From the NCBI GenBank assembly GCA_964412585.1, contig CAYPPJ010000002.1, positions 77,720 through 141,719 of the forward strand: a DNA stretch of 64,000 bases, in the 5' to 3' direction. The notes beneath the pieces are model-generated. The model was not told the origin of the DNA, searched no databases, and worked only from the letters and a program-made list of their open reading frames with translations. Positions within the stretch are counted from its first letter, which is position 1. Each line of letters opens with the position of its first letter. The position numbers and the translations under genes were made by a program. The DNA comes from an uncultured Candidatus Saccharibacteria bacterium. Its GTDB lineage: Bacteria > Patescibacteriota > Minisyncoccia > Phycocordibacterales > PALSA-1337. Shown in pieces: positions 1 to 64,000 of this stretch.

Positions 1-1377
1 TCGAGCTTGAGTAGCTCAAGAGTTTTCTTTTGCAAATATTCTTCTGTATTTAGTTTCGGATCGTCCAGAACCTCTTCCATAAGAGCATTCAAAACTAAAC
101 CTATTTTTGGTCCAGCAGGCATCTCCCCTATTTCCATGATCTTTTTACCATCAATATTGAGCATTGTTACAGATATCGGATCACGCAGGGCCTCTTCAAC
201 CATTGATTTGTATTTTCTCAAACGATAAGGGTCTGCCTTGGGCCTACCAGTCCCTATACGATCGCAAATACGAACGTTCATCAAATCCCAAATATTATCC
301 TTACCCACGTTAGCGACCATCCTGCGCACTGCAGAAAGTGTAATTGCTTCTGTGTCTGTAAAAAACATATGCCAGCGCACAAGGGTTGTGATTTTTTCGA
401 TAGTTACACGTGAAAACTTGAGTCTTTCGAGTATTTTGCGTGTTTCACGTGAACCAACTACCTCATGCCCGTAGAAGGTCGGCTGGCCAGTTACACGTGA
501 AACACCCTTTGTCTGAGGTTTTGCGATATCATGAAAAAGTGCAGAAAGCCTTATTTCTAGGCCCCAATTGCTATCTGCCGCATGCTGAAGACTGCGCAGG
601 AGGTGTTCCCAGACGGTAAAAGCGTGAGCTTGGTTCTGTGAAACTCCAATCCCCCTCTCGAGTTCGGGTATGAAATGTTTAAGGAGGCCGGTTTCATGGA
701 GGAGTTCGATTCCCTTCATAGGGCTTGGTGAGAGCACGATTTTTACAAACTCATCACGGATTCTCTCGAGCGAAACATCTTTGATCGTAGAACTAAGCTC
801 ATGTATTGCTGCCAAAGTTCCCTTTTCGAGCGAAAAGCCGAGTTCCACTGCAAAACGTAGAGCTCGCATCATGCGGAGCGCGTCCTCATTGAAACGGTCT
901 CGGGGATCCCCTACGGTCTGGATGATTTTGTCCTTTATTGCGGCGAATCCCCCGTATAAGTCGATTATGTCCTTTATCGCACCTTTTGAAAGAGACACTG
1001 CTATCGCATTTACCGTGAAGTCTCTGCGCTTGAGGTCATCTTCTATCTTGTCGCTAAAGTGTACTTGGTCTGGATGGCGACGATCGGAGTACCCTGTTTC
1101 GAGGCGGTATGGCGTGACTTCAACATTGCGTAAAGAAATTTCCTCTGTTGCCTCATTGATAACAACCACCGTCCCGAACGTATTTTCGTAAACAGTTTTA
1201 ACAAAAAGCCCTTGAATTTGCTCCGGAGTGGCGTTCGTAGTCACGTCCCAGTCTTTCGGAGTTCTTCCGAGGAATAGATCACGTACACAACCTCCAACCA
1301 GATATGCCTGAAAACCTCCCTTCTCAAGAGTTTCGACAATAGATACAATCTCGCCCGGAATAGGGCTATTTTTCATG
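1..1377 (-). CDS. cca: CCA tRNA nucleotidyltransferase / poly(A)-polymerase-family enzyme with HD domain; its 3' end runs past the window start
   Basis: Minus-strand translation from the start codon (CAT on + at 1375-1377): MKNSPIPGEIVSIVETLEKGGFQAYLVGGCVRDLFLGRTPKDWDVTT..., with the GGxVRD head-domain motif and a downstream HD region. No stop occurs before position 1, which explains why the ORF track lists only + frames here. Confidence 0.7.
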
Positions 1378-1451
1378 CTTTTTGCAGGCATTGCGTAGTT
1401 ATTGTAGTACAATTTGGGCTTTTTTACTAACTAGGTTAGTATGTAGACATT

Positions 1452-1526
1452 GCGCCCGTGGTGAAATGGATATCATATTTGTCTTCGGAACAAACGTTGG
1501 GGGTTCGAATCCCTCCGGGCGCACCA
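1452..1526 (+). tRNA. tRNA-Arg (anticodon TCG)
   Basis: Cloverleaf folded by hand: acceptor GCGCCCG/CGGGCGC, anticodon stem TTTGT/ACAAA with loop CTTCGGA, T-arm GGGGG-TTCGAAT-CCCTC, and an encoded CCA end. Confidence 0.8.
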
Positions 1527-1594
1527 GATCAGAGGAGAATATTTGTGGAAATCGGAAACATACGTTATACTTGCCACGTTACATTATTGAAAAC

Positions 1595-1665
1595 GCGGGT
1601 ATAGTTTAGTGGTAGAATGCGTCCTTGCCAAGGACGAGATGGGAGTTCGATTCTCCCTACCCGCA
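1595..1665 (+). tRNA. tRNA-Gly (anticodon GCC)
   Basis: Acceptor GCGGGTA/TACCCGC, anticodon stem CGTCC/GGACG with loop TTGCCAA, T-arm GGGAG-TTCGATT-CTCCC. Confidence 0.8.
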
Positions 1666-2129
1666 CAGAAATTCCCCTCCTCACATTGGAAATTAATGCA
1701 CCCAGTGCTTTTGTTGCTACCCAGATCCGGCTCGCAGGAATAATAAAGGACATTTTCCAGTATTTCGAACGTTATCCCCGCCTTTTTGATGAATTTGCCA
1801 AAATATGGCTTAAAATCGTTAAAGTATCAGACAAACTGTGTATAACTGTGGATAACTCTGGGGGTAACGGGCATAAAAGACAGAAAATATGGCTTATTAT
1901 CGTTAAAATGGCTCTAACTGGAGGTCTTATATGTATTTTATCAGTAAACCATCCGAGATACCCATATTTTAGGCCATATTCTACCACTCTCGTTTTAAAA
2001 GTCAGGACAAATGTGTTGAAAATCGACAAATATGACTGTTGTAATCCGTGTAAGTAGATAAAGTGCCTTATGTTTCACAAGAAACATTTCACGTGAACCG
2101 TTTAATCATAATATCTCTATGAAATAGTC

Positions 2130-2507
2130 ATGAATACAAGGAAAATTGGCAATTTAGGTGAAGATCTGGCTTGTACCCACCTTATTCGGAGTGGTTATAA
2201 GATTGTTGATCGAAATTACCAAAGAAAGTGGGGTGAAATCGATATTATTGCCACAAAAGACGGAATTACTCACTTTTTTGAGGTGAAAAGTGTGACGGCC
2301 GACTTTTCACGTGTAACAGATGCGCATACTCCAGAGGAAAACGTTCATCGGTATAAGCTAAAGCATATCGGGAGGATGATAGAAACCTATTTGTCCGATA
2401 GAGATGGTGGGGCAATAGGGGAGTTTCAATTTCATGTACTTACTGTACGAATGAATCAGGTTACTCGTACGGCCCAGATAAGGTGGATAAAAAACATAAT
2501 AATCTGA
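2130..2507 (+). CDS. yraN: YraN-family (UPF0102) predicted endonuclease
   Basis: The N-terminal block MNTRKIGNLGEDLACTHLIRSGYKIVDRNYQRKWGEIDIIA...HFFEVKS matches the YraN signature GxxGE...GY.I..RN...GEIDII...EVK. Confidence 0.65.
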   Translation: MNTRKIGNLGEDLACTHLIRSGYKIVDRNYQRKWGEIDIIATKDGITHFFEVKSVTADFSRVTDAHTPEENVHRYKLKHIGRMIETYLSDRDGGAIGEFQFHVLTVRMNQVTRTAQIRWIKNIII

Positions 2508-2564
2508 CGAATCTTTCATTTTCGCTCGTGTATTTTGCAAGCCTGTGCTAGTATTGTCGCATTA

Positions 2565-2637
2565 CGGAGCGTGGTGTAACGGCTAACATTTCTGTTTTGG
2601 GAACAGAAGACTCCGGGTTCGAATCCCGGCGCTCCGA
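2565..2637 (+). tRNA. tRNA-Pro (anticodon TGG)
   Basis: Acceptor CGGAGCG/CGCTCCG, anticodon stem TCTGT/ACAGA with loop TTTGGGA, T-arm CCGGG-TTCGAAT-CCCGG. Confidence 0.8.
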
Positions 2638-2645
2638 CACGAAGG

Positions 2646-3113
2646 GTGGTCATGATATACTATCACGACATGGTTCACGGCATATTTAATTTTTTCGATA
2701 AGCTCGAAGACCGTATACGCGGACATTTGAGCCGTTTTCCTATTCTATACACAATCATCGGTGGTATCGCGATCGTGCTGTTCTGGCGTGGCGTATGGCA
2801 CACAGCGGACATTCTGCAAGCAAAGGGGGGAGTGCTTGGTTTTATTTTCTACGAACCCGTCAATTTGCTTCTTGTGCTCGCGGTATTGCTCGCGACAGGA
2901 CTTTTTGTCTCATATTTTATTGGTGACACGATACTGATCAGTGGTCTGCGCAAAGAAAAAAAGATTCATGAGAAGACGGAAAAGGAAATAAAGGAGGAAG
3001 AGGCGACACTCAATGATATAAAAAAAGTTGTTAAAGAATTGAAAAATGAGGTTGATGAGATCAAAGACGCGGTCAAGGAAGATCATCGGATGCATCACGG
3101 AGAGGGGAAGTAG
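2646..3113 (+). CDS. hypothetical membrane protein with a charged coiled-coil C-terminus
   Basis: ORF with two hydrophobic segments followed by a Lys/Glu-rich tail; no recognisable family. Start could be the internal Met at about 2670. Confidence 0.4.
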   Translation: MVMIYYHDMVHGIFNFFDKLEDRIRGHLSRFPILYTIIGGIAIVLFWRGVWHTADILQAKGGVLGFIFYEPVNLLLVLAVLLATGLFVSYFIGDTILISGLRKEKKIHEKTEKEIKEEEATLNDIKKVVKELKNEVDEIKDAVKEDHRMHHGEGK

Positions 3114-3160
3114 TCGTTGATTTTCAAACCAGCAATTATCTGCTAGGATAGCGAAACAAG

Positions 3161-3231
3161 GCGGGATTAGTTAAATGGTATAATAACAGTTTTCCAAACT
3201 GTGGTCGGGAGTTCGATTCTCCCATCCCGCA
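3161..3231 (+). tRNA. tRNA-Gly (anticodon TCC)
   Basis: Acceptor GCGGGAT/ATCCCGC, anticodon stem ACAGT/ACTGT with loop TTTCCAA, T-arm GGGAG-TTCGATT-CTCCC. Confidence 0.75.
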
Positions 3232-3255
3232 CATTACGAGAATTCTATCTATAAT

Positions 3256-3891
3256 ATGTCCATCAAATTCAACGAAGTTACCTGGTACTCAAAGCTCGGC
3301 GCAATCATTTTATTTATTCTCGTCGTTCCTTGCCTTACGTTCTATATTGGCCGCCAATACGAGGCGACTGTTATCATCACCGAAGGTTTACATACTCCTA
3401 GTGATTCTAGTCTTACCCCACATGCAAAACCAACATCTGTATCTATGACGCCTGTAGGCGACCCACTCAATGCAACTTACACTATTGACGGTGAACAGAT
3501 AACTTTAGTAAATGGCCTCTCATCACAATCAGTTGCGGGGAGTGCTGGTTCGCTCGAGACACGTGCATTTGGCAAGCCAGTCTACGGCGATCTCAATGGT
3601 GATGGTAAGCAAGACGCGATTCTTTTCCTCTATCAAGAGACTTCAGGCACAGGCATATTCTTTTATGTAGCAGCCGCCGTCAATCAGAATGGTTCATACA
3701 AAACTACGAATACCATTTTCCTTGGCGATCGTGTTTCACCAATGAATATAAATATTAAGGATGGGGAGGCAGCAGTAAACTATGTTGTTCGTCGAGATAA
3801 TGCACCAATGACCGAGGCTCCTTCAGTTGGTGTTAGTAAATATATGAAGATCAAGAATGGGGAATTGGTAGAGAATATTTCCGCAAAATAG
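3256..3891 (+). CDS. hypothetical membrane-anchored or secreted protein
   Basis: N-terminal hydrophobic anchor (LGAIILFILVVPCLTFYIG) followed by a soluble domain of unknown family. Confidence 0.45.
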   Translation: MSIKFNEVTWYSKLGAIILFILVVPCLTFYIGRQYEATVIITEGLHTPSDSSLTPHAKPTSVSMTPVGDPLNATYTIDGEQITLVNGLSSQSVAGSAGSLETRAFGKPVYGDLNGDGKQDAILFLYQETSGTGIFFYVAAAVNQNGSYKTTNTIFLGDRVSPMNINIKDGEAAVNYVVRRDNAPMTEAPSVGVSKYMKIKNGELVENISAK

Positions 3892-4659
3892 TTAGAGTGT
3901 TCCTTCCCACAATATCTCAAATACTGATCGGAAGATGTCTACCATGGCTGGTATTGCTACAACGACCGCCAGCGCCTTCACCTCTGGACCGATAATAACA
4001 ATCTTGTCGTCATAAATATCAATAGTGCTCTTGAAATTATATTTTTCAGGCAAATATTTGAATGAACGCAAGAGTTTCGGATCATTCTGACCTTCTTCGG
4101 CGCGTGAATCGTGCGAGAGAAGTAATTTGACCCTGGTGTTTCGAGTTGCGCGCTTTTTGCGGAATGAAACGAGAAAGTCGCGGTCAATATTCAAGAATCC
4201 GGAGACACTGCCGATGATGTAGTACTCGCGATCGCGATATTCATCGAGGATGTTGTTGTAAAACGCTTCAAGCTCGCGTTTTGACTTGATCATGCGTACG
4301 CCATACTCTTTGAGCTCTTGTCCCTGCATGCGTTCGAGTACGGGAATGATCCTGGTGAGTGAGTTGAGCTTGTTCTCATACAGGGAAGTCAGCTTGCTTG
4401 GCCGAATAGGGGTAAAAAACTTCTTGCTACCTTGATCGGAAGCTATGACAACGCCATGCGAGATGAGGCGCTCAAGCAAGGGGTAGGCAGTGGTGCGTTT
4501 GAGGCCCATAGCAGAGGCCAATTGGGTGGCAGAAGCACCACCGAGCTCGATGAGCTTCACATACACAGAAACCTCTTGTTCTGAGAGGCCAAATTCACCC
4601 AAAACGCCTTTAATTTCATCATTATTCATTGTTGTTAAAAAATTACGACAATAATGCAA
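3892..4659 (-). CDS. TrmB-family HTH transcriptional regulator (paralog 1 of 6)
   Basis: N-terminus ...GLSEQEVSVYVKLIELGGASATQLASAMGLKRTTAYPLLERLISHGVV is a TrmB-type winged helix-turn-helix, and the C-terminal domain is shared with the other five paralogs. Start may instead be the Met at 4629. It is divergent from the binding-protein gene at 4754. Confidence 0.6.
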   Translation of the reverse strand: MHYCRNFLTTMNNDEIKGVLGEFGLSEQEVSVYVKLIELGGASATQLASAMGLKRTTAYPLLERLISHGVVIASDQGSKKFFTPIRPSKLTSLYENKLNSLTRIIPVLERMQGQELKEYGVRMIKSKRELEAFYNNILDEYRDREYYIIGSVSGFLNIDRDFLVSFRKKRATRNTRVKLLLSHDSRAEEGQNDPKLLRSFKYLPEKYNFKSTIDIYDDKIVIIGPEVKALAVVVAIPAMVDIFRSVFEILWEGTL

Positions 4660-4717
4660 ATTAAGTATAATATATTCGTAAATAAAGTCAAATTGAACAT
4701 TAATTTGTTAATAAATA

Positions 4718-4746
4718 TTGACAAATGAGGTGGAATGGTATATACT
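4718..4746 (+). promoter_or_regulatory. near-consensus sigma70-type promoter (TTGACA-N17-TATACT) for the binding-protein gene at 4754
   Basis: Read directly: TTGACA at 4718-4723 and TATACT at 4741-4746, ending 7 nt before the ATG. A divergent TTGACT-N16-TATACT (-10 at 4674-4679) on the minus strand serves the regulator. Confidence 0.6.
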
Positions 4747-4753
4747 ATAGGGT

Positions 4754-5875
4754 ATGAAAACAAAAATCATTTCAATTATTGTTGTTTTGGCTATTATTGT
4801 CGTATTAGTGGCGACTTTGGGAGGTAAAACAGCACAATCTATAAAAATAGGTGCTTTGTACCCGCTTACTGGGGGATTGGCTTCATATGGTGAGCCGGCA
4901 TTCAACGCGGCCAAGCTTGCCGTTGAGGATATCAATGCGTCGGGTGGTATTAACGGCGCGCAGCTCGAACTAGTCGCGGAAGATCACGCGTGTGATCCAA
5001 AAGTTGCGGTGTCTGCGTACAACAAATTGGTTAAGACAGAAAATATTCACATCCTCACATCAGTTGCGTGTACGGGAACGGTTCTGGCGTTGGTGCCAAA
5101 TCTTGAGAAAGATAACGTCGTGCTTCTTGGAACAGTGACCAGCGGAAATAAATTAACAAATGTTTCACCAAACTTTTTTCGTAACTGGGCATCAGATCGA
5201 CAAGAGTCAAAGTTGCTCGCTGAACGAATCATCAAAAATAAATACCAAAGTGTAGCGACATTGAACGAAGAAACAGATTATGCGAAAGGCTTGGTCGTGT
5301 CGCTCGGCGAATTTCTCAAAGACTCGGCGGTAAAGATATCGAGCGAATCATTCGCTTCTGGTTCTGCCGATGTGCGTACTCAGCTTGCAAAGTTACAGGC
5401 GCTCAAAACTGACGTCGTGTTCATCAGTGTGCAGACAGTGACGACAGGTGAGATGGTGTTGAAGCAGATCGGACAGCTCAATTTCAAGCCGAAGGTATTA
5501 TTTGTGAATGATAATATTTTGAAAGCGACTTCTCTAGTCAAAGATCATGCGCAATTGCTCGAAGGCGCAATTGGAGGAGACTATGTGTTTGAAGTTGGAG
5601 GCAAAGCCGGTGAATTTCTTGCAAAGTATCGCATGGCATACGGCGCAGATTGCCCGCAGATAAATATCTGTTTGGCCGAATATGACGCTATTCAAATGCT
5701 CGCGGAAGGGCTTAAAACAAAGGGGGATTCATTCTTGCAGGTGAGGCGGTATTTGACGGGCAGTGAATACACTGGGTTAAGTGGAAGGATTTCCTTCGAT
5801 GCCAACCATGATCGCGAGGGCGCGGAGTATTCGTTGTTTGAGATTAGGGGAGGAAAGGTGGAGGTGGTGAAATAA
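4754..5875 (+). CDS. type-1 periplasmic binding protein (LivJ / Leu-Ile-Val-binding-like, Peripla_BP_6 family), membrane-anchored, with no transporter partner
   Basis: N-terminal anchor MKTKIISIIVVLAIIVVLVATLGG, then IKIGALYPLTGGLASYGEPAFNAAKLAVEDINASGGINGAQLELVAEDHACDPKVAVSAYNKLV, the canonical N-terminus of Leu/Ile/Val-binding-type proteins. Confidence 0.7.
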   Translation: MKTKIISIIVVLAIIVVLVATLGGKTAQSIKIGALYPLTGGLASYGEPAFNAAKLAVEDINASGGINGAQLELVAEDHACDPKVAVSAYNKLVKTENIHILTSVACTGTVLALVPNLEKDNVVLLGTVTSGNKLTNVSPNFFRNWASDRQESKLLAERIIKNKYQSVATLNEETDYAKGLVVSLGEFLKDSAVKISSESFASGSADVRTQLAKLQALKTDVVFISVQTVTTGEMVLKQIGQLNFKPKVLFVNDNILKATSLVKDHAQLLEGAIGGDYVFEVGGKAGEFLAKYRMAYGADCPQINICLAEYDAIQMLAEGLKTKGDSFLQVRRYLTGSEYTGLSGRISFDANHDREGAEYSLFEIRGGKVEVVK

Positions 5876-5914
5876 GCAATATGCAAAAAGTGCATAATGC
5901 TTTTACATTAAAAA

Positions 5915-5942
5915 CCCCGTCCGGAAAATCCGAACGGGGTTT
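5915..5942. terminator. bidirectional rho-independent terminator between the convergent genes 4754..5875 and 5956..6699
   Basis: Hairpin CCCCGTCCGG-aaaat-CCGAACGGGG flanked by an A-run on its 5' side and a T-run on its 3' side. Confidence 0.6.
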
Positions 5943-5955
5943 GCGACTCTGGAAG

Positions 5956-6699
5956 TCAGTTGAACTTGTACGAGACGCCGCTCCAGACCATGGCGTCCGT
6001 GCTCCGCTTGTTGCTCATCATCGGCACGTACCAATTCATCCCGAAAACATTTACCGTGAGATGTTTGTTGGCATGCCAGTCGAGGCCGAGGTTGCCGCGC
6101 CAGAAGAATCCGCGTCCCGATCCGATGGTGCCGGTATCATACACTAGCAGTGCTGAAGCGTGCGTACCGACTTTCTCCTGGCAGAAGTTCTTCGAGGTAC
6201 TGACACCCAGACTGAAGAGGTGTCCTCCTTCAAAGCCGCTTCCAGGCAATGGCGTGAAGTTCTCGTATCCAGCTGTGACCGCGAAGTTTGTAAAGCTTCT
6301 GGTCAGGTATATAACTGGATGGAGAATATCACCTCGCCCGAGAGACAGTGCCTTCGGCTCGTCAAAGTAGGTGATGCCCACTTTGAGTGAGAGGTTCTCT
6401 GCGATTTGACCCTTCCAGCCGATGGCGTAGTCAACTTCGTTGCCGAAGCTGCCGTCATCCCATGAGCCTTTGAGACTGCGAGAGACCGCGAGGTCAGCGT
6501 AGATACCATTCGCAAAAGACACGAAGATATCCGACTGAATCACGGGGTCAGACGAGAGCGGATTGCCCGTCTCGAAGCCGAGGTACTGATTGGCGACGTA
6601 CGACGATAACGTGATCGTCGGCCAACTTTTCTCTTCGGCGCGGACAGAGGTGATGGAGACTGCGGACGCGATAAGGGCAAGGAACAATGTGCTTTTCAT
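5956..6699 (-). CDS. secreted beta-rich protein of unknown function on a GC-rich island
   Basis: Signal peptide MKSTLFLALIASAVSITSVRA-EE, followed by alternating hydrophobic/Gly/aromatic beta-strand-like patterning; GC content is clearly above the window average. Confidence 0.4.
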   Translation of the reverse strand: MKSTLFLALIASAVSITSVRAEEKSWPTITLSSYVANQYLGFETGNPLSSDPVIQSDIFVSFANGIYADLAVSRSLKGSWDDGSFGNEVDYAIGWKGQIAENLSLKVGITYFDEPKALSLGRGDILHPVIYLTRSFTNFAVTAGYENFTPLPGSGFEGGHLFSLGVSTSKNFCQEKVGTHASALLVYDTGTIGSGRGFFWRGNLGLDWHANKHLTVNVFGMNWYVPMMSNKRSTDAMVWSGVSYKFN

Positions 6700-6821
6700 A
6701 ATGTGAGGGTCTTTCTTGGTTTGTGATTGTGAATGTTCTGCGTTGTTACTCTATGAGCCCTCGACACCATGTCGTCGGCTCAATGAAGTGGAGGAAGGGT
6801 GGGCTTCCTCCGTGGGGAAGT

Positions 6822-7169
6822 TTAGGAAACCCATCCGGACCGGAAAGCTTTTTCCTTGGGTGGCTTTACACCTTTTCGTAATACGACGAGATGGCCAGTA
6901 GTACTCCCGTCTTTCAAGTGTTTCTTGATGAACTTTGAGATTGGGTTAGGGAGTGGGCCGACTGGATTTCGGTAGGTGTACATCTTGAATTCGTGACGTG
7001 TGCCATCGCTCGATCCGGGACGGCGGCGAGGGTTTCCACCGAGAACAATCCTCGAGGACTCTTCCTCAATTCGATACCATTGTCCGTTGATTTGCACGAC
7101 CCAAGAATGGTCATTGTCATAAGGTTGCGGGACTCCGTTGGGTATTTCAACTCCAGTTGGTGTTTTCAT
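6822..7169 (-). CDS. hypothetical protein on the GC-rich island
   Basis: 115-aa ORF with no recognisable motif, on the same strand and with the same composition as 5956..6699. Confidence 0.3.
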   Translation of the reverse strand: MKTPTGVEIPNGVPQPYDNDHSWVVQINGQWYRIEEESSRIVLGGNPRRRPGSSDGTRHEFKMYTYRNPVGPLPNPISKFIKKHLKDGSTTGHLVVLRKGVKPPKEKAFRSGWVS

Positions 7170-7390
7170 AGTATTGAGTTCGGTTAGGGGATTCAGTTCG
7201 CAGACGATAGTGTCAGCGTGTCACTGTCTCCCCAGTCCCGAACTCAATCTACTGTATTCAAGGTACTTTCCTTTACTTACTTGTATAATTATTGCATAAT
7301 TTGTCCGAATTGTCAATTAAAAAATCACAAATAAAGCCTTGTTTTCCAATATATATTGATAAATAAGGCTAAAAATGTGTCAACAAAGTA

Positions 7391-7418
7391 TTGACAACAT
7401 AGGGGTATCTGCTACACT
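7391..7418 (+). promoter_or_regulatory. sigma70-type promoter TTGACA-N16-TACACT for regulator 7425
   Basis: TTGACA at 7391-7396 and TACACT at 7413-7418, 6 nt before the ATG. Confidence 0.5.
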
Positions 7419-7424
7419 TTAGGC

Positions 7425-8192
7425 ATGATTGATGAAACGTTAAAGAAATTGGGTTTTAGCGACAAGGAGATACTGGTGTATCTGACTATTCTTGAGAATG
7501 GCAAGGTTTTACCAGCTACCATATCCTCTATTACGCACATAAAACGCCCTACGGTATATGCGATAGGCAAAGAATTGGTCAAAAAAGGCATTATTACGCA
7601 GGACGTAGAAGGAGCAGGAGGTTATTTTGTCGCTTTACCGCCACAGCACCTCAATACAATCGTAGAAAAAGAGGAAAGGGATATTATTGCAAAGAAAAAG
7701 ATTATTAAAGAGGCAATTAGTGAACTCGAGAATGTGCCAAAATCCAAATCATACTCAGTTCCGAAGATGCGCTTTATTGATGAGTACAACATAAAAGATT
7801 TTCTTTACAGACAGACGCCTATGTGGGAGGAGAGTATGATTCGTAGTGGAGATCTGACATGGTGGGGATTTCAAGATCATACAATTCTTGAAACTAAGGA
7901 GTATGTTGACTGGATAGATTGGTATTGGAAAATAGGTTCAGAGAAGATTGATCTCAAACTCATTTCAAACGATTCGGCAATTGAGGCTAAGATGGCTGAG
8001 AAGAAATATCCAAGGCGCGCCATCAAATTTTGGAAAAATGAATTTAAATTTACTGCAACCAACTTTATTATGGGGGACTACGTCGTATTTTTCATGACTG
8101 GCCAGCGCCCGCACTATCTAGTTGAGATCCACGATGCTGTGTATGCGCAAAATATGAGACAAGTTTTTAGAAACTTGTGGGAGATTATTTAG
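7425..8192 (+). CDS. TrmB-family HTH transcriptional regulator (paralog 2)
   Basis: N-terminus MIDETLKKLGFSDKEILVYLTILENGKVLPATISSITHIKRPTVYAIGKELVKKGIITQ. The C-terminal domain ends ...VFRNLWEII, as in the other paralogs. Confidence 0.6.
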   Translation: MIDETLKKLGFSDKEILVYLTILENGKVLPATISSITHIKRPTVYAIGKELVKKGIITQDVEGAGGYFVALPPQHLNTIVEKEERDIIAKKKIIKEAISELENVPKSKSYSVPKMRFIDEYNIKDFLYRQTPMWEESMIRSGDLTWWGFQDHTILETKEYVDWIDWYWKIGSEKIDLKLISNDSAIEAKMAEKKYPRRAIKFWKNEFKFTATNFIMGDYVVFFMTGQRPHYLVEIHDAVYAQNMRQVFRNLWEII

Positions 8193-9003
8193 TTTCACTA
8201 TCGAGCCCTTCCAAAAATGCATCAGTATACTGCGGCTCTGCTTTGACTGGCTTAGATAGATCCCATATAGCTTCAAATTGGGTTTTCATGAGATTGGCAA
8301 AGTCTCTGCTGTGAATAATGAAGCCGAATGATTCCTTCTGGGAAGAAATAAAGGCGACCTTGTCTTCGTACATCCAATAGCCCATATCCCAAGCCATATC
8401 CTTTGGTGCAAGACGGATTTCGCGTAGATGTCCGCCACCAACGCCCAGAAAAGGATATTTTTTAAAATCTTGTTTGGATCCGTGTGGATATATCCCGCGA
8501 ATAGAAATGTTTCTTTTAATTCGTTTTTTGTTGAGCTCCTCGAGATAGTCGGCACCAAGGACGTTCAGGACCTCACTCATGGGCCACATAATGGTGGTGT
8601 TAATATTTCGGTGCCACATAATATGATTCATCACTTGTTGCAAACCTTCTTTGCCAGAATAAAACTTGATCTTTGGCTCGGTGAAGCTCGTCTGCTTGAG
8701 TAGGGTAGGTAATAGTTTCTTGAAAGATGCCTTTTCAGTTTCGAGTGAGTCAATTTTTGATTGGAGAAGGTTGGGAATATTATGTACATCATCTACTGAG
8801 AATATTTTTTTATTTTCTTCATCTCGTTCACTGACGAGTCCGTGTTGGATCAGTATTTTAATGTTGTCATACACTGATGGTCGGGGAATACCGAGCCTTT
8901 CTGCAACAAGTCGAGCGGTTGAAGGCCCTTTTTCGAGAAGACTGGTAAAAATCTTTTGGGCCTGAAGAGGCAGATTGAGTTCGTGGAGGATTTTATCAAG
9001 CAT
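8185..9003 (-). CDS. TrmB-family HTH transcriptional regulator (paralog 3); 3' end overlaps paralog 2 by 8 nt
   Basis: N-terminus MLDKILHELNLPLQAQKIFTSLLEKGPSTARLVAERLGIPRPSVYDNIKILIQHGLVSER; C-terminus ...FEAIWDL. Confidence 0.6.
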   Translation of the reverse strand: MLDKILHELNLPLQAQKIFTSLLEKGPSTARLVAERLGIPRPSVYDNIKILIQHGLVSERDEENKKIFSVDDVHNIPNLLQSKIDSLETEKASFKKLLPTLLKQTSFTEPKIKFYSGKEGLQQVMNHIMWHRNINTTIMWPMSEVLNVLGADYLEELNKKRIKRNISIRGIYPHGSKQDFKKYPFLGVGGGHLREIRLAPKDMAWDMGYWMYEDKVAFISSQKESFGFIIHSRDFANLMKTQFEAIWDLSKPVKAEPQYTDAFLEGLDSETK

Positions 9004-9012
9004 AGTATATAT

Positions 9013-9041
9013 TTGTCGATTTTCGCCGACAGATTTACAAT
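9013..9041 (+). promoter_or_regulatory. promoter TTGTCG-N17-TACAAT with an inverted repeat TGTCG-N8-CGACA (9014-9031) inside the spacer; candidate operator between regulator 8185..9003 and the binding-protein gene at 9070
   Basis: Read directly from ATTTGTCGATTTTCGCCGACAGATTTACAAT. Confidence 0.5.
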
Positions 9042-9069
9042 ACCACAGCTTCGGGTTATGCTCAAGCCC

Positions 9070-10155
9070 ATGAAAACAAAAAAGATCATAGCCTTGTGCA
9101 TTGGCCTTATTGTCATTGTGGCCCTTATTATTACCGGTAGGACCAATGGGGGAGAGACGGCTAAAACCATCAGGATTGGCGCTATTTTACCGCTTTCTGG
9201 CACGCAAGCGTTTACCGGTGAAGGCATGAGAGATGCCCTTGAACTTGCGTGGAAGAATGTAAAAGGTACAAAATATTCGTATGAGCTCATTGTGGAAGAT
9301 GGCGCTTTCGACGCAAAAGCCTCTATCAGTGCCGCAAACAAACTGATTAGTATAGACAAGGTCGATGCAATCATTGATGCGTACGCACCCATAGGCAATG
9401 TTGTTGCGCCGATTACTGAAAAAGCCCGTATAGTGCATATTGGTGTCGGGTTTGATCCCAAGGCAGCCGAAGGTGATTACAATTTTATCCTATTTACCAC
9501 TCCGGAAACCGCCGCGAAATCCTTCTTGGCCGAAATGCAGAGACGTAATCTTCACACGCTCGGTATTTTCAGAGTGAATAACTCTGGAATATTCGCCGTG
9601 TATAGCGCAATTAAACTCAATGCACATGAGTACGGTATCACTATTATCTCTGATGAAATGTTTCAGCCGGGCGAACGAGATTTTAAAAGTCTTATCGTAA
9701 AGGGATCGACACCCAAGGCAGATTTGTACGCGTTGCTTGCACTGTCGCCCGAGCTTGAGATCTTGGCAAAACAGCTCTATGAACAAAATATCCATAATCT
9801 GTCCTCGACTATTTACTTTGAATTGGCGAAAGATAAGTCTGTGTTTGAAGGTTTGTGGTCTATCGGGTACGGGAAAGTGGCCTCTGACTTTGAGGCACAG
9901 TATAAATCAACGTATAACCGCGAACTTGGATTTGGGTCTGCTAATGTGTATGACGCGTTCAATGTGATTATGCGTGCAGCTGAGACGTCGGCCGGTACAA
10001 ACAAACCGTCGCCACAGGTTATTGCTTCTCAAATTCAAGGCGTTGGTAATTTCTCTGAAGTACTAGGTGAGCTCCGCGTGAATGATATCGGTATTATTGA
10101 TACACCGACGATGGTGAAGATGGTTAAGGAGGGGAAGATGAAGGTGGTAGAGTAG
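9070..10155 (+). CDS. type-1 periplasmic binding protein (LivJ-like), membrane-anchored, with no transporter partner
   Basis: Start placed at the internal Met (MKTKKIIALCIGLIVIVALIITG); the ORF-track start at 8956 would overlap the divergent regulator. TIRIGAILPLSGTQAFTGEGMRDALELAWKNV is PBP type-1-like. Confidence 0.65.
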   Translation: MKTKKIIALCIGLIVIVALIITGRTNGGETAKTIRIGAILPLSGTQAFTGEGMRDALELAWKNVKGTKYSYELIVEDGAFDAKASISAANKLISIDKVDAIIDAYAPIGNVVAPITEKARIVHIGVGFDPKAAEGDYNFILFTTPETAAKSFLAEMQRRNLHTLGIFRVNNSGIFAVYSAIKLNAHEYGITIISDEMFQPGERDFKSLIVKGSTPKADLYALLALSPELEILAKQLYEQNIHNLSSTIYFELAKDKSVFEGLWSIGYGKVASDFEAQYKSTYNRELGFGSANVYDAFNVIMRAAETSAGTNKPSPQVIASQIQGVGNFSEVLGELRVNDIGIIDTPTMVKMVKEGKMKVVE

Positions 10156-10181
10156 GTGGGACGTTCAGTCTATAGTGATTA

Positions 10182-11261
10182 TTACAACTGTATCTCAACA
10201 GGTTTACCCGCAGTTATCTTATAGAATTTCTGATCGAGGGTGGCCATCCTGTCGACATATCTCATACCACTAAGGGCGCTGTTGGGATTTTTTTCGGTGT
10301 TGCCAAAATACTTGATTACACAGGCGCTATCCTTATTGCACTTTTCCTCTGCGAGGAAGAGGTTTCTAATGTTTTCATAGCCGAAAGCGGCAGCTTCCAT
10401 AAGACCAGCGTCAGCTGATCCGAATTTGTCAGTATATTTCTTGGCAAAAGCAGGTGATATTGGAGAATCGAAGTATATGCTACCTTCGAGAGCAGGTGCG
10501 TAGTTTGCCAGTATCTTATCTGTCATACAATCTGCTTTATGACAGAAAAGCGGAATGTTAATACCCATGTCCGATGCTTGCTTGATGAGAGTATTGGCGT
10601 CTGCTTCGACGACAATGGCAATGATAGAATCGGCACCAAATTGCTTGGCCTTAAGAAGCAGTGTCTTGAAGTCATTACCTGCGATATTGTCGAAAATCAG
10701 TAAGTCGCCATCGCTGTACGATTTCTTGAGTGATGCAATGCACGTCGGTGCAACATCGCCAATCTTTGCGAAGATTGCGATCTTTCGAACTCCATTCTTG
10801 GGTGCGTATTCAACATAACTGTCGCACGCGGTCTTGATGTTCACGAACGATTTTACTGAGAGAGGATTTGTCTCCAAGATTTTTGGTGTCATGGCGCTAT
10901 AGAGCAGCACTTTTCCTGCTGACTGCACAATTGGAGAGGCTGCAAGTCCTAAACTCGAGAATTCCGTATATACCGCGTCAACTTTATCTATAGATACGAG
11001 CTTACTTGCGGCACTGGCCGCTGATTTTGGCGCACTTTGATCGTCTTCGATAATGACGTTGATTGCAGAGTTGCCGTATTCTTTCTGTATATCTTCGACG
11101 GCGAGCTTGATGCCGTTGCTGACCGGCTCAGCCCAGTAAGCTCCCCAGCCGGTGACGGGGAGGACTGCGCCGATACTTACAGATGCCTTTGTACCGCCTC
11201 GTGTTAGGAAGATAAGTATAATAACGATAACTACAGCAATAATACTAAGTGTTTTTTTCAT
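10182..11261 (-). CDS. type-1 periplasmic binding protein (LivJ-like), membrane-anchored, with no transporter partner
   Basis: MKKTLSIIAVVIVIILIFLT anchor, then SIGAVLPVTGWGAYWAEPVSNGIKLAVEDIQKEYG. It is convergent with the gene at 9070 and divergent from regulator 11425. Confidence 0.65.
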   Translation of the reverse strand: MKKTLSIIAVVIVIILIFLTRGGTKASVSIGAVLPVTGWGAYWAEPVSNGIKLAVEDIQKEYGNSAINVIIEDDQSAPKSAASAASKLVSIDKVDAVYTEFSSLGLAASPIVQSAGKVLLYSAMTPKILETNPLSVKSFVNIKTACDSYVEYAPKNGVRKIAIFAKIGDVAPTCIASLKKSYSDGDLLIFDNIAGNDFKTLLLKAKQFGADSIIAIVVEADANTLIKQASDMGINIPLFCHKADCMTDKILANYAPALEGSIYFDSPISPAFAKKYTDKFGSADAGLMEAAAFGYENIRNLFLAEEKCNKDSACVIKYFGNTEKNPNSALSGMRYVDRMATLDQKFYKITAGKPVEIQL

Positions 11262-11388
11262 GATGATTGGTTAATTGTTACGTCAAAACAATATCATAAA
11301 AGGTGGCCTTAGTCTCAAAAAGTAAGACCTCATTTCATTATATGTGTATAATAGGCCCAAGAATAAGGAAAATTTGACCAAAATAGTG

Positions 11389-11418
11389 TTGTCACACAAT
11401 CCGACAGTGTGATATTAT
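11389..11418 (+). promoter_or_regulatory. promoter TTGTCA-N18-TATTAT with inverted repeat TCACAC-N9-GTGTGA (11392-11412) in the spacer; candidate operator for regulator 11425
   Basis: Read directly from TTGTCACACAATCCGACAGTGTGATATTAT, 6 nt before the ATG at 11425. Confidence 0.5.
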
Positions 11419-11424
11419 GCCTCT

Positions 11425-12168
11425 ATGCAAGAGACACTCATTTCATATGGTTTTACCGAGAGACAGGCTGCCATCTATCTGTATTTGCTTGAACAGCACG
11501 ATAGGCCGGCATACGTGATTGCTACAGAAACACGAATACCACGTGCGACTGTATATAAGATTCTAGATGAGCTCAAGAAACAAGGGCTGATCAGCTCGTG
11601 GATCAAGAATGGCGTCAGACATTTCTCTGCTGAAAGCCCTGAATTTTTGCGTAGGGCACTTATTAAAAAACAGGAGCTTATTGATAAGGCGCTTCCAGAC
11701 ATGCTTTCGTTGTTCAAGTCTGATGTGATTTATCCAGCCGCCAAGCTCTATGAAGGCAAAGAGGGAGTAAAGCAGGTGTTTGAAAACATGCTTGATATCA
11801 TTCGAACTCGTAAACTCAAACGGATATATGCGTATAGCGACAATAGTCTAACCGAACAGTTTCCCGTATTTTTCCGTGAATGGCGTACGCGTAAGAACAA
11901 AAGTAGTGGAGGCGCATTTACACACCTCATTGTTCCATATGGTACGCAACTTAACAAAGATTATTTTAGTGATGAATTTCGCGAGACTCGAGTCATGACC
12001 CGTTCGTTTCCGATTGATGGTACGATAGATATTTGTGGATCGTATGTGGCCTTCTTTTCATTTAAAAAAGGGAATATATTCGCCGTAACAATAGATTCCG
12101 AGATAATTTCTGATTTGCTGACCAAATTCTTCCAATATATCTGGGAAACGCTCGAGCCGGGCCGTTAA
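11425..12168 (+). CDS. TrmB-family HTH transcriptional regulator (paralog 4)
   Basis: MQETLISYGFTERQAAIYLYLLEQHDRPAYVIATETRIPRATVYKILDELKKQGLISSW; C-terminus ...FFQYIWETLEP. Confidence 0.6.
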   Translation: MQETLISYGFTERQAAIYLYLLEQHDRPAYVIATETRIPRATVYKILDELKKQGLISSWIKNGVRHFSAESPEFLRRALIKKQELIDKALPDMLSLFKSDVIYPAAKLYEGKEGVKQVFENMLDIIRTRKLKRIYAYSDNSLTEQFPVFFREWRTRKNKSSGGAFTHLIVPYGTQLNKDYFSDEFRETRVMTRSFPIDGTIDICGSYVAFFSFKKGNIFAVTIDSEIISDLLTKFFQYIWETLEPGR

Positions 12169-12171
12169 AAC

Positions 12172-12200
12172 AAAAAACCGCCTCTACGGCGGTCTTTTGC
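12172..12200. terminator. bidirectional terminator between regulator 11425..12168 and hup
   Basis: ACCGCC-tctac-GGCGGT hairpin with an A-run before it and CTTTTG after it. Confidence 0.5.
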
Positions 12201-12262
12201 TAGAGAGAATAGTTCTAATTCGTGGAGAAGCGGTCGATAGTTCACCCCTCCTTGAAGTAGGG

Positions 12263-12535
12263 CTATTTAACTGCGTCCTTCAACGCCTTTGCGGCACGGA
12301 ACTTTGGAACCTTCATAGCTGGGACCTTGATGGCCTCACCAGTACGAGGGTTGCGAGCCTCACGAGCGGCGCGCTGCTTTACAGAGAAGATGCCGAGACC
12401 TGCGATAGATACCTCTTCGCCCTTCTTGAGGGTGTCGACGATGGTATTGATCATGGTCTCAACTGCTTGCTCGGCCTGAACCTTTGTTCCACCGAGTACG
12501 CCATGAACTGCATCTACGATTGCTGCTTTATTCAT
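12263..12535 (-). CDS. hup: DNA-binding protein HU
   Basis: MNKAAIVDAVH...GEEVSIAGLGIFSVKQRAAREARNPRTGEAIKVPAMKVPKFRAAKALKDAVK is canonical HU/IHF-family sequence. Confidence 0.85.
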   Translation of the reverse strand: MNKAAIVDAVHGVLGGTKVQAEQAVETMINTIVDTLKKGEEVSIAGLGIFSVKQRAAREARNPRTGEAIKVPAMKVPKFRAAKALKDAVK

Positions 12536-12648
12536 ATGGTATGTATTAAAGCTAATAAAGTGGTCCCGGCCCGCCGCCTAATGCGGCGGAACGAGTCTCG
12601 AACCATGTCCCAATTATATAGTAAGCCATATTTTGGGCAATAGGCCTT

Positions 12649-12682
12649 AAAAAATTGACACTACCGTAAAAGTAGTGTCAAT
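12649..12682 (-). terminator. rho-independent terminator of rny
   Basis: Perfect 11-bp inverted repeat ATTGACACTAC/GTAGTGTCAAT (12654-12664 and 12672-12682), followed on the minus strand by UUUUU. Confidence 0.65.
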
Positions 12683-12703
12683 TTCTTTATTATGTGATTG
12701 GTA

Positions 12704-14233
12704 TTATCTCGCAAACTCGATCGTTCTCGTCTCTCGAATGACATTCACCTTGATTTCTCCTGGGTATTTGAGATCTTTTTCGATCTTGAGGGCTATATCT
12801 CGAGCGAGATTGCGTGCTGTCAGGTCATCTACCTCCTCTGGTTTGACGAAGATGCGAATCTCACGACCAGCCTGAAGGGCGTAGGCCTTTTCGATACCAG
12901 GGAAGGAGTTTGCCAGGGCCTCAAGGTCGCCAAGACGCTTGATATAGTTCTCTACATTATCGCGACGCGCGCCTGGACGTGAACCAGATATAGCATCTGC
13001 TGTCTGGACAATACGTGACTCAACAGTCTCATACGGATATTCCTCATGATGCGCTTGCATTGCCTTGATAACTTCTTCTGGCGCACCGAACTTCTGAAGG
13101 ATACGACGGCCGATCTCAACGTGGGTACCGACTACTTCGTGGTCGAGAGCCTTGCCGAGATCATGAAGGAGGGCACCTGCTTTGGCAACTTGGACATTGG
13201 CGCCGAGCTCTTCAGCGATCATGCCTGCAATGTGGGCCATCTCCATAGAGTGCTGAAGGACATTCTGACCATAACTGGTGCGGAAATGGAGGCGGCCAAG
13301 GATAAGAAGGATGCGGGGATCAAGTCCCAAAACACCACATTCATAGGCGGCAGCCTCACCTTTTTCCTTGATGGTTTTGTTGATGTCTTGCTTTGCTTTG
13401 TCGACGACAGACTCGATCTTTGCTGGCTGAATACGGCCATCTTTGATGAGTTCGCGGAGCGCGATGGCGGCTGTGTGACGGCGTACTGGATCGAAGGAAG
13501 AAATGGTGATCGCTCCTGGAGTATCATCAACCATGACTTCAACACCAGTAACACGTTCAAATGCTTTGATATTGCGTCCTTCTTTTCCGATAATCTTACC
13601 TTTGACATCGTCACTTGGGATTTCGACAACAGTCGACATGACATCTTGGGAGACTGAAGAAGCAAGACGCTGAATAGAAACAGCGAGGATATCTCGTGCC
13701 TTCCTATCGAGCATTTCTTCTCCTTGGCTTTCTAGCTTGCTCATGCGGACGAGGAGGTCCTGTTCTGATTGCTTTTCAACAATCTTGATGAGCTGTTCTT
13801 TCGCATCTGCAGCCGAAAGCTGGGCGATTTTCTCGAGAGAGGCTTTGCGGTCCTCCTCAAGCTTATCGGCTTTTTCACGAATAGCCTTGATCTCGGCCAC
13901 GCGTGTCTTTATCATCTCGACTTCTTTGTCGATATCGGTCTGGCGCTTGTCCAAAAGGTCCTCCTTTTTGATCAGACGCTCTTCGATCTGGCGTATTTTC
14001 TCTTCTTTCTCTTTGACTTCTTTTCGTACGGTCTCTGCTATCTGTGCGGCTTTGGTTTCAGCGTCAGCGGTGATCTTCTTCGCCTCTTCTTTGGCGGCAA
14101 GGAGCATTTCCTTGATTTCGAGTTCCATCGAACCCTTTTTCCCTAATGAGATGATCAGACGCAGATAGTAACCAATAGCCACACCGACAACTCCAGCGAT
14201 GGAGAGGTAGAGTGCGACTAATTTGAGTGACAT
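12704..14233 (-). CDS. rny: ribonuclease Y (N-terminal TM helix, KH domain, HD domain)
   Basis: MSLKLVALYLSIAGVVGVAIGYYL anchor, then a coiled-coil, a KH motif (KIIGKEGRNIKAFERVTGVEV) and an HD domain (LLHDLGKALDHE). Confidence 0.85.
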   Translation of the reverse strand: MSLKLVALYLSIAGVVGVAIGYYLRLIISLGKKGSMELEIKEMLLAAKEEAKKITADAETKAAQIAETVRKEVKEKEEKIRQIEERLIKKEDLLDKRQTDIDKEVEMIKTRVAEIKAIREKADKLEEDRKASLEKIAQLSAADAKEQLIKIVEKQSEQDLLVRMSKLESQGEEMLDRKARDILAVSIQRLASSVSQDVMSTVVEIPSDDVKGKIIGKEGRNIKAFERVTGVEVMVDDTPGAITISSFDPVRRHTAAIALRELIKDGRIQPAKIESVVDKAKQDINKTIKEKGEAAAYECGVLGLDPRILLILGRLHFRTSYGQNVLQHSMEMAHIAGMIAEELGANVQVAKAGALLHDLGKALDHEVVGTHVEIGRRILQKFGAPEEVIKAMQAHHEEYPYETVESRIVQTADAISGSRPGARRDNVENYIKRLGDLEALANSFPGIEKAYALQAGREIRIFVKPEEVDDLTARNLARDIALKIEKDLKYPGEIKVNVIRETRTIEFAR

Positions 14234-14453
14234 ATGCGGTGTAGACCCGCTCTTTCCGGATTATGGTGAGAGAAACGTATGATGTGGCGCCGACAGCGTG
14301 CTCAGGATGGCTTTATTCATAAGATTTTTCATAAGTTGGATTCACTAGATTCCTTTAAAGCGGTATCAAATTTAAAAGTTGGTAACACCTGCATAATATA
14401 ATTAAATAGGCAAGTATGCAAGGTTTTGTACCAGGCGGTCTGGGTAGGCTATT

Positions 14454-14482
14454 TTGACATTTTCTGTAATAAAAGGTATATT
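14454..14482 (+). promoter_or_regulatory. sigma70-type promoter TTGACA-N17-TATATT upstream of clpP
   Basis: TTGACA at 14454-14459 and TATATT at 14477-14482. Confidence 0.5.
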
Positions 14483-14511
14483 ATAAACCTACTTTTAATC
14501 AATCACCAGCC

Positions 14512-15093
14512 ATGCTTATCCCTACAGTTATCGAAAAATCATCATTCGGCGAACGTGCCTATGACATCTATTCGCGTCTTCTCAAAGAAAACATTGTTTT
14601 CTTGGGCGGCCCGATAGATGATAATGTGGCAAACCTGATCATTGCTCAGCTGTTGTTTTTGCAATCGGAAGATCCAAAGAAAGACATTCAGTTGTACATC
14701 AATTCGCCTGGAGGTTCAGCCTCAGCGACGTTGGCAATGATCGATACGATCAATCATATAAAAAATGATGTCTCGACTGTCTGTGTTGGTATGGCAGCTT
14801 CGGGCGGTGCGTGGTTGCTTTCAGCGGGTACAAAAGGCAAGCGTTTTGCATTACCAAACTCAGAAATCATGATCCACCAACCACTTGGTGGGGCAGAAGG
14901 TCAGGCTACTGATGTTGAGATTCGTGCCAAGCAGATGATCAAGTTGCGTGAACGTCTTGCAAAAATCATGGCAAAAAATTGTGGTCAGACATTGAACAAG
15001 ATTGAGAAAGATATTGACCGCGATTATTTTATGGACGCAGAAGAGGCAAAGAAGTATGGCATCATCGATGCAGTTGTCGCTGGCAAAAAATAA
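14512..15093 (+). CDS. clpP: ATP-dependent Clp protease proteolytic subunit
   Basis: [53 protein letters not shown]...[16 protein letters not shown]...MIHQPLGG carries the catalytic Ser/His motifs of ClpP. Confidence 0.9.
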
Positions 15094-15103
15094 TAATAAG
15101 ATG

Positions 15104-15127
15104 AAGCCGGCCGAGTGCCGGCTTTGT
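15104..15127 (+). terminator. terminator after clpP
   Basis: AGCCGGC-cgagt-GCCGGCT hairpin followed by TTTG. Confidence 0.5.
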
Positions 15128-15136
15128 CGTAACTAT

Positions 15137-15892
15137 ATGAGACTCCATCGCTTCTACATACAGGAATCAATTGGATCACAAAAAGAAATTACTGTTCAAT
15201 CAGATGAATTGATCAACCAGATCACGCGCGTGTTCAGGTTGAAGATAGGTGACGCGGTTATCTTGTTTGATGGTTCGGGCAATGACTATGAGTGTACAAT
15301 TGCGAATTTCGGTGGTGGTGCGGGGCGGGGAACACATGATTCCGCTGGTGAAAAAACTGACCAAAAAATGGTCACTTTTAATGTGGCAAAAAGTATGTCG
15401 AGTCGCTTCATGCCAGTTCGCGAGATTTCCCTATGTGCAGCTGTCGTCAAAAAAGATACCTTTGAATGGATTGCAGAAAAAGCCACGGAGCTTGGCGTGA
15501 CACAGATCATTCCCGTCATGGCCGAGCGCAGTGAAAAGAAAAATCTCAATGAGGACCGTCTCAAGAAAATTGTTATTGAAGCCAGCGAGCAAAGCGGTCG
15601 CGGGTCGGTACCTACCATTCATCCGATCATTTCATTAAAAGAATCCCTGGACTGGATCAAAGAAAAAAATATTTCTGCACTCGCATTTCATACCGAAGGT
15701 CCGCAGTTTGACTCGAAAGTGTTGAGCGATAAAAGTGACAAGCTCGAGATATTTATTGGCCCAGAAGGCGGCTGGTCTCCCGCGGAAGTGGAAATGTTTC
15801 ACAGCTATGAAGTGCCCGTCGTCTGTCTTGGAACCCAGGTTTTACGGGCTGAAACCGCGGTAGTCGCTGCCCTCTCCTTGACGATGCTCTAA
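15137..15892 (+). CDS. rsmE: 16S rRNA (uracil1498-N3)-methyltransferase RsmE
   Basis: MRLHRFYIQ...ITRVFRLKIGDAVILFDGSGNDYECTI and C-terminal ...IGPEGGWSPAEVEM...LGTQVLRAETAVVAAL fit RsmE. Start is placed at the internal Met; the ORF-track start at 15002 would overlap clpP and its terminator. Confidence 0.7.
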   Translation: MRLHRFYIQESIGSQKEITVQSDELINQITRVFRLKIGDAVILFDGSGNDYECTIANFGGGAGRGTHDSAGEKTDQKMVTFNVAKSMSSRFMPVREISLCAAVVKKDTFEWIAEKATELGVTQIIPVMAERSEKKNLNEDRLKKIVIEASEQSGRGSVPTIHPIISLKESLDWIKEKNISALAFHTEGPQFDSKVLSDKSDKLEIFIGPEGGWSPAEVEMFHSYEVPVVCLGTQVLRAETAVVAALSLTML

Positions 15893-15955
15893 AAGTGATG
15901 CTAATTTCAGTTAGCATCCTGTGAGGACAAAAATTTTATGGCATTTATGTTTCAC

Positions 15956-15985
15956 ACAAAAGCCCCAATCAGAGAGGGGCTTTTG
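15956..15985. terminator. bidirectional terminator between rsmE and tig
   Basis: AAAAGCCCC-aatcagaga-GGGGCTTTT. Confidence 0.6.
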
Positions 15986-16008
15986 TGATCGAGAATACGT
16001 ATTATTGA

Positions 16009-17085
16009 TTACTCTATTTTTTCCAAAAATGCGAAGACCTTTTCGTTGGTAAGCACAGTTTCTGCGTAGATAGCTGCACGCTCACGGTCTGCCTCCTTGT
16101 AGTGTTCAACGATGTGGTTTACTTCCTCCTCAATTTCTTTTTTATCAGGAGAAATGTTTTCTTTCTTGGCTATCGCGTTGAGGATCAATTGCAATTTCGC
16201 TTTTTTCTCAGCGTGTGGTCTCCATTCTTTTCGGACTTCTTCAAGTGTCTTCTTTGCATGCGTGAGATAATCATCGAGCTTTACTCCCATACGTTCGACA
16301 TCAGCGGCAAATTGAGCCTGTGTTCGATCGAGTTCGCTTTCGATCATAATGTCCGGCAACTCAACTGTTGTGGCATCGGCGAGGGCATCTGAAATACGGA
16401 TGCGCGCTTTTTCTTTTGCCTCGTCAATTTTTTGTTCCTTGATCATGTCAGAGAGTTTATTTCGGAAATCAGGAATGTCGTTGAAATCACCAAGAGTTTT
16501 TACCCACGCGTCTGTGAGTTCAGGCATTCCGGCTTCGATGGCCTTGTCATGTTCTTCTGGGGTCATCGTGTCATGATCGTGACCTTCGTGAGAAGCATGT
16601 CGTCGGCGAATCTTGAGTACGGCCTCGTCAATATCTTTTTCAGTTACTGCGGTATCTTTGGCATCTGATTTTTGCAGTGCGGCGGATGCCAATTTTTTGT
16701 ATTCAGGAAGTGTAACCTCTGGCACTACAGCGGTCGTTGCAGTGAACTCGAGGGGATTGCCGCTCGCAAGCTTGGTCACTCGAATCTCTGGTTTGCCGAT
16801 AGCATCTATTTTATTATCAATCAAAATATCGAGATACGCGCGAGAAAGTGCAAGCTCTGCCATTTCTTCCAAAATAGCCGACTCGCCAACTTTGGCAATG
16901 AGAATATTTTCAGGGACCATGCCTTTGCGGAAGCCGTCGATGCTGATGGTGTCGTTGATATATTTGAGAGCCTTTGGTCGGTATGTTTCCCATGAGCTGA
17001 CAGGAAGGGAGCCAGTAATCTCCACGCGAGATTTGTCGAGTTTTTTTAGTGCGGCGGTGTCGTATGTTTTTGTGGTTTTAGTCAT
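16009..17085 (-). CDS. tig: trigger factor (short form)
   Basis: Begins at MTKTTKTYDTAALKKLDKSRVEITGSLPV... with the trigger-factor N-terminal ribosome-binding region and a PPIase-like middle (GFRKGMVPENIL). Start is taken at Met 17085 rather than 17121. Confidence 0.7.
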   Translation of the reverse strand: MTKTTKTYDTAALKKLDKSRVEITGSLPVSSWETYRPKALKYINDTISIDGFRKGMVPENILIAKVGESAILEEMAELALSRAYLDILIDNKIDAIGKPEIRVTKLASGNPLEFTATTAVVPEVTLPEYKKLASAALQKSDAKDTAVTEKDIDEAVLKIRRRHASHEGHDHDTMTPEEHDKAIEAGMPELTDAWVKTLGDFNDIPDFRNKLSDMIKEQKIDEAKEKARIRISDALADATTVELPDIMIESELDRTQAQFAADVERMGVKLDDYLTHAKKTLEEVRKEWRPHAEKKAKLQLILNAIAKKENISPDKKEIEEEVNHIVEHYKEADRERAAIYAETVLTNEKVFAFLEKIE

Positions 17086-17132
17086 GGAGAGGAGTCTACA
17101 GGAATAGACTGCAAGAATCAAGAAAACAAAAA

Positions 17133-17156
17133 AACGTCTGAGCGGACGTTTTTTGT
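17133..17156. terminator. bidirectional terminator upstream of tig and downstream of 17175..17510
   Basis: AACGTC-tgagcg-GACGTT flanked by A7 and T7. Confidence 0.6.
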
Positions 17157-17174
17157 TTACGGGTATCTACTCTG

Positions 17175-17510
17175 TTAGAAATTTTGGTTGTCTAAACCTT
17201 TGACTGATGTGTTGAGATCTGCTTCGAGGGAGTCCACATCATCCGAGTTGTTGGTAATCGGAGTTATTGTCTGTTGCGATGAGCTGTTGCTTACTGCTGT
17301 CGATGGAGTACTCTCTGTAGCTACTGAAGAGTCAACTGGCGCTTGTTCCTCGTTGATGCGTGACGCAAAGAGATAGAGTGCGCCGATGACAAGTACGAGA
17401 ACAATAATGAGGACGGCGATGATCGGGCCAACCTTCTTGTGCTCCGGTGCCGGACTCGCTTGCATAGGCGCTGGCTGAGAGACTTGTGGCTGAGGTGAAA
17501 TAGGGTCCAT
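17175..17510 (-). CDS. hypothetical small membrane protein (Pro/Gln-rich N-terminus, one TM helix, Ser/Thr-rich tail)
   Basis: Contains PIIAVLIIVLVLVIGALYLFA. Confidence 0.4.
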   Translation of the reverse strand: MDPISPQPQVSQPAPMQASPAPEHKKVGPIIAVLIIVLVLVIGALYLFASRINEEQAPVDSSVATESTPSTAVSNSSSQQTITPITNNSDDVDSLEADLNTSVKGLDNQNF

Positions 17511-17537
17511 ATGATAGATGATTATGTTGATAATAGG

Positions 17538-18416
17538 TTACTGAGTAGAGGTAGCTGTTGGAGGTGGGGGAATAACAGGAGGAGTGGTTGAAGCGTTGTT
17601 TCCAAGGCCCATAGCCTGTGCAATAGCGCGAACTGTTGCAACAAGTGCCTCGTGGGCAGCTTTGACGGCTTTGATCGCAGCTTCACCTACTTGGCGTGGC
17701 TTTACAAGATCAACTACCGCATCAGTTGAAGAGGCGGTTGGGGTCGGTGCGGTATACGCCTTGAGAGCTTCGACAGCATTGATGGCATCCTGTATTTTTG
17801 CGTCAGCCGAGATAAGAGAACTCTTTGCTTTGGTCATATCGCGTCCTTCAGAGCTGGCCTTTTCAATACGGGATGCAATACGATCACGTATTTGCTTTAA
17901 ATTATTCAAAGAAACGGTGAGCTGTTTGATGATGGCATCTTTGCGGACTTTGAAGATGTCCATACGCATGTCCTTGCGGATCTCGCGACGTTCTCCGGTC
18001 GATGAGGCATTTTTCATATCTTCACGTCCCTCACGGCGGAGATCTCCAACTTCTTCACGGCGATCTTGGCGGATATCCTTTCGTTCAAGACGAGTGGTTG
18101 AAGCGAGGCCTAAAGGAGCGCGCATATCTGGGCGGGTGCTGCTGCCAATGCGACGATTTTCAAGAATGTTCTTATTGCGAAGTTCGACATTGTTTTGGAT
18201 GTTTTCAGCCTTACCACCGCGTCGCTGATCACGGATAATCTTCGGAACATTTGTTCCTGGTCGTGGTGGTGGAGGAACAGTACCTGGGGGTACCTGCTCG
18301 GTGACTGGGGGAGGCGTAGCGTCGTCGTCAGTTCCTTCTTCGGCGCGTACAGCAACAGGAAGAATGGCTACGAGGGCTAGAATAGCAACGACATAGAGAT
18401 AATAGTGTTTTTTCAT
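17538..18416 (-). CDS. hypothetical secreted low-complexity protein (Pro-rich ends, Arg/Glu/Asp-rich core)
   Basis: Signal peptide MKKHYYLYVVAILALVAILPVAVRA, then PPPVTEQVPPGTVPPPPRP... and a C-terminal PPVIPPPPTATSTQ. Confidence 0.45.
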   Translation of the reverse strand: MKKHYYLYVVAILALVAILPVAVRAEEGTDDDATPPPVTEQVPPGTVPPPPRPGTNVPKIIRDQRRGGKAENIQNNVELRNKNILENRRIGSSTRPDMRAPLGLASTTRLERKDIRQDRREEVGDLRREGREDMKNASSTGERREIRKDMRMDIFKVRKDAIIKQLTVSLNNLKQIRDRIASRIEKASSEGRDMTKAKSSLISADAKIQDAINAVEALKAYTAPTPTASSTDAVVDLVKPRQVGEAAIKAVKAAHEALVATVRAIAQAMGLGNNASTTPPVIPPPPTATSTQ

Positions 18417-18514
18417 GTGGTCTAAATTACGAATAATGCCACAAGTTAATGGCAGAAATATTATACCACGATGTTAGTAGAAGGCGGGATGTTGATTGTG
18501 GTGTAATCTGTAGA

Positions 18515-18543
18515 CAAAAAACCGGCAGAAGGCCGGTTTTTTG
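18515..18543. terminator. bidirectional terminator downstream of hppA
   Basis: AAAAA-ACCGGC-agaag-GCCGGT-TTTTT. Confidence 0.6.
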
Positions 18544-18568
18544 CGAGCTAGTTGCCCAAATTTTTCTA

Positions 18569-20551
18569 TTACATCAAGAACGCAACGATAAGCAGTGCCA
18601 CAATGTTCAAGATCTTGATCATTGGGTTGATAGCGGGACCTGCGGTGTCCTTGTATGGGTCACCAACAGTGTCGCCAGTAACAGCTGCCTTGTGAGCATC
18701 TGAACCCTTGCCTCCATGATTGCCTTGTTCGATATGCTTCTTTGCGTTGTCCCATGCACCACCACCTGATGTCATTGAGATGGCCACGAAGAGACCGGTG
18801 ATGATTGAGCCAACAAGGAGACCGCCGAGAGCAACTGGACCGAGGATGAATCCAACGAGGATAGGAGCGAGAACAGGGATGAGAGCAGGGATAATCATTT
18901 CCTTGATAGCTGCTGAGGTGACGATATCGACACAGCGAGCGTAATCAGGCTTTGCAGTACCTTGCATGATACCCTTGATCTCGCGGAACTGGCGGCGAAC
19001 CTCATCAACAACTTTTCCTGCTGCCTTGCCCACAGCTTCCATTGAAAGAGCTGCAAAGTAGTATGGAAGAAGTCCTCCAATAAAGAGACCGACAATGACC
19101 TTCGGATCACTCAAGCTAAATGAAAGTCCTGGGACAGAGTGGGTATATTCTGCAAAGAGAACGAGAGCGGCAAGACCTGCTGAACCGATAGCGTAGCCCT
19201 TGGTAACAGCCTTGGTTGTGTTGCCAACTGCATCCAACGGATCGGTGACGTCGCGAACTTCCTGTGGCAATTCTGCCATTTCTGCGATACCGCCAGCGTT
19301 GTCAGTAATAGGACCATAGGCATCGATTGCGACAATGATACCTGCCATAGAGAGCATAGACATAGCGGCGACTGCAATACCATAGAGGCCTGCAAAGTAA
19401 TATGCGGCGAGGATACCAGCGACGATGGTGATCAAAGGCCATGCGGTTGATTTCATCGAGATCGCTAGACCTTGGATGATGTTTGTTCCGTGGCCAGAGA
19501 CTGATGCCTGCGCAATAGATTTTACTGGGGCGTACTTGGTTGAAGTGTAATATTCAGTGATAACGACGAGGAGAGCGGTAACAATCAAACCAACGAGCGT
19601 ACAACCGAAGAGGTTTGCGACACTGTAAGTGCCATTTCCTGCCATGATCCACTTGGTGATCGGATAGAAGGCGATAGCGGCGAGAATACCTGCTACGGTA
19701 AGACCTTTATACATTGCACCCATAATATTCTGTGACTTGCCCATGCGTACGAACCAGGTGCCAATGATGCTTGCGATGATCGCAATACCACCGAGAGCGA
19801 TAGGGTACATGAGAGCACCATCAAAGCCCTTGAAGAGTGATGCGCCGAGCATCATAGCCGCAATCGTAGTAACGGCATATGTTTCAAAGAGGTCAGCGGC
19901 CATACCTGCACAGTCACCGACGTTATCTCCGACGTTGTCAGCGATAACTCCCGGGTTTCGTGGATCATCTTCAGGAATGCCTGCTTCAACTTTGCCCACG
20001 AGGTCAGTACCGACGTCAGCTGCTTTGGTGAAAATACCACCACCGAGACGAGCAAAGACTGAAATAAGAGATGCGCCGAATGCGAGACCGATAAGTGATG
20101 GAACGTCCTTGGTGATGGCGTAGAAGACGGTCACACCGAGGAGGGCGAGACCGACAACGAAGAGACCAGTCACTGCTCCACCATTGAAGGCGAGAGAGAG
20201 CGCAGCACCGAGACCCTTGCGAGCTGCTTCGGTCGTGCGGATGTTTGAGCGTACCGACACATTCATGCCGATATAACCTGCGAGAGCAGAGAGAACTGCT
20301 CCAACAATGAATCCGATAGCGATGGTAATGCCCAGAGTGAGCCAGAGGACAATGAAGAGGACAACAGCGATGAGAGTGATCGTCTTGTATTGTCTGTTCA
20401 AGTAGGCTTTTGCACCGGCCTGGATGGCGGCTGCAATCTCCTTCATGCGGTCGTTGCCAGTGGGTTTCTTCATGATCGAAGAGATCAAGAATGCGCCGTA
20501 GACGAGAGCGATGATGGAACTGATAAGGGCGAACCAAATATAGGTATTCAT
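18569..20551 (-). CDS. hppA: membrane-bound proton-translocating pyrophosphatase (H+-PPase)
   Basis: 660-aa polytopic protein with [20 protein letters not shown]..., [21 protein letters not shown] and the C-terminal [21 protein letters not shown] signature motifs. Confidence 0.9.
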
Positions 20552-20646
20552 AATGAGTACGTTACGAAGGGTTTTTAATAATTTTTACTCTAACAAAAGC
20601 CGTATGACTATAGTAGAAAATTGGCGAATATGCAAGAAATTTGGGC

Positions 20647-21474
20647 TTACTTTTGATTCGTCCGAACCTGCTTTATCAGTCTATTATGATCAATCTTTCT
20701 ATTACTTACTTTCACAAACTCGAACATATCGCGTAGGAAGAGCATGATTTCTTTGTTGGTAATCTCAATAGCAACCTCTTCACGCCAGTTCACGATGAGC
20801 GCCGTATCTTTAAAAAGCCATATCTCGGCGTCATGATCAAAGAATTGGTCGGGAAAAGTGGTGTAGTCTGCCATACGACCTTCTAGACTCTCGACAGCCG
20901 CTGCATTTTTCTTGAAATCACTTTTTATTTCTTCTCTATATTGCGCATAAGCACTTTCATTCAGGATTCCATCGATAATAAGCCGGTTTTTGATAACTGT
21001 TTTATTAAATTCAACCAATTGCGCCTGCGAAATCTTTTCCAACATGGCATTCCAGGAGCGGTGGTGTTGAATGGCTTTAATGCGCTGGTTCTTATTTTCC
21101 TTAACAACACGCAAATATGCGGGGATGACTTCCTCTTTGCCTACATGAATAATAAATTCGTTTTCTTTCGAGGTACGGATACGGACGCCGCGCTTTTCTT
21201 TGGCTGACATGCGGATGTCGCCAATCACCCGTTCAAATTTTTGCGCGAGCCTATCTCCACTTACGGCAATATAGTTTCTACGCCTCTTGATCTGAATAGG
21301 GGATACCAGACCTTTCTTGGTCAATTTTTCCAAACAGTAAGTAACTCCCGTACGCGATACTCCACTGTCGCGGGTAATGTCGCGTACATTTTTCTCCGTT
21401 GAAAGTACGTTGAGCACGCTGGTTTCTACGGAATTCAGCCCGAGTATTTTCATTGAGTCTTGAGACCAATTCAT
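20647..21474 (-). CDS. TrmB-family HTH transcriptional regulator (paralog 5)
   Basis: ...LNVLSTEKNVRDITRDSGVSRTGVTYCLEKLTKKGLVSP helix-turn-helix; divergent from the binding-protein gene at 21616. Confidence 0.55.
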   Translation of the reverse strand: MNWSQDSMKILGLNSVETSVLNVLSTEKNVRDITRDSGVSRTGVTYCLEKLTKKGLVSPIQIKRRRNYIAVSGDRLAQKFERVIGDIRMSAKEKRGVRIRTSKENEFIIHVGKEEVIPAYLRVVKENKNQRIKAIQHHRSWNAMLEKISQAQLVEFNKTVIKNRLIIDGILNESAYAQYREEIKSDFKKNAAAVESLEGRMADYTTFPDQFFDHDAEIWLFKDTALIVNWREEVAIEITNKEIMLFLRDMFEFVKVSNRKIDHNRLIKQVRTNQK

Positions 21475-21615
21475 GCCATTATCATAGTAAATAACTAATT
21501 TTTAGTCAAATCAATAATACAAAAAATGCCTTAAAATAAGGGTATTATACTAATTTTGCATCCAAAATCGATATTTATATACAACAGATTATTAAACATG
21601 TAAAATATATGCATT

Positions 21616-22722
21616 ATGAATAAATATATAAAAATAGGTATTGGTATCGTGGTTATAGTAGTTGTGATTATTATTGGTGTTACGAATGAAAGTTCACAAA
21701 AAAAGTCAGGTTCGCTCAAGATAGGGGTGATTTCTTCGCTGACTGGTGATTATGGCGCAATCGGAGAAAATACAGTAAAGGGTATTAAAGTCGCGCAGCG
21801 TGTATATGAGAAAAAGACGGGCACAAAAGTGGAGCTTGTTATCGAAGATGATGGAGGTGATGGTGTAAAAGGTCTTTCTGCCTTTAGCAAGCTTACGCAG
21901 GTCAACCATGTCGATGGCATGATTAATTTCTTTACTACGACGATGGACTCGATCTACGCACCAGCAAAGACTCAAGGGTATCCAGTGATGATGGTGGCAT
22001 TTCAGGCGAATAACGTAGCTGACGACTTCGTCTTTCAGATGACGCCAAGTAATGATGATGTCTGGCCAAAGTTTGTAAAGCTTGTGAAGAATGGTGACTA
22101 TGACTTGAGTAATGTCGCACTCGTGTATTCCAAGGCGGCAGCACAAGAATCATTTGTCAAATCATTTGCCTTGAATTATGCAGGCAAAGCTACTCAGTTC
22201 GGTATTTCTTCAGGACAGAATGATTTCCGTTCTGATGCTGCGAAGATTGCCGCATTCAAACCAACGACGGTTGTCTTCTTCATGACGCCGGATGATGGGG
22301 CGCTTCTCACCAAGACGTTGGTACCAATGTTAAGCAAGTCGACAAAGCTTATCTACGACATTCAGTTAGTGACGGGTACCGCGAATTATAAAAAGATTCT
22401 CGGAGGTTTCTCATCTATCGAGGGTGCCATGACCTTGAGTCCAGAAGGTGAGCGTAGTCAGGATTTCATTGACGCATATCATGAGCTTTATCCAAATGAA
22501 GAACCAGGATTTCTTGCGGATTTCGGTTACGACACATTCATGGTCTACATGGAGTCGTATGACGAAGATAATGCAACTTGGATCTCGAACCTTCGCTCGT
22601 ACACCGGAAAAGGCCCGAGCGGACAGATAAAGTTCAACGATAAGGGTATTCGAGCCCCTGATATGGTGGTTAAGAAGGTGGTTGGCGGGGAATTGCAGAC
22701 GACGGCGAGATTGGAGTTCTAA
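21616..22722 (+). CDS. type-1 periplasmic binding protein (LivJ-like), membrane-anchored, with no transporter partner
   Basis: MNKYIKIGIGIVVIVVVIIIGV anchor, then SLKIGVISSLTGDYGAIGENTVKGIKVAQRVYEKKTGTKVELVIEDDGGD. Confidence 0.65.
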   Translation: MNKYIKIGIGIVVIVVVIIIGVTNESSQKKSGSLKIGVISSLTGDYGAIGENTVKGIKVAQRVYEKKTGTKVELVIEDDGGDGVKGLSAFSKLTQVNHVDGMINFFTTTMDSIYAPAKTQGYPVMMVAFQANNVADDFVFQMTPSNDDVWPKFVKLVKNGDYDLSNVALVYSKAAAQESFVKSFALNYAGKATQFGISSGQNDFRSDAAKIAAFKPTTVVFFMTPDDGALLTKTLVPMLSKSTKLIYDIQLVTGTANYKKILGGFSSIEGAMTLSPEGERSQDFIDAYHELYPNEEPGFLADFGYDTFMVYMESYDEDNATWISNLRSYTGKGPSGQIKFNDKGIRAPDMVVKKVVGGELQTTARLEF

Positions 22723-22869
22723 AAGGAACGATAATAATAAACCCTGCGTATAGACGTGGGGTTTATTATTGTTCGATAGATTGCCAAAACAAAATAAATG
22801 TGCTAAAAATATTTTGGAGAAAGTACTGTTGTATTTCCACAACGTCCCCCTATAAGAGATGATAGAAGG

Positions 22870-22890
22870 CTGCATTCGATGCAGTTTTTT
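22870..22890 (+). terminator. rho-independent terminator
   Basis: CTGCAT-tcg-ATGCAG followed by T6. Confidence 0.5.
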
Positions 22891-22949
22891 ATGTCCACGT
22901 TGAAAAATAAACAGATGTACGCTTGCGTACATTTTGTACCTGACACAAC

Positions 22950-24569
22950 ATGAAGACACGATCCATACGGAAACTTGTTACCCTGATGTCGCTCACTTTG
23001 GTGAGTGCGGCGGCATGGGGTGGAATATCAGTCAACCAGAATACGACTATCGGTGAGGCCGTCCCGGCATCGCCGAAGACGTTCAGTCTGATGAGTCTCA
23101 AGTCGGGTGGGGGAGGTGGCATGAAACCATCCAACCTTATCCTGATTACGAATGCCGCCACGCTGAGTGGTCGCCAAGAAAGCGCGCTCGTCTATGATCG
23201 CTACGGCAATGCCTACGGGGCGACTCGCTCGGGCGGTAATTACGGCTTGGGGTTGGTGTACAAGATTGACCCCAGTAATGTCGTAACGACCTTGCGGTCA
23301 CTGCCATCTACGAACACGTCGGGCGAGGGTTATTGGGCTTTCGGCGGCGTGATCTTAATCAACGATGACACCCTCATGGGAACGACCATCGCTGGCAGCT
23401 CGAATAATCTCGGCTGCATGTACACCATCAAGACCTCCGGGTCGGGTTACAAGGAGGTCATGGCCTACAACGGCACCAATGGTGCCAGTCCAAATGACCG
23501 CCTGCTATTTGACGGTCACCAGACTGTCTATAGCACCACCATCCAAGGTGGCGAAGCGGGTGACTATGGAACTGTTGCATCGCACTCAACCAACGGTGTC
23601 GCGAATTGGATCTACAAGCTCCATGGCACCAATGGCAGCCATCCCTATGGTGGACTGATATTCAATGCCGACCGTTCGCGTCTCGTCGGTACTACGGCGA
23701 TTGGTGGAGCAAACGGTTATGGCGTCGTATTCGATATTAGCACCAACGGCACTGATTATCGTGTGCTTTACAACTTGGTCGGTGGTAATGGCGGACAAGG
23801 TCCTGAAAACGCACTGGTCTTGGGCATTGACGGACGGTATTACGGAAGTACATCCGGTACCAATAGCTACATGTTGGGCGGACTCTTCACCATCAGTGCT
23901 GACGGAAGTGGATTTAGTCTCTTCTACAAGTATTCGACTGCCATGGGCGCCCTGTGGGCATTCCCGCAAGAACCCTTGCGCACGAGAAATGGTGATTTCC
24001 TAGTCCCTTCGTACCACGGAGGGATCTACCATACCGGTAATGTGGTGCGGTTTACCACATCACTCGACGTGAATACCGTTGTTGACTTCGATGGGACCAA
24101 TGGCGGTTCAACAACTACGTTGGTGCTCAATCTGTTCAAAGGGACCTATGATGGCGTTCGTCGCCAGCTTGGTTCGCCCGCGATTTACCGCAAGGTCGAG
24201 CTTTCCATTCCAGAAATGACGCAGGTCAGGCAGATTGAGAATTCGCCGAGCAATAACATCATTGCATTTGACTCGGCGGCAGGGCAGACCTATACGCCCC
24301 TGTCTGGTCCAATGCCTGGCATTTCGCTTACCAACCTTGCAACGGTTACTGCAACATCCGCAGTTACCTCCATCACAAATGTTGGGCCACTAGTTGGCGA
24401 TGCGGGCTTCAGGATAATAACCGACTTCACCAACACGCCTGCAGGCTTTAATACGGCCATGGCCAAGGGTGTCTATCTGCCACCGCTTCGACTGGTTAGT
24501 TATTTTCCACCAGTGCCACATTGCACCAATTGCCCGGCGGACACAAATCCGCCACCTGGATTCCCGTGA
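22950..24569 (+). CDS. secreted repeat protein with GloVer-like tandem repeats (choice-of-anchor type) on a GC-rich island
   Basis: Signal peptide MKTRSIRKLVTLMSLTLVSAAAWG. Repeats follow the pattern GxxPxxGLIxxxxxxLYGTTxxGGxxGxGxVFxIxxxGxxYxVL, for example GGANGYGVVFDISTNGTDYRVLYNL and LGGLFTISADGSGFSLFYKYS. Confidence 0.5.
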   Translation: MKTRSIRKLVTLMSLTLVSAAAWGGISVNQNTTIGEAVPASPKTFSLMSLKSGGGGGMKPSNLILITNAATLSGRQESALVYDRYGNAYGATRSGGNYGLGLVYKIDPSNVVTTLRSLPSTNTSGEGYWAFGGVILINDDTLMGTTIAGSSNNLGCMYTIKTSGSGYKEVMAYNGTNGASPNDRLLFDGHQTVYSTTIQGGEAGDYGTVASHSTNGVANWIYKLHGTNGSHPYGGLIFNADRSRLVGTTAIGGANGYGVVFDISTNGTDYRVLYNLVGGNGGQGPENALVLGIDGRYYGSTSGTNSYMLGGLFTISADGSGFSLFYKYSTAMGALWAFPQEPLRTRNGDFLVPSYHGGIYHTGNVVRFTTSLDVNTVVDFDGTNGGSTTTLVLNLFKGTYDGVRRQLGSPAIYRKVELSIPEMTQVRQIENSPSNNIIAFDSAAGQTYTPLSGPMPGISLTNLATVTATSAVTSITNVGPLVGDAGFRIITDFTNTPAGFNTAMAKGVYLPPLRLVSYFPPVPHCTNCPADTNPPPGFP

Positions 24570-24598
24570 CCCAGTAATCCTTTGTTCTTTTTGACCCA

Positions 24599-24628
24599 CC
24601 CAGCGACACTCGCGTCGCTGGGCTTTTT
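24599..24628 (+). terminator. terminator after the repeat-protein gene
   Basis: CCCAGCGAC-actcgc-GTCGCTGGG followed by CTTTTT. Confidence 0.6.
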
Positions 24629-24643
24629 ATTATCTGTATATAC

Positions 24644-24673
24644 TTGACAATATGATATAAGACATGGTATAAT
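24644..24673 (+). promoter_or_regulatory. consensus-like promoter TTGACA-N18-TATAAT for gene 24734
   Basis: TTGACA at 24644-24649 and TATAAT at 24668-24673. Confidence 0.55.
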
Positions 24674-24733
24674 ATACAGGTAACATACCGTGGTCAACAT
24701 TGGTTCCTCTCTCGACAGAAAGTTGAGAAAACC

Positions 24734-25213
24734 ATGAAAACAGTATGTATGCTCGTTGCAATCGCAGCGATGTCCGTCACATCAGTGTTCGCCACGACGC
24801 CGACTCGTCCTCGTGTGGAGGCAGTCCGTCCCGCGTCAAAAACGCCCTCGTATGGCCCCTTAGTGGCCGCCCTCATAGAAAAGGAATCGAGTGGAAGAGA
24901 TTATGCGCTTGGCGATACAAACCTGACCCAGTGGGCCTACGGGCCTCTGCAGATCCGAGAGGATTGTGTCAGGGATGTGAACGAAAGATTCGGTACTCGC
25001 TACACGTCGAAGGACATGTATGGTAACCGAGCCCTGTCCGTGTGGGTGTGCCAGAAATATCTGGAACGCTTTGCAACACGGAAATTACTAGGGCACGAGC
25101 CGACCGACGAAGATCGGGCTCGTATCTGGAATGGAGGTCCCTCCGGATGGAAAAAGAAAAGCACCATCGGATATTGGACCAAAGTTCAAAAAATAATGAC
25201 AAAGTACAAGTAG
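24734..25213 (+). CDS. secreted SLT-domain (family-1 lytic transglycosylase / lysozyme-like) protein
   Basis: Signal peptide, then LIEKESSGRDYALGDTNLTQWAYGPLQIRED, which fits the ES...G(L/P)xQ(I) catalytic motif of soluble lytic transglycosylases. Confidence 0.5.
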   Translation: MKTVCMLVAIAAMSVTSVFATTPTRPRVEAVRPASKTPSYGPLVAALIEKESSGRDYALGDTNLTQWAYGPLQIREDCVRDVNERFGTRYTSKDMYGNRALSVWVCQKYLERFATRKLLGHEPTDEDRARIWNGGPSGWKKKSTIGYWTKVQKIMTKYK

Positions 25214-25328
25214 TCTTAGCGCCGTCCCTGGGAAACCTCGGACGGCGCAATCATTATATTACGGCTCCGTTCACTTCGTTCACGGGTTGCTTTCACTTTT
25301 TCCAAATTAGCGGTATAGTTTCTGTATC

Positions 25329-25550
25329 ATGTCGAATCTGGACCAACAATTTCTTATCTTTCTTGGTAAAAATATTCGCAAACTTCGTGAGCGCAAGAAT
25401 ATTTCGCAGGAACAGTTTGGCACAATGGTTGGCGTACATCGCACGTATGTCGGTATGGTTGAGAGAGGGGAGAAAAACGTCACTATTTTTAGTTTAAGAA
25501 AATTTGCTGAGGCGCTCAATGTGAAGGTGAAGGATTTGATCGATTTTTAG
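25329..25550 (+). CDS. XRE-family (Cro/C1-type) HTH transcriptional regulator
   Basis: LRERKNISQEQFGTMVGVHRTYVGMVERGEKNVTIFSLRKFAEALNV is a classic XRE helix-turn-helix. Confidence 0.75.
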   Translation: MSNLDQQFLIFLGKNIRKLRERKNISQEQFGTMVGVHRTYVGMVERGEKNVTIFSLRKFAEALNVKVKDLIDF

Positions 25551-25689
25551 GCGAGTATATTATTCAGAGACGATCGAACGCTATTTATAGTTATCCCCAC
25601 CTTGCCTAGAAAATGGGCTTGTTTTATTTTTTGTATATCTGTATGCTACTCACAGTTAGCGCTAACTATAGTATTCTATACCCATAGGT

Positions 25690-26012
25690 AGCGCATAAAG
25701 AGAAAGGTTGTCATATGCCAGAAGGCACATGTGAAGGTGATGGTCAGGTCCGGTCCCATAAAGCCGAAAAAAGGGAACCGCCAGACCGCCGATGATTTGC
25801 TTCAGTGAAGCAGAGCCGCTGGGTAGTCGATTCCCAGGGTTCGTTACAACCGCAATACAGTAGCTCCTTGATCCTATGAAGATTATTGAATGCTCAGGCA
25901 ATGGAGGCTCGAACAACACCAGTTCGAGTGGTACCCATGGCGAGTCCACTGGTAATGGTGGAAAGTAAGCCTGATCTGTGACAAGGGCGGCGAATAAAAA
26001 CGCCGCCCCCTT
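25690..26012 (+). ncRNA. candidate structured non-coding RNA of unresolved identity (contains GGUCAGGUCCGG, reminiscent of SRP RNA helix 8)
   Basis: About 320 nt with no credible ORF. Contains multiple strong local hairpins, the 12-mer GGTCAGGTCCGG at 25742-25753, and ACCGCCGATG. It ends in a GGCGGCG...CGCCGCC hairpin. Confidence 0.25.
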
Positions 26013-26034
26013 TAATATATAATGTGTAAACAAT

Positions 26035-26400
26035 ATGAAAAAAACTAATAAAAATAAATACTCTCTAGTTCGTGTTGTGTGGCGCGACTCAAATATGTAT
26101 CGATTTCAGGATTCGATTGAGTATGCGCTTGGCAATTACTCTGTTGAGGCAATAGTGACGGTCGGTTTTCTTCTTGGCTACAACAAGAAAGACCCGATTG
26201 TGACGCGTGAGATTATGAACAAGGGACTCGATCAGAGATGCTCGATTGTTATCCCAAAAGAAAATATTCTTAGTTTTACTAAAATAAAAGGCGACTACAG
26301 TGACCATTGGGAGTGGGCTGAAAAGCGAATGCCAGAGAATCCTGACAAATCATCGCCGAAAAATAAGGCCGCACTCAGCAAAAAAGAAAAACCCGAGTAG
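26035..26400 (+). CDS. hypothetical protein
   Basis: 121-aa ORF with no recognised motif; followed by a terminator. Confidence 0.4.
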   Translation: MKKTNKNKYSLVRVVWRDSNMYRFQDSIEYALGNYSVEAIVTVGFLLGYNKKDPIVTREIMNKGLDQRCSIVIPKENILSFTKIKGDYSDHWEWAEKRMPENPDKSSPKNKAALSKKEKPE

Positions 26401-26419
26401 ACCGGGTTTTTCTTTTTTT
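26390..26419. terminator. bidirectional terminator between 26035..26400 and nusA
   Basis: AACCCG-agtagac-CGGGTT followed by TTTCTTTTTTT. Confidence 0.6.
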
Positions 26420-26431
26420 CTGCGTATAGAT

Positions 26432-27621
26432 TTATTCTGCTTTCTTTTCCTCTGAAGCAGGAGCTTCAGTAGCCTCATCTTCATCACCATCAGCTTCGGC
26501 GAGATCTTCGCCACCTGTTGATTTGATATCAATTTTCCAACCAGTAAGCTTTGCAGCAAGACGAACGTTTTGTCCGCCCTTGCCGATAGCGAGAGACTGT
26601 TCGTCCTCGGTAACAGTGACGATGGCACGATGAGCTTTTTCATCAAGTTCGAGAGAGACGACCTCGGCAGGCGAGAGTGCCTCTTCAATAAAGAGAGCAG
26701 GGTCCTCATTCCATTCAACAATGTCAATTTTTTCTCCTGACAATTCGCTGGTAACGGTAGATACACGAACTCCACGCTGACCAACCATGGAACCGATCGG
26801 GTCAATGTGTGCGTCGTGGGAAACAACGGCAACTTTTGAACGTGAACCAGCCTCACGAGCGATAGCTTTGATCTCAACAGTTCCCGAAGCGATCTCCGGA
26901 GCCTCTGTCTCAAAGAGTTTTGCGAGGAATTTTGGATGTGCGCGTGACAGTTTCAAGACAATACCTTTTGGTGACTCTTCGACGGCGTAGAGATAGGCGC
27001 GAATACGATCGCCAGTTTTCCAGCGCTCGCTTGGAATCTGCTCTTCATAAGGAATGATACCGAGTGCGCGACCCATGTTGATGTGGACCATGCCACGTTC
27101 GACACGCTCGACGGTACCTGCGACAATCTCGCCTTCTTTGGCACCGTATTCACCCATAACTGAAACCTTCTCAGCTTCACGGATCTTTTGGATGATGATT
27201 TGCTTTGCGGTCTGCGCAGCAATGCGACCGAAATCCGCCTTGGTTTCGAGAGGGAAGACAAGCTCGTCACCAATCTCGGCGTTTTTCTTGATCTTCTTTG
27301 CATCTTCGATGAGCATGTGTTGCTCAGGGTTGAAGCGGATCTTGATGTCATCGACGTTGGCGTCTTTGAGGTCAATCTCTTCCTCCTCGTCACCTTCCAT
27401 GATGACTTGGTTGCGGTCAACGACGACTTTCACCTGCCAAAATTCGACGGCACCAGAGTTCTCATCGAATGATGCGCGGACGATCTGGCCTTTCTTGCCA
27501 TACTCTTTCTTGTAGGCAGTCGCGAGAGACATGGCGATAGCTTCCAAGGTCTTTTCCTTTGGAATACCGCGCTCTTCTTCGAGCTGCTGAACGACTGAAT
27601 TGATTACTTTGAGGTCAAACA
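26432..27621 (-). CDS. nusA: transcription termination/antitermination factor NusA
   Basis: Start placed at MFDLKVINSVVQQLEEERGIPKEKTLEAIAMSLATAYKK (NusA N-terminal domain); followed by S1 and KH regions (GEIVAGTVERVERGMVHINMG..., LAIGKGGQNVRLAAKLTGWKIDIKS) and an acidic tail. Confidence 0.85.
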
Positions 27622-27785
27622 TATATGTAGTTGTTATTCTGTTGTTATTAAATTGTATTTCTTCTAACAAATAAGTCCGCCGGTGGGCGAACTGATGACG
27701 AGAGTAAATATAGCATATGTAGGGGTATTTTGCAATACACGAGTTGACTATCTCTTTCAAGTAAGGTTAAATCCTACTAGAAACT

Positions 27786-28163
27786 ATGAAACCACACCCA
27801 GAACCCTTGATTTTGGTCGCGATGACTGCATTTTTGTTGATTGTCACAGCTCACTTTAAAAGGCAGTGCACTGCTTCTCCGCAAGTTGATCCGCTTACCA
27901 AGAAGATCAGGCTTGTCAGTTTTCTGTTGTCGGTCATGATCGCATTGGTGGGAATAACGATTGCTGGATTGCCTTACTTCGACGTTAGTGCTCGGTCGTT
28001 GGCTGCGACGATTGCCGTCATGATTCTTATCGCAAGCGCCTTGTTCGGCATCCAAGCGACTTTACATTCGTATCGTTCGCTCAGGTCCGCGGTACTGCCA
28101 AGCATTTTTTGTGTTTACGGAATTGTTTTGGCGTGGATGGCCTTACGACATCTGCCAGAGTGA
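27786..28163 (+). CDS. hypothetical integral membrane protein (four predicted TM helices)
   Basis: Judged from hydrophobicity pattern only. Confidence 0.4.
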   Translation: MKPHPEPLILVAMTAFLLIVTAHFKRQCTASPQVDPLTKKIRLVSFLLSVMIALVGITIAGLPYFDVSARSLAATIAVMILIASALFGIQATLHSYRSLRSAVLPSIFCVYGIVLAWMALRHLPE

Positions 28164-28190
28164 TATGGTGCGGCAGGAATGACGCAGGCA

Positions 28191-28219
28191 GGGCCCCCTA
28201 TAGGAGTGGGGCCTTTTTT
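28191..28219 (+). terminator. terminator; also overlaps the last codons of the regulator on the minus strand
   Basis: GGCCCC-ctataggagt-GGGGCC followed by T6. Confidence 0.55.
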
Positions 28220-28968
28220 ATTTGTGTTGTTTCAAGGAGTTTCCACATTGACAGGAATAGATTACGCAGCATGTTTGCGATAGCAGGCGACTCAATGATG
28301 ATTGCGTACTCTTCTTTCTCTTTAAAGGAAAAAAAGGCTAGTTTGTTGGCGTATATATCTATCGTGCCATGGATGGGCGAGCCAGAGGGAAGTAAACGAG
28401 TCTCTCGGTAGGAATTTGTCACCAGATCAGGGTCTGATGTCCTATCTCCTGCGCTTGAAGTGATGAGATATGAAAAAATTTTGAGCTGTTCACGGCGTTT
28501 GAGCCACTGAGGAAAGAATTTTGGAAGCATACTCAACATATCGAGGTTAGAAAATGCATGTAGTTCACGAATATTTTCACGATCAAGGGTTTCGAGGATG
28601 TCATCGAAGACGAATTTTACGCCACTTGATCCCATGTAAAGTTTTGCGGCAGGCATAAGCCTGTCGTGGCCACGGAGGCTCATAAGTTCCGGAATTGCAG
28701 AACGAATAAGGGCTTCTTTTTCCTGTTGGATTTTCAATAATCGATTTGGACTCTCGGCAGAGTAGTAAATGACATTGTTTTTCTTCCAAGAAGAGACGTA
28801 ACCTTGTGCTGTAAGGGAATCGAGAGTGTGATATGCGGTTGTACGTGCAATGCCTGTCTCTTTTGCCAGCATGAAAGCCGTCGCTTCGGCGTGTCGTAAC
28901 AATGAAGTGTAGATGGTCGCCTCATTTTCACTGAAACCACATTTTTTGAGGGTATTTTGTATTGACAT
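28198..28968 (-). CDS. TrmB-family HTH transcriptional regulator (paralog 6)
   Basis: MSIQNTLKKCGFSENEATIYTSLLRHAEATAFMLAKETGIARTTAYHTLDSLTAQGYVSSW; C-terminus ...FLSMWKLLE. Confidence 0.6.
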   Translation of the reverse strand: MSIQNTLKKCGFSENEATIYTSLLRHAEATAFMLAKETGIARTTAYHTLDSLTAQGYVSSWKKNNVIYYSAESPNRLLKIQQEKEALIRSAIPELMSLRGHDRLMPAAKLYMGSSGVKFVFDDILETLDRENIRELHAFSNLDMLSMLPKFFPQWLKRREQLKIFSYLITSSAGDRTSDPDLVTNSYRETRLLPSGSPIHGTIDIYANKLAFFSFKEKEEYAIIIESPAIANMLRNLFLSMWKLLETTQIKKAPLL

Positions 28969-28975
28969 GAATACT

Positions 28976-28990
28976 GTCCAAAATTTGGAC
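28976..28990. promoter_or_regulatory. inverted repeat GTCCAAA-a-TTTGGAC, 8 nt upstream of the regulator 28198..28968 start; candidate autoregulatory operator
   Basis: Read directly. Confidence 0.4.
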
Positions 28991-29100
28991 TACTTTTTAT
29001 GCATAAAATATGGCCTTACTATAGTTTATTTTAATCATAAGTGCAAATATGTGTAAAATTAAAGGACTATATTGACATAATTTGTAATAATGTTCTTGTT

Positions 29101-30213
29101 ATGAAAAAAATATCCATTATTACCTGTGTGGCTATCATTATTATTGGTGTGTTGATCTGGAAAGGCCCCAATCAGGAAACGGTCATAAAAATTGGTGTCG
29201 TGGGACCATTTACCGGTAGCGCGGCTAGTTTTGGCGATCTGATGCAACGTGGGTTGGATTTGGGACTGGCATCGCTCACCGATGAACAGAAGTCGCGCAT
29301 TCAGATTATAAAAGAAGATGATGCGTGTAGTGGTAAGAATGCTGTCAGCGCGGTCAAAAAACTCATAGAGGTTGATAAGGTCAATTATATTATTGGCCCG
29401 CTATGTAACGAATCGACATTAGCGACAGAAACTTTATTTGAAGATAACAAGGTTATCTCAGTAAGCATTGGATTGCCCTCAAATAAGATTGCCGAGATGG
29501 GCCCGTACCATTTCTCGTTTTCTCCAGAGATTGAATATCTTATGAAGACGCTTTCGCAGAAAGTTATTGACGAAAATATGCACCGCGTAGCAGTAATCCA
29601 CATAACTTCTGCAATGGAAGAGGAGAACTACTCCAATTTTGTTAAGCACTTCAGGGAATTGGGCGGGGTTATTGTTGCTGACGAGGCGGCACCGAAGGGT
29701 GCAAGTGATTTTCGAGATCTTGTCCTGAAAGTAAAGCAGTCCAAGCCGGACGCGATCGTAATCATGGCGTATCGTGAAGGGGAATTGAACACATTACTTA
29801 AGCAATTATCTGATGCTGGCCTGGGAAATCTGCCGAAATTTGGCATCCATGCGGTTCAAACTCCTGCGGTTCTCAACGTGAAGGATCTTGCCGAGGGACT
29901 TATCTATCCGTATCCTGCCGACAAAACGGCGAATGAGTCGGCTGCTGCCTATGCACGCATGTATCGCGAGAAATATGATGCGGATCCAGATATTTCTTCC
30001 TCGAATACCTATGACTCACTGCGAATATTTGTCACTTCAATCGAGAAATGTGGCTATTCAAATAAAGAATGTGTACGTGATTCAATTGCACAGCTTAAGA
30101 ATTATCAAGGTGCCAACGGAAGCTTGTCACTTGATGAGAGAGGAGTGGGCACGTATAAGGAGATTATGTTGAAGGTGGTTCACGATGGAAAGTTTGAGAA
30201 ACTGCCCGAATAG
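29101..30213 (+). CDS. type-1 periplasmic binding protein (LivJ-like), membrane-anchored, with no transporter partner
   Basis: Start placed at the internal Met (MKKISIITCVAIIIIGVLIW); then VIKIGVVGPFTGSAASFGDLMQRGLDLGLAS. Confidence 0.65.
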   Translation: MKKISIITCVAIIIIGVLIWKGPNQETVIKIGVVGPFTGSAASFGDLMQRGLDLGLASLTDEQKSRIQIIKEDDACSGKNAVSAVKKLIEVDKVNYIIGPLCNESTLATETLFEDNKVISVSIGLPSNKIAEMGPYHFSFSPEIEYLMKTLSQKVIDENMHRVAVIHITSAMEEENYSNFVKHFRELGGVIVADEAAPKGASDFRDLVLKVKQSKPDAIVIMAYREGELNTLLKQLSDAGLGNLPKFGIHAVQTPAVLNVKDLAEGLIYPYPADKTANESAAAYARMYREKYDADPDISSSNTYDSLRIFVTSIEKCGYSNKECVRDSIAQLKNYQGANGSLSLDERGVGTYKEIMLKVVHDGKFEKLPE

Positions 30214-30228
30214 TCTCGGGAGTGGGGA

Positions 30229-32013
30229 ATGCGTCAGTGTGGCGAATTTGCTACAATTACCCCAATGCTCATCGAAGACACCCAGCTCTATAAATTCATC
30301 CTCGACTCTGGCCTCGTCTCAAAAGAGGATCTTGAGAATGCCAAGAAGGAGGCTGACAAAAATGAGAAGCGTCTCGGTGATATTCTCGTGACTGCGGGCA
30401 AAATTACCGCGGACAATCTCCGCCGTATGGAAGCATACGTGCTCGGCATCCCCTTCGTTGACCTCAAAGGAAAGAAAATAGATTTCGATACACTCTCGCT
30501 TATTCCCGAGCCGATCGCGCGTGGTCACAACATTGTTCCATTTAAAAAGACCGATACTACCTTGGAAGTTGCCATGCTAGATGTGAACGATCTTTCAGCT
30601 ATCGATTTCATCAAAAAGAAAGTTAACCTCAAGATTCAGCCACGTCTGACTGATTCTGACTCTCTCAAAGAAGTCTTGGTGCAATATCAAAAGAGTTTGA
30701 AGGCGGAATTTGGCGACCTTATCCAAAAGGAAACCGCGACGCTCAAGACGATTGCGGAAGATAATGGAGAACCGGCATCTGAAGCCGACATGAAAAAGTT
30801 GGCCGAGGATCTGCCTGTGGTGCGTATTGTTGATACTTTGATCAAGCATGCAGCTATTCAGAATGCATCTGATATTCATATTGAACCGATGGATAATCAA
30901 GTGCTCGTTCGCTACCGTATTGATGGACTCCTACATGACGCGATGGTACTGCCGAAGCAGGCGGGCCCCTCTGTGTCTGCACGTATCAAGGTGCTTTCCA
31001 ACTTGAAGCTCGATGAAAAACGTTTGCCGCAGGACGGTCGTTTCAAGGTGGACATGAACAACGAAAAAGTGTCTTTCCGTGTCTCTATTTTGCCGACCTA
31101 TTATGGAGAAAAGATCGTTATGCGTCTCTTGCGTGAGAGTATTTCAGGATTTACGCTGGAGTATTTGAACTTTCATGGCGAAGGATTGGAGCGCATCCAT
31201 CACGCTCTCAAGCAAACAACGGGCATGATTCTGACTACGGGTCCGACTGGTTCCGGTAAAACCACGACGCTCTATACGATGCTGGATTTGCTCAACACAC
31301 CTGACGTAAATATTTCTACCATCGAAGATCCTATCGAATATCAGATCGGCCGCATCAATCAGACCCAGGTTCGTCCGGAGATTGGCTTCTCATTTGCACA
31401 GGGAATACGCACGCTCGTTCGTCAGGACCCAGATATCATCATGGTGGGTGAAATTCGTGATAATGAAACGGCCGCTTTGGCAGTGAACGCGTCGCTCACT
31501 GGTCACTTGGTGCTTTCCACCCTGCACACCAACAGTGCTGCTGGAGCAATTCCACGCCTTTTGGATATGGGAGTCGAGTCATTCTTGCTTGTTTCTACAC
31601 TCAACATTGTCATTGGCCAGCGTCTCGTCCGACGTCTCACTGATTCGAAGGAAAAGTATGATTTGAGCAAGGCTGAATATGCACAGCTTGAGAAAATCGT
31701 TGACATGAATCGTGTGCTCGATGCGTTGAAAGCTGACAAAATTGTAAAACCAAGTGATACCGTCAAGGATCTGACCTTCTGGAAAGCGGTTCCTGCGGGA
31801 GATGATGATGGGTTCAAGGGTCGTGTTGGTATCCACGAGATTCTCAAAGTGAATCAAACTATCAAAGATTTAGTCATGAAGAATGCCACGGCTTCAGAGA
31901 TTGAGGCTCAGGCAAAGAAGGAGGGAATGCTCACGATGTTGGAAGATGGTATCTACAAATGTGTTGCGGGTATGACGACGATTGAAGAGGTGCTTCGTGT
32001 GGTCTCAGAGTAG
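30229..32013 (+). CDS. pilB: type IV pilus assembly ATPase PilB (GspE family)
   Basis: Walker A motif in LTTGPTGSGKTTTLYTML, the His-box/Asp-box region, and a T2SSE N-terminal domain. Start may be the Met at 30265. Confidence 0.85.
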   Translation: MRQCGEFATITPMLIEDTQLYKFILDSGLVSKEDLENAKKEADKNEKRLGDILVTAGKITADNLRRMEAYVLGIPFVDLKGKKIDFDTLSLIPEPIARGHNIVPFKKTDTTLEVAMLDVNDLSAIDFIKKKVNLKIQPRLTDSDSLKEVLVQYQKSLKAEFGDLIQKETATLKTIAEDNGEPASEADMKKLAEDLPVVRIVDTLIKHAAIQNASDIHIEPMDNQVLVRYRIDGLLHDAMVLPKQAGPSVSARIKVLSNLKLDEKRLPQDGRFKVDMNNEKVSFRVSILPTYYGEKIVMRLLRESISGFTLEYLNFHGEGLERIHHALKQTTGMILTTGPTGSGKTTTLYTMLDLLNTPDVNISTIEDPIEYQIGRINQTQVRPEIGFSFAQGIRTLVRQDPDIIMVGEIRDNETAALAVNASLTGHLVLSTLHTNSAAGAIPRLLDMGVESFLLVSTLNIVIGQRLVRRLTDSKEKYDLSKAEYAQLEKIVDMNRVLDALKADKIVKPSDTVKDLTFWKAVPAGDDDGFKGRVGIHEILKVNQTIKDLVMKNATASEIEAQAKKEGMLTMLEDGIYKCVAGMTTIEEVLRVVSE

Positions 32014-32036
32014 TAAATAGCGTAAACTTATACCAA

Positions 32037-33257
32037 ATGTCCCATTTTGTTTTTAAAGCCAAGAAATCTACCGGCGAAATATATTCGAGCGAGAAGGACG
32101 TGGCTGACCGCTACGAACTCTACAAGCTCGTGCGCGAGAGTGGAGATGAGATTGTTGAGATACGCGAAACTGCATCATCGAAGGGTTTGCATAGGGAAAT
32201 TTCATTTGGAGGACTCCTAAGTCGAGTCAAGATGATTGAAAAGATCAACTTTGCTCGCAATCTCGGCTCAATGCTTGAGGCTGGCCTCGCACTCTCACGC
32301 GCGCTGTCGGTCTTGGAACGCCAGGCACGTAATAAAACCTTCAAAAAAATAATTGGCGATCTTATCATTGAAATCAGTAAAGGCTCAACACTTTCTGATT
32401 CCATGGCGAAGTATCCGAAAGCATTTAACAAACTCTTCGTATCTATGGTTCGTGCAGGTGAGCAGAGCGGTACGTTGTCTGATTCGCTCAAAGTGATTTC
32501 GGTGCAGATGGACAAGAGTTTTACACTTGAGCGCAAAGTTAAGGGTGCACTTATTTACCCCGGTGTGATTATGTGTGCAATGGTGCTCATCGCTATATTG
32601 ATGTTCACCTTTGTTGTCCCTACATTGACCAAGACATTCGTCGAGCTCAATGTGACTCTACCTTTGAGTACTCGTATTGTCCTTGGTATCAGTGATGTAT
32701 TCCAAAACTATGGGATCATTGTCTTTTTACTCATACTAATACTAGCGGGGATTTTTAGATGGTGGACAAAAACTGCCTCAGGGAAACACATTCTTCATGC
32801 TGCGGTTTTGAAGATACCTATCATAGGCTCTCTTGTCCAAGAAATTAACACAGCTCGTACTGCGCGCACTCTGTCGTCGCTTCTCGGCTCTGGAGTTGAT
32901 GTGGTGGAGTCCGTAAATATCACTGCGGGAGTTATTCAAAATGTACATTTCCGTGCGGTCCTGGAAAAGGCCCGTGAAGCTATAAAAAAAGGAGAATTGA
33001 TGTCAAAAGTATTTGCCGAGGCGGACAAGCTGTATCCAGTTTTCTTGTCTGAGATGATGAGCGTGGGTGAAGAGACGGGTAAGACGGGAGAGATGTTGAT
33101 TGGTGTCGCGCATTATTACGAGGATGATGTTGAACAAAAGACCAAGGACATGTCGACTGTTATTGAGCCATTTTTGATGATTATCATCGCAGCAGCGGTC
33201 GGGTTCTTTGCTATCTCGATGATCTCACCAATGTACTCGCTTGTCGACGCGGTTTAA
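32037..33257 (+). CDS. pilC: type IV pilus platform protein PilC (GspF family)
   Basis: Two T2SSF repeats and three TM helices; the GspF-type motif ...VGEETGKTGEMLIGVA is present. Confidence 0.8.
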   Translation: MSHFVFKAKKSTGEIYSSEKDVADRYELYKLVRESGDEIVEIRETASSKGLHREISFGGLLSRVKMIEKINFARNLGSMLEAGLALSRALSVLERQARNKTFKKIIGDLIIEISKGSTLSDSMAKYPKAFNKLFVSMVRAGEQSGTLSDSLKVISVQMDKSFTLERKVKGALIYPGVIMCAMVLIAILMFTFVVPTLTKTFVELNVTLPLSTRIVLGISDVFQNYGIIVFLLILILAGIFRWWTKTASGKHILHAAVLKIPIIGSLVQEINTARTARTLSSLLGSGVDVVESVNITAGVIQNVHFRAVLEKAREAIKKGELMSKVFAEADKLYPVFLSEMMSVGEETGKTGEMLIGVAHYYEDDVEQKTKDMSTVIEPFLMIIIAAAVGFFAISMISPMYSLVDAV

Positions 33258-33260
33258 TAC

Positions 33261-35051
33261 ATGAGACGTAATCTATATAATGCATTTACACTCGTAGAAG
33301 TACTTGTCGGTGCGGCTGTCTTTTTGGTCATTGCTTTGGCCGCATATAATGGATATGCCAGTCTCTTTAAATTAGTTAATGCCAGTCAAACAAAAATTAC
33401 TGCACTGAACCTCGCAAATGAGCAGTTTGAAATAGCGCGCAACATACCTTATTCGGACGTAGGTATTGTAGGTGGTATTCCAAAAGGGAAGTTGTCACAC
33501 GTCCAGACGTTAAATCGAGGCGGAATAAACTTTACTGTTACGACGACGGTACGCAACCTTGATTTACCTTTCGACGGCACCATCGGAGGAAATCCAAATG
33601 ACTTGTCCCCAGCAGATAACAAACTTGTTGATATCACAGTTTCTTGTAGCGTGTGTGTCAATTTCAAACCAATCAGTTTGACCGGTCAGGTAGCTCCCAA
33701 AAACCTTGAGACTGCCTCTAATAATGGGGCACTTTTCGTCCGTGTTTTTGATGCCAATGGTCAGCCGGTTCAGGGAGCGTCGGTTCATATTGTGAATGTC
33801 GCGACGTCTACTACAATCATCATCGATGATGTCACTGATTCAACCGGCATGTTGCAAATAGTTGATGTTCCTCCAGGCACCAACGCATATCGTATTACTG
33901 TTTCTAAATCGGGATATTCTACAGATCGCACATATCCACAAGGTGGCACTGACAATCCATCACCATCAAAACCGGATGCGACGGTATTACTTCAGCAGGT
34001 TACTCAAGTGAGTTTTGCTATAGACCGACTCAGTAGTGTGGCCGTTGCGAGCGTGACGCCGCTCTGTGTCGTCGTGCCAAGTTTCGATTTTGCCTTGGTT
34101 GGGTCAAAACTTATTGGCACAAATGTGCCGAAGTTTTCACAGAATATGGTTACAGATGGTGGGGGATTATTGAATCTTACAAATAATATGGAATGGGACA
34201 CGTATACAGTTATTCCTACCGATACGGCATATGATATTGCTGGTCTGAATCCGCTCAATCCGGCGACACTCAATGCAAATTCATCTCAACAAATCCAAAT
34301 TATCGCAATCCCGCGCAATCCTCGCAGTATTCTAGTTACCGTCAAGGATAGTGCAACTCAGTTACCGATATCTGATGCGCAAGTGACTCTTTCAAAGTCG
34401 GGATGGAGTAGTACCCTGACCACCGGTAAAGGATTTATAAACCAGACAGATTGGTCGGGAGGGAGCGGTCAAGCCTCATGGTCAAATACCACAAAATATT
34501 GGGCGGATAGCAGTGGGCTCGATGTGACGACGGTTCCGGGAGTGGTGACACTCGGTCTGGCTTTTGGCTCGTACAATCCATCCGGGTCGTTGCAGTCATC
34601 AACTTTCGATACTGGTTCACCGAGTAATTTTTATACACTGACATGGTCTCCAACCGATCAGCCGGTTGCCGCAGGAACCAATTCAGTAAAATTACAAATC
34701 GCTACCGCAAGCACATCTTCACCATACGACTGGCTCTACTTTGGACCAGATGGAACATCGGCTACCTACTATACTGTCCCAAATACACCAATTCATTCTA
34801 TACACTCAGGTGATCGTTATCTCCGCTACAAGGCCTATCTATCCACCGATACGGCAACATCAACGCCGAGCATTACCGATGTTGCATTCACATTTACTTC
34901 GTCGTGTACTCCTCCAGGCCAGGTCATATTTCCAGGATTATCTTCAGGCTCATACCATGTACACGTCACCAAGACGGGGTATTCTGACTTTGATTATGAT
35001 GTCTCGGCCGCCTCAAATTGGCAGGAGGTACAGGCAGTCATGACCCCATAA
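33261..35051 (+). CDS. large prepilin-type N-terminal cleavage/methylation domain protein (596 aa) with a carboxypeptidase-regulatory-like beta domain
   Basis: N-terminus MRRNLYNAFTLVEVLVGAAVFLVIALAAYNGY has the class-III G/FTLxE prepilin signal; the ...VRVFDANGQPVQGASVHIVNVATSTT... segment is CarboxypepD_reg-like. Confidence 0.6.
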   Translation: MRRNLYNAFTLVEVLVGAAVFLVIALAAYNGYASLFKLVNASQTKITALNLANEQFEIARNIPYSDVGIVGGIPKGKLSHVQTLNRGGINFTVTTTVRNLDLPFDGTIGGNPNDLSPADNKLVDITVSCSVCVNFKPISLTGQVAPKNLETASNNGALFVRVFDANGQPVQGASVHIVNVATSTTIIIDDVTDSTGMLQIVDVPPGTNAYRITVSKSGYSTDRTYPQGGTDNPSPSKPDATVLLQQVTQVSFAIDRLSSVAVASVTPLCVVVPSFDFALVGSKLIGTNVPKFSQNMVTDGGGLLNLTNNMEWDTYTVIPTDTAYDIAGLNPLNPATLNANSSQQIQIIAIPRNPRSILVTVKDSATQLPISDAQVTLSKSGWSSTLTTGKGFINQTDWSGGSGQASWSNTTKYWADSSGLDVTTVPGVVTLGLAFGSYNPSGSLQSSTFDTGSPSNFYTLTWSPTDQPVAAGTNSVKLQIATASTSSPYDWLYFGPDGTSATYYTVPNTPIHSIHSGDRYLRYKAYLSTDTATSTPSITDVAFTFTSSCTPPGQVIFPGLSSGSYHVHVTKTGYSDFDYDVSAASNWQEVQAVMTP

Positions 35052-35076
35052 GTGAAAGAATGGTACAATACTACTC

Positions 35077-35688
35077 ATGAGGGGATTTACGCTCGTTGAA
35101 GTAATATCAACTATTGCCATCTTGGCGGTTATCATGCTTGCTGTGGGTGCATTTCAGTATGATGTTCTTAATTATAATAGGGTAGGAAGTGTAACGCTGA
35201 CAAATATCCAGGAAGTGCAGGCCATTTTAAAGACGATGACACGAGAACTGCGTTCAATGGAATCGGGTGGCGATGGAGCGTATCCTATTGTTGCTGCGTC
35301 TACGAGTACGATTACATTCTATGCCGACGTCAATCATGACAATCTGAAAGAAAAGATTCGTTACTACATAGGAACCACTACATCAACAGTGAATAAAATT
35401 TATCGCGGAGTTATAAATCCAACAGGATCGCCTGCGGTATACAATGCAAATACTGAGACCTTTAAAATATTGGTGACCGGCGTACGACCTTCCACCACAA
35501 CCCCACTATTTCAATATTTTGATGGGATGTATTCAGGTACATCAACACCGATGACGTACCCGCTCAACCTGACATCAATTCGACTTGTAAAAATTACTAT
35601 TCCGATAGACACCGATCCAAATCGATCGCCTATTATACGAGTGTTCACTACTCAGGCCGAGCTTCGTAACCTCAAAGATAATTTATGA
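35077..35688 (+). CDS. prepilin-type minor pilin / pseudopilin
   Basis: MRGFTLVEVISTIAILAVIMLAVGAF N-terminal methylation motif. Confidence 0.6.
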   Translation: MRGFTLVEVISTIAILAVIMLAVGAFQYDVLNYNRVGSVTLTNIQEVQAILKTMTRELRSMESGGDGAYPIVAASTSTITFYADVNHDNLKEKIRYYIGTTTSTVNKIYRGVINPTGSPAVYNANTETFKILVTGVRPSTTTPLFQYFDGMYSGTSTPMTYPLNLTSIRLVKITIPIDTDPNRSPIIRVFTTQAELRNLKDNL

Positions 35689-37178
35689 AGCAAAATCTGT
35701 TGAAAAAAATATATTTACATACAAAAAATAGTACAGGTATCATTCTTGTAAATGTGCTTATATTTGCCGCGATCGCCATCAGTGTGACGAGTGGCTTGGT
35801 AGGCTGGGGTGCGACGGTGCTCAAAACGACTCGCACACTCGATTCTCGCGAACAGGCATTTCAGATTGCCGAGGCGGGAATCGAATACTATCGTTGGCAC
35901 TTGGCTCATGCGCCGACTGACTATCGCGATGGTACCAACGGATCTGGGCCTTATGTGCACAGTGTGAAAGATGCTGATGGTGACACGATCGGTCAATACT
36001 CACTTACGATCACGGCACCACCTGTCGGATCGACGATCGTCAAAGTCCGTTCGACGGGCACTCTGACATCTGACCCTTCGATCTCGAGGACGATATTGGC
36101 AACCTTGGCTATTCCATCTCTGGCTAAGTATGCCGTTGTTGCCAATCAGAATATGCGCTTTGGTGAGGGTACAGAGGTGTTTGGGCCGATACATTCGAAC
36201 GCCGGTGTTCGTTTCGACGGTGTCAGTCACAACCTGATTACAAGTTCAGTGTCTTCCTACAATGACCCTGATAGTGATGATTGTAACAACAACAATTCAT
36301 TTGGCGTACATACGTGCATCAATCCAGATGACCCTTCTCCGCCAGCTGCCGTACCGAGCCGTCCTGATGTATTCATGGCGGGGCGACAATTTCCGGTTCA
36401 GTCCTATGATTTTAATGGTCTAACGATCGATCTGTCGCAGATGAAAACTAATGCCCAATCAAATGGTGTATACCTTCCTGCGTCAGGGTCCCAAGGCTAC
36501 CATATTGTGCTAAAAACAAATGATACGTTTGATGTGTACAAGGTTACCGCTTTGCAGTCGGCCCCCAACAACTGTACGAATAGCAACAACCAGACAGATT
36601 GGGGAACGTGGAGTGTAAAGACGCAAGTACACCCTGTCTCGGGAGCGAATAATTCACCACAGAACTATGCATTTCCTGCTAATGGCGTTATTTTCGTCGA
36701 AGATCATGTGTGGGTTGATGGTGCCGTCAATGGGGCACGTCTGTCGATTGCGGCAGGGAAGTTTCCTGATAACACCTCGACCCGAAAGGACATCATGATA
36801 AATAATGACCTTACTTATACAAGTTACGATGGTACTGATGTCGTTTCTCTTGTTGCACAGAGAAATGTCACTACGGGATTATTCAGTGACGACAATCTTC
36901 GTGTTGATGCGGCACTTGTGGCGCAAAATGGCAGGGTGGGGCGCTTCTACTATGATTCGGATTGCAAATCAGGAGGCACCAACTACTACAACAGAAATTC
37001 GTTGACACTGTATGGCATGATTGCGACCAATCAGCGTTATGGGTTTGCGTATACTGATGGTACTGGCTACGACACGCGAAATATCATCTATGATAGCAAC
37101 TTGTTGTATGGTCCACCCCCATCATTTCCGCTGACCTCAAGTCAGTATCAGACCATTTCTTGGCAGGAAGTACAGTAG
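35685..37178 (+). CDS. PilX-like pilus-associated protein (N-terminal anchor, then a large extracellular domain)
   Basis: N-terminal TM helix followed by ...REQAFQIAEAGIEYYRWHL, which resembles the PilX N-terminal domain. It overlaps the preceding gene by 4 nt, indicating an operon. Confidence 0.45.
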   Translation: MKQNLLKKIYLHTKNSTGIILVNVLIFAAIAISVTSGLVGWGATVLKTTRTLDSREQAFQIAEAGIEYYRWHLAHAPTDYRDGTNGSGPYVHSVKDADGDTIGQYSLTITAPPVGSTIVKVRSTGTLTSDPSISRTILATLAIPSLAKYAVVANQNMRFGEGTEVFGPIHSNAGVRFDGVSHNLITSSVSSYNDPDSDDCNNNNSFGVHTCINPDDPSPPAAVPSRPDVFMAGRQFPVQSYDFNGLTIDLSQMKTNAQSNGVYLPASGSQGYHIVLKTNDTFDVYKVTALQSAPNNCTNSNNQTDWGTWSVKTQVHPVSGANNSPQNYAFPANGVIFVEDHVWVDGAVNGARLSIAAGKFPDNTSTRKDIMINNDLTYTSYDGTDVVSLVAQRNVTTGLFSDDNLRVDAALVAQNGRVGRFYYDSDCKSGGTNYYNRNSLTLYGMIATNQRYGFAYTDGTGYDTRNIIYDSNLLYGPPPSFPLTSSQYQTISWQEVQ

Positions 37179-37214
37179 CGGGAGAATTATCTCAAGGTTT
37201 GGTACAATATCTGC

Positions 37215-37979
37215 ATGTCAAAAAAACTTATTATCGGCAACTGGAAGATGAACCCAGCGACGCTCGATGAGGCCAAGAATATTATTCGTAAGACGCGAGC
37301 AGCTGCTGGCAAGCTTCAGCATACACAAGTAGTAGCTTGTCCTCCGTATGTGTTCATTCCAGCCGCGATTTCAAAACGAGATACCGAAACACTCGAAGTC
37401 GGTGCCCAAACTGTCTCGTTTGAAGAGGGGGGTCCCCATACAGGAGATGTCAGTGCTTCAATGCTCAAAAATCTCGGTGTTCGCTATGTGATTGTCGGTC
37501 ATTCTGAGGAGCGTGCGGCCGGTGATACGGATGAGATGGTCTCAAAGCGTGTTAAAGCAGTCGTTGAGGCAGGTATGAAGGCCGTGTTGTGTGTTGGTGA
37601 AAAGGTGCACGATGAGGGTGGCGCATATCTCAATGCTCTTACAGACCAGATCAAAAATAGTCTTGCTGGCGTACCTGCGCATCTTGCAAAAAATATCGTG
37701 TTAGCCTATGAGCCTATTTGGGCGATTGGAGCAAAGGAGGCAATGCAATCACAGCAGATTCATGAGACGTCTCTTTTTGTGCGCAAAACATTCTCAGATG
37801 TATTTAGTCAAAATCAGGCCATGAAGGCGCTGGTACTCTATGGTGGTTCAGTCAATTTCCGTAACGCTCATGAAATTATGACTATTGGCAAAGTCGATGG
37901 GCTTTTGGTTGGGCGTGAGAGCGTCAATATTCCTGGGTTTGTAGAGTTGTTAAAAGCGGTTGATGCGATTACTGATTAA
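37215..37979 (+). CDS. tpiA: triosephosphate isomerase
   Basis: IIGNWKMNP..., VIVGHSERR..., AYEPIWAIG..., VLYGGSV signature motifs. Confidence 0.9.
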   Translation: MSKKLIIGNWKMNPATLDEAKNIIRKTRAAAGKLQHTQVVACPPYVFIPAAISKRDTETLEVGAQTVSFEEGGPHTGDVSASMLKNLGVRYVIVGHSEERAAGDTDEMVSKRVKAVVEAGMKAVLCVGEKVHDEGGAYLNALTDQIKNSLAGVPAHLAKNIVLAYEPIWAIGAKEAMQSQQIHETSLFVRKTFSDVFSQNQAMKALVLYGGSVNFRNAHEIMTIGKVDGLLVGRESVNIPGFVELLKAVDAITD

Positions 37980-37980
37980 T

Positions 37981-39135
37981 ATGAAAACAATCCGCGATAT
38001 TGAATATGTTGATGGAGTAAAGGTGCTCGTACGCGCCGATTTTAATGTGCCTATCAAGAAGGGGGCAGTGGGAGACGATTTTCGTATTCGTGCGGCACTG
38101 CCGACTATTGATTATTTGAGTAAAAAAGGCGCAGTTGTTATTTTGATAAGTCATCTCGAGTCTATTGATGGTGAAAACCCTTCGCTGGCGCCAGTTGCAA
38201 AGCATTTGGAGAAGCTCGGTCTCGCCGTAACTTTTATTAAAGACTTCAAAAATGCTCATCAGGTTATTGAGGCGGGGATTAAAGCAAAGAAAGCCGGAAG
38301 CGGTGTTATTTTTCTCCTCGAGAATCTGCGTTTTTCAGAGGGTGAAAAGAACAATGATCCAAAGTTTGCCAATGACCTCTCGTCGCTTGCTGATATTTAT
38401 GTGAATGAGGCGTTTCCTGTGTCTCATCGCGCGCATGCATCTATTGTTGGTATTCCTAAATTTTTACCAAGTTATGCTGGACTGCAGTTCGAAAAAGAAG
38501 TCACCCATCTTTCAAAAGCTTTTACGCCTGGCCACCCATTCGTATTTGTCCTTGGTGGTGCAAAATTCGATACGAAACTTCCGCTGATCGCCCGTTTTTC
38601 AACAATGGCAGACACCATTTTTCTTGGAGGAGCTTTGGGAAATGACGCCTTGCTCGCAAAGGGGATTTCAGTCGGTGCCTCAAAGGTTTCAAATGGTACC
38701 GTTGATATTTCAGTCATGGTCAGTCAGTCGAATATTATTGTGCCAATTGATGCCACTATTCAGGATCATTCGGCAAAAGAGATCGGTACTATCGGTGAGA
38801 AAGATGCCATTCTTGATGCGGGCCCAAAGACGCTTAAGTTGGTTGAAGCAAAGATTATGGCTGCGAAGTTCATTCTCTGGAATGGACCGCTGGGCCCCTA
38901 TGAAGATGGATATGTAGAGGGTACAGAGTCTGTGGCGAAGATGATTGCCGACCGTACGCAGGCTGATAAGGACGTTGTTTCGATGGTTGGTGGGGGAGAT
39001 ACTTTGGCGGCTATTGCCAATCTGGGTATTGAAGATAAGTTCACTTTTGTTTCTTCGGGAGGCGGCGCGATGCTTGATTTTCTCGCAAAGGGGACTCTGC
39101 CAGGGATTGAGGCGTTGGGGAGTTCGGGAAATTAA
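37981..39135 (+). CDS. pgk: phosphoglycerate kinase
   Basis: VLVRADFNVP..., the hinge region, and C-terminal ...WNGPLGPYE...SSGGGAML motifs. The start is immediately after the tpiA stop. Confidence 0.9.
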   Translation: MKTIRDIEYVDGVKVLVRADFNVPIKKGAVGDDFRIRAALPTIDYLSKKGAVVILISHLESIDGENPSLAPVAKHLEKLGLAVTFIKDFKNAHQVIEAGIKAKKAGSGVIFLLENLRFSEGEKNNDPKFANDLSSLADIYVNEAFPVSHRAHASIVGIPKFLPSYAGLQFEKEVTHLSKAFTPGHPFVFVLGGAKFDTKLPLIARFSTMADTIFLGGALGNDALLAKGISVGASKVSNGTVDISVMVSQSNIIVPIDATIQDHSAKEIGTIGEKDAILDAGPKTLKLVEAKIMAAKFILWNGPLGPYEDGYVEGTESVAKMIADRTQADKDVVSMVGGGDTLAAIANLGIEDKFTFVSSGGGAMLDFLAKGTLPGIEALGSSGN

Positions 39136-39140
39136 CTACA

Positions 39141-39168
39141 TAAAAGCCCCAGGAGGGGCTTTTATTTT
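39141..39168. terminator. bidirectional terminator between pgk and the phosphatase gene
   Basis: AAAAGCCCC-aggag-GGGCTTTT. Confidence 0.6.
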
Positions 39169-39596
39169 GTGAATAAATCGGGGTTATTTTCTATGAGATT
39201 TTTGATATAGTCTCTCATCTTTCGGTGGAACTCTATATCTGTTCCTTTAAGATCAGGGACTTCCCAGTAGACGAATTTTGGATGAGAGGAAAGATACGAA
39301 GGAATATTTTCTGGTTCTGCCATGACAATGATTCTATCAACGTCAGCTAGCATACCTTCTTCAAGCTGGGTCCGTAGGCTTTTTGAATGGTCAATTCCAA
39401 TTTCTTCTAGTACCGAAAGAACTTTTTCTGCGCCGGGAGTTTCTTTGAGAAGGGTGCCGTGGCGACTGATACCATCTTTACTTACCACTTTTGTTCCTGC
39501 TGAAAATACGTGAGCGGTTGGCACCATGTGCCTAAACAGTGCTTCGGCCACTTGGCTCCTTCCAATATTTGCCCTGCATACGAATAAAATTTTCAT
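39162..39596 (-). CDS. low-molecular-weight protein-tyrosine phosphatase / ArsC-like family protein
   Basis: MKILFVCRANIGRSQVAEALF has the CX5R P-loop of LMW-PTP/arsenate reductase. Start is taken at the Met preceding this motif. Confidence 0.65.
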   Translation of the reverse strand: MKILFVCRANIGRSQVAEALFRHMVPTAHVFSAGTKVVSKDGISRHGTLLKETPGAEKVLSVLEEIGIDHSKSLRTQLEEGMLADVDRIIVMAEPENIPSYLSSHPKFVYWEVPDLKGTDIEFHRKMRDYIKNLIENNPDLFTK

Positions 39597-39600
39597 CTGA

Positions 39601-39963
39601 TTATTGTAGTGCGGCAATCATTTTCTCCTTATTTCCCTCAAAATCATTTTTGTCTCCCGCCGTCTTATCACTCGGAAATACCCAGATGTGGGCATGATGG
39701 ATTTCTTCGCCAACAATCTTGCTCAAAATATGTTCTTGGCCGAACGCCTTTCTCTGGGCCAGTGCAACTTTGCTGACCACATCAAAATAACCAGCGAGAT
39801 TGGTAACATCCCAAACCCAGCGGTAGTGTTTTTTTGGAATGACGAGTGCGTGCCCAGGTGATAGGGGACGAATGTCGAGAAAGGCCATGAATTCGTCATT
39901 TTCATAGATGATGTGGGCAGGGATTTCTTTGGTGACAATCTTGCAGAAGATGCAGGAGTTCAT
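39601..39963 (-). CDS. HIT-family (histidine triad) nucleotide hydrolase
   Basis: MNSCIFCKIVTKEIPAHIIYENDEFMAFLDIRPLSPGHALVIPKKH...EEIHHAHIWVFP contains the HxHxHxx triad. Confidence 0.75.
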   Translation of the reverse strand: MNSCIFCKIVTKEIPAHIIYENDEFMAFLDIRPLSPGHALVIPKKHYRWVWDVTNLAGYFDVVSKVALAQRKAFGQEHILSKIVGEEIHHAHIWVFPSDKTAGDKNDFEGNKEKMIAALQ

Positions 39964-40022
39964 ATTCATATTATATAACAAAAAACGGCACCTAAAGTGC
40001 CGCATGGTACAGCCAGCACTTT

Positions 40023-40460
40023 TCAGTGTCTAGCTTTTTCTTTGAAGTAAATTGTTTTCAGCACTCTCCTAATCTGTCCTTCGCTGCTATTGCGGAACAT
40101 GACGATTGTGTACACGCCATGATCATTTGGTGTACCGAGAGGTCTTTCAAGGAATTGTGTGGAACTTTTTACATCGATCAGTATCGAAAATTCAGCTTTA
40201 CGGCCTCCTGAGTACATGGCGCAAACACGGAGGCGAAAGTCGAAGCCGTTGAGGATATCTTCGTGGCTTGTTGCTCTAGAAATACTTTGAAGCCACGGCG
40301 TGTTTCCTAACAAGATCATGGATGATACTATGCTTTCAAACCTTTTTTCAGATTCATCACCCCTGTGCTGTGACGGATCAGGTATATCCTGTCCGCTAAT
40401 GTACCAACTTCGAACGCGGTTGATGTGTTCGAGATATCTAGCGCGAGACCTGTGTGACAT
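40023..40460 (-). CDS. hypothetical protein
   Basis: 145-aa ORF with no recognised motif. Confidence 0.3.
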   Translation of the reverse strand: MSHRSRARYLEHINRVRSWYISGQDIPDPSQHRGDESEKRFESIVSSMILLGNTPWLQSISRATSHEDILNGFDFRLRVCAMYSGGRKAEFSILIDVKSSTQFLERPLGTPNDHGVYTIVMFRNSSEGQIRRVLKTIYFKEKARH

Positions 40461-40589
40461 AGGCGCCCTTTCTTCCTGCCACGGCTTGTCAGACGTTGAC
40501 TAGCTATCACGTGTCAGTCTGGTCAATAGACTAGTACATAATCATGCATTTGTCGATTTTAGTAAGCCGTATCTGATATACTTCGATTC

Positions 40590-42353
40590 ATGCCCTACAC
40601 TATCCGCCGCCCACTCACTCTCGATGAACGCAACCGCATTGGCGGAGCATCTGATATCGTGGCTCATCTCCTCTTTCATCGTGGTATTACCGAGGCGGAA
40701 ACGGCTGGCAGGTTCCTTCTGCCTGACTATGATAACCATGTTCACGACCCCTTTCTCCTCAAAGACGCCGAGAAGGCAGCGGAAAGGATTATTTCTGCTA
40801 TCCAGAACAATGAACGCATTGCGGTCTATTCCGACTATGACGCTGATGGTATTCCAGCGGCCGTGGTCTACAATGATTTTTTTGCGCGTATTGGCTATAC
40901 CAATTTTTCTATATATATTCCACATCGCCACAATGAAGGGTTTGGCGTGAATGTGGAGGCCGTCGAACAGCTGGCGAGAGAGGGGGTGAAGTTGATGATT
41001 ACTCTCGATTGTGGCATTTCTGATGTTGAGCCGGTTAGGCGCGCCGTCGAATTGGGCATTGATGTCATTATCACCGACCATCATGAGCCGCCCGCTATTC
41101 TCCCGAGTGCGTTCGCTATAATCGATCACAAACAGCTAGATTGCGCCTATCCAGATAAAAATCTGTGCGGATCGGGAGTTGGATTCAAGTTGATTCAGGC
41201 CATTATAAAGAAGGGTAACGAGTTGAAGGGCGAATTTCTCACAGCAATCCAGAAGGCCGGTTTCAAAGATGGTCATGAAAAATGGTCACTCGACATGGTT
41301 GGTATTGCCACTCTTTCTGACATGGTTCCGCTCACTGGAGAAAATCGTATTTTTGCACGATATGGGTTGTCTGTTTTGCGAAAAAGTCCACGTAAAGGTC
41401 TGACACGTCTCTTGGCGAAGTTGAAAATGTCACAACCGCATCTAACTGAAGATGATATTGCGTTCATGATTACGCCGCGCATCAATGCCGCGTCCAGGAT
41501 GGGAGTACCGATGGATGCTTTTAAGTTGCTCGCGGCTGACAATGATCAGGATGCAGAAACATACGCGACTCATCTTGATGAGATAAATAATGAACGAAAG
41601 GGGATTGTGGCGGTGCTCGTCAAAGAGATCAAAAAGAAGGTGCGCGAACGATATGGAGAAACGATTCCTTCGGCGATTGTTCTTGGTAATCCGGATTGGA
41701 AGCCATCATTACTTGGTTTGGTTGCCAATTCGTGTGCCGAAGAATTTGATCGTCCTGTATTCCTTTGGGGTCGCGATGGTGACGATATTATCAAGGGTTC
41801 ATGCCGTTCTGAAGGAAAAAGTAATGTGGTTGAGATAATGCGCGGTATTCCCGCAGAAATATTTCTCCAGTTTGGAGGGCACAAACATTCAGGTGGGTTT
41901 GCGGTATCAAATGAACACGTCCATTTCTTGGAAAAGGAACTCATTGACGCACAAGACGCTATTCAAAAAGGAAAAATTAAAGTAGAAACGGAACCAGATT
42001 TTATTGATGCAGAACTCAAGCTCGATGATATTACCTGGAGATTGCAAGAAGATCTTGATCGCATGTCACCCTTTGGCATGGGTAATCCAAAACCATTATT
42101 CATATTCAAAAAAGTGCGCGCCTCGGATGTGCGCTTGTTCGGTAAGACCAAAGATCATATTGAGCTCGTATTTAAGAAAAATAGTGGGTCACCCGTTTCG
42201 GCTATCGCATTCTTTGCGGGACAGAATGAATGGGCGCAAAAACTACTCGCTGATAAAAATAAAGAAGTTGATCTGGTCGCCTCGATTGAGAAGTCGATGT
42301 TTCGGGGGAGGAAGGAGTTGAGATTGAGGGTGGAGGAGGTTCTTATGAAATAA
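40590..42353 (+). CDS. recJ: single-stranded-DNA-specific exonuclease RecJ
   Basis: DHH motifs (VYSDYDADGIPAAVV, ITDHHEPP), the DHHA1 region (GGHKHSGGF) and a C-terminal OB-like domain. Confidence 0.85.
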   Translation: MPYTIRRPLTLDERNRIGGASDIVAHLLFHRGITEAETAGRFLLPDYDNHVHDPFLLKDAEKAAERIISAIQNNERIAVYSDYDADGIPAAVVYNDFFARIGYTNFSIYIPHRHNEGFGVNVEAVEQLAREGVKLMITLDCGISDVEPVRRAVELGIDVIITDHHEPPAILPSAFAIIDHKQLDCAYPDKNLCGSGVGFKLIQAIIKKGNELKGEFLTAIQKAGFKDGHEKWSLDMVGIATLSDMVPLTGENRIFARYGLSVLRKSPRKGLTRLLAKLKMSQPHLTEDDIAFMITPRINAASRMGVPMDAFKLLAADNDQDAETYATHLDEINNERKGIVAVLVKEIKKKVRERYGETIPSAIVLGNPDWKPSLLGLVANSCAEEFDRPVFLWGRDGDDIIKGSCRSEGKSNVVEIMRGIPAEIFLQFGGHKHSGGFAVSNEHVHFLEKELIDAQDAIQKGKIKVETEPDFIDAELKLDDITWRLQEDLDRMSPFGMGNPKPLFIFKKVRASDVRLFGKTKDHIELVFKKNSGSPVSAIAFFAGQNEWAQKLLADKNKEVDLVASIEKSMFRGRKELRLRVEEVLMK

Positions 42354-42361
42354 AAAAACAT

Positions 42362-42390
42362 GCGTCACTTGTGATGACGCAGTTTGTGTA
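42362..42390 (+). terminator. terminator after recJ
   Basis: TGCGTCA-cttgtga-TGACGCA followed by GTTTGTG. Confidence 0.45.
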
Positions 42391-42409
42391 AGGTTAGAAA
42401 CGGTGGGCC

Positions 42410-43557
<1,148 letters not shown>

Positions 43558-43611
43558 CCCCATATTTGCAGACCTGCTTTGCCTGGTTTAGAAATTTGAA
43601 CACGCAAAGAC

Positions 43612-43654
43612 ATCTTCAGCGAATCTTTATCATTTCTTCAGCGTTTCTTCAGTT
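43612..43654 (+). repeat. 43-bp direct repeat, copy 1 (ATCTTCAGCGAATCTTTATCATTTCTTCAGCGTTTCTTCAGTT), 22 nt upstream of the comEC N-terminal ORF
   Basis: Identical to 45700-45742; contains the internal sub-repeat TCTTCAGCG twice plus TCTTCAG. Confidence 0.8.
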
Positions 43655-43676
43655 GATTTAGCTACACTGCCTCCCT

Positions 43677-45077
43677 ATGAACAAGGGGGTCATCGTTTTT
43701 TGGATGTTGCTGATCGGATGCGCTGTGACGCGTGTGATTTTTTCATTGGATCAAGACCCGCTACACATCGGTGCATGTGAGAAACAATTCGTAACTGGTC
43801 TCGGGACCACCACTGCCGATCCTGAACGTAAAGAGGGTGGGCAAGTCATGATTGTATCGGTGCAGGAGTTATTTGTGGCGACTACTACCGCAGACAGAAC
43901 TGTTCACTCTCTTGGCGATTCGTGCGGTTCTCACATTTTAATCCGACTCAAAACAAAACTGTATCCACGTTTTTCTTACAATGACACTATTACGTTTTCA
44001 GGAAAAATTTCTAAACCGTTTAACTTCAAGAGTGAAACGGGTAGGGCTTTTGATTATGTTGGCTATTTAGCAAAAGACGACGTGTTTTATGAAATAAAAA
44101 GTGCCGTGGTCACGTCAGTGCCGGCAGATGAGCCCAAGAAATTATCTTATGGAGGAATTTCTGGCATTCTTTTTTATATGAAGCGTCGGTTTGTCTCACA
44201 TCTTGAACATATTCTTGGTGAACCCCACGCCGCACTTGCCGCTGGCCTTGTTGTCGGCGAAAAAAGCGCCTTAGGAAAAGATTTGCTGAATGATTTTCGC
44301 ATTGTCGGACTGATCCACATTGTTGTTCTTTCAGGTTTTAACATCACTATCGTTGGGGATGCGATGAGAAAATTACTTTCATTTGTGCCACGCGTATGGG
44401 GAATTGTGGTTGGTGGCATCGGTATTGCATTGTTTGGTGTGATGGTTGGCGGGGGAGCGACAGTGGTTCGTTCTTGCTTCATGGCCGGTATTGCGTTATC
44501 CGCTGATCTTATTCGTCGCGACTATCAGGTCACTCGCGCGCTTATCTTTGCGGGTCTTTTGATGCTGATACAAAATCCAATGATTTTGCTCCATGATCCA
44601 TCGTTTCAGCTCTCATTTTTGGCTACACTTGGACTTATTTTGCTCGCCACCCCTATTGAAAAACGCCTGACCAAGATTCCGGAAAAGTTTGGTATGCGCG
44701 GGATTGTGGCGGCGACTATTGCCACGCAGATTTTTGTTTCGCCGTACATTCTCTATATGATGGGAAGTATTTCTATCATTGGGATGGTTGTGAACATTCT
44801 AGTCCTGCCGGTCATTCCAATAACAATGCTCATAGTATTCCTGACTGGCGCTGCGGGATTTATTTCACTCGATATTTCACAAATATTCGGATGGATCGCG
44901 CACTTATTACTCACCTATGAGCTACACATGGTCGAGTGGTTCGCCCGCATTCCGTTTGCATCAGTAACCCTACCAATGTTTTCGGGCTGGTGGGTGGTGG
45001 GATTTTACGTGGTCTTCTTCGGTGTATTCATATTCTTCAAGCGCGGACAAAAAAGGCGACCTAAGCCGCCTCTTTGA
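43677..45077 (+). CDS. comEC: ComEC/Rec2 competence channel, N-terminal polytopic membrane part (split gene)
   Basis: Competence-domain motifs (...FRIVGLIHIVVLSGFNITIVG...) and multiple TM helices. The expected C-terminal metallo-beta-lactamase domain is missing here and is encoded separately at 45763. Confidence 0.7.
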   Translation: MNKGVIVFWMLLIGCAVTRVIFSLDQDPLHIGACEKQFVTGLGTTTADPERKEGGQVMIVSVQELFVATTTADRTVHSLGDSCGSHILIRLKTKLYPRFSYNDTITFSGKISKPFNFKSETGRAFDYVGYLAKDDVFYEIKSAVVTSVPADEPKKLSYGGISGILFYMKRRFVSHLEHILGEPHAALAAGLVVGEKSALGKDLLNDFRIVGLIHIVVLSGFNITIVGDAMRKLLSFVPRVWGIVVGGIGIALFGVMVGGGATVVRSCFMAGIALSADLIRRDYQVTRALIFAGLLMLIQNPMILLHDPSFQLSFLATLGLILLATPIEKRLTKIPEKFGMRGIVAATIATQIFVSPYILYMMGSISIIGMVVNILVLPVIPITMLIVFLTGAAGFISLDISQIFGWIAHLLLTYELHMVEWFARIPFASVTLPMFSGWWVVGFYVVFFGVFIFFKRGQKRRPKPPL

Positions 45078-45093
45078 TCTGATGCAGCCAATA

Positions 45094-45675
45094 CTACTGA
45101 GCTTTCTCAAAATTCTCCTCAATTACACCCCAGTTGAGATTCTTAAAGAAATCCTCGACGTAGTTTTTCTTGCCTGATGGCTGATAGTCAGCAACAAAGG
45201 AGTGTTCCCACATATCAAGGGCAATGATTGGACTGACGCCAGTCAAATGACCGAAATGTTGTTCATCAACCCAGTACTGAATGAGGGTATCGGTATTTTT
45301 GTCGTACCCAAGCATCGCCCATCCGACACCGCGAGTTGTTGCAAGATTTTTGAAAATGGTCATGAATGTTTCGAAGGATCCGGTCCATTCGACTATTTTC
45401 TTATAGAGTGCCGAGCTCGTGGAGATATCCTGTGGCCCACCTTCAAAAGCACTGAAATAGTATTCGTGGTTGCGCATACCATCAAACTCGAATGCCTGGC
45501 GACGATAGGTCTCACGGCGCGCATATTCAGGGATCGTTTGGTTCTCGACGACCTCGTGGACGAGGTTGAAATGCTTTACATAGCCCTCGTAGAGTTTGAG
45601 GTGCTCTTCGATGGTTTTTTCTGAAATACCAATAAGTTTTGGAATCTTGAATGTTTGTGGGGTGAATGTTTTCAT
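45094..45675 (-). CDS. sodA: Fe/Mn superoxide dismutase
   Basis: LPKLxY-type N-terminus, then HHxxHH..., ...GVGWAML... and DMWEHSF metal-ligand motifs. The start is taken at MKTFTPQ. Confidence 0.85.
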   Translation of the reverse strand: MKTFTPQTFKIPKLIGISEKTIEEHLKLYEGYVKHFNLVHEVVENQTIPEYARRETYRRQAFEFDGMRNHEYYFSAFEGGPQDISTSSALYKKIVEWTGSFETFMTIFKNLATTRGVGWAMLGYDKNTDTLIQYWVDEQHFGHLTGVSPIIALDMWEHSFVADYQPSGKKNYVEDFFKNLNWGVIEENFEKAQ

Positions 45676-45699
45676 GAAGGAATTGTACAACAGAATAGA

Positions 45700-45742
45700 A
45701 TCTTCAGCGAATCTTTATCATTTCTTCAGCGTTTCTTCAGTT
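45700..45742 (+). repeat. 43-bp direct repeat, copy 2, 20 nt upstream of the comEC C-terminal ORF
   Basis: Exact copy of 43612-43654. Confidence 0.8.
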
Positions 45743-45762
45743 TCATTTGATATGGTTTTGAC

Positions 45763-46704
45763 ATGACCACATCAGCACCTATTTTTGTGAAGCCACTCCT
45801 CATTGGGGTAGCGATTACAGCGCTTTGTACTGGCGTCAGCTTGTACGTGTGGCGCGAACAGCATCGCAAGCCAGTGCTCGAGGTGTATGTATTTGCACTG
45901 AAAAGCGGCCGATCGATGTTCATTCGTACTCCCGATGATTACCGTGTTCTCATAGATGGCGGTGCTAATGCTGATATTGTGCGCCAGATTACGCAGATTG
46001 TGCCATTTTATTCACGTCGTATCGACGCAATCATTGCTACCAACACAGATGGCAAGAATGTGTCGGGCCTTATTGATGTTGTTAGTCGTTATGATGTCGG
46101 TCGGACCTATATCCCGCGGCTGACTCTTGAAAATCTAGGGATTGCGACTTCAACTGACGAAATTTACGAGACATTCATCGAAACTCTTGCCGATAAAAAG
46201 ATAGAAACGAGTGAGATTGTAGCGGGGGACACACTTCATCTAGGTGAAGAAGTTATGTTGCACGCTCTGTTTCCGCCACCCGCACATGCGTTTGAATATT
46301 CCAAAGCCAGTGCGCCGGAAATTCTTTTTACTCTCTCATATAGGTCAGCTTCACTGACGTTCATGGGTGATGCGAGCAAGAAAGTACAAAAATACATTAC
46401 CTCATCGAGCAGTGAGATTATCGCCGACTCGGATGTCCTCGTCGTCTCACACGCGGCGGCGTCCGCACATATGTCGACCGAATTGATGGACATTCTACGA
46501 CCCGAGAGTCTCATATATGAAAAAGCAGTATCAAAATCTACCACACAATCCTCGAAGACTTCTTCGAAGAAAAATAAAGTAGTTGATCCGTTGGCAACAG
46601 TTCTTAACGGGAACCGATTTAATCTGAAGGAGATGGGGACTACTCTCATTACTTCAAACGGGGAAGATGTAGAAATTAAAAAAGCCGGCAGTGCCGGATT
46701 TTAA
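45763..46704 (+). CDS. ComEC C-terminal metallo-beta-lactamase-fold domain protein (second part of the split comEC)
   Basis: N-terminal TM helix, then ...MFIRTPDDYRVLIDGGANADIVRQI...IDAIIATNTDGKNVSGL..., typical of the ComEC MBL domain. Confidence 0.6.
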   Translation: MTTSAPIFVKPLLIGVAITALCTGVSLYVWREQHRKPVLEVYVFALKSGRSMFIRTPDDYRVLIDGGANADIVRQITQIVPFYSRRIDAIIATNTDGKNVSGLIDVVSRYDVGRTYIPRLTLENLGIATSTDEIYETFIETLADKKIETSEIVAGDTLHLGEEVMLHALFPPPAHAFEYSKASAPEILFTLSYRSASLTFMGDASKKVQKYITSSSSEIIADSDVLVVSHAAASAHMSTELMDILRPESLIYEKAVSKSTTQSSKTSSKKNKVVDPLATVLNGNRFNLKEMGTTLITSNGEDVEIKKAGSAGF

Positions 46705-46723
46705 GAGAGAAGGCTCTTGTGGG

Positions 46724-46969
46724 TTATTTGATCAACCCAGCTTTCTTGAGAGTCTGATAGGCGCCGTTCTTTTGGAGAGTGCGGAGGCCGCGAGTTGAGA
46801 CATTGATACGAATAGATTTCTTGAGTTCAGGGATGTAAATACTCTTTTTCTGAAGATTTGGGTAACGGCGAATCTTGCCACAGGGATTGAACTGCGTTGC
46901 ACGGGTAGCGTTCGAATATCGTCCTCCGACGACTGAACCGACTTTAGTTATTGCACAGATTTTTGCCAT
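46724..46969 (-). CDS. rpmB: 50S ribosomal protein L28
   Basis: MAKICAITKVGSVVGGRYSNATRATQFNPCGKIRRYPNLQKK... Confidence 0.8.
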   Translation of the reverse strand: MAKICAITKVGSVVGGRYSNATRATQFNPCGKIRRYPNLQKKSIYIPELKKSIRINVSTRGLRTLQKNGAYQTLKKAGLIK

Positions 46970-47021
46970 AAAAGTAGTGAGACGATATGGTATCATAGGG
47001 TTTCAAAGAAATCAAGACATT

Positions 47022-47624
47022 ATGCTCACTATTCTTTCTATCGTAATCCTTATATTCTCAGTCATTGTACACGAAGTCGCTCATGGCTATATGGCTGACA
47101 AGCTGGGTGACCCAACCGCACGTTTGCAGGGGAGGCTTACTCTGAATCCGATCAAGCATATTGACCCGGTAGGTTCTATTATTGTCCCCCTGATCACCTC
47201 TATTGCCGGCTTCACGTTTGGCTGGGCAAAGCCAGTGCCGTACAATCCCTATAACTTGAAGAATAAGCGCAGTGGGGAATTCTTGATTGCTCTTGCTGGC
47301 CCCGCTTCCAACTTGATCATTGCTCTCATTTTTGGGCTTATTGTGCGTTTTACCCAAGAGGGAGTGATGACACCGTTTATAGAAATTGCACTCTACATTG
47401 TGCTTATCAATGTCACCTTGGCAGTTTTCAATCTTATCCCAATCCCACCACTTGATGGGTCCAAACTTCTTTTCTCGCTATTACCACAGCAATATGGCAG
47501 GACTCGCCGTACCTTGGAGATGTACGCTCCATTTCTTATCGTTATCTTCGTTTTCTTTTTGTGGCAATTGATATCACCAATAATATGGCCTATTTTCAAG
47601 GTTTTTACAGGGATTAGTTTGTAA
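47022..47624 (+). CDS. site-2 protease family (peptidase M50) zinc metalloprotease
   Basis: An HEVAHG (HExxH) motif inside the first TM helix, four TM segments and LNLIPIPPLDGSKL (LDG motif). Start is taken at the internal Met because the ORF-track start overlaps rpmB. Confidence 0.7.
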   Translation: MLTILSIVILIFSVIVHEVAHGYMADKLGDPTARLQGRLTLNPIKHIDPVGSIIVPLITSIAGFTFGWAKPVPYNPYNLKNKRSGEFLIALAGPASNLIIALIFGLIVRFTQEGVMTPFIEIALYIVLINVTLAVFNLIPIPPLDGSKLLFSLLPQQYGRTRRTLEMYAPFLIVIFVFFLWQLISPIIWPIFKVFTGISL

Positions 47625-47635
47625 GGTAAAACCCG

Positions 47636-47663
47636 TTGACTATCTTACCAGTTGTGGTATAAT
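47636..47663 (+). promoter_or_regulatory. consensus promoter TTGACT-N16-TATAAT
   Basis: TTGACT at 47636-47641 and TATAAT at 47658-47663. Confidence 0.6.
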
Positions 47664-47669
47664 AGAGAG

Positions 47670-47768
47670 GCATTAGCACAATGCTTTTTTAAGTTTTTCG
47701 GGCGTATAAACTCCGCCCGGTTCCGGAGGGGGGAAGGCGCATGCATTCGCCGACCCCTCTCTTTTTTA
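47670..47768 (+). ncRNA. candidate ~100-nt small RNA or terminated leader (promoter, two to three hairpins, intrinsic terminator) upstream of the str operon
   Basis: Begins just after the promoter at 47636-47663. Hairpins GCATTagcacAATGC and CGGGCG-tataaact-CGCCCG, then a terminator GAGGGGGG...CCCCTC followed by TCTTTTTT (47725-47767). No ORF. Confidence 0.35.
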
Positions 47769-47940
47769 TTTGCATTTATTTGCCAAACCACATTTCCCAT
47801 GCTAAGGTAACCCCACTGTCTTCTAGGGAACTTCTTTGGAAGATCGGTACATTATTACGGCGAGAATGAGTAATCGATACACGCAGGCTTCGGCCACTCA
47901 AGTGTGTGTCGGTGAAGAATTCAGGATCGCCATTAAAGCA

Positions 47941-48013
47941 CAAGAGATTAGTAACTAGTAATTAGAGGATGCATTTTTCTAATTACTCATTACTAATTAC
48001 TATTTACTAACTT
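47941..48013 (+). repeat. AT-rich imperfect-palindrome element, copy A (GAGATTAGTAACTAGTAATTAGAGG...TTCTAATTACTCATTACTAATTACT), abutting the rpsL start
   Basis: Same family as 60911-61007 and 61200-61291; folds as a long hairpin. Confidence 0.7.
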
Positions 48014-48430
48014 ATGCCTACAATAAATCAGCTCACGAAGCGGAATCGTACTCGTTTCACCCGAAAGTCAAAGTCGGTTGCTCTTACGCGTACATTCAAC
48101 ACCATCAAGAACCACCCGGTTTTCTTTCCGGCTCCGTTCAAGCGCGGTGTATGTGTCAAAGTTACTACCAAGACCCCAAAGAAACCTAACTCAGCTATTC
48201 GCAAGATTGCTCGTGTTCGTCTTTCAAATGGCATGGAAGTCACTGCGTATATCCCTGGCGAAGGTCATAACCTCCAGGAACACTCAGTGGTTCTCCTGCG
48301 TGGTGGTCGCGTCAAGGACGTCGGTCTCCGCTATACAGTAGTCCGCGGTGTCTTGGATGCAGCAGGTGTCGAGAAGCGTCGCAAAGGTCGCAGCCAATAC
48401 GGAAACAAGAAGCCAAAGGCAGCTAAGTAG
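48014..48430 (+). CDS. rpsL: 30S ribosomal protein S12
   Basis: MPTINQL..., ...[70 protein letters not shown]... Confidence 0.9.
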
Positions 48431-48457
48431 CCCTTTCGTTCTTAATTTCAAACTACA

Positions 48458-48928
48458 ATGCGAAGAAAAATAAACATCAAAAGAGATTTGCGACCAGATA
48501 TGAACTACCAGTCACTCAAACTGGGCAAGTTTACTAACTACATTATGGAGTCTGGCAAGAAAAATATCGCTCGCGGTATTGTCGCTGACTGTATGACCAT
48601 GATCAAGGAAAAGATGAAGACAGAGACTCCTCTCGAAGTATTCGAGGCGGCGCTCAAGAACACCATGCCGCTCATGGAAGTCCGTTCTCGCCGTGTCGGT
48701 GGTGCAAACTACCAAGTTCCGCGCGAAGTTCGTCCAGAACGTCGCCAATCACTCTCAATGAAATGGATTGTTGAGGCTGCACGCGGCAAAAAGGGTAAGC
48801 CGATCGCAGAAAAGCTCGCTGACGAGATTATTGCTGCAAGCAAGAATGAAGGTGAGGCAATCAAGAAGCGTGAAAACATGCACAAGATGGCAGAAGCCAA
48901 CAAGGCGTTTGCTCACTTTGCGTGGTAA
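48458..48928 (+). CDS. rpsG: 30S ribosomal protein S7
   Basis: ...GKKNIARGIVADCMTMIKEKMKTETPLEVFEAALKNTMPLMEVRSRRVGGANYQVPREVRPERRQSLSMKWIV... is canonical S7. Confidence 0.9.
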   Translation: MRRKINIKRDLRPDMNYQSLKLGKFTNYIMESGKKNIARGIVADCMTMIKEKMKTETPLEVFEAALKNTMPLMEVRSRRVGGANYQVPREVRPERRQSLSMKWIVEAARGKKGKPIAEKLADEIIAASKNEGEAIKKRENMHKMAEANKAFAHFAW

Positions 48929-48955
48929 TAATCACTTTCCACAGGTTTTCTACGA

Positions 48956-48982
48956 TTTGAGGTGCCAAATTGGCACCTCAAA
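48956..48982 (+). terminator. perfect 13-bp inverted repeat TTTGAGGTGCCAA-a-TTGGCACCTCAAA followed by a T-rich tract, between rpsG and the inserted ORF6N gene
   Basis: Read directly. Confidence 0.55.
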
Positions 48983-49003
48983 TTTGTTTATAGGTGATAG
49001 CAT

Positions 49004-49555
49004 TTGAGAATGGTTGAAAAGAAATTGTCCGAAACAAGTTTGGTACTTCCTGTTACTCCAGAATTCATAGAAAGGAGGATATTTTTGGTGCGTGGCAAGA
49101 AGGTTATGCTGAGTCCGGATTTAGCCGAACTATACCAGGTCGAGCCGCGTGTCCTAATCCAAGCAGTTAAAAGGAATCAAAAGAGGTTTCCTGATGATTT
49201 TATGTTTCAATTGTCTGTAGAAGATGTCGATTCTTTGAAATCACAATTTGTGATTTCAAAATCTGGTCAAGGTGGTAGTCGTCACTTGCCCTACGCTTTC
49301 ACCGAGCTCGGTGTCGCTATGCTTTCATCGGTCCTCAAAAGCGACCGGGCCGTCCAGATGAACATCTACATCATGCGCGCATTCGTGAAGTTGCGCGAAA
49401 TGCTGGCTACCCACAAGGATTTAGCAGAAAAGATTGAGGCTTTGGAAAGGGAACAGAAGGAGCAAGGCAAGGATATTACGATTATTTCCAGAATGGTTAG
49501 TAAGTTACTGGCAGAGAAGGAAAAACTGAGGAGTGCGATAGGGTTTGAGGCGTGA
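49004..49555 (+). CDS. ORF6N-domain (KilA-N-like, phage-associated DNA-binding) protein inserted into the str operon
   Basis: LVRGKKVMLSPDLAELYQVEPRVLIQAVKRNQKRFPDDFMFQLS...RHLPYAFTELGVAMLSSVLKSDRAVQMNIYIMRAFVKLRE matches the ORF6N pattern IRGxKVMLDxDLAxLYGVxTxxLNQAVKRNxxRFPxDFMFQLT...YLPYAFTEQGVAMLSSVLxSxxAVxVNIxIMRAFV. Confidence 0.6.
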   Translation: MRMVEKKLSETSLVLPVTPEFIERRIFLVRGKKVMLSPDLAELYQVEPRVLIQAVKRNQKRFPDDFMFQLSVEDVDSLKSQFVISKSGQGGSRHLPYAFTELGVAMLSSVLKSDRAVQMNIYIMRAFVKLREMLATHKDLAEKIEALEREQKEQGKDITIISRMVSKLLAEKEKLRSAIGFEA

Positions 49556-49685
49556 TGACTTTATTTGATTATTTCACCATTTTACTGTACATTACCTCTA
49601 CAAAAAGGCACACTATGCTTTTTAATTTTCACTAAATTTTGGTCCACTTTTATCAATTAACGGCCCAAATTATTAGCATTATTCT

Positions 49686-51830
49686 ATGAACCGCGACTAC
49701 CCGCTCGATAAAGTACGTAACTTCGGTATCATCGCCCACATCGATGCCGGAAAAACCACCACATCGGAACGTATCCTTTACTACACTGGCATGATCCACA
49801 AGATCGGCGAGGTGCACGAAGGGGAGACAACCACTGACTGGATGGAACAGGAGCGCGAGCGCGGTATCACCATTACGGCTGCTGCCATTACTTGTTTCTG
49901 GAACCCAACCTATATGCCAAAGACGGACACTTCAAAAAAGGTCCGCTTCAACATCATCGATACCCCAGGACACATCGACTTCACCGTAGAAGTGAAGCGC
50001 TCTCTCCGCGTGCTCGACGGTGCAGTCGTGGTCTTCGACGGTGTGGCTGGCGTGGAACCTCAGTCAGAGACAAACTGGCGCTATGCCGATGAAGGCAAGG
50101 TCCCTCGTCTCTGTTTCATCAACAAGATGGACCGTATGGGCGCCTCATTTGAACGCTCATACAAATCTATTCTCGAGCGTCTCAACAAGAACGCTGTTCG
50201 TTTCCAGATCCCTATTGGTACCGAGGGTGACCACGTCGGCGTCGTTGACCTCATGAAGATGAAGGCTTATACCTTCTCGGGCGAAAAGGGTATCGATATC
50301 AATGAAGCAGAGATTCCTGCTGACATGCTCGAAGACGCGAAGAAATTCCGTGCAGAGATGGTTGAAAAGATTGTTGAGACCGATGATGCGGCCATGACCA
50401 AGTTCCTCGAGGGAACACAGTTTAGTATCGACGAACTCAAGGCTCTTACTCGAAAGGCGGTCATTCATAACAAGATTTTCCCTGTGTTTACCGGTTCCGC
50501 ACTCAAGAACGTCGGTGTCCAACTTGTCTTGGATGCGGTTGTCGATTATCTCCCATCTCCACTCGATATTCCAGCGGTCAAGGGTATCAACCCAAACACT
50601 GGTGAAGAAGTAGTGCGCCATGCTTCAGATGAGGAGCCGTTTACTGCGCTTGCATTCAAGTTGCAAAACGACCCATTCGTCGGAGCCCTGACATTCTTCC
50701 GTGTATATTCAGGAACGATTGAGGCGGGTACTTATATTTACAATGCGACAACTGGCAAAAAAGAACGTCTCGGTCGTATCGTCCGTCTCCAAGCAGACAA
50801 GCGTGAAGAGGTTAAGAAGGTGTATGCAGGAGAAATTGCTGCGGCTGTCGGTCTCAAGGATGCACTCACTTCTCATACGTTCTGTGACGAAAACAATCCT
50901 ATTGTTCTCGAGCAAATCAAGTTTATGGAGCCAGTGGTCTCTCTCCGTATCGAGCCAAAGACAAAAGCTGATCAGGAAAAGATGGGTATGGCACTTCGCA
51001 AACTTGGTAACGAAGACCCAACGTTCCGCGTTTCCTCAAACCAAGAGACTGGCGAGACTATTATCTCAGGTATGGGAGAACTCCACCTCGAAATCATGGT
51101 TGATCGTATGAAGCGCGAGTTTAGCGTTGAAGCTAATGTCGGTGAACCGCAGGTAGCGTATCGTGAGACCATTCTCAATACTGCAGAAGCAGAACACAAG
51201 TACATCAAGCAGACTGGTGGTAAGGGTCAATACGGTCACGTTCGCATCACTCTCAAGCCGATGGAAAAGTTGGTTGAAGGTGAAAAGGTGCCAAAGAACG
51301 TCAAGCGCTACGATGATTTTGAATTTATCAACTCGATCAAGGGTGGTGTGATTCCAAATGAATTTATTCCAGCAGTTGAAAAGGGTGTTCATGAAGCTAT
51401 GGACCGCGGTATTGTCGCTGGGTTCAAGATGGTGAATGTCTCATGTGAACTCACGTTCGGTTCCTATCACGATGTTGACTCGTCTGAAATTGCCTACAAG
51501 ATTGCCGCATCACAAGCGTTCCAAGAAGCTGCAAAGCGTGCAAAGCCAGTTATTCTCGAGCCTATCATGCGCCTCGAAGTTGTTGCCCCAGAAAAATACA
51601 TGGGTGACATCAATGGTTCTATCGCCTCAAAGCGCGGTATGATCGAGGGTCAGGAGCCAAAGGGTCAGAATATTGCTATCCATGCCAAGGTTCCATTGTC
51701 AGAAATGTTCGGCTACACCACCTCACTTCGTTCGATGACTTCTGGTCAGGGAAGTGCAATGATGGAGTTTGATCACTATGAGGTCGTGCCGGGCAACGTA
51801 GAAAAGGAGATTGTTGAGAAGAGGAAGTAG
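49686..51830 (+). CDS. fusA: translation elongation factor G
   Basis: GIIAHIDAGKTTTSERIL..., DTPGHIDFT..., NKMDR... G-domain motifs plus complete domains II-V. Confidence 0.95.
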   Translation: MNRDYPLDKVRNFGIIAHIDAGKTTTSERILYYTGMIHKIGEVHEGETTTDWMEQERERGITITAAAITCFWNPTYMPKTDTSKKVRFNIIDTPGHIDFTVEVKRSLRVLDGAVVVFDGVAGVEPQSETNWRYADEGKVPRLCFINKMDRMGASFERSYKSILERLNKNAVRFQIPIGTEGDHVGVVDLMKMKAYTFSGEKGIDINEAEIPADMLEDAKKFRAEMVEKIVETDDAAMTKFLEGTQFSIDELKALTRKAVIHNKIFPVFTGSALKNVGVQLVLDAVVDYLPSPLDIPAVKGINPNTGEEVVRHASDEEPFTALAFKLQNDPFVGALTFFRVYSGTIEAGTYIYNATTGKKERLGRIVRLQADKREEVKKVYAGEIAAAVGLKDALTSHTFCDENNPIVLEQIKFMEPVVSLRIEPKTKADQEKMGMALRKLGNEDPTFRVSSNQETGETIISGMGELHLEIMVDRMKREFSVEANVGEPQVAYRETILNTAEAEHKYIKQTGGKGQYGHVRITLKPMEKLVEGEKVPKNVKRYDDFEFINSIKGGVIPNEFIPAVEKGVHEAMDRGIVAGFKMVNVSCELTFGSYHDVDSSEIAYKIAASQAFQEAAKRAKPVILEPIMRLEVVAPEKYMGDINGSIASKRGMIEGQEPKGQNIAIHAKVPLSEMFGYTTSLRSMTSGQGSAMMEFDHYEVVPGNVEKEIVEKRK

Positions 51831-51869
51831 TCGCTCGTAATGAGTGATTAGAGATTAGAAAAGCTTACA

Positions 51870-51906
51870 AAAAACCGCCCAGATTGGATGAAGGGCGGTT
51901 TTTTTG
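51870..51906 (+). terminator. terminator after fusA
   Basis: AAAAACCGCCC-agattggatgaa-GGGCGGTTTTTTTG. Confidence 0.7.
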
Positions 51907-51996
51907 TTGTACACAAGAGGAAAATTATTATGTAAATAGATGCGGTATACTGGGGGCATTAGATTATTCTTGGAATTTATTAAACTAATTATTTTT

Positions 51997-54876
51997 ATGA
52001 AGAAAATCACCAGAATTGCATTAGTGGGTTTTATGGCACTCTCGTCTATTTTTCTGTTCAATAATCAGGTTCGGGCCGAGTTAACACCTTGTTTGGATAA
52101 CTATGTCTATCCTGGACCAGGGCTCGTTCACTTGAGTCCTTGTACCGTGAATATTGATATGGTTGATGGTGCGGGCAATGTACCCATTAACGTCATGCTT
52201 GTGGATCAAAATAGTGGATATGGTGGATATACAGGATATGAGATTGAGCAACCCACAGGGTTTCCGGAATATGGTCTGAGCAAAAATGTAAGTTCGGGTG
52301 TTATTGTAGGTCAGACATCCATTGGTTTCACTGCTATTGATTCGGTGCTTGCTGCTAGTGGTACGCAGCCACGTATATATAATGGCAAAGTTGATATACA
52401 TCTTTTTCGGGGCACTTCATTACCAGACGGGAACAATGTTACTTTGTATATAAATATTAAAGTTTATCCCGCTGGTAGCACGATCCCACCAAAAACTAAT
52501 GTTAACCCAACTCTTTCGGCGATATCTGTAGTAAGTACAAGTGAAGACTATGTGAGTGGGGACGGTTTTAGTCCTGATGGGTGGGCTGATTGGAAGTTGA
52601 ATTTCAATCTTGCGGCAAATTCGGAAAAATCTATAAGACGTATTACTATCGCAAATAATTGGGGGCACGGTAATTATGGTTCTATTGATGCGTGGTCGAC
52701 TGGACTAGCTGCGGCTTACCCCTTGGATGGTATGCCTGTGTACCCATTACTTGTTACTTCTGGAGGTTACACCTTGTCATTAAGAGGAGATATTATACCA
52801 ATATCAAATATCCAAAACCAAACATACACCTTATACGCTCCAGTAGGACCTAGTGGTCCTGCGTGGACGGGGGGTAATCTTTTTGTTGAATTCACTGATG
52901 GCACTAGAATTACTGCTGATTTGCCGGCTTCAAATGCGAAACCGATTAATAAGCCATCAATAAAAACAATAACACCTACTTTGGCCTTGGTGGGTACGCA
53001 GGTAACTCTCACGGGAGTTTTTCCAGATGTGAATTCGATTCGGTTGACCCCCTCACCGAGCGGGAATGGATATCAAGCGATATCTCCAGTTTTTTCGCCC
53101 GACAGTACGCATCTAGATTTTAGTATTCCAAATGAATATTCTTCGTTTAATGGAAATGTTGCAGTTACAGTTACTGACTCAAAAGGACAAATTTCTAATT
53201 CACAGAGTTTGAATATAGTTATGTCGACGAGTACAAACCAAATCGTCTCCCGTCTCGACCCCTCAAGTCCTCCTGCTCGTACCGCCATCATTTCACCCAC
53301 GACTGTTACAGATAACGTAGTTCTTGGTGTATTTGATTTCAAGTCACAGAACAAGGATGCTACACTGCGCTCTATTAAATTCAAAGTATGGACGAGTACG
53401 TCAACGGTACAGACAACTTTCAACACGATCAAGATCAAGGTTGGATCGACGACATACTATCCGAGCAGCATAGCTCAGAGTGGTGCATACGCTGTCGTCA
53501 CATATACAAATCTTGCTGTACCAATGCCCGCTTCACAGTTCGTGCCTATAATTGTGTATGGCACAGTTGCTCCTGATCGCACGGGTGTTATGAATGGCGC
53601 GCGAGTGGCAGTAAACATTCTCGCAAGTAACTCGACAGTATATGCTGACGATGCCACATTTACACAGGTTCCCGTTGCTCAAACAGAACTTACCTCAAGC
53701 GATCTGACCTTCGCCACTGCAGCAACAAAGAGTATTACCCTCAACAAACTCGTTCTTTCTTCGAGCTATCATGTTGGCGATATTATTCCAATCAAATGGA
53801 GCTCAACCAATGTCAACAATGTCGTCATCAACTTGATGAACTACAAAGGCTTGTCAGTTGTGCGCTTCATTGCCTCATCGACTGCGTCAGTAGGGCAGTA
53901 CAATTGGACTGTTCCTTCAAATATTGATTTTAACTACGATACGATCTATACGATTGCGGTATCTGATGCGGCTACGCCAAGCATTATTTCGAAGTCAGGA
54001 AAAATAGAATTGCTCCCAGCCACCCCGAACGCTTCACCTGTGGCCATAAGCAACCAAGTTACGTCATTTGTGCCGTTGGTGACACCAAATGGCACGACGG
54101 GGGGAAATGCAACCTTTGCCTTCACATTGACTGCTGGCAGCAATCCAATATACATCAGTAGGACGGCCTCAGGGGTCATGACGTTGGTTCCAGTAGGCAT
54201 GACAGTCTCAATCAATTCAGTCACTGCCGAACCTGCGGGTGTGAGTGGTGATAGCAATTCTTCCTTTGTTATACCTGCAGGAACATCACGACGATTTACC
54301 TATAACGCATTCCTTGATAATTCCAATGGCACAACAGGTCAGAAACTTGTTTCGATACAATCGATTATCTATGGCATGACAGCGGCAAATCCGAACGGCT
54401 ATCAGATTTCCTCAGGATTGGATAATCTCAAGTTGTCAGTGAACTTGAATAGTAATGGGACACCGCCACCAGTCACTGCATTATCGGCACGTCTTACGGT
54501 AGAGGGTCAGCATACTTACACATACACTGTCGGTCAGACCAATCACATTGCTTGGTTAGGCTCGGGTCCAAGTGGCACGGTATACTCGTCATATTCAAAA
54601 GCTAATGATGTGGGGAAGTGTGGCGAGGGAGCGTGGGTTGCAAACAATGCACAAGGAACATCCAATACCTATCTCACGGGACAATGGGCAGGATGTACGT
54701 GGACTGTTACCTACGTCGCAACAAATCCTGCAACAGGCCAATCTGTTCAGGATAGTGTGACAGTGAGCGTTGTGAGCCAGTCAACTCCACCTCCAACGAG
54801 TACGACGACGTCATATTATCCATCAAATTATGGGGCAGCGATAATAAACGCATTGACTCGTTTGTTGGGATTGTAG
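51997..54876 (+). CDS. very large secreted surface protein (about 960 aa), Thr/Ser/Asn-rich beta-sandwich-like repeats
   Basis: Start placed at MKKITRIALVGFMALSSIFLFNNQVRA (signal peptide). No catalytic motif found; the composition is typical of an adhesin or S-layer-like protein. Confidence 0.45.
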   Translation: MKKITRIALVGFMALSSIFLFNNQVRAELTPCLDNYVYPGPGLVHLSPCTVNIDMVDGAGNVPINVMLVDQNSGYGGYTGYEIEQPTGFPEYGLSKNVSSGVIVGQTSIGFTAIDSVLAASGTQPRIYNGKVDIHLFRGTSLPDGNNVTLYINIKVYPAGSTIPPKTNVNPTLSAISVVSTSEDYVSGDGFSPDGWADWKLNFNLAANSEKSIRRITIANNWGHGNYGSIDAWSTGLAAAYPLDGMPVYPLLVTSGGYTLSLRGDIIPISNIQNQTYTLYAPVGPSGPAWTGGNLFVEFTDGTRITADLPASNAKPINKPSIKTITPTLALVGTQVTLTGVFPDVNSIRLTPSPSGNGYQAISPVFSPDSTHLDFSIPNEYSSFNGNVAVTVTDSKGQISNSQSLNIVMSTSTNQIVSRLDPSSPPARTAIISPTTVTDNVVLGVFDFKSQNKDATLRSIKFKVWTSTSTVQTTFNTIKIKVGSTTYYPSSIAQSGAYAVVTYTNLAVPMPASQFVPIIVYGTVAPDRTGVMNGARVAVNILASNSTVYADDATFTQVPVAQTELTSSDLTFATAATKSITLNKLVLSSSYHVGDIIPIKWSSTNVNNVVINLMNYKGLSVVRFIASSTASVGQYNWTVPSNIDFNYDTIYTIAVSDAATPSIISKSGKIELLPATPNASPVAISNQVTSFVPLVTPNGTTGGNATFAFTLTAGSNPIYISRTASGVMTLVPVGMTVSINSVTAEPAGVSGDSNSSFVIPAGTSRRFTYNAFLDNSNGTTGQKLVSIQSIIYGMTAANPNGYQISSGLDNLKLSVNLNSNGTPPPVTALSARLTVEGQHTYTYTVGQTNHIAWLGSGPSGTVYSSYSKANDVGKCGEGAWVANNAQGTSNTYLTGQWAGCTWTVTYVATNPATGQSVQDSVTVSVVSQSTPPPTSTTTSYYPSNYGAAIINALTRLLGL

Positions 54877-54894
54877 ATTTGGAGTCGTTAGAAA

Positions 54895-54925
54895 AAACTG
54901 TCCGTTCTGCGGGCAGTTTTTTATT
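54895..54925 (+). terminator. terminator after the large surface-protein gene
   Basis: CTGTCCG-ttctg-CGGGCAG (one G-U pair) followed by T6. Confidence 0.5.
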
Positions 54926-55245
54926 GTGGACAACTGGCGAGCCATTGTAGCTGCGAGCCGAGCCGTCCCCTCTATGGGGATAACTCCACTTGGCAAAAAA
55001 ATAAAACACGATATACTTATCCCACTACCCAAGACGTGTCTCGAAAGAGCAGGTCTTTTCTTATTATTGGCGTTCGTTCTTAATCAAAACAATATGTCAC
55101 GATCACACACATCAATGTTCGGGGAAGATGTTAAGTATTTACTCGCACTTTCATTATTGGCATGGATAACATTTACCTTGCCATCAGTGCAGGCAGCTCT
55201 TATAGGCTAACCATCTCTCTGGATTATTAAGTTATTTATTATCAC

Positions 55246-56355
55246 ATGAAAAAATTAATTGTACCGATATCTCTTGTGGTGATGGCCCTCGCGGTCGCAG
55301 CGATGCTCCCAGCATTGGTCTCGGCTGAGACGTCATCAACCCGAGATTCGTGCTACACGTTCTCCAAAAATTTTGGTGTAGGCAGTGAAGGCGAACATGT
55401 CACTCGTCTTACGCAGGCTCTCATCAAAGACGGGGTTCTGTCGAATGTTGAAAAGATTTTCGATGAGGATCTAGCTGGGGCTATAGTCAAATTCCAAAAC
55501 AAATACGGTATTCCAACCACCGGATATGTTGGGCCACTGACTCGCGCCAAGCTCAATTCGCTCTATGGGTGTGGAACTCAAGGAAACTCCACAAGCGTAC
55601 GATATGAATGTCCGCCAGGCTATATTTGCACACCTTCTGGTCAAACTACCAATGCGGTAGTGTGTCCGGCAGGCTATACGTGCTCGCCCAATTCATCGAT
55701 TCCTGAACAGCCCTATGTGTCAGGTATGATCAAGTGTGTGTTCAATGGCTCGATGAAGAATGAGAAGTGTTATTCTACAGACGGTAGGTTCTATTTCAAC
55801 GGTACCGGGTCAACTGGTGGCGTCATCTATGGAAGACTTGGTTCTTCCATGACATGGAAAAGCACCTGCGGTGGCTCTGTTAACACGACTAATGATGGGG
55901 GGAATGCGTATGCAAATTTCACCTGTTCGTCACCACAAGGGACATCAGAACCTACGTCAATATGTCCGACAGGGTATATCTGTACTACCCAAACGGCCCC
56001 TATTCAATCACCAGAAACTCCATTTATTGCGATTACCTCTCCAGTTGGCGGACAAGCCTATGAAGTGGGGAATCGCATGGCGGTTCAATGGCGCAGTAGC
56101 GGTATTCCATCATCACAAAACCTTGATGTTATTCGTCTGCGTAGTGTAGCAACTGGGCAAGAATACTATCTGGCTTCAGGGGTCCCAAACAACGGCGATG
56201 TGCTGCTCTTGGTTCCATCATTGGATGCTGGGCAATACACACTGGAAATAAAATCATCCATACCTGGCTTTTCAGGTGCGGTGATGGCGCAAAGTGCCGT
56301 ATTCGATATCAGCGCAGCAGTCCTACCTGGAAGCCGTGACGCAGTGCGTCAATAA
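55246..56355 (+). CDS. secreted protein with a peptidoglycan-binding (PG_binding_1-like) domain and Cys-rich CPxGYxCT repeats
   Basis: Signal peptide; LTQALIKDGVL...AIVKFQNKYGIPTTGYVGPLTRAKL is PG_binding_1-like; then CPPGYICTPSG, CPAGYTCSP and CPTGYICTT repeats. Confidence 0.5.
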   Translation: MKKLIVPISLVVMALAVAAMLPALVSAETSSTRDSCYTFSKNFGVGSEGEHVTRLTQALIKDGVLSNVEKIFDEDLAGAIVKFQNKYGIPTTGYVGPLTRAKLNSLYGCGTQGNSTSVRYECPPGYICTPSGQTTNAVVCPAGYTCSPNSSIPEQPYVSGMIKCVFNGSMKNEKCYSTDGRFYFNGTGSTGGVIYGRLGSSMTWKSTCGGSVNTTNDGGNAYANFTCSSPQGTSEPTSICPTGYICTTQTAPIQSPETPFIAITSPVGGQAYEVGNRMAVQWRSSGIPSSQNLDVIRLRSVATGQEYYLASGVPNNGDVLLLVPSLDAGQYTLEIKSSIPGFSGAVMAQSAVFDISAAVLPGSRDAVRQ

Positions 56356-56409
56356 CCATATTTACAAACACGGTGCCCAGGTCGACATCGTGCCAAACTT
56401 AACTGAAAT

Positions 56410-56440
56410 CCCCGCACCTTACCGGTTGCGGGGGTTTTTC
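56410..56440 (+). terminator. terminator
   Basis: CCCCGCA-ccttaccggtt-GCGGGG followed by T5. Confidence 0.6.
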
Positions 56441-56460
56441 GTACACGCTACACTGTTCTC

Positions 56461-57057
56461 ATGAATACTCCACAAGCGTTTATATTTATTGGCAGATCAG
56501 GGTGCGGAAAAGGCACGCAGGTTCAGCTCCTCATTGATGTGCTCAAGAGCAAGATGCCTGCGATTGATGCATTGTATATACAGACTGGCCAGCAATTCCG
56601 TGATTTTATTTTAAAAAAGGGGGCAACAGCCCAAAAAGCAAAGGAGATTTATGATGTTGGCGGTCTTGAACCAGAATTCCTTTCTACCTACATGTGGGTC
56701 AAAGAACTTGAGGAAAAATATGTCGGCAATCAGCATGTGATATTTGATGGTACGCCACGAAAGATGCACGAGGCCGGGGTGCTCCATTCGTGTTTTGGTT
56801 TTTACGGCCTCACCAAGCCATGGGTAGTTAATATTGATATTAGCGAAGAAGAATCCGCACGCCGTCTTATGGCCCGAAAGCGTATGGATGACACAGAAGA
56901 AGATGTAAAAAAGCGCCTTGCTTGGTACGAGACAGATGTGGTGCCAACATTGGGTTATTACGACGGCAATCCGGCTTATAATTTCATTAAAATATTTGGA
57001 AATCGCAGCATTGAAGATGTTCACGCTGACATTGTGAAAAAGCTAGGCTTGGTGTAG
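56461..57057 (+). CDS. adk: adenylate kinase family protein (short form lacking a zinc lid)
   Basis: The P-loop FIFIGRSGCGKGTQ (compare GxPGxGKGTQ), ...FDGTPRK... and ...KRLAWYE...LGYY follow the adenylate-kinase layout. Confidence 0.65.
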   Translation: MNTPQAFIFIGRSGCGKGTQVQLLIDVLKSKMPAIDALYIQTGQQFRDFILKKGATAQKAKEIYDVGGLEPEFLSTYMWVKELEEKYVGNQHVIFDGTPRKMHEAGVLHSCFGFYGLTKPWVVNIDISEEESARRLMARKRMDDTEEDVKKRLAWYETDVVPTLGYYDGNPAYNFIKIFGNRSIEDVHADIVKKLGLV

Positions 57058-57066
57058 TTTTAGGCC

Positions 57067-57834
57067 ATGGTCAATATAAAGACAAAGCAGGACATCGCTA
57101 TACTCCGCGAAGGAGGTAAACGTCATGCCTATATTCTCAAGGAACTGGTCAAGATGGCCAAGCCTGGTGTGCACGTGATTGATCTAGATACACGCGCGGC
57201 TGAGCTTATCCGTGAAGGTGGGGACATGCCTGCATTTTTGAACTACCAACCCTATGGCGCCTCTCGCCCATATCCCGCGACGCTCTGTGTTTCTATAAAT
57301 GATGAGATTGTTCACGGTATTCCAACGGAGGGGGACAAGGTCCTCAAGGAGGGAGACATTGTGAGTATTGATCTTGGACTCGTCCATAAAGAACTCATCA
57401 CTGATGCCGCTGTAACCGTTGCGGTAGGTTCTATTTCTCCAGAGCTGAGCGGATTACTCACAAAGACACAGGAAGCTCTCATGGCCGGTATAAAGGCCGC
57501 AAAGGGGGGTGCTCGCGTGGGGGACATTAGTAATGCAATTCAGCGCATTGGAGTGGCCGAAAAGTACGGCATTGTAGAGGAGCTGGCTGGCCACGGTGTT
57601 GGATATCATGTTCACGAAGATCCATATGTCCCAAATTTCGGACGTGCGGGCAAAGGAGAGCTCCTCAAGCCTGGCATGGTCATCGCGATTGAGCCGATGT
57701 TCAATCTTGGTACCAAAAAAATAAAGTTGGACGCCGATGGATATACCTATCGAACTGCAGACGGCAAGCCGAGCGCTCATTTTGAGCACACAGTAGTTAT
57801 CACCAAGAGCGGCGCAGAGATTTTGACCGCGTGA
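57067..57834 (+). CDS. map: type I methionine aminopeptidase
   Basis: Metal ligands in ...IVSIDLGL..., ...GHGVGYHVHE... and ...VIAIEPM.... Confidence 0.9.
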   Translation: MVNIKTKQDIAILREGGKRHAYILKELVKMAKPGVHVIDLDTRAAELIREGGDMPAFLNYQPYGASRPYPATLCVSINDEIVHGIPTEGDKVLKEGDIVSIDLGLVHKELITDAAVTVAVGSISPELSGLLTKTQEALMAGIKAAKGGARVGDISNAIQRIGVAEKYGIVEELAGHGVGYHVHEDPYVPNFGRAGKGELLKPGMVIAIEPMFNLGTKKIKLDADGYTYRTADGKPSAHFEHTVVITKSGAEILTA

Positions 57835-57847
57835 TACACTGTATCCC

Positions 57848-58465
57848 ATGAAAAACTCTACTACAGGTCACCCTAAGCTCGAACGTACGTTAGTTATTAT
57901 CAAGCCAGATGGCATACAGCGCGGACTCATTGCTGAGATTATAAAACGATATGAACAGATTGGCCTCAAGTTGGTGGCAATTAAGATGATGGTCCCTACC
58001 GCTGAGCTGATTGAAAAACACTACACACTTGATCCGGAATGGCGCGTGAAGACGGGGCTCAAAACCATTAAAGGATACGAAGATAAGGGTCTTACACCCC
58101 CACTAACTGATCCGTTGAAGATAACCGAAATCATTTTAAGAAATAATGTGGCATACATGACCAAGGGGCCCATTATAGTCATGATATGGCAAGGTGCTCA
58201 TGCAGTTCAGATCGTGCGTAAATTAACTGGTGGTACGGAACCACTCACGTCAGATGTAGGTACTATTCGAGGTGATTTTGTCCTAGATTCATATAGTATG
58301 AGTGATGGGGATGGGCGAGCGGTTCGCAATCTCGTGCATGCCTCTGGATCTATCAAAGACGCCAATGATGAGATAGCTCATTGGTTCAAAAAAGAGGAGA
58401 TTTTTGACTACACACTCCTCAATGAAGCCATGTTGTACGACCTCAGTCTCGATGGAATCCTCTAA
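57848..58465 (+). CDS. ndk: nucleoside-diphosphate kinase (with an internal insertion)
   Basis: ERTLVIIKPDGIQRGLIAEII..., ...RGDF... and NLVHASGS (the NxxHGSD catalytic His region). Confidence 0.75.
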   Translation: MKNSTTGHPKLERTLVIIKPDGIQRGLIAEIIKRYEQIGLKLVAIKMMVPTAELIEKHYTLDPEWRVKTGLKTIKGYEDKGLTPPLTDPLKITEIILRNNVAYMTKGPIIVMIWQGAHAVQIVRKLTGGTEPLTSDVGTIRGDFVLDSYSMSDGDGRAVRNLVHASGSIKDANDEIAHWFKKEEIFDYTLLNEAMLYDLSLDGIL

Positions 58466-58758
58466 CTTGTGCACGACACACAGTTGTCGTGTTTGTAAAA
58501 CGAATGTTATAACTCACTATCCACTTTTACCGTACGGCAAACAGGAATACAATGAATGCAGGTTGCGGAGTATTAAACCCTATACCAATTTATACGGGAG
58601 CTCGACGAACTTCGGTTCACATTAGGTTGCACCTTGGTGCTAACCTTGAGAGCACCCACCTAGTTTTTCTAGGTTAATCAATACTTCGTAACCTACCCAA
58701 AGATCGTCTCCTCGTGAGATGATTTTTGATTTAGAAGAAAAAAAGTTATACTTACCCA

Positions 58759-59124
58759 ATGCTTTCTTACATACTCGCTCTGGTTGTCCTCGCGGTTGTT
58801 CTTGCAGGTCTTTCTCTCGGTCCTGACGCAACGTATATTAGTATGAAATATTTTGACAGCGTCCTCCATCTGCTGGCAGGTGTCGGTCTCGGATTCTTTT
58901 TTGATGCACTGACTCTCTCGATCGGTTCACGTCGCTGGCACACACGCTGGGGCATAGTGCTCATAGTTTTCGGGGGAGGAATTGCTTGGGAAATATTTGA
59001 GGCTTATTTCAATATTACCGGATTCAAGCTTTGGACAACGATGTATTATCTTGATACGGCAAAGGATTTGTTGCTCGACACAGTCGGTGCATGGGTGGCG
59101 GTGCACATAGTTACGCATAAATAA
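58759..59124 (+). CDS. hypothetical small integral membrane protein
   Basis: Hydrophobicity pattern only. Confidence 0.35.
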   Translation: MLSYILALVVLAVVLAGLSLGPDATYISMKYFDSVLHLLAGVGLGFFFDALTLSIGSRRWHTRWGIVLIVFGGGIAWEIFEAYFNITGFKLWTTMYYLDTAKDLLLDTVGAWVAVHIVTHK

Positions 59125-59129
59125 TTCCC

Positions 59130-60521
59130 ATGTCTATTCCACGAGTTACATTTTATAGTGGTGTTGGAACGGTAACTGGTGCCAATTTTATGTTGGACAC
59201 GGGGAAATCTAAGATTCTCATTGATTGCGGCATGGTCCAGGGAGAAAAATTTGCGATGGAAGAAAACGCGCAGCCGTTTGCCTATGATATCTCATCGATT
59301 GATGCGCTTATTATCACCCATGCTCATCTCGATCATGTTGGCCGTATTCCTAAATTGGTAAAAGATGGATACCAGGGTCCAATATATTCAACTCTAGAGA
59401 CACGACAGCTTGCAGAATTGGTGCTCAATGACGCGGTTGGTATATTGGCAATCGAGGCCAAACAAAATGAAGTTGTGCCAATGTATGGCATTGAAGATGT
59501 GGAGGCTGTGTTTCCTTTATGGAAAACAATTCCGTATCATCAAGATGCACAAATCACAGACGATGTGAGTGTATTTTTGAAGGATGCCGGTCATATTCTC
59601 GGCTCTGCAATGATCGAGGCGCGCATTAGGAAGCAGGGAGAAGGAAATGTTGGAAACGGGGAAATCAAAGTTCTATTTACCGGTGATGTTGGTAATTCAC
59701 CCGCGCCACTTCTCCGAGACACGGAATCAGTCGGAGATGTCGACTATATGGTTACCGAGAGTGTGTACGGAGATAGAAATCATGAAGACAGGGCGACTCG
59801 CTCACAGCAATTTGAAAAAATAGTAAATGACACTCTTGCGCGTGGTGGCACATTGGTCATCCCTGCATTTTCAATAGATCGTACCCAGGTTCTTTTGTAT
59901 GAATTGAATAATCTTGTTGAGCAAAAAAAGATCCCGTCCGTTCCAGTGTTTGTCGACTCACCGATGGCGATAAAAGCGACCGAGGTATATCAGGAGAGTA
60001 CCCAATTATTCAATGACCATGTTAGATCACAGATTGCGGGCGGAGATAATATTTTCAATTTCCCACACCTCCAGTTTACTGTGTCCCAAAATGAGTCGCG
60101 AGACATTGAACGTCTCCAAGGGGCAAAGATTATCCTTGCTGGTTCGGGAATGTCCGTTGGGGGTCGCGTGTTGAGCCATGAAGAAGACTTTTTACCTGAT
60201 CCAAAGAATACAGTCTTACTTGTGGGATATCAGACGACTGGTTCGGTTGGTCGCCAACTTGCAGACGGTGCAAAGAAGGTCACTATTCATGGTCGTACGG
60301 TCAAAGTGAAAGCCCATGTTGAGGCTCTGTACGGCTATTCGGCACACAAAGATAGCGATCACATGGTCGAGTTCGTGGCGACAGCAACAAATCGGCTGCA
60401 AAAGGTATTTGTCGTCATGGGAGAACCAAAAGCCTCGATGCATTTGGCGCAGCGGCTCAATGATGAGTTGGTAGTAAAGGCGATGGTGCCGGAGAGGGGA
60501 GTTGGATACGAGTTGGAATAA
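59130..60521 (+). CDS. metallo-beta-lactamase-fold beta-CASP family hydrolase (RNA-metabolising type)
   Basis: ILIDCG...ITHAHLDHVGRIP (HxHxDH), then downstream Asp/His motifs and a beta-CASP-like C-terminal region. Confidence 0.65.
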   Translation: MSIPRVTFYSGVGTVTGANFMLDTGKSKILIDCGMVQGEKFAMEENAQPFAYDISSIDALIITHAHLDHVGRIPKLVKDGYQGPIYSTLETRQLAELVLNDAVGILAIEAKQNEVVPMYGIEDVEAVFPLWKTIPYHQDAQITDDVSVFLKDAGHILGSAMIEARIRKQGEGNVGNGEIKVLFTGDVGNSPAPLLRDTESVGDVDYMVTESVYGDRNHEDRATRSQQFEKIVNDTLARGGTLVIPAFSIDRTQVLLYELNNLVEQKKIPSVPVFVDSPMAIKATEVYQESTQLFNDHVRSQIAGGDNIFNFPHLQFTVSQNESRDIERLQGAKIILAGSGMSVGGRVLSHEEDFLPDPKNTVLLVGYQTTGSVGRQLADGAKKVTIHGRTVKVKAHVEALYGYSAHKDSDHMVEFVATATNRLQKVFVVMGEPKASMHLAQRLNDELVVKAMVPERGVGYELE

Positions 60522-60536
60522 GTTTTCATCATATAT

Positions 60537-60565
60537 TAAAAACCCCGGAAGACCGGGGTTTTTAA
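60537..60565. terminator. bidirectional terminator between the MBL gene and rplT
   Basis: AAAAACCCCGG-aaga-CCGGGGTTTTT. Confidence 0.7.
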
Positions 60566-60910
60566 TTATTTTACCTTTGAAACTACTCGTGCAAATGTCT
60601 CGGGCTTGAATTCTGCGAGATGAGCCAGAATCTTGCGATCGAGCTCGATGTTCTTTTTCTTTGCTGCTCCGATAAACTTTGAGTATGAGAAGCCCAATGG
60701 ACGAAGGCCGGCATTGATCTTGACGTTGAAAAGACGGCGCATGTCACCCTTTTTGTCGCGGCGATGAGCGAGGGCGTATGCCCCAGCGTGTTGGAGGGCA
60801 TCAATAGCCATGCGCTCCTTCTTTGAGCGACCAAATCGGAAGCCCTTTGCGGCCTTGAGGATGGAACGGCGGTGTTTGAGGGCGTTTACTGCTTTCTTTA
60901 CACGGGTCAT
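60566..60910 (-). CDS. rplT: 50S ribosomal protein L20
   Basis: MTRVKKAVNALKHRRSILKAAKGFRFGRSKKERMAIDALQHAG... Confidence 0.9.
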   Translation of the reverse strand: MTRVKKAVNALKHRRSILKAAKGFRFGRSKKERMAIDALQHAGAYALAHRRDKKGDMRRLFNVKINAGLRPLGFSYSKFIGAAKKKNIELDRKILAHLAEFKPETFARVVSKVK

Positions 60911-61007
60911 GGTAGTAGTTAAGTAATTAGTAATTAGTAACTAGTAATTAGAGAATGATGTGTTTGTTTTTCTAATCTCCAATTACTAGTTACTAATCTC
61001 TTATTGT
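60911..61007 (-). repeat. AT-rich imperfect-palindrome element, copy B, filling the rpmI-rplT intergenic region
   Basis: GTAATTAGTAATTAGTAACTAGTAATTAGAGAATG...TTCTAATCTCCAATTACTAGTTACTAATCTC; the arms pair over about 15 bp perfectly plus additional imperfect pairs. Confidence 0.7.
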
Positions 61008-61199
61008 TTATAAATTGACGAGGAATCGACTCTTGGCCTTATTGTCCATGTGAATGGTATTCATACGGCGCTTGTTGGTGCTGGTGCGAGTTCGCTCACG
61101 TGCGTTGAAGTGGTTTTGGCCAGCCTTGCGCGACAAAATCTTGCCATTTTTGGTGACCTTGAGACGCTTGAGATATGATTTGGTGGTTTTGATACTCAT
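61008..61199 (-). CDS. rpmI: 50S ribosomal protein L35
   Basis: MSIKTTKSYLKRLKVTKNGKILSRKAGQNHF... Confidence 0.85.
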   Translation of the reverse strand: MSIKTTKSYLKRLKVTKNGKILSRKAGQNHFNARERTRTSTNKRRMNTIHMDNKAKSRFLVNL

Positions 61200-61291
61200 A
61201 AATTTAGTAATTAGTAACTGGTAATTGGTAATTAGAGAATCGCAAGCCGTACCTTCTAATTACTATTTACTAGTTACTAATCTCTATGTGA
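61200..61291 (-). repeat. AT-rich imperfect-palindrome element, copy C, filling the infC-rpmI intergenic region
   Basis: TAGTAATTAGTAACTGGTAATTGGTAATTAGAGAATC...TTCTAATTACTATTTACTAGTTACTAATCTC. Confidence 0.7.
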
Positions 61292-61810
61292 TTACTTCTT
61301 TTCTATAACAATACTCAATCCCTTCGGTCCTTTGGTTACGTCCTGCGCGACCTTGTATTCGACGGTCACGAGCTTGAGGAGGCGTTCGAGACGTTCCTTA
61401 AGAAAGTTGAGGTCCATATACTTGGATCGTCCGATGAGGAAGAGGTCTATCTTGACTCGATTACCTTCGCCGAGCCATTCTGAGACTCGCTTGGCCTTGA
61501 GTTCGAGGTCATGCTCGCCAGTTCCAATCTTGACTTGAACTATCTTGAGTTCACTGGTCTGGACTTTGGCTTTGGCAGCTTTCTCCTTCTTCTTTTCATC
61601 GTACAGGTACTTTCCATAATCCATTATCTTCGCAACCGGGGGAATAGCGGTCGGGGAGATTTCGATCAGGTCCAGAGTGCGCTTTTGGGCTTCTGCAAGG
61701 GCGACAGAGAGGGTGATAACACCGAGATTTTCTCCTTCGGCTGTTATAACGCGCAACTCAGGCGCTTTTATCTGATGATTTATTTTGACTCGAATGGCCA
61801 AGTGATTGGG
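61292..61810 (-). CDS. infC: translation initiation factor IF-3 (probable non-AUG start)
   Basis: ...APELRVITAEGENLGVITLSVALAEAQKRTLDLIEIS... with a conserved C-terminal domain. The canonical N-terminus begins inside the ORF with no Met, consistent with the AUU/AUA start common for infC; the 5' coordinate is approximate. Confidence 0.75.
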   Translation of the reverse strand, partial: PNHLAIRVKINHQIKAPELRVITAEGENLGVITLSVALAEAQKRTLDLIEISPTAIPPVAKIMDYGKYLYDEKKKEKAAKAKVQTSELKIVQVKIGTGEHDLELKAKRVSEWLGEGNRVKIDLFLIGRSKYMDLNFLKERLERLLKLVTVEYKVAQDVTKGPKGLSIVIEKK

Positions 61811-61907
61811 ATTACAGGGGTTATTTATAACATACAGCGCTGTATTCTGCAACCCGCGAGCCCTATCCACATTGCGGTTATATGAGGGTGGGGGGTACAA
61901 TAGAGGC

Positions 61908-62222
61908 ATGCCTGGCGAGTCAGTTCAATTCTCACAAACTAAACATCACCGCAAGTCGGTAGCAGCACTTGTTGTGGCGGTGGTCGTGTTTGGTATTATC
62001 ATTGCCAACTATTTGTCTTCTGACAAATCCCAGCAGGAAGTGCAAACATCAGTTAGGTCACAGACTCCACAAGAACGTCTGGTAGCAGTATTGGACGCCT
62101 CACCTGATGTGTCAGTTTCGGTAGATCAAAAAAATCGTGCTGTTAACGAATTGAAAAAAAGTCGAGCCACACTTTCAAATAGTCAAAAGTCAGACATTAT
62201 TAGCTCGTTACAAGAACGTTAA
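61908..62222 (+). CDS. hypothetical small membrane protein
   Basis: Start taken at the internal Met (MPGESVQF...) with one TM helix; it is divergent from infC. Confidence 0.35.
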   Translation: MPGESVQFSQTKHHRKSVAALVVAVVVFGIIIANYLSSDKSQQEVQTSVRSQTPQERLVAVLDASPDVSVSVDQKNRAVNELKKSRATLSNSQKSDIISSLQER

Positions 62223-62232
62223 TATTTTTATT

Positions 62233-63216
62233 ATGAAATCAACATTTGTCTCTCGTGTTGCTACAACTGCAGGCCTTCTCCTGGGCGCATTTGCCTTGTC
62301 AGCTCTCGCTGCCACATGGACTGCTCCGACCGTACCAGCTCCTGGTGGCAATCCAGATGCCCCGATCAATGTTGGTAGTCTATTGCAGAACAAACTTGGC
62401 TGGCTTGGGGTGAAGGGACTCGTGACAACTGACCTTACACTTGCTACGGGTACTCCTGCAGTTGGCAAAGTGTTGACTGCTATTGATGCTTTGGGAAATG
62501 CAACATGGGCTACTCCGGCGGGAGGGAATGAGGGTAACTGGGAGACAGGCGAAATAACCTTGCCATGTCAGGCGTACGCATGGTCAACGAGTCAGAATGT
62601 CACATTCACCAAGATTTTCGCAGTTGCCCCTAAGATTATTACTCAACCTAAATGGGAACGATACACGGGTAATGAAAGTGCGGCATGGTGGGTGACAAAT
62701 GTCACTACGACCGGTTTTACTATGAATTATGGTACGCCGAATAGCGGTTCGTGTTATCCGTCGTCAGGTGGCAACGGTATAATGTGGGTTGCAGTAGGAC
62801 AGGGAAGCGGAGCGCCTTCTGGTGGACATGTGGCAAATAAGTTCACGACCAAGTACACAACACTTATGAGTGACCCAACTTTCTATTCATGGGTTGGGAA
62901 TTCTGGCATGCCTACCAGTGGGGGTAGTGACCGTGGATGGTATATTCGAACATCAGTTTCTCCGACACGATTCGCTGATACTGCCAACAGACTTTGTTCA
63001 TATTTTATGACTAACGGCACTGCCACTGTGTATTCAGGACAGTATACTGGTGGAGACTACGGTAGTGATAACAATAACACTGCTTATTACTGGAATACGG
63101 GCACGAATACGTGGTCATCGGAAGCACATGGTGACGACGGGTCTATCGATATCACATCATTGATTTGTGTCGGTGACGGTGTTCTCGATCGCGGAGTCAA
63201 GTTCTTGGCCCAATAA
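62233..63216 (+). CDS. secreted protein with an H-type-lectin-like domain (tandem paralog 1)
   Basis: Signal peptide ...LSALA-ATW; domain ...NVTFTKIFAVAPKIITQPKWERYTGNESAAWWVTNVTTTGFTMNYG...IMWVAVGQ fits the H-type lectin pattern (VTFxxxFxxxPxV...W..NVTxxGFxxN...W.A.G). Confidence 0.5.
   Translation: MKSTFVSRVATTAGLLLGAFALSALAATWTAPTVPAPGGNPDAPINVGSLLQNKLGWLGVKGLVTTDLTLATGTPAVGKVLTAIDALGNATWATPAGGNEGNWETGEITLPCQAYAWSTSQNVTFTKIFAVAPKIITQPKWERYTGNESAAWWVTNVTTTGFTMNYGTPNSGSCYPSSGGNGIMWVAVGQGSGAPSGGHVANKFTTKYTTLMSDPTFYSWVGNSGMPTSGGSDRGWYIRTSVSPTRFADTANRLCSYFMTNGTATVYSGQYTGGDYGSDNNNTAYYWNTGTNTWSSEAHGDDGSIDITSLICVGDGVLDRGVKFLAQ
62305..62456 (+). repeat. 152-bp block identical to 63318-63469, embedded in otherwise diverged paralogs
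   Basis: Direct comparison of the two N-terminal coding regions; flanking sequence is similar only at the protein level. Confidence 0.85.
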
Positions 63217-63245
63217 TTATTGGTGATATCTTAATTTTATTTACA

Positions 63246-63821
63246 ATGCGCTCTTCTCTTATTACCCGAGTTGTCACACTTGCCAGTCTCCTTGTTGGAG
63301 CTTTCGCGTTCTCTGCACTCGCTGCCACATGGACTGCTCCGACCGTACCAGCTCCTGGTGGCAATCCAGATGCCCCGATCAATGTTGGTAGTCTATTGCA
63401 GAACAAACTTGGCTGGCTTGGGGTGAAGGGACTCGTGACAACTGACCTTACACTTGCTACGGGTACTCCGTCAGCAGGTATGGTGCTTACTGCGCTCGAC
63501 AGTCTCGGTAATGCTGGGTGGGCTACACCGGCAGCTTCTTCTAATATGAGGTATGGTTCAGCAACACTAGCTTGCGCATCCTATCAACATCCAACAATAG
63601 GGACAGTTACTGTAACATTCTCACCAGTGCTTTCATCAGCTCCTTCAGCCGTCATAATCACTCCAAATTGGACAAATTACAGCGGCGATGAAGCACCGTC
63701 GTGGTGGGTAAGTAATGTAACAGCTAGTGGATTTAAGATTAATGTACAGACGACGGGGGAGAATCATTGTAGTGATCACCCAGGTACTGCCGACAAGGTG
63801 TTCTGGGCTGCCATGTACTGA
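63246..63821 (+). CDS. secreted protein with an H-type-lectin-like domain (tandem paralog 2)
   Basis: The same N-terminal 100 aa as paralog 1, then ...GTVTVTFSPVLSSAPSAVIITPNWTNYSGDEAPSWWVSNVTASGFKINVQT...KVFWAAM. Confidence 0.5.
   Translation: MRSSLITRVVTLASLLVGAFAFSALAATWTAPTVPAPGGNPDAPINVGSLLQNKLGWLGVKGLVTTDLTLATGTPSAGMVLTALDSLGNAGWATPAASSNMRYGSATLACASYQHPTIGTVTVTFSPVLSSAPSAVIITPNWTNYSGDEAPSWWVSNVTASGFKINVQTTGENHCSDHPGTADKVFWAAMY
63318..63469 (+). repeat. 152-bp identical block, second copy
   Basis: See 62305-62456. Confidence 0.85.
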
Positions 63822-64000
63822 TTTTAACAAATTTATTCATAACGCTGGATTCTGTTTGTCCCATGCTAAGCAGTGTTGCATTAATATTTTCTATCGTTCT
63901 ACTCATCCCTGGCATAGTGATGGCTCTAGTCCCCGGTCTTCCGGGGCTTTTGTATATGCTTGTGATTGCACTTGTCTTTGGATTTATTGACCAGTTTACG

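Follow-up and report, generated by a model that had tools for sequence, protein, structure and literature searches.

TrmB is the regulator of the trehalose/maltose ABC transporter cluster of Thermococcus litoralis and Pyrococcus furiosus (PDB 3qph), and TrmBL2 (5box, 5bpd), an archaeal chromatin-like paralog of it, coats DNA non-specifically and acts as a global repressor. In HAAT systems such as E. coli LivJ/LivK-LivHMGF and Rhizobium Bra, one translocator is served by several binding proteins. The window analyzed here, a whole stretch of 64 kb from a tiny, Taylorbacteria-like CPR/Patescibacteria genome, recalls both. As in the trehalose/maltose cluster, a TrmB-family regulator gene stands beside an ABC binding-protein gene, with a palindromic operator predicted at the promoter; unlike in that cluster, the host is bacterial, the binding protein is of the type-I HAAT (LivJ-like) and not the MalE-like kind, and the unit is multiplied 5–7 times per locus, splits the liv operon and has TGTC-N9-11-GACA as its putative operator. 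Our literature search found no paper on the pairing of a TrmB-like regulator with a Liv-type binding protein, so the earlier note on this DNA appears right that it had not been described. We consider it probable that several specificity-diversified binding proteins (SBPs) deliver to a common Liv translocator and that a local TrmB-like regulator controls each of them; the units would then encode binding subunits, each regulated, of an ordinary Liv-type ABC importer and would not be a new kind of sensor.

The six regulators named in the earlier note all match Pfam TrmB (PF01978) above the gathering score (E 2e-7 to 8e-14): R1 (3892..4629, minus strand, 245 aa from ATG 4629; E 9.7e-14), R2 (7425..8192, plus; E 2.9e-12), R3 (8185..9003, minus; E 2.4e-11), R4 (11425..12168, plus; a Pfam TrmB match), R5 (20647..21474, minus; E 2.4e-7) and R6 (28198..28968, minus; E 8e-14). 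They are full-length paralogs with pairwise identities of 20–38%, R4 and R6 being 38% identical. The start of R1 is most likely ATG 4629 rather than TTG 4659 of the longest ORF, because the JGI call has 245 aa and the family alignment agrees; R5 has 268 aa in the JGI call versus 275 aa in the ORF at 20647..21474. In the AF2 model of R6 (pLDDT 87), the top PDB matches are TrmBL2 (5box, E 5e-14) and TrmB (3qph), and the C-terminal domain resembles PLD-like Zucchini when the model is compared with structures. The modeled regulator fold is thus of the TrmBL2/TrmB type, with a winged helix, a long helix and a PLD-like domain, and without the sugar-binding subdomain. Calling these proteins TrmB-like is supported by PF01978 and by the fold, but the Pfam search gave no match to PF11495, the TrmB sugar-binding subdomain, in R1–R6, and all six score under the NCBIfam cut-offs. 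Like TrmB, they have the three elements above and would act as local regulators of uptake; unlike TrmB, they are about 250 aa long (TrmB, 338) and have no C-terminal sugar-binding barrel. In domain architecture without that subdomain, and in length, they are closer to TrmBL2, but each paralog here has a specific, conserved palindrome and a single target gene beside it.

Five regulators stand head-to-head with binding-protein genes, as the earlier note proposed (R1/B1, R3/B2, R4/B3, R5/B4 and R6/B5), and Peripla_BP_6 (PF13458) is found in all five partner ORFs (E 8e-27 to 1e-51). These are B1 (4754..5875, plus; E 1e-51), B2 (9058..10155, plus; E 3.8e-29), whose start may be 9058 or 9070, B3 (10182..11261, minus; E 5.7e-33), B4 (21616..22722, plus; E 8.5e-27) and B5 (29101..30213, plus; E 9e-46). 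R2 has no binding-protein partner and is divergent from two genes, at 6822–7169 and 5956–6699, neither with a Pfam match. The binding proteins are highly divergent paralogs (21–31% identity), and they match branched-chain amino acid SBP structures by sequence as well as by fold: the AF2 model of B5 (pLDDT 93) shows a helix at residues 2–19 followed by a type-I PBP fold, with TM-scores of 0.86/0.91 to Thermotoga maritima LivK (3td9) and 0.83–0.91 across LivK/LivJ SBP structures. B1 is the most LivJ-like of the five (PDB matches 4gnr and 1z15) and retains five of the seven LivJ ligand positions checked. B5 has a LivK-like fold, but the residues that hold the amino acid in LivJ, partly retained in B1, are mostly replaced in B2–B5. 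The ligands of B1–B5 may therefore be other than amino acids.

Two other roles for these proteins were weighed against the same data. The idea that they are LpoA/LppC-like activators of peptidoglycan synthases draws on a weak LppC match (PF04348, E 8e-4) in B5 and on two NCBI records that name orthologs "penicillin-binding protein activator," but we find it scarcely credible: the PF04348 match is under the gathering score, ABC SBPs supply every top match by sequence and by fold, and 5–7 paralogs per genome, lying in liv operons, would be a poor fit. The end of B5 and pilB are 15 nt apart, with pilC and pilin-like genes coming next, and in one relative (L041) the liv cluster comes after pilM; B5 might on this ground be part of a type IV pilus or DNA-uptake machinery, with R6 as its pilus regulator. 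This is very improbable, if a little less so, since B5 has a typically LivK-like fold and, in two relatives, the gene after the B5 ortholog encodes HU or an isochorismatase and is not pilB.

The claim that the 64 kb hold no ABC permease or ATPase withstood Pfam context and tblastn with CPR LivH/M/G/F seeds, the sole weak tblastn match in the window being the PilB Walker A motif. Neither a LivH/M/G/F gene nor a remnant of one was found in the 10-kb flanks, which brings the DNA covered to about 82 kb; a metagenome scan returned no contigs of this population. The arrays of the closest sampled relatives (L015–L019 and L035–L037) are likewise free of ABC genes within 20 kb.

Other related genomes present a different picture. 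In L041 the gene order is P R<B> R<B> P G R<B> F; in L043, permease, LivG and LivF genes are interleaved with six regulator/SBP pairs; and in L042, a B1 ortholog of 62% identity adjoins regulator-LivG-LivF. In L087, orthologs of R5 (50%) and B4 (57%) are divergent from each other, and the latter opens a permease-LivG-LivF operon. A B1 homolog (55%) heads a livJHMGF operon in L115, and the canonical livJHMGF operons of L069, L070, L093 and other loci begin with B2 homologs (40–43% identity). The 80 LivG loci can be arranged in a graded order: the plainest read B>P>P>G>F>, the next have a regulator in front (R<B>P>P>G>F>), and the last are arrays with as many as seven units. Units beside ABC genes are therefore found in related genomes, although not in the roughly 82 kb of this one, and the inference of the earlier note that the binding proteins are unlikely to be transporter subunits does not hold against such interleaving and the pair that heads a liv operon.

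It is conceivable that the Liv translocator has been lost in this genome and that the SBPs persist for surface solute capture or retention, or dock to some other uptake system. The lack of ABC genes in about 82 kb and near the closest relatives' arrays would agree with this, as would L030, where LivG is followed by an inserted gene and not by LivF, which suggests operon erosion. We nevertheless regard loss as unlikely: the five SBP genes are intact, divergent and each regulated individually, and they have conserved orthologs, which points to selection for a functioning pathway; LivG-type ATPases abound in Patescibacteria (7790 matches, many at 60–90% identity); and the DNA examined is only about one tenth of a genome. 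The shared-translocator reading would place the translocator of this genome outside the DNA examined.

The N-terminal anchor reported for every binding protein is present, with a single hydrophobic segment in each of B1–B5, in which a lipobox was sought and not found. The earlier note took this anchor as the mark of an extracytoplasmic sensor. However, the same anchor is on 29 of 30 SBPs encoded directly upstream of a permease gene in relatives, so that it is the usual means by which these bacteria tether Liv binding proteins encoded in operons. If the anchored proteins sensed ligands independently of any transporter and passed the signal to their partner regulators, they would recall AmiC/AmiR and receptor-type PBPs, where a type-I PBP fold is linked to gene regulation. 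AmiC, however, is cytoplasmic and binds its regulator directly, whereas the PBPs here lie outside the membrane without a signaling domain: they have only a short N-terminal anchor and no cytoplasmic domain, and the regulators have no membrane segment, leaving no evident outside-to-cytoplasm route. The missing ABC genes and the tight one-to-one pairing retained across genomes favor such sensors, but the same modules lie among LivHMGF genes in relatives, and we judge this reading quite unlikely, even somewhat more so than loss of the translocator.

The duplicated and diversified family that was proposed is borne out by modules conserved in sister genomes. Of 100 regulators in the retrieved loci, 66 have a divergent binding-protein partner, at a median gap of 122 nt; an R1 ortholog in L017 is 70% identical and R5 orthologs in L042, L117 and L087 are 47–50% identical. 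Orthologs of R6 and B5 share contigs in at least 10 genomes with differing neighbors. From these comparisons, the regulator and binding-protein pair is a unit conserved across sister genomes. For co-diversification the results diverge: the distance matrices of regulators and SBPs correlate (r = 0.69, matched by 0 of 2000 permutations), but nearest paralogs within genomes agree in 18 of 47 cases versus 16.6 expected, which is the chance level, and in L042 the B1 ortholog sits with a different regulator. Strict co-duplication is therefore not demonstrated.

Based on these findings, we propose that the unit is a TrmB-family transcription factor gene divergent from the gene of a membrane-tethered SBP of a Liv/HAAT-type ABC importer. 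An ancestor in the Paceibacteria or Taylorbacteria-like CPR lineage would have had a single regulator<>livJ-H-M-G-F locus, from which the regulator and SBP unit multiplied; SBPs with different pockets would thereby come to deliver to one shared LivHMGF translocator. This would resemble E. coli Liv and Rhizobium Bra in the type-I binding proteins, in having more than one of them per translocator and, in relatives, in the two permeases and two ATPases; it differs from such systems in the membrane anchors, in the 5 to 7 or more paralogs with canonical ligand residues mostly replaced, and in a dedicated TrmB-like regulator per binding protein in place of Lrp control. A regulator dimer may bind the palindromic operator and repress its own gene, and the SBP promoter 60–130 nt away could be controlled from that site or from a second, weaker one, by repression or by LysR-like activation. 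The effector is assumed to be the solute that is imported, or a compound derived from it, and the PLD-like domain at the C-terminus would bind it. Divergent genes, with a putative operator that overlaps the regulator's own promoter and stands 60–130 nt upstream of the target gene, give the layout of LysR-type systems, but these regulators belong to an unrelated protein family.

The motif TGTC-N9-11-GACA lies beside 29 of 101 regulators (about 1.2 expected). It is exact in 18 of 71 pair regions (0.85 expected) and present with at most one mismatch in 43 of the 71 (12.7 expected); centered some 23 nt ahead of the regulator start, it overlaps the regulator promoter. It thus appears to be a conserved, regulator-proximal palindromic operator common to the family, with inner bases and spacing that differ by paralog; paralog-specific operators had been suggested, and each regulator has its own palindrome. 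The window has three exact matches, all just upstream of R2, R3 and R4. The putative R2 operator, TGTCAA-N7-TTGACA (7378..7396), overlaps the -35 of the R2 promoter-like site at 7391–7418. That of R3/B2, TGTCG-N8-CGACA (9014..9031), lies where the two genes are just 54–66 nt apart and overlaps the promoter-like sequence of B2, and related palindromes occur in L109 and L103. The R4 element, TGTC-N9-GACA (11390..11406), lies inside the R4 promoter-like site (11389–11418), overlaps the palindrome named earlier at 11392–11412 and is retained in the orthologous regions of L035–L037. Promoters had been reported for every shared region; on the binding-protein side, promoter-like sites with at least 9 of 12 matches were scored in four of the five, but none on the B5 side of R6/B5. 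The three palindromes of the earlier note exist, but the R1/B1 and R5/B4 regions, said to have no clear one, also carry ortholog-conserved ones. In the former, divergent promoter-like sites span 4664..4746 (R1, 4691–4664, TTGACT-16-TATACT; B1, 4718–4746, TTGACA-17-TATACT), and an imperfect palindrome of the TGTT-N10-GACA type (TTGTTG...CGACAA; 4630..4651) lies next to R1; the orthologous L017 and L042 regions have a similar element at the corresponding position. In the latter, the block AAATAACTAATTTTTAGTCAA (21489..21509), with the palindrome TAACTAA-N3-TTAGTCA, is a putative operator overlapping the -35 of the R5 promoter-like site (21509–21481), and these 21 nt are identical in the L117 ortholog despite diverged flanks. 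The putative R6 operator, GTCCAAAATTTGGAC(TAC) at 28976..28993, is supported by sequence and orthologs, its TGGACTAC half being retained in seven orthologous regions.

Our analysis identifies a real, conserved and lineage-specific arrangement, in which the substrate-binding-protein (SBP) gene of a Liv/HAAT importer and that of a local TrmB-like regulator have been multiplied together, to give copies that have since diversified. The earlier note had seen six TrmB-type regulators, five of them head-to-head with a binding-protein gene, and no ABC permease or ATPase in 64 kb; this observation is confirmed, since the domain searches recovered all eleven proteins, the five divergent pairs are there (R1|B1, R3|B2, R4|B3, R5|B4 and R6|B5), and neither the window nor the 10 kb beyond each end (~82 kb in all) contains an ABC permease or ATPase gene. 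The regulators R1 (3892-4659 as listed, minus strand; its start is most likely the ATG at 4629, not 4659), R2 (7425-8192, plus), R3 (8185-9003, minus), R4 (11425-12168, plus), R5 (20647-21474, minus) and R6 (28198-28968, minus) all carry the Pfam TrmB winged helix, with PF01978 scores of 30.9-51.7 bits against a gathering score of 25.6. The membrane-anchored Liv-type SBPs B1 (4754-5875, plus), B2 (plus, with two possible starts, 9058/9070-10155), B3 (10182-11261, minus), B4 (21616-22722, plus) and B5 (29101-30213, plus) all match Peripla_BP_6 (PF13458) at 95-177 bits, the cut-off being 31.7.

The regulators can be aligned end to end over ~250 aa, at pairwise identities of just 20-38%. The AF2 model of R6 (pLDDT 87) consists of a winged helix, a long (dimerisation) helix and a PLD-like alpha/beta domain; in Foldseek searches of the PDB, its top matches were TrmBL2 (5box/5bpd, E 5e-14), with TrmB (3qph) at E 2e-10, and the C-terminal domain by itself matched the fold of the PLD-like Zucchini/PLD6. 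Defining features of the TrmB family include recognition of a palindromic operator at the regulated promoter and a sugar effector that, once bound, releases or alters DNA binding. The sugar-binding domain Regulator_TrmB (PF11495) gave no match at E <= 0.01 in R1-R6, which are ~90 aa shorter than TrmB and are missing its pocket-forming subdomain, and the NCBIfam TrmB/TrmBL1 equivalogs scored them at 18-32 bits, far under cut-offs of 500-650. TrmB-likeness thus stands at the level of the winged helix and the fold and fails at that of the sugar-binding domain and the equivalogs: because of the R6 fold, the lack of PF11495 and the missed NCBIfam cut-offs, R1-R6 are TrmB-family members of TrmBL2-type architecture, not TrmB orthologs. 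A profile search with the regulator family returned 24,223 cluster representatives (4,323 at E <= 1e-30). Among the strongest matches are many long proteins encoded outside the window (370-1079 aa; P0254, P0255, P0258, P0262 and P0268) in which one full N-terminal regulator (HTH, helix and C-terminal domain) is followed by one to six extra tandem PLD-like domains of ~135 aa each, giving lengths of ~250+135n; we know of no described TrmB-family protein of such build. A further homolog, broken into two ORFs, lies in a MAG labelled Nanoarchaeota (DPANN; L039, 10004-10771) and could be a CPR-DPANN transfer or a binning error.

The five SBPs share 21-31% identity. All lack a lipobox and begin with a single hydrophobic segment, as expected of proteins exported and tethered on the outside of the membrane. 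Structure prediction, which the earlier note had suggested for the binding proteins, gave for B5 (AF2, pLDDT 93) a type-I binding fold of the LivK/LivJ kind, preceded by an N-terminal helix, with TM-scores of 0.86/0.91 against Thermotoga LivK (3td9) and 0.83/0.88 against pneumococcal LivJ (4gnr); PDB sequence searches with the binding proteins led to the same families. LpoA/LppC was considered as an identity and rejected: PF04348 matched B5 only, at 18.5 bits (gathering score 28.8), and LpoA was absent from the top 50 fold matches of B5. The residues of LivJ that bind the alpha-amino acid are Y18, S79, T102, Y202 and E226. In an alignment made uncertain by the low identity (21-31%), the clamping residues are partly retained in B1, which has Y18, T79, S102, Y150 and D226, and mostly replaced in B2-B5; among the B5 orthologs, another set of residues is conserved (CNES / GLPSN / GIH). 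Judged from this alignment, the ligands of the SBPs have probably diversified.

The earlier note had proposed that these proteins form an extracytoplasmic sensing system independent of transport, in view of their anchors and of the missing transporter genes. By Pfam, hydrophobicity and the B5 model, B1-B5 consist of an anchor and a PBP domain alone, with no cytoplasmic signalling domain and no cytoplasmic location of the sensor-kinase, chemoreceptor or AmiC type. Nor does the anchor speak against transport: since 29 of 30 SBPs encoded directly upstream of a permease gene bear the same one, it is a normal tether in these wall-less-periplasm bacteria and no mark of a sensor. In relatives, moreover, the modules stand among LivH/M/G/F genes. 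One locus (L041) has the order permease, two regulator-SBP pairs, permease, LivG, another pair and LivF; in L042, a B1 ortholog (62%) is divergent from a regulator gene, and it is this regulator gene that is followed by LivG-LivF; in L043, a PF02653 permease, LivG and LivF are interleaved with six pairs; and in L030, a LivG-type ATPase gene, with abundant homologs in Patescibacteria, begins 20 nt after an SBP paralog. At the place expected for LivF in L030, a 267-aa gene lies on the opposite strand (4076-4879), which suggests an insertion splitting the liv operon. Within the clusters of L041 (7789-8628) and L042 (7100-7900) we also saw a recurring 266-279-aa protein with a faint or weak Response_reg match and no counterpart in the window.

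A graded series emerged when 80 metagenome loci, collected with a CPR LivG alignment, were annotated with local HMMs. Plain operons of SBP, two permeases, LivG and LivF are the majority; the middle of the series is formed by such operons headed by a divergent regulator-SBP pair, with two permeases (L056, L063 and L118) or one (L087), and the far end by expanded arrays (L100, L109 and L121). Three SBPs of the window have close homologs heading liv operons. In L087, an R5 ortholog (50%) is divergent from a B4 ortholog (57%) that opens a permease-LivG-LivF operon; complete operons are headed by a B1-like protein (55%) in L115 and by B2-like proteins (40-43%) in L069, L093 and other loci. The proposal of a transporter-independent sensing system is not supported by these gene orders. 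None of the 80 loci came from the window's samples (Ga04900xx), and tblastn searches of the window and its 10-kb flanks found no remnants of a Liv translocator. Because the LivHMGF genes of this genome were not located in the ~82 kb, there is a small chance that its SBPs are orphaned. All arrays seen in the closest relatives also are without Liv translocator genes within 20 kb. It is quite unlikely, in our view, that the Taylorbacteria-like lineage is without these genes altogether and has repurposed its anchored, regulated SBPs, for example as receptors on the cell surface that would catch metabolites of a host for a different route of uptake, or for cell-cell attachment. Our preferred reading remains that of importer SBPs under local control.

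The pairing, whose presence in related genomes the earlier note had proposed to check, extends well beyond the window. Orthologs of R6 and B5 (53-75% identical) share contigs in at least 10 genomes, and in two relatives inspected the pair is intact with all neighbours different. When the R6 subfamily was used to scan the species genomes of GTDB, 26 CPR loci came up, in which local HMM searches found arrays of divergent pairs in Taylorbacteria/Paceibacteria-like genomes, with up to seven regulators and six SBPs within 12 kb (L035); in the fetched loci of Uhrbacteria, Kerfeldbacteria and Magasanikbacteria, the regulator family is present and SBP partners are absent. Over all fetched loci, a divergent SBP gene lies next to 66 of 100 regulators (median gap 122 nt). 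The suggested co-diversification holds in part: regulator and SBP distance matrices are correlated (Mantel r = 0.69, reached by 0 of 2000 permutations), but inside single genomes the nearest paralogs of the two families agree no more often than by chance (18/47 vs 16.6 expected), and the B1 ortholog of L042 is paired with a different regulator. Therefore, the modules are inherited as units from genome to genome, and joint duplication of regulator and SBP in every case is not claimed. At L047 (15296-16890; JGI Ga0490004_00069), near window position 7425, synteny breaks inside R2 in one sample: 79 aa of R2 are followed by RMMBL, SecE and NusG genes, so that the contig is from a rearranged strain or is an assembly chimera.

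The regulators are also accompanied by a candidate operator, TGTC-N9-11-GACA. The 64 kb hold three matches, the number expected by chance, and each sits a short way upstream of a regulator start, as predicted operators of R2 (7378-7396), R3 (9014-9031) and R4 (11390-11406). In all loci, 29 of 101 regulators have the motif between positions -100 and +60 relative to their start (~1.2 expected); among 71 regulator/SBP regions, 18 contain it exactly (0.85 expected) and 43 with at most one mismatch (12.7 expected), its centre lying at median distances of 23 nt from the start of the regulator and 134 nt from that of the SBP. A single exact operator for the whole family was rejected: TGTC-N9-GACA fits R4 only and an N8 spacing fits nothing, so that the variable spacing is needed. 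The elements of R1, R5 and R6 are one-mismatch or different variants that are conserved in orthologs. That of R6 is GTCCAAAATTTGGAC, of which the part TGGACTAC is retained in seven orthologs. No clear palindrome had been noted near R1 or R5; R1 in fact has TGTT-N10-GACA, within a stretch previously treated as coding, and R5 a block of 21 nt that L117 shares without a change, though the flanks have diverged. Since the predicted operators coincide in part with promoter-like sites of the regulator genes and the paralog variants are conserved, the sequences support autoregulation and the paralog-specific operators proposed earlier. Control of the SBP promoter by the regulator, with its direction and effector, is what we infer in addition. 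At the promoter-like sites of B1 (4718-4756) and R4 (11389-11427), the -10 element ends 7-8 nt before the start codon, and because of this short distance the two mRNAs may be leaderless or nearly so.

Our searches of the literature on TrmB in CPR/Patescibacteria and on bacterial TrmB with SBPs yielded no relevant work, and no paper describing a module of TrmB-like regulator and SBP. The arrangement combines two known things, local control of ABC importers by TrmB-type regulators and the use of several SBPs per translocator, and is not a new signalling principle. CPR/Patescibacteria, whose tiny genomes encode few regulators or transporters, are believed to live at the expense of hosts. Here, 25 kb hold six TrmB-like regulators, five of them dedicated to Liv-type SBPs with diverged pockets, which suggests that a major regulated function of this lineage is to scavenge several solutes selectively, each under separate regulation, via one importer. 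The evidence supports the view that these arrays are the main inducible gene network of such reduced genomes. Together with one-to-one pairing, the conserved operator offers testable triplets of regulator, target and ligand for unculturable organisms, and corrects the automatic annotations "sugar-specific regulator TrmB" and "penicillin-binding protein activator."

The genes around the modules include trigger factor, ClpP, RNase Y, HU, H+-PPase, ComEC, PilB/PilC with pilin-like genes, TIM and PGK, and their named homologs are records of Candidatus Taylorbacteria, Paceibacterota and Patescibacteria; on this joint evidence, the window belongs to a CPR bacterium of the Parcubacteria group. Because B5 ends 15 nt before pilB (30229-32013; T2SSE, E 3e-120), which is followed by pilC (32037-33257) and three genes with prepilin-like N-termini (33261-37178), R6 may also control the type IV pilus operon in this genome. 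A pilus-linked role of the R6/B5 pair itself was rejected, the adjacency being missing in two relatives and B5 having a LivK-like fold. R2 has no SBP partner and faces two genes of no assigned function, encoding 115 aa (6822-7169) and, with a secretion signal, 247 aa (5956-6699). Both are divergent from R2, with a strong promoter-like site (7316-7288, TTGACA-17-AATAAT) pointing their way; a TrmB-like regulator may here have a target other than an SBP. Pfam searches at E <= 0.1 gave nothing usable for these two or for the neighbour at 22950-24569. Near the end of the window (62233-63821), adjacent genes of 327 and 191 aa share near-identical N-termini of ~70 aa that begin with a signal peptide; one has a weak H_lectin match, and the two look like duplicated secreted proteins.

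Follow-up and report, generated by a model that had tools for sequence, protein, structure and literature searches.

A split ComEC with sodA between its halves

In the 64-kb stretch of DNA analysed here (the window), ComEC is encoded by two separate genes on the + strand. ComEC-N (ORF1, 43677-45077, 466 aa) contains an OB-like DUF4131 domain followed by the transmembrane (TM) Competence channel domain. It matched PF03772 (E 1e-47), PF13567 at a value under its gathering score (E 1.7e-6) and TIGR00361 at positions 112-364. ComEC-C (ORF2, 45763-46704, 313 aa) has an N-terminal TM anchor and a degenerate metallo-beta-lactamase (MBL)-like domain. No Pfam match was obtained for it; it matched TIGR00361 (ComEC_Rec2) at positions 423-629 (E 3e-6), and a profile of its family (A1) matched the solved 801-aa ComEC 30bt_A (E 1.3e-13) as well as 9ic4_A. 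Jointly, the two ORFs span consecutive, non-overlapping parts of 30bt_A, residues 143-486 (ORF1) and 530-746 (ORF2, family profile).

Given these matches to the C-terminal part of ComEC, ORF2 is the MBL-like C-terminal part of this protein, with its metal-binding motif lost. The position of the motif is occupied by ATNTDGKNVSGL, and in 39 of 39 ComEC-C family members ATNT(D/E)GKNVSGL stands opposite THPDADHIGGL of ComEC. Of the later HH motif a single His remains, and the HxHxDH-type motif of an active MBL nuclease is absent from ComEC-C. An earlier interpretation made from the letters alone (the sequence-only reading) had called ORF2 the metallo-beta-lactamase domain; the homology holds, but the active-site motif does not. 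Canonical ComEC/Rec2 carries OB, Competence and MBL nuclease domains in one chain (PMC6299819, PMC8579336, PMC12455585). The ORF pair has PF03772 preceded by the OB-like DUF4131 and an MBL-homologous C-terminal domain, but in two genes that lie 686 nt apart with antisense sodA between them, and the MBL-like half has a TM anchor of its own and lacks the metal-binding His/Asp motif. All 148 of the 148 ComEC-C homologues are stand-alone proteins of ~300 aa. With this half stand-alone and catalytically degenerate, one may ask which enzyme breaks down the non-transported strand here. A survey of ComEC evolution uses none of the words 'split', 'fission', 'separate' and 'adjacent', and our search of the literature on Patescibacteria/Parcubacteria turned up no description of a split ComEC or of a competence element.

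The gene between the halves, on the - strand at 45094-45675, encodes a 193-aa Fe/Mn superoxide dismutase (Pfam Sod_Fe_C, E 9e-20; NCBIfam SOD models), so that the antisense sodA noticed in the sequence-only reading is confirmed. It occupies this place in 56 of 59 species loci holding both halves. The split and the sodA synteny are common to ~60 Taylorbacteria/Paceibacteria species, the order RNaseH, ComEC-N, sodA(-), ComEC-C is kept in nearly all of 68 species loci, and the proteins are 40-60% identical across species.

Phased repeat arrays upstream of both ComEC genes

Each ComEC gene is preceded by the same exact direct repeat of 43 nt, ATCTTCAGCGAATCTTTATCATTTCTTCAGCGTTTCTTCAGTT, on the + strand at 43612-43654 and 45700-45742, as the sequence-only reading had stated. 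The copies end 22 nt before the ComEC-N ATG (43677) and 20 nt before the ComEC-C ATG (45763), and beyond their ends the identity between them breaks off at once. In 100 dinucleotide-preserving shuffles the 43-mer had 0 matches, even at 3 mismatches. Both copies were found in four independent metagenome assemblies (L001-L004), which excludes an assembly artefact.

The interior of the 43-mer consists of about four tandem 11-nt units (TRF period 11; 11-nt self-shift). Upstream of ComEC-N (array 1), the cores TTCA, TTTA, TTCA and TTCA lie at 43615, 43626, 43637 and 43648, that is, at -62, -51, -40 and -29 from the ATG. Those of array 2, upstream of ComEC-C, lie at 45703, 45714, 45725 and 45736 (-60, -49, -38 and -27). 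With a four-unit position weight matrix (PWM), the scores were 38.0 for array 1 and 35.0 for array 2, the 99% shuffle threshold being 12.3. A third array was not found with this PWM in the window, where the best remaining site scored 7.2, and the array is absent upstream of the window's own pilB/pilC. The units in the window are TCTTCAGCG and contain no A4-6 or T4-6 tract.

Across species, arrays have 4-8 units with an 11-bp period, the unit consensus wwyTTnATCnn and an invariant TTnA core in which A never occurs at position n. They span -22 to -63. The cross-species core peaks at -27, -38, -49 and -60 from the ATG are present in 13, 28, 29 and 25 of 51 species, respectively; array 2 is exactly in this phase, and the unit phase of array 1 agrees with it. 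The TTnA core and the -10 hexamer are separated by exactly 11 (or 22) nt. In the window, a putative -10-like hexamer of ComEC-N, TACACT (43663-43668, + strand), begins 11 nt past the last TTCA core and leaves 8 nt between its end and the ATG; TAnnnT is found at -12 or -14 in 36 of 47 array-bearing species. For ComEC-C, a putative extended -10-like element, TGATATGGT (45748-45756, + strand, hexamer 45751-45756), likewise places its hexamer 11 nt past the last core, and the hexamer ends 6 nt before the ATG; a -10 hexamer at -12 occurs in 34 of 51 species.

Other window genes show the pattern TTGACA-N16-17-TAnnnT-N6-7-ATG, without a Shine-Dalgarno sequence. The -10 spacing from the ATG at the arrays matches that of most of these genes but, unlike the other window promoters, the array promoters have no TTGACA at 16-18 nt spacing. 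Judged by this pattern, the array appears to stand in for the TTGACA -35 element. Because the putative -10 hexamers lie only 6-8 nt before the ATG, the ComEC-N and ComEC-C mRNAs are predicted to be leaderless or nearly so, both the -10 and the leaderless calls being pattern-based. A literature search on leaderless translation in CPR found nothing describing the present geometry.

The ComEC-N start codon lies in a terminator-like hairpin, CTCCCT-ATGAACA-AGGGGG (43671-43689, + strand), followed by a T-rich stretch. Across species this hairpin has a mean MFE of -7.0 versus -2.6 for shuffled sequences (z<-2 in 28 of 52) and its arms covary. It is absent at the ComEC-C, rnhA and sodA starts.

This geometry bears on the level at which the arrays act. 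Pyrimidine-rich repeats could in principle form a platform for an RNA-binding protein or a small RNA if they were transcribed as a 5' leader. However, at both genes the conserved -10 follows the array, spaced from the ATG as for a leaderless mRNA. Furthermore, the DNA preceding the arrays showed no conserved promoter-like pattern and often has a terminator-like hairpin immediately before the array (L011, L036 and L043), and an Rfam search of 43300-46000 gave no match. We consider an RNA-level role highly improbable.

It is also conceivable that the units act on RNA polymerase directly, as curved or UP-like DNA or as an alternative sigma site, and that no separate regulator exists. They are T-rich, phased by about one turn and situated directly upstream of the -10, and a regulator gene was not found near the loci. 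This explanation is improbable in view of the invariant TTnA core, which never has A at n, and of the lack of A/T tracts in the window units. In addition, the -27 and -38 units are off the sigma-70 -35 distance (spacers of 9 and 20 nt), and 4-8 repeated units are unlike promoter reading by a sigma factor; we know of no sigma factor that reads promoters in this way.

The only obvious regulators in the window are five TrmB-like proteins. An ORF6N-domain protein (49004-49555) was considered as a candidate regulator and set aside as uninformative, being detected in the flanks of only 12 of ~70 non-redundant relatives' loci.

A bound protein might also work in the opposite direction. Polymerised over -22 to -63, it could hold the com genes off until released, given that the -35 region lies under the array and the -10 directly next to it. 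In the window it would also extend over the -35 position of sodA: the putative -10-like TACAAT of this gene (45682-45687, - strand) was read 6 nt before its ATG, which in this genome would place its -35 on unit 1 of array 2. In relatives, the distance between sodA and the array is longer and variable. Such silencing is plausible but unlikely. The absence of a recognisable -35 hexamer, unlike other window promoters, is a pattern typical of activator dependence, and same-face phasing to the -10 is kept at both genes in ~50 species, which is needed for contact between an activator and the polymerase but not for steric occlusion.

Conservation, specificity and concerted evolution of the arrays

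The repeat is not absent from relatives that share the split: about 47 of 59 species carry an array pair of their own at both ComEC genes. When the two upstream regions of a genome are compared, their best ungapped match is above the cross-genome 95th percentile (18.5) in ~43 of 59 species; shuffled sequences reached at most 11.5. The unit motif has drifted in L011, L034 and L041, in each case in both copies. Several further species have weak arrays or a diverged unit motif.

Arrays and sodA do not go together strictly. Where the halves are directly adjacent (L026 and L045), the first array is kept and the ComEC-C array is absent; both arrays are kept in L028, which has no sodA. In five sodA-bearing species (L052, L056, L071, L074 and L077) no array was found upstream of ComEC-C. 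We rejected sodA as the true target of array 2 on the grounds of these five species and of the arrays present without sodA (L028, L039, L061 and L205-L214).

The sequence-only reading had also offered the repeat as the footprint of a duplicative insertion of sodA. The two copies do bracket the inserted-looking sodA together with the first gene half, as a passive scar of that event, or of the splitting of comEC, would. Yet both the splitting of comEC and the synteny with sodA date far back, and the repeats persist, often in perfect form, where a neutral scar would have decayed. The array's presence without sodA in L028, its loss at the adjacent ComEC-C genes and its occurrence at other, unlinked operons (L205-L214) also speak against this idea, which we regard as hardly tenable.

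To define specificity, the four-unit PWM was run at the 99% shuffle threshold over 72 loci and the window (~760 kb). Of the matches, 54 precede ComEC-N, 57 precede ComEC-C and 5 lie elsewhere. The latter include one mis-tagged ComEC-N site, two sites ahead of an operon for T2SSE, T2SSF, pilin-like and ComEC-C proteins, and one ahead of a PemK-like gene (L046). As regards a dispersed repeat of the REP or MITE kind, which has many copies at unrelated loci, the window contained just two copies and nearly all matches in this ~760 kb were at com genes. Among ComGA-like ATPase/pilus operons sampled from relatives, 9 of 10 have an array of the same geometry, and in L205 an array also precedes an N_methyl pilin gene. 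The idea that the element might stand before other competence or pilus genes is thus borne out in relatives, but not in the window, which holds no further copy. Protein searches and context look-ups for the ComGA-like locus of the source species yielded none from that species and found loci of eight relatives. With these targets, the array would seem to be the first element for competence control recognised in these ultra-small uncultured bacteria.

Three other observations should be mentioned. The arrays ahead of the PemK-like toxin gene and of tRNA-like genes (L205 and L209) fit poorly with a pure competence regulon. L209 comes from the same sample as the source but has an L013-type array. 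A metagenome-wide scan with four TCTTNA motifs at 11-bp spacing was too permissive, giving at least 120 unrelated loci, with no ComEC among the matches listed.

Arrays of one genome resemble each other more than their motif demands. At low-information positions, arrays of one genome have an identity of 0.66, against 0.40 for arrays of different genomes, and in 23 of 47 genomes the genome's own pair of ComEC-N and ComEC-C arrays ranks above all 46 other genomes. This extends to unlinked loci: in MAG CAZHHB01 the array of the ComGA-like operon and the ComEC-C array lie on different contigs and share an identical 43-nt sequence, and the L207 array equals the L015/L037 arrays. Such near-identity within genomes, including low-information positions, together with the difference between species indicates that the arrays undergo concerted evolution. 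Protein binding alone does not explain the near-perfect identity at spacer-like positions. Near-identical short promoter arrays within genomes, even across contigs, show concerted evolution of regulatory DNA in unusually clean form.

Homogenisation within a genome implies recombination between copies, and exact 43-bp direct repeats bracket a 2-kb segment. The repeats might therefore be sites for excision, amplification or exchange of a ComEC-N/sodA cassette, as in phase variation or a mobile cassette. We find this very unlikely: the segment holds ComEC-N and sodA only, with no recombinase or transposase, the synteny is fixed over ~60 species, and all four independent assemblies have the same intact arrangement. 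Moreover, single arrays occur at unlinked ComGA-like operons, and the arrays keep a fixed position relative to the -10 and the ATG. Two specific variants were rejected. Excision cannot fuse the ComEC halves, as recombination between the repeats would delete ComEC-N instead. A mobile-element end, att site or target-site duplication was dismissed in view of the missing recombinase, the conserved synteny and the single arrays elsewhere.

A candidate competence promoter module and its relation to known systems

We favour, with a probability of roughly 65%, a factor-dependent, Pho-box-like competence promoter module that is duplicated at both ComEC genes and co-expresses the halves. This agrees with the shared competence-type promoter or operator put forward in the sequence-only reading, and it is supported by the array pairs of most species, the strict phasing to the -10, the loss of the array at ComEC-C where the halves adjoin, and the arrays at the ComGA-like operons and the pilin gene of relatives. 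The 43-mer would be the upstream half of a dedicated promoter, copied before both genes of one ComEC DNA-import channel. Its head-to-tail 11-bp units, each about one helical turn, may be covered by a putative DNA-binding protein as a same-face, head-to-tail oligomer. The bound protein would probably recruit RNA polymerase, as PhoB and PhoP do at Pho boxes, rather than occlude it, and ComEC-N, ComEC-C and, in relatives, the ComGA-like ATPase/platform/pilin operon would be switched on together. The halves cannot be co-transcribed because the antisense sodA separates them; for separately transcribed halves, identical promoters would give matched expression. Repeated homogenisation, possibly by gene conversion or re-copying, would keep the copies within a genome alike, including those at unlinked loci.

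A broader version of this proposal is more tentative, and we think it somewhat less probable than its opposite. It posits a competence regulon throughout Taylorbacteria and relatives, comprising the fissioned ComEC, the ComGA-like pilus operon, the pilin gene and possibly tRNA-/tmRNA-like RNA. All would be driven by one leaderless TTnATC module and an oligomerising activator, with gene conversion keeping unlinked copies identical and so fixing the stoichiometry of the split channel. ComEC-N, whose transcription would start inside the loop of the terminator-like hairpin, would also be insulated from read-through from upstream, a putative role of this hairpin.

Patescibacteria (CPR), which account for a large part of bacterial diversity, lack nucleotide synthesis and are thought to depend on DNA uptake. 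To our knowledge, nothing is known on the regulation of this uptake in CPR, few cis-regulatory elements have been described in them, and no competence regulator is known in the Patescibacteria host lineage. The experimental competence work that we found concerns Saccharibacteria only and leaves regulation aside (PMC10633639). A promoter module that is defined by its sequence and ties the ComEC halves to the pilus machinery offers a testable handle, and its motif could serve to list regulon members in complete genomes and to isolate the regulator. The locus may also serve as a natural example of a fissioned gene whose halves are kept co-expressed with an antisense gene between them.

Several known systems resemble these arrays in part. 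Low-affinity DnaA sites in E. coli oriC are 9-mers placed 2 bp apart in a single orientation. They share with the arrays the 11-bp period, the common orientation and the number of four sites per array, and a T at the variable position gives TTATC, the five bases with which the DnaA box begins. However, C or G stands there in over half of the units, the remaining 9-mer is not conserved, and the arrays are located at promoters and not at an origin.

Known competence elements include ComK boxes (AAAA-N5-TTTT pairs), the ComX/SigX cin-box (TACGAATA), the direct repeats of ComE (9 bp, ~21-bp period) and the CRP-S sites of Sxy/TfoX regulons. As in those regulons, one shared upstream element marks comEC and a pilus or pseudopilus operon. 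ComK box, cin-box, ComE box and CRP-S had no match among ~100 aligned upstream regions and the PWM; these contained only TTnATC-type direct repeats with an 11-bp period.

Pho boxes are bound by PhoB in E. coli and by PhoP in Streptomyces, where the direct repeat units are 11 nt long; in Bacillus subtilis, PhoP has four TT(A/T/C)ACA repeats 11 bp apart at about -60 to -20. Unlike Pho boxes, the arrays have a TTnATC-like core and not CTGTCAT or TTAACA, their targets are DNA-uptake and pilus genes and not phosphate genes, and their copies show concerted evolution between loci. They also differ in that tblastn with E. coli PhoB found no response regulator, and no OmpR/PhoB-type regulator, in the window or the comEC loci. 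On the other hand, the architecture is that of Pho boxes: at least four head-to-tail direct repeats with an 11-bp period extend over about -22 to -63. The array stops ~10 nt upstream of the -10 (as placed by pattern) and would replace the -35 hexamer, and many arrays show a 22-bp super-period, as expected for dimers on two half-sites.

Split comEC and its locus

ComEC-N, the OB and channel half of ComEC (ORF1, 466 aa, 43677-45077, plus strand), matched the Competence domain (E 1e-47) and, weakly, DUF4131, and it aligned with a solved ComEC of 801 aa over residues 143-486. The metallo-beta-lactamase (MBL)-like half, ComEC-C (ORF2, 313 aa, 45763-46704, plus strand), gave no matches in a Pfam search and matched TIGR00361 at positions 423-629; a profile of its family (alignment A1, 39 sequences) covered residues 530-746 of the same solved protein (E 1.3e-13). 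Because the two alignments follow one another without overlap, ORF1 and ORF2 are successive portions of a single ComEC. ComEC-C carries an N-terminal hydrophobic anchor of its own, and in 39 of 39 family members the ComEC motif THPDADHIGGL is replaced by ATNT(D/E)GKNVSGL. Judged from this alignment, the metal-binding motif is gone from the MBL-like half, and stand-alone ComEC-C is probably not a nuclease. Many other invariant residues were retained in the family beside this replacement (ATNTxGKN for THxDxDH).

An Fe/Mn superoxide dismutase gene (sodA, 45094-45675, minus strand) lies between the halves. The order RecJ, RNaseH, ComEC-N, antisense sodA, ComEC-C, L28, M50, rpsL and rpsG was found in three relatives and then in 68 species-level genomes, with protein identity of 35-60% across the syntenic comEC loci; sodA was missing between the halves in three species (L026, L028 and L045; L-numbers denote the loci compared). 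All 148 matches to the stand-alone ComEC-C family were ~300 aa long and came from Paceibacteria/Parcubacteria/Taylorbacteria MAGs. On sequence comparison, the split is ancient. We found no description in the literature of a split ComEC in Patescibacteria/Parcubacteria. Many MAGs with this Taylorbacteria-type locus (L018, L024-L026 and others) are titled 'uncultured Candidatus Saccharibacteria', an apparent labeling problem.

Paired arrays upstream of both halves

The 43-mer ATCTTCAGCGAATCTTTATCATTTCTTCAGCGTTTCTTCAGTT occurs in the window in two exact plus-strand copies (43612-43654 and 45700-45742), ending 22 nt before the ATG of ComEC-N and 20 nt before that of ComEC-C. Identity of the two copies stops precisely at the 43-mer borders, and none of 100 shuffled controls matched it with up to three mismatches permitted. 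Both copies were present in each of four independent metagenome assemblies of the source organism (L001-L004); Logan short-read contigs (L007-L010) were interrupted within the 43-mer. It consists of four tandem 11-nt units, with plus-strand cores at -62/-51/-40/-29 from the ATG of ComEC-N (array 1) and at -60/-49/-38/-27 from that of ComEC-C (array 2).

The first three relatives had a species-specific direct repeat upstream of both halves (L015, 43 nt, 100%; L011, 66 nt, 86%; L013, 53 nt, 75%). When the 160 nt upstream of ComEC-N were compared with the 200 nt upstream of ComEC-C by best ungapped match within each of 59 species, about 43 exceeded the cross-genome 95th percentile (18.5), while cross-genome pairs had a mean score of 10.9 and shuffled sequences a maximum of 11.5. 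Identical bases amounted to 64/65 in L031, 79/85 in L023 and 40/40 in L070. The repeat is conserved as a pair, yet its sequence differs among species. Drift of the unit motif, in lineages such as L011, L034 and L041, affected both copies together. At low-information positions of phase-aligned arrays, identity was 0.66 within genomes versus 0.40 between them, and 23 of 47 genomes had a within-genome pair more alike than the best of the 46 others, against about one genome expected under independent divergence since an old duplication; the arrays thus show concerted evolution.

In MAG CAZHHB01, the array of a ComGA-like operon (L206) is identical over 43 nt to the ComEC-C array, which lies on a different contig (L025), and the ComEC-N array has the same two-base change in each 22-bp half. 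Alignment of the L025 arrays (A2; 2760-2800 versus 4925-4965) has TCTAGAA twice at ComEC-N and TCAGGAA twice at ComEC-C. Since both halves of each share one variant, units appear to be homogenized within an array too. The L207 array is identical to those of L015 and L037. Close species pairs (L013/L018) had an orthologous signal instead of within-genome likeness, which suggests that homogenization is episodic.

Predicted promoter geometry and the ComEC-N start

Start-codon-aligned upstream regions showed 4-8 units, ~9-11 nt, a TAnnnT hexamer, 6-8 nt and the ATG. In the unit PWM, TTnA is invariant (n never A), followed by T and C preferences, plus low-information positions; the forms TTTCTTnA and GGATTTnA often alternate, giving a 22-bp super-period. 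ComEC-C cores lay at -27/-38/-49/-60 in 13/28/29/25 of 51 species; those of ComEC-N were found at these positions or 2 nt away from them. Exactly 11 (or 22) nt separate the last core from the predicted -10 hexamer. Most window genes have TAnnnT at -12 to -14 from the ATG (6-8 nt before it) and Shine-Dalgarno sequences are almost absent, so leaderless mRNAs look like the norm of this genome. Several window promoters read TTGACA-N16-17-TAnnnT-N6-7-ATG (e.g., 4754, 7425 and 20647-21474); the peculiarity of comEC, as read from these layouts, is that the array occupies the expected -35 position. Further starts preceded by TAnnnT at the leaderless distance include 35077, 37215, 56461 and 57848.

A hairpin (43671-43689) surrounds the ComEC-N start codon, which lies in its loop; the 5' arm falls between the ATG and the predicted -10, codons 3-5 form the 3' arm, and a T-run comes next. 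Across species its mean MFE was -7.0 versus -2.6 for shuffled sequences (z<-2 in 28/52), and its arms clearly covary (L011-L084); it was not found at the ComEC-C, rnhA or sodA starts. The leaderless ComEC-N transcript would begin inside the loop. Should transcription begin at the ATG, the 5' arm would be left out of the RNA, and the hairpin would form only on rnhA read-through RNA, where we infer a possible role as a terminator or as a block to translation.

Long palindromic hairpins directly adjoin arrays in L043 (560-698 and 4821-4959), L084, L036 and L011 (3640-3740); the duplicated L043 segment is 139 nt including the palindrome, and its two copies differ on both arms. These palindromes may be terminators or insulators. 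Tandem 7-nt arrays of a different type (CTAATTA/TAGTAAT, 4-5 copies, inverted-repeat symmetry) occur in the window upstream of rpsL (47947-48010) and at 60913-60951 and 61204-61281, near an IF-3 ORF (61292-61909, minus strand).

Sites beyond comEC and a putative operator

A four-unit PWM scan of 72 loci and the window (~760 kb; threshold, 99th percentile of block-shuffled controls) placed 54 arrays before ComEC-N, 57 before ComEC-C and 5 elsewhere. The window arrays scored 38 and 35, and the next best site 7.2. Where ComEC-C immediately follows ComEC-N (L026, L045), the first array is kept and the second gone; L028 retains both without sodA, and five species that have sodA lack the ComEC-C array.

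Two of the five other matches, in L039 and L061, lie before an operon that directly follows RNaseH and has the comEC geometry (array, 10 nt, TAGGAT, 6 nt, ATG); it encodes a T2SSE ATPase, a T2SSF platform protein, two proteins whose N-termini resemble those of pilins, and ComEC-C. The short ATPase is called ComGA-like because it lacks an MshEN domain. With eight loci retrieved by an ATPase-family search, 9 of 10 such operons had an above-threshold array directly upstream and the tenth a 2-3-unit remnant. Extra arrays in L205 precede an N_methyl pilin gene and, with comEC-type promoter geometry (1951-2107, minus strand), a weak tRNA-Met(CAT)-like gene (tRNA model, 27.4 bits). In L209 (~810-945, minus strand) an array, again with this geometry, precedes a tRNA-/tmRNA-like sequence in which the T-arm and the acceptor end are clear and which gave a weak permuted-tmRNA match (E 0.02). 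A third array in L046, nearly identical to its ComEC-C array, precedes a PemK/MazF-like toxin gene (2470-3009, minus strand) inserted between ComEC-N and sodA.

The sequence-only reading had offered the 43-mer pair as a possible scar of an insertion; this, and the proposals that the arrays are recombination sites or an RNA element, are each contradicted by conservation, phasing and presence at unlinked loci. The window pilB/pilC (30229-33257), a longer, distinct paralogue of the ComGA-like ATPase system, has no array. It belongs to a type IV pilus locus (30229-37178, also without array) encoding PilB with an MshEN domain, PilC, a 497-aa protein and two N_methyl pilin-like proteins, of which one carries CarboxypepD_reg domains; it is not the ComGA-like system that relatives have.

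We suggest that the array is a putative operator along which a protein would bind head-to-tail on one DNA face, touch RNA polymerase at a leaderless promoter without a -35 and co-induce, as one putative regulon, the pilus operon together with both ComEC halves. Giving the two halves the same promoter would be the simplest means of matching their output, because the antisense gene prevents their co-transcription. Rival explanations are that the array serves repression, or that it has promoter activity independent of any factor; no candidate regulator was identified in the window or the comEC loci. The window encodes five paralogous TrmB-family winged-helix regulators of ~250 aa (3892-4659, minus; 7425-8192, plus; 11425-12168, plus; 20647-21474, minus; 28198-28968, minus), each adjoining a Peripla_BP_6 binding-protein gene (4754-5875, 8956-10155, 10182-11261, 21616-22722 and 29041-30213), a module repeated in the window. 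An ORF6N (KilA-N-like DNA-binding) protein lies between rpsG and fusA (49004-49555), as in several relatives.

Among the experimental work found, competence has been demonstrated only in Saccharibacteria (PMC10633639). Our literature search found no description of a competence control element in Patescibacteria/Parcubacteria. The architecture proposed here for the comEC array promoter, head-to-tail and lacking a -35, is that of the Pho boxes of PhoB/PhoP, which bind head-to-tail and contact the polymerase.

Follow-up and report, generated by a model that had tools for sequence, protein, structure and literature searches.

Heptamer-built palindromes ahead of ribosomal-protein genes in a Taylorbacteria-like CPR bacterium: a probable dispersed cassette with a possible role in mRNA punctuation

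Three related imperfect palindromes of 70–97 nt (E1–E3) directly precede ribosomal-protein genes in a 64-kb window, the whole stretch of DNA that was analyzed. The host is an uncultured Taylorbacteria-like CPR bacterium. Such elements appear and vanish between near-identical strains, so E1–E3 very probably represent a dispersed spacer cassette and not a conserved autoregulatory leader RNA. The best reading as a whole, to which we give a probability of roughly 40%, is a dispersed, high-turnover cassette that punctuates mRNA. It is most likely a non-coding hairpin of Taylorbacteria-like CPR bacteria, located at stop-to-start junctions or, where a gene has a leader, in that leader.

Position and build of the elements

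An earlier note had reported three palindromes before rpsL, rplT, and rpmI, and these proved to be real and correctly placed. E1 (47938..48013, + strand) lies between a conserved leader RNA and the rpsL ATG (48014). It consists of a 5′ flank (GCACA), a 5′ arm (47943–47969), a loop (47970–47974), a 3′ arm (47975–48001), and an unpaired, G-free tail (48002–48013, + strand). E2 (60911..61007, − strand) fills the whole spacer between the rpmI stop and the rplT ATG, with a 5′ arm (61001–60976), a loop that opens with GAAAAAC (60975–60955), a 3′ arm (60954–60929), and a G-free tail (60928–60911, − strand). E3 (61200..61291, − strand) fills the spacer between the infC stop and the rpmI ATG (5′ arm 61286–61248, loop 61247–61243, 3′ arm 61242–61205, tail 61204–61200). 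The copies are identical across several independent assemblies (JGI, Logan) and are therefore not assembly artefacts.

All three elements follow the plan AGAG + (TAGTAAY)n, loop, TCTCTAA + (TTACTAR)n up to the ATG. Their 5′ ends share the same 19-mer, AGAGATTAGTAACTAGTAA, read in the direction of the downstream gene. The cassette begins with (A)CA + AGAG, followed by three to four purine-type heptamers (TAGTAAY), and all three frames run into stop codons on this side. The loop-proximal core is T[TA]GA[AG]AAAC ... ATTCTCTA[AG]. Five to six G-free heptamers (TTACTAR) form the 3′ side, which is longer than the 5′ arm in every case and extends to the ATG. The arms pair over 22–32 bp, more than the 15 bp or above that had been estimated earlier. 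The hairpin begins approximately 4–9 nt past the upstream stop codon (median stem start ~6 nt), and 5–27 nt of unpaired G-free tail precede the start codon.

The gene downstream of E1, rpsL (S12; 48014..48430, + strand; Pfam Ribosom_S12_S23), is followed by a 27-nt spacer, rpsG (S7; 48458..48928, + strand), and a terminator (48954–48984). Neither rpsG nor rpmB, ribosomal-protein genes of the same window, has an element. E3 and E2 belong to the infC–rpmI–rplT unit. Its first gene is infC (IF3; 61292..61909, − strand; Pfam IF3_N + IF3_C), whose start is uncertain (154–193 aa depending on the gene caller). It is followed by rpmI (L35; 61008..61199, − strand; Pfam Ribosomal_L35p), downstream of E3, and rplT (L20; 60566..60910, − strand; Pfam Ribosomal_L20), downstream of E2. 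Promoter-like sites are present upstream of infC (62115–62087 and 62026–61998) and a bidirectional terminator after rplT (60535–60566). No promoter or terminator was predicted inside E2 or E3, which argues that both are co-transcribed.

The host has essentially no Shine-Dalgarno (SD) sites and its genes are mostly leaderless. A TAnnnT box peaks 6–9 nt before the ATG in around 30 of 65 genes (~45%; a −10 box abutting the ATG), and the element-bearing genes are without it. Only leadered or operon-internal cistrons, chiefly ribosomal-protein genes, can bear an insert of this kind.

Non-randomness, folding, and polarity

The arm motif TAGTAACTAGTAATTAGAG, with three or fewer mismatches, occurs eight times in the window, always inside the E1–E3 spacers (8/8); shuffles expect 0.01. 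AGTAATTAG also occurs eight times, against 0.47 expected. Tandem repeats of period 7 are confined to E1–E3 in the 64-kb window, where repeats of period 5, 6, 8, and 9 are absent and a profile search gave no copy beyond E1–E3. All three elements stand at starts of ribosomal-protein genes, which account for 5 of the 65 starts in the window (hypergeometric P = 2.3e-4).

The predicted hairpins have energies of −22 to −36 kcal/mol (z = −3.7 to −7.2), and none of 200 shuffles folded as well. The E2 stem has 23 uninterrupted pairs, and the helices of E1 and E3 are interrupted. Weak, degenerate copies exist at S17/L14 (−9.3 kcal/mol) and L24/L5 (−11.7 kcal/mol). In most of 16 hairpins the antisense strand folds more strongly than the sense strand (A·C in sense is G·U in antisense). 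Selection for a stable RNA helix in the sense strand would not predict this.

E1–E3 share one polarity relative to the downstream gene. In each of 15 hairpins, G makes up 0–9% of the arm entering the ATG and 20–45% of the 5′ arm. The GAAAAAC-type core was found seven times in sense and never in antisense. The GC skew is constant though E1 is on the + strand and E2 and E3 are on the − strand, so polarity tracks transcription and not replication. By length of the upstream G-poor tract, the three element-bearing genes together take ranks 1, 2, and 4 among 65 genes.

Turnover and dispersal

The near-identical strain in SRR12901019 keeps E3 and is missing E1 and E2 (rpsL 96.6% nucleotide identity; L20 protein identical). 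E1 and E2 are thus dispensable. E2 is absent and E3 retained in the near-identical strain L006. The E1 site is empty in strains L015 and L012, which places the left boundary of E1 after CCATTAAA. Orthologous spacers of relatives are empty, contain a relic (L033), or contain an element of the same type (L037/38) or of another heptamer type; hairpins built from other heptamers were found in L035, L039, L014, and L016. L033 and L035 form a clean filled/empty pair. The different heptamer families keep the architecture and the loop-proximal core.

In Taylorbacteria 45_16, copies were found at S3/L16, S17/L14, L14/L24, L24/L5, and L35/L20, and half a copy follows rplU. E3 matches the copy in L037, which sits at a different locus, in its loop and 3′ arm. 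Copies in more distant genomes are found at arcC/OTC, tpiA/pgk, and dnaX. The specificity for ribosomal genes suggested earlier applies to the window and to Taylorbacteria-like relatives, with the bias that the related loci came mostly from around ribosomal-protein genes, and fails in the distant genomes (OTC, pgk, dnaX). Dispersed copies, presence or absence between strains, relics, and related copies at further junctions and in further genomes support the view, also raised in the earlier note, of a lineage-specific MITE-like repeat in spacers.

A proposed role in mRNA punctuation

We tentatively propose a processing or stabilizing mechanism for the cassette. The element would be co-transcribed, and its helix would punctuate the mRNA. 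It would guide RNase Y to a cleavage site at the end of the preceding cistron, a few nucleotides 5′ of the helix. The helix, then at the new 5′ end, would block an RNase J-type 5′–3′ exonuclease, and the downstream ribosomal-protein cistron would thereby be uncoupled and stabilized. The G-free tail may serve as an SD-independent landing site for the ribosome. The window encodes a candidate trans-acting endonuclease, RNase Y (12704..14233, − strand; Pfam RNase_Y_N + KH + HD), and a beta-CASP RNase J-like nuclease (59130..60521, + strand; Pfam Lactamase_B + Beta-Casp + RMMBL), the candidate exonuclease that the 5′ hairpin would stop; both roles are putative.

We infer the processing step from geometry and precedent. 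RNase Y of S. aureus is directed by a 24-bp helix to a cleavage site 6 nt upstream, which leaves a stabilized downstream fragment (PMC5449607). The infC–rpmI–rplT transcript of B. subtilis is processed by RNase Y (PMC3997798). The geometry of the cassette fits the "helix plus 6-nt ruler" precedent (PMC5449607), so the RNA-processing role that had been suggested with RNase III is plausible in altered form: the enzymes present in the window are RNase Y and the RNase J-like nuclease. As in the saePQRS helix of S. aureus (PMC5449607), a double-stranded segment of ~24 bp lies within an operon, with a single-stranded AU-rich stretch a few nucleotides upstream, and the cistrons are predicted to become uncoupled. 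The likeness to the sae helix and to RNase J stabilizers (PMC3997798 for 5′ stem-loops) extends to the host, which has genes for RNase Y and for an RNase J-like enzyme. However, the sae helix, for which cleavage was shown, occurs as a unique sequence; E1–E3 are a dispersed repeat with predicted cleavage.

Alternative explanations

The main rival to the punctuation cassette is tolerated selfish DNA without function. E1–E3 would be selfish or neutral palindromic repeats, either MITE/REP-like or spread by gene conversion among G-free pre-start tracts that resemble each other. We consider this unlikely, though far from negligible. Position and polarity would merely mark where an insert is tolerated, since a cassette with its own stops and a G-free leader would be harmless at stop-to-start junctions in one orientation and nowhere else. 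The relics, degenerate copies, and strain differences are consistent with this, as are the hairpin stability without strand preference and the stops in every frame of both strands. One copy lies in frame inside an ORF (L025) and another removes the canonical pgk start (L026); both resemble selfish insertion. Occurrence is patchy over Taylorbacteria, Saccharibacteria, and a MAG labelled Bacteroidota. Selfish insertion agrees less well with the restriction of copies in the window and at the Taylorbacteria-like loci to ribosomal-protein junctions, despite many other same-strand junctions, or with the retention of architecture and core across heptamer families. No transposase gene was found within the 64-kb window and no clear target-site duplication at the copies, which are few for a MITE.

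It is improbable that the functional part is the G-free heptamer array by the ATG, acting as an enhancer of SD-independent initiation or as a site for a repeat-recognizing factor (S1, Csp-like, or other), a role already put forward for the TAACTGA repeats of Beggiatoaceae. The inverted 5′ arm would then act as a regulatory anti-enhancer by masking some of the array. Other ribosomal-protein ATGs in relatives are indeed preceded by direct, G-free heptamer-like arrays that lack a 5′ arm (L23/L2 in L042, S17/L14 in L041, L22/S3 in L002). The heptamer family is also genome-specific (AATCTCC-type units are common to L039 and L042, from one sample), and the reach of the longer 3′ array to the ATG, the absence of SD sites, and the published TAACTGA analogue in Beggiatoaceae (PMC4679880) point the same way. 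However, the array is mostly predicted to be paired, with just 5–27 nt free, and close strains do without it. No candidate binding protein was identified, and one trans factor would need to keep pace with heptamers that differ between close relatives.

RNase III sites, as in the Correia elements of Neisseria, are very improbable, as are an intrinsic terminator, a promoter, and a TIGR-Tas stem-loop guide unit. Stems of at least 22 bp, above all the continuous helix of E2, would suit RNase III, but its gene was not found within the 64-kb window and the other two helices are interrupted. E1–E3 are not terminators, because the U-tract is missing and the stems are AT-rich, and no promoter is predicted in them. 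TIGR requires tandem units, box C/D motifs, and a Nop-domain Tas gene (10.64898/2026.09.09.750476); the hairpins here are solitary, their loops of 5–21 nt are without C/D boxes, and no Nop-domain Tas gene is nearby.

Least credible is ribosomal-protein autoregulation, a candidate role in the earlier note that is already largely refuted; L20 would bind before rpmI and rplT, and S12 or S7 before rpsL. The elements do stand ahead of ribosomal-protein genes, and L20 classically controls infC–rpmI–rplT via a leader RNA (PMC1865079, PMC6097659). However, an Rfam search of E1–E3, including the L20 leader, gave no hit even at E <= 10; sub-threshold matches were snoRNA- and miRNA-like, reflecting a generic hairpin shape. 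One sequence precedes the genes of three unrelated proteins, orthologous spacers of close relatives lack the element or carry a replacement, and a truly conserved, covarying leader exists separately upstream of rpsL. The Rfam L20_leader (PMC1865079, PMC6097659) is likewise a structured RNA upstream of ribosomal-protein genes in the same operon. E1–E3 differ from it in that they do not match its covariance model and are not conserved among relatives, in that E2 and E3 lie between cistrons and not upstream of infC, and in that the same type also precedes rpsL, rplP, and other genes.

Relation to known repeats

E1–E3 are related to already known heptamer and palindromic repeats. The TAACTGA repeats (MacGregor 2015) of marine Beggiatoaceae and some Cyanobacteria and Bacteroidetes (PMC4679880) are also 7-nt arrays in forward orientation that end a few nucleotides from start codons, with SD absent. 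They are over-represented at translation and ribosomal-protein genes, are internal to ribosomal-protein operons, are patchy across phyla, and contain stop codons within the unit. TAACTGA and TTACTAA agree at five of seven positions. In contrast, the array of E1–E3 pairs with an inverted purine-type array to form a long hairpin; BOGUAY has 169 direct TAACTGA sets and just one indirect repeat (PMC4679880). The phylum of our host is CPR, and here the unit varies among close relatives while the loop-proximal core is conserved.

In cyanobacterial STRR and in the heptamer-built P6b hairpin of the trnL intron of Nostoc, tandem 7-nt units that lie in transcribed but non-coding regions pair with inverted copies. 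These stem-loops are hypervariable and differ between close strains. We know of no G-free polarity rule described for them. The P6b repeat classes are mentioned in PMC4476775. The likeness to E1–E3 lies in tandem heptamers that form strain-variable stem-loops with inverted copies; the cyanobacterial repeats belong to another phylum and are not linked to start codons or ribosomal-protein genes.

REP/BIME, ERIC, Correia/NEMIS, RUP, and Rickettsia RPE are MITE-like palindromic repeats co-transcribed in operons. E1–E3 resemble them as small non-coding imperfect palindromes in many copies, with insertion polymorphism between strains and co-transcribed hairpins able to change mRNA processing or stability. 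The in-frame insertion in L025 is similar to that of RPE. The E1–E3 type differs in that it is low-copy by comparison, has arms of tandem heptamers in place of unique terminal inverted repeats, is strictly polar, and abuts the downstream ATG. No clear target-site duplication, partner transposase, or RAYT was found for it.

The rpsL leader RNA

The structured RNA upstream of rpsL (47808..47932, + strand), separate from E1, has no Rfam match. Of its 45 predicted pairs, 11 show compensatory changes across five relatives. It serves as an internal control for the look of a conserved cis-regulatory RNA in this lineage.

Heptamer-built hairpins abut three ribosomal-protein genes

Three imperfect palindromes are present in the window, built from TAGTAAY heptamers in the 5′ arm and TTACTAR heptamers in the 3′ arm. 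E1 (47938-48013, plus strand) ends at the ATG of rpsL. E2 (61007-60911, minus strand) occupies the gap between the rpmI stop codon and the rplT ATG, and E3 (61291-61200, minus strand) that between the infC stop codon and the rpmI ATG. The neighbouring genes were identified by Pfam. The earlier note had placed three elements from the sequence alone, and all three are just where it put them.

The arm motif has eight matches in the window at ≤3 mismatches, and all eight lie inside the E1-E3 spacers (0.01 expected). Tandem repeats of period 7 (TRF) are found only in E1-E3, with 3.7-5.4 copies, and the window has none of period 5, 6, 8, or 9. A profile derived from seven copies revealed no further element in the window. 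The first 19 nt of E1, E2, and E3 are identical (AGAGATTAGTAACTAGTAA) and have the same polarity with respect to the downstream gene. The predicted hairpins have 22-32 pairs and energies between -22 and -36 kcal/mol, and of 200 shuffled sequences not one folded equally well. The same copies, identical in sequence, were recovered in several independent assemblies.

All three elements are at starts of ribosomal-protein genes, which make up 5 of the 65 genes (P = 2.3e-4). The rpsG and rpmB genes in the same window are without an element. The link to ribosomal proteins proposed earlier thus holds in the window (3/3 elements) and in Taylorbacteria-like relatives, but it is contradicted in more distant genomes by copies at dnaX, carbamate kinase/OTC, and tpiA/pgk.

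Anatomy and polarity of the elements

Read in the direction of the downstream gene, an element begins with (A)CA and AGAG, followed by three to four purine-type TAGTAAY heptamers, a loop-proximal core (T[TA]GA[AG]AAAC ... ATTCTCTA[AG]), and five to six G-free TTACTAR heptamers that extend up to the ATG. Stop codons are present in all three frames of both strands. The helix begins 4-9 nt past the upstream stop codon (median ~6 nt), and an unpaired tail of 5-27 nt precedes the ATG. In 15/15 hairpins examined, the G content of the ATG-side arm is 0-9%, compared with 20-45% for the 5′ arm. The GAAAAAC-type core occurs seven times in the sense orientation and never in the antisense. E1 lies on the opposite DNA strand to E2 and E3, and the GC skew is constant over the window; the polarity therefore tracks transcription and not replication. 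Neither E2 nor E3 contains a predicted promoter or terminator, and the infC-rpmI-rplT unit has promoter-like sites 5′ of infC and a terminator 3′ of rplT, suggesting that these elements are transcribed as intercistronic RNA.

The best named homologues of the L20 protein belong to Candidatus Taylorbacteria (Parcubacteria/Paceibacterota, CPR). Shine-Dalgarno (SD) motifs are nearly absent from the 65 gene starts of the window. The TAnnnT box shows a sharp peak 6-9 nt 5′ of the ATG, with ~30 hits in 65 genes (~45%) against a background of ~1 per position. These two features suggest that most genes are leaderless or nearly so. The box is missing from rpsL, rpmI, and rplT, which rank first, fourth, and second among the 65 genes in the length of the upstream G-poor tract. 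In relatives, short G-free tracts (e.g., AACTACC ATG) precede other ribosomal-protein genes, and some have grown into direct heptamer-like arrays.

Turnover among relatives

We compared the same spacers in loci from other genomes and metagenome contigs. The RNAfold hairpin scan of these loci was confined to spacers; G·U-rich hairpin variants had escaped a strict Watson-Crick scan. A strain in SRR12901019 with an identical L20 protein and 96.6% nucleotide identity in rpsL has E3, but E1 and E2 are absent (loci L015 and L006, respectively). Among relatives at 91-93% rpsL identity, L012 and L016 have no element upstream of rpsL, and L014 and L020 have a hairpin of like design and other sequence. 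L016 carries one more, different hairpin 5′ of rpsG. The rpsG-fusA slot (49004-49555, plus strand) also differs: the window has an ORF6N-domain gene there, L012 an LGT-like gene, L016 another ORF, and L014 no insert.

The infC-rpmI-rplT spacers are variable, too. At 93% L20 identity (L033), the infC-rpmI spacer is 29 nt long with no hairpin, and the 38-nt rpmI-rplT spacer holds a relic, CTAGTTACTAA. At 88% (L035), the former contains a hairpin of TGGATAT/ATATCTA units, a clean insertion when compared with L033, and the latter is empty (21 nt). Taylorbacteria 45_16 (L037/38, 86%) has an unrelated hairpin in the infC-rpmI spacer and a TAGTAA-type copy in the rpmI-rplT spacer, whose loop and 3′ arm resemble E3 of the window and not E2. 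At 85% (L039), the infC-rpmI spacer is structured with no repeat-unit hairpin, and the rpmI-rplT spacer has a hairpin of GGGAGAC/AATCTCC units. A target-site duplication is possible in L035 (2-nt CA) and L037 (CACA). Compared with their empty sites, E1 and E2 replace 9-10 nt and do not duplicate them.

Wider distribution

The 19-mer matched four loci in 185,579 species genomes, none of them in the genome of the window itself, and 12 loci in metagenome contigs. Five of these 12 (L021, L023, L025, L027, and L032) match only in part or fall in coding or AT-rich DNA. There were no matches in viral contigs, which argues against a phage link. Genuine copies are found at rpsC/rplP in Taylorbacteria 45_16, next to the dnaX ATG in a Saccharibacteria MAG, and between carbamate kinase and OTC in a MAG labelled Bacteroidota. 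A further genuine copy, the near-perfect palindrome AGAGATTAGTAA...TTACTAATCTCT, lies precisely at the tpiA/pgk junction of locus L026 (306-368). It provides the last five codons and the stop of tpiA, and pgk is left with no canonical start; the two genes overlap by 20 nt in the window.

Taylorbacteria 45_16 also has a half copy directly 3′ of rplU, and the profile search added three partly degenerate copies at S17/L14, L14/L24, and L24/L5, giving at least six copies at separate loci. In ~100 kb of Taylorbacteria-like loci, repeat-unit hairpins are confined to ribosomal-protein junctions; the remaining strong hairpins in these loci are terminators of the usual GC-stem/T-run kind. A heptamer-repeat hairpin in L025 (8326-8420) lies in frame within a glycosyltransferase ORF, where it encodes ...QSPVTNHQSLITE... 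and recalls Rickettsia palindromic elements.

The S10-spc clusters of L041, L042, L043, and one further locus, all from Taylorbacteria-like organisms, are ribosomal-protein superoperons interrupted by genes for an aminotransferase, ornithine decarboxylase, a histidine kinase, and a sigma factor. Solo G-free heptamer-like arrays are seen in these clusters 5′ of several ribosomal-protein ATGs. L042 has a purine-rich solo array 3′ of the rplB stop (7226-7270). A long-range purine/pyrimidine hairpin of ~130 nt lies between an M24 peptidase gene and ndk in L043 (18941-19107) and ends just 5′ of a leaderless-type promoter, TATAAT-N7-ATG.

A dispersed cassette and not a conserved leader

The reading of the elements as MITE- or REP-like repeats is supported by dispersed, non-coding copies with inverted arms and by presence/absence polymorphism with recognisable empty sites. 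No transposase, RAYT, TnpB, or RNase III was detected by Pfam among the window ORFs, and the gene tables of the neighbourhood list neither a transposase nor a RAYT. The alternative offered with it, an autoregulatory leader bound by L20 or another ribosomal protein, found no support in the comparison. The orthologous spacers of relatives are empty, replaced, or hold a relic. An Rfam search of both regions gave no match at gathering score and no credible family at E ≤ 10, the L20 leader included; the sub-threshold matches are miRNA and snoRNA models only, i.e., generic hairpins.

A conserved structured RNA is present at 47808-47932 (plus strand), between the M50-peptidase gene and the insertion site of E1. 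The predicted fold comprises 45 pairs, of which 11 show compensatory changes among five relatives; the RNA is conserved in these relatives and has no match in Rfam. We consider it a candidate new leader of the S12/S7 operon in Taylorbacteria-like CPR. This covarying RNA is how a real cis-regulatory leader of the lineage looks, and E1 is unlike it. E1-E3 are dispersed, high-turnover hairpin cassettes at stop-to-start junctions and leaders; they are not a conserved autoregulatory RNA. Further upstream (47636-47768, plus strand) is a near-consensus promoter, TTGACT-16-TGnTATAAT (11/12 matches), with a GC-rich hairpin and T-run ~40-100 nt on. This arrangement might represent an attenuator, or a small RNA, preceding the rpsL leader. 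The sequence at this site differs in relatives, which also have a GC hairpin and T-run there.

Possible function at the stop-to-start junction

The cassette may act as a self-sufficient junction, in which the all-frame stops would terminate the upstream ORF and the G-free tail would serve SD-independent initiation. With most promoters abutting the ATG, such a junction would explain why the cassette is found in no other position or orientation. The cis effect we prefer is mRNA punctuation. In Staphylococcus aureus, RNase Y is guided by a 24-bp helix to cut 6 nt upstream, and the fragment 3′ of the cut is stabilised (PMC5449607). The infC-rpmI-rplT mRNA of Bacillus subtilis is processed by RNase Y, and 5′ stem-loops guard against 5′-3′ decay (PMC3997798). 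The window encodes RNase Y (12704-14233) and an RNase J-like β-CASP nuclease. The elements match the RNase Y guide-helix geometry (~24-bp helix, single-stranded AU-rich sequence ~6 nt upstream, RNase Y in the host), with stems of 22-32 bp. Punctuation through RNase Y and the RNase J-like nuclease is a putative mechanism, inferred from geometry, precedent, and gene content.

The main rival is that the elements are selfish DNA, merely tolerated. A close strain does without two of the three copies, and degenerate copies occur. In most of 16 hairpins, the antisense strand forms a stronger helix than the sense strand; strand asymmetry, taken as a sign of an RNA-level helix, did not favour the sense strand. 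These observations speak against a strongly selected RNA helix and make the selfish-DNA explanation nearly as likely as punctuation. A third reading, after the proposal for TAACTGA repeats (MacGregor, PMC4679880), is that the G-free array itself is a translation enhancer or factor-binding site.

Promoter, terminator, and TIGR-Tas identities were rejected. The heptamers have no TAnnnT box at the proper spacing for a promoter, and the promoter scan was blank. An intrinsic terminator needs a GC-rich stem and a U-tract; the elements have no U-tract and the terminator scan was blank in them, true terminators being found at 60535-60566 and 48954-48984. TIGR-Tas arrays consist of tandem hairpins with box C/D motifs flanking spacer pairs and a Nop-domain tas gene alongside (10.64898/2026.09.09.750476). 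Each hairpin here stands alone, has a loop of 5-21 nt, and lacks consistent C/D boxes; no Nop-domain gene is nearby. The elements contain (UAG-N4)x3, which presumably resembles HutP binding sites; no HutP-like gene is present in the window. The heptamers might also pair with the 3′ region of the 16S rRNA, whose gene lies outside the window.

Returning to punctuation, its broadest form is that the hairpins are a new class of modular, transferable cassette in SD-less, mostly leaderless CPR. Such a cassette would combine all-frame stops, a nuclease-guiding and 5′-protecting helix with the conserved GAAAAAC...ATTCTCTA core (to which a dedicated protein might bind), and a ribosome-recruiting G-free array, and would be swapped among highly expressed cistrons to tune output. 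We give this a probability of roughly one in five. If true, it would provide a link to the start-codon heptamer repeats of Beggiatoaceae, Cyanobacteria, and Bacteroidetes.

Relation to known repeats

Besides the TAACTGA repeats, cyanobacterial heptamer repeats and hairpins and palindromic repeats of the REP/Correia type are the closest known systems. The elements share with TAACTGA repeats (PMC4679880) tandem 7-nt units, an array end a few nucleotides from the start codon, forward orientation, and the lack of an SD. TAACTGA arrays are direct repeats, whereas the unit here, TTACTAR/TAGTAAY, differs and its arrays pair with inverted copies. This inverted-array hairpin form of a heptamer repeat is new, as are the strict G-free polarity with abutment to the ATG, the loop-proximal core kept across differing heptamer families, and the occurrence in SD-less, mostly leaderless CPR bacteria. 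In our literature searches, no account of elements like these in CPR turned up.

CPR/Patescibacteria are a large share of bacterial diversity, and their translation initiation and balance of operon expression are barely known. In the organism of the window, the few leadered cistrons are ribosomal-protein genes, and these carry hypervariable hairpins in the order stops, helix, G-free tail, ATG. Should the elements act on mRNA, they would give a testable handle on SD-independent initiation and operon punctuation in CPR, and on the long-unexplained start-codon-proximal heptamer repeats of other phyla. The natural filled and empty alleles in the same environments would then suit in-situ metatranscriptome tests. 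If they are only tolerated selfish DNA, they reveal insertion-permissive sites in minimal genomes and are also strain-level markers.

Other repeats and gene arrangements in the window

Two period-11 arrays at 43613-43652 and 45698-45740 (plus strand) have a common unit, TCTTCAGC(A/G)TT / GAATCTTCAGC, repeated 3.6 and 3.9 times. Both arrays occupy a spacer 5′ of a plus-strand gene (ComEC-like at 43677 and of unknown function at 45763, respectively), and they may be operator sites. Between 3892 and 30213, six genes for TrmB-like HTH regulators are interleaved with six for Peripla_BP_6 periplasmic binding proteins, a recurrent pairing that is uncommon in a small CPR genome.
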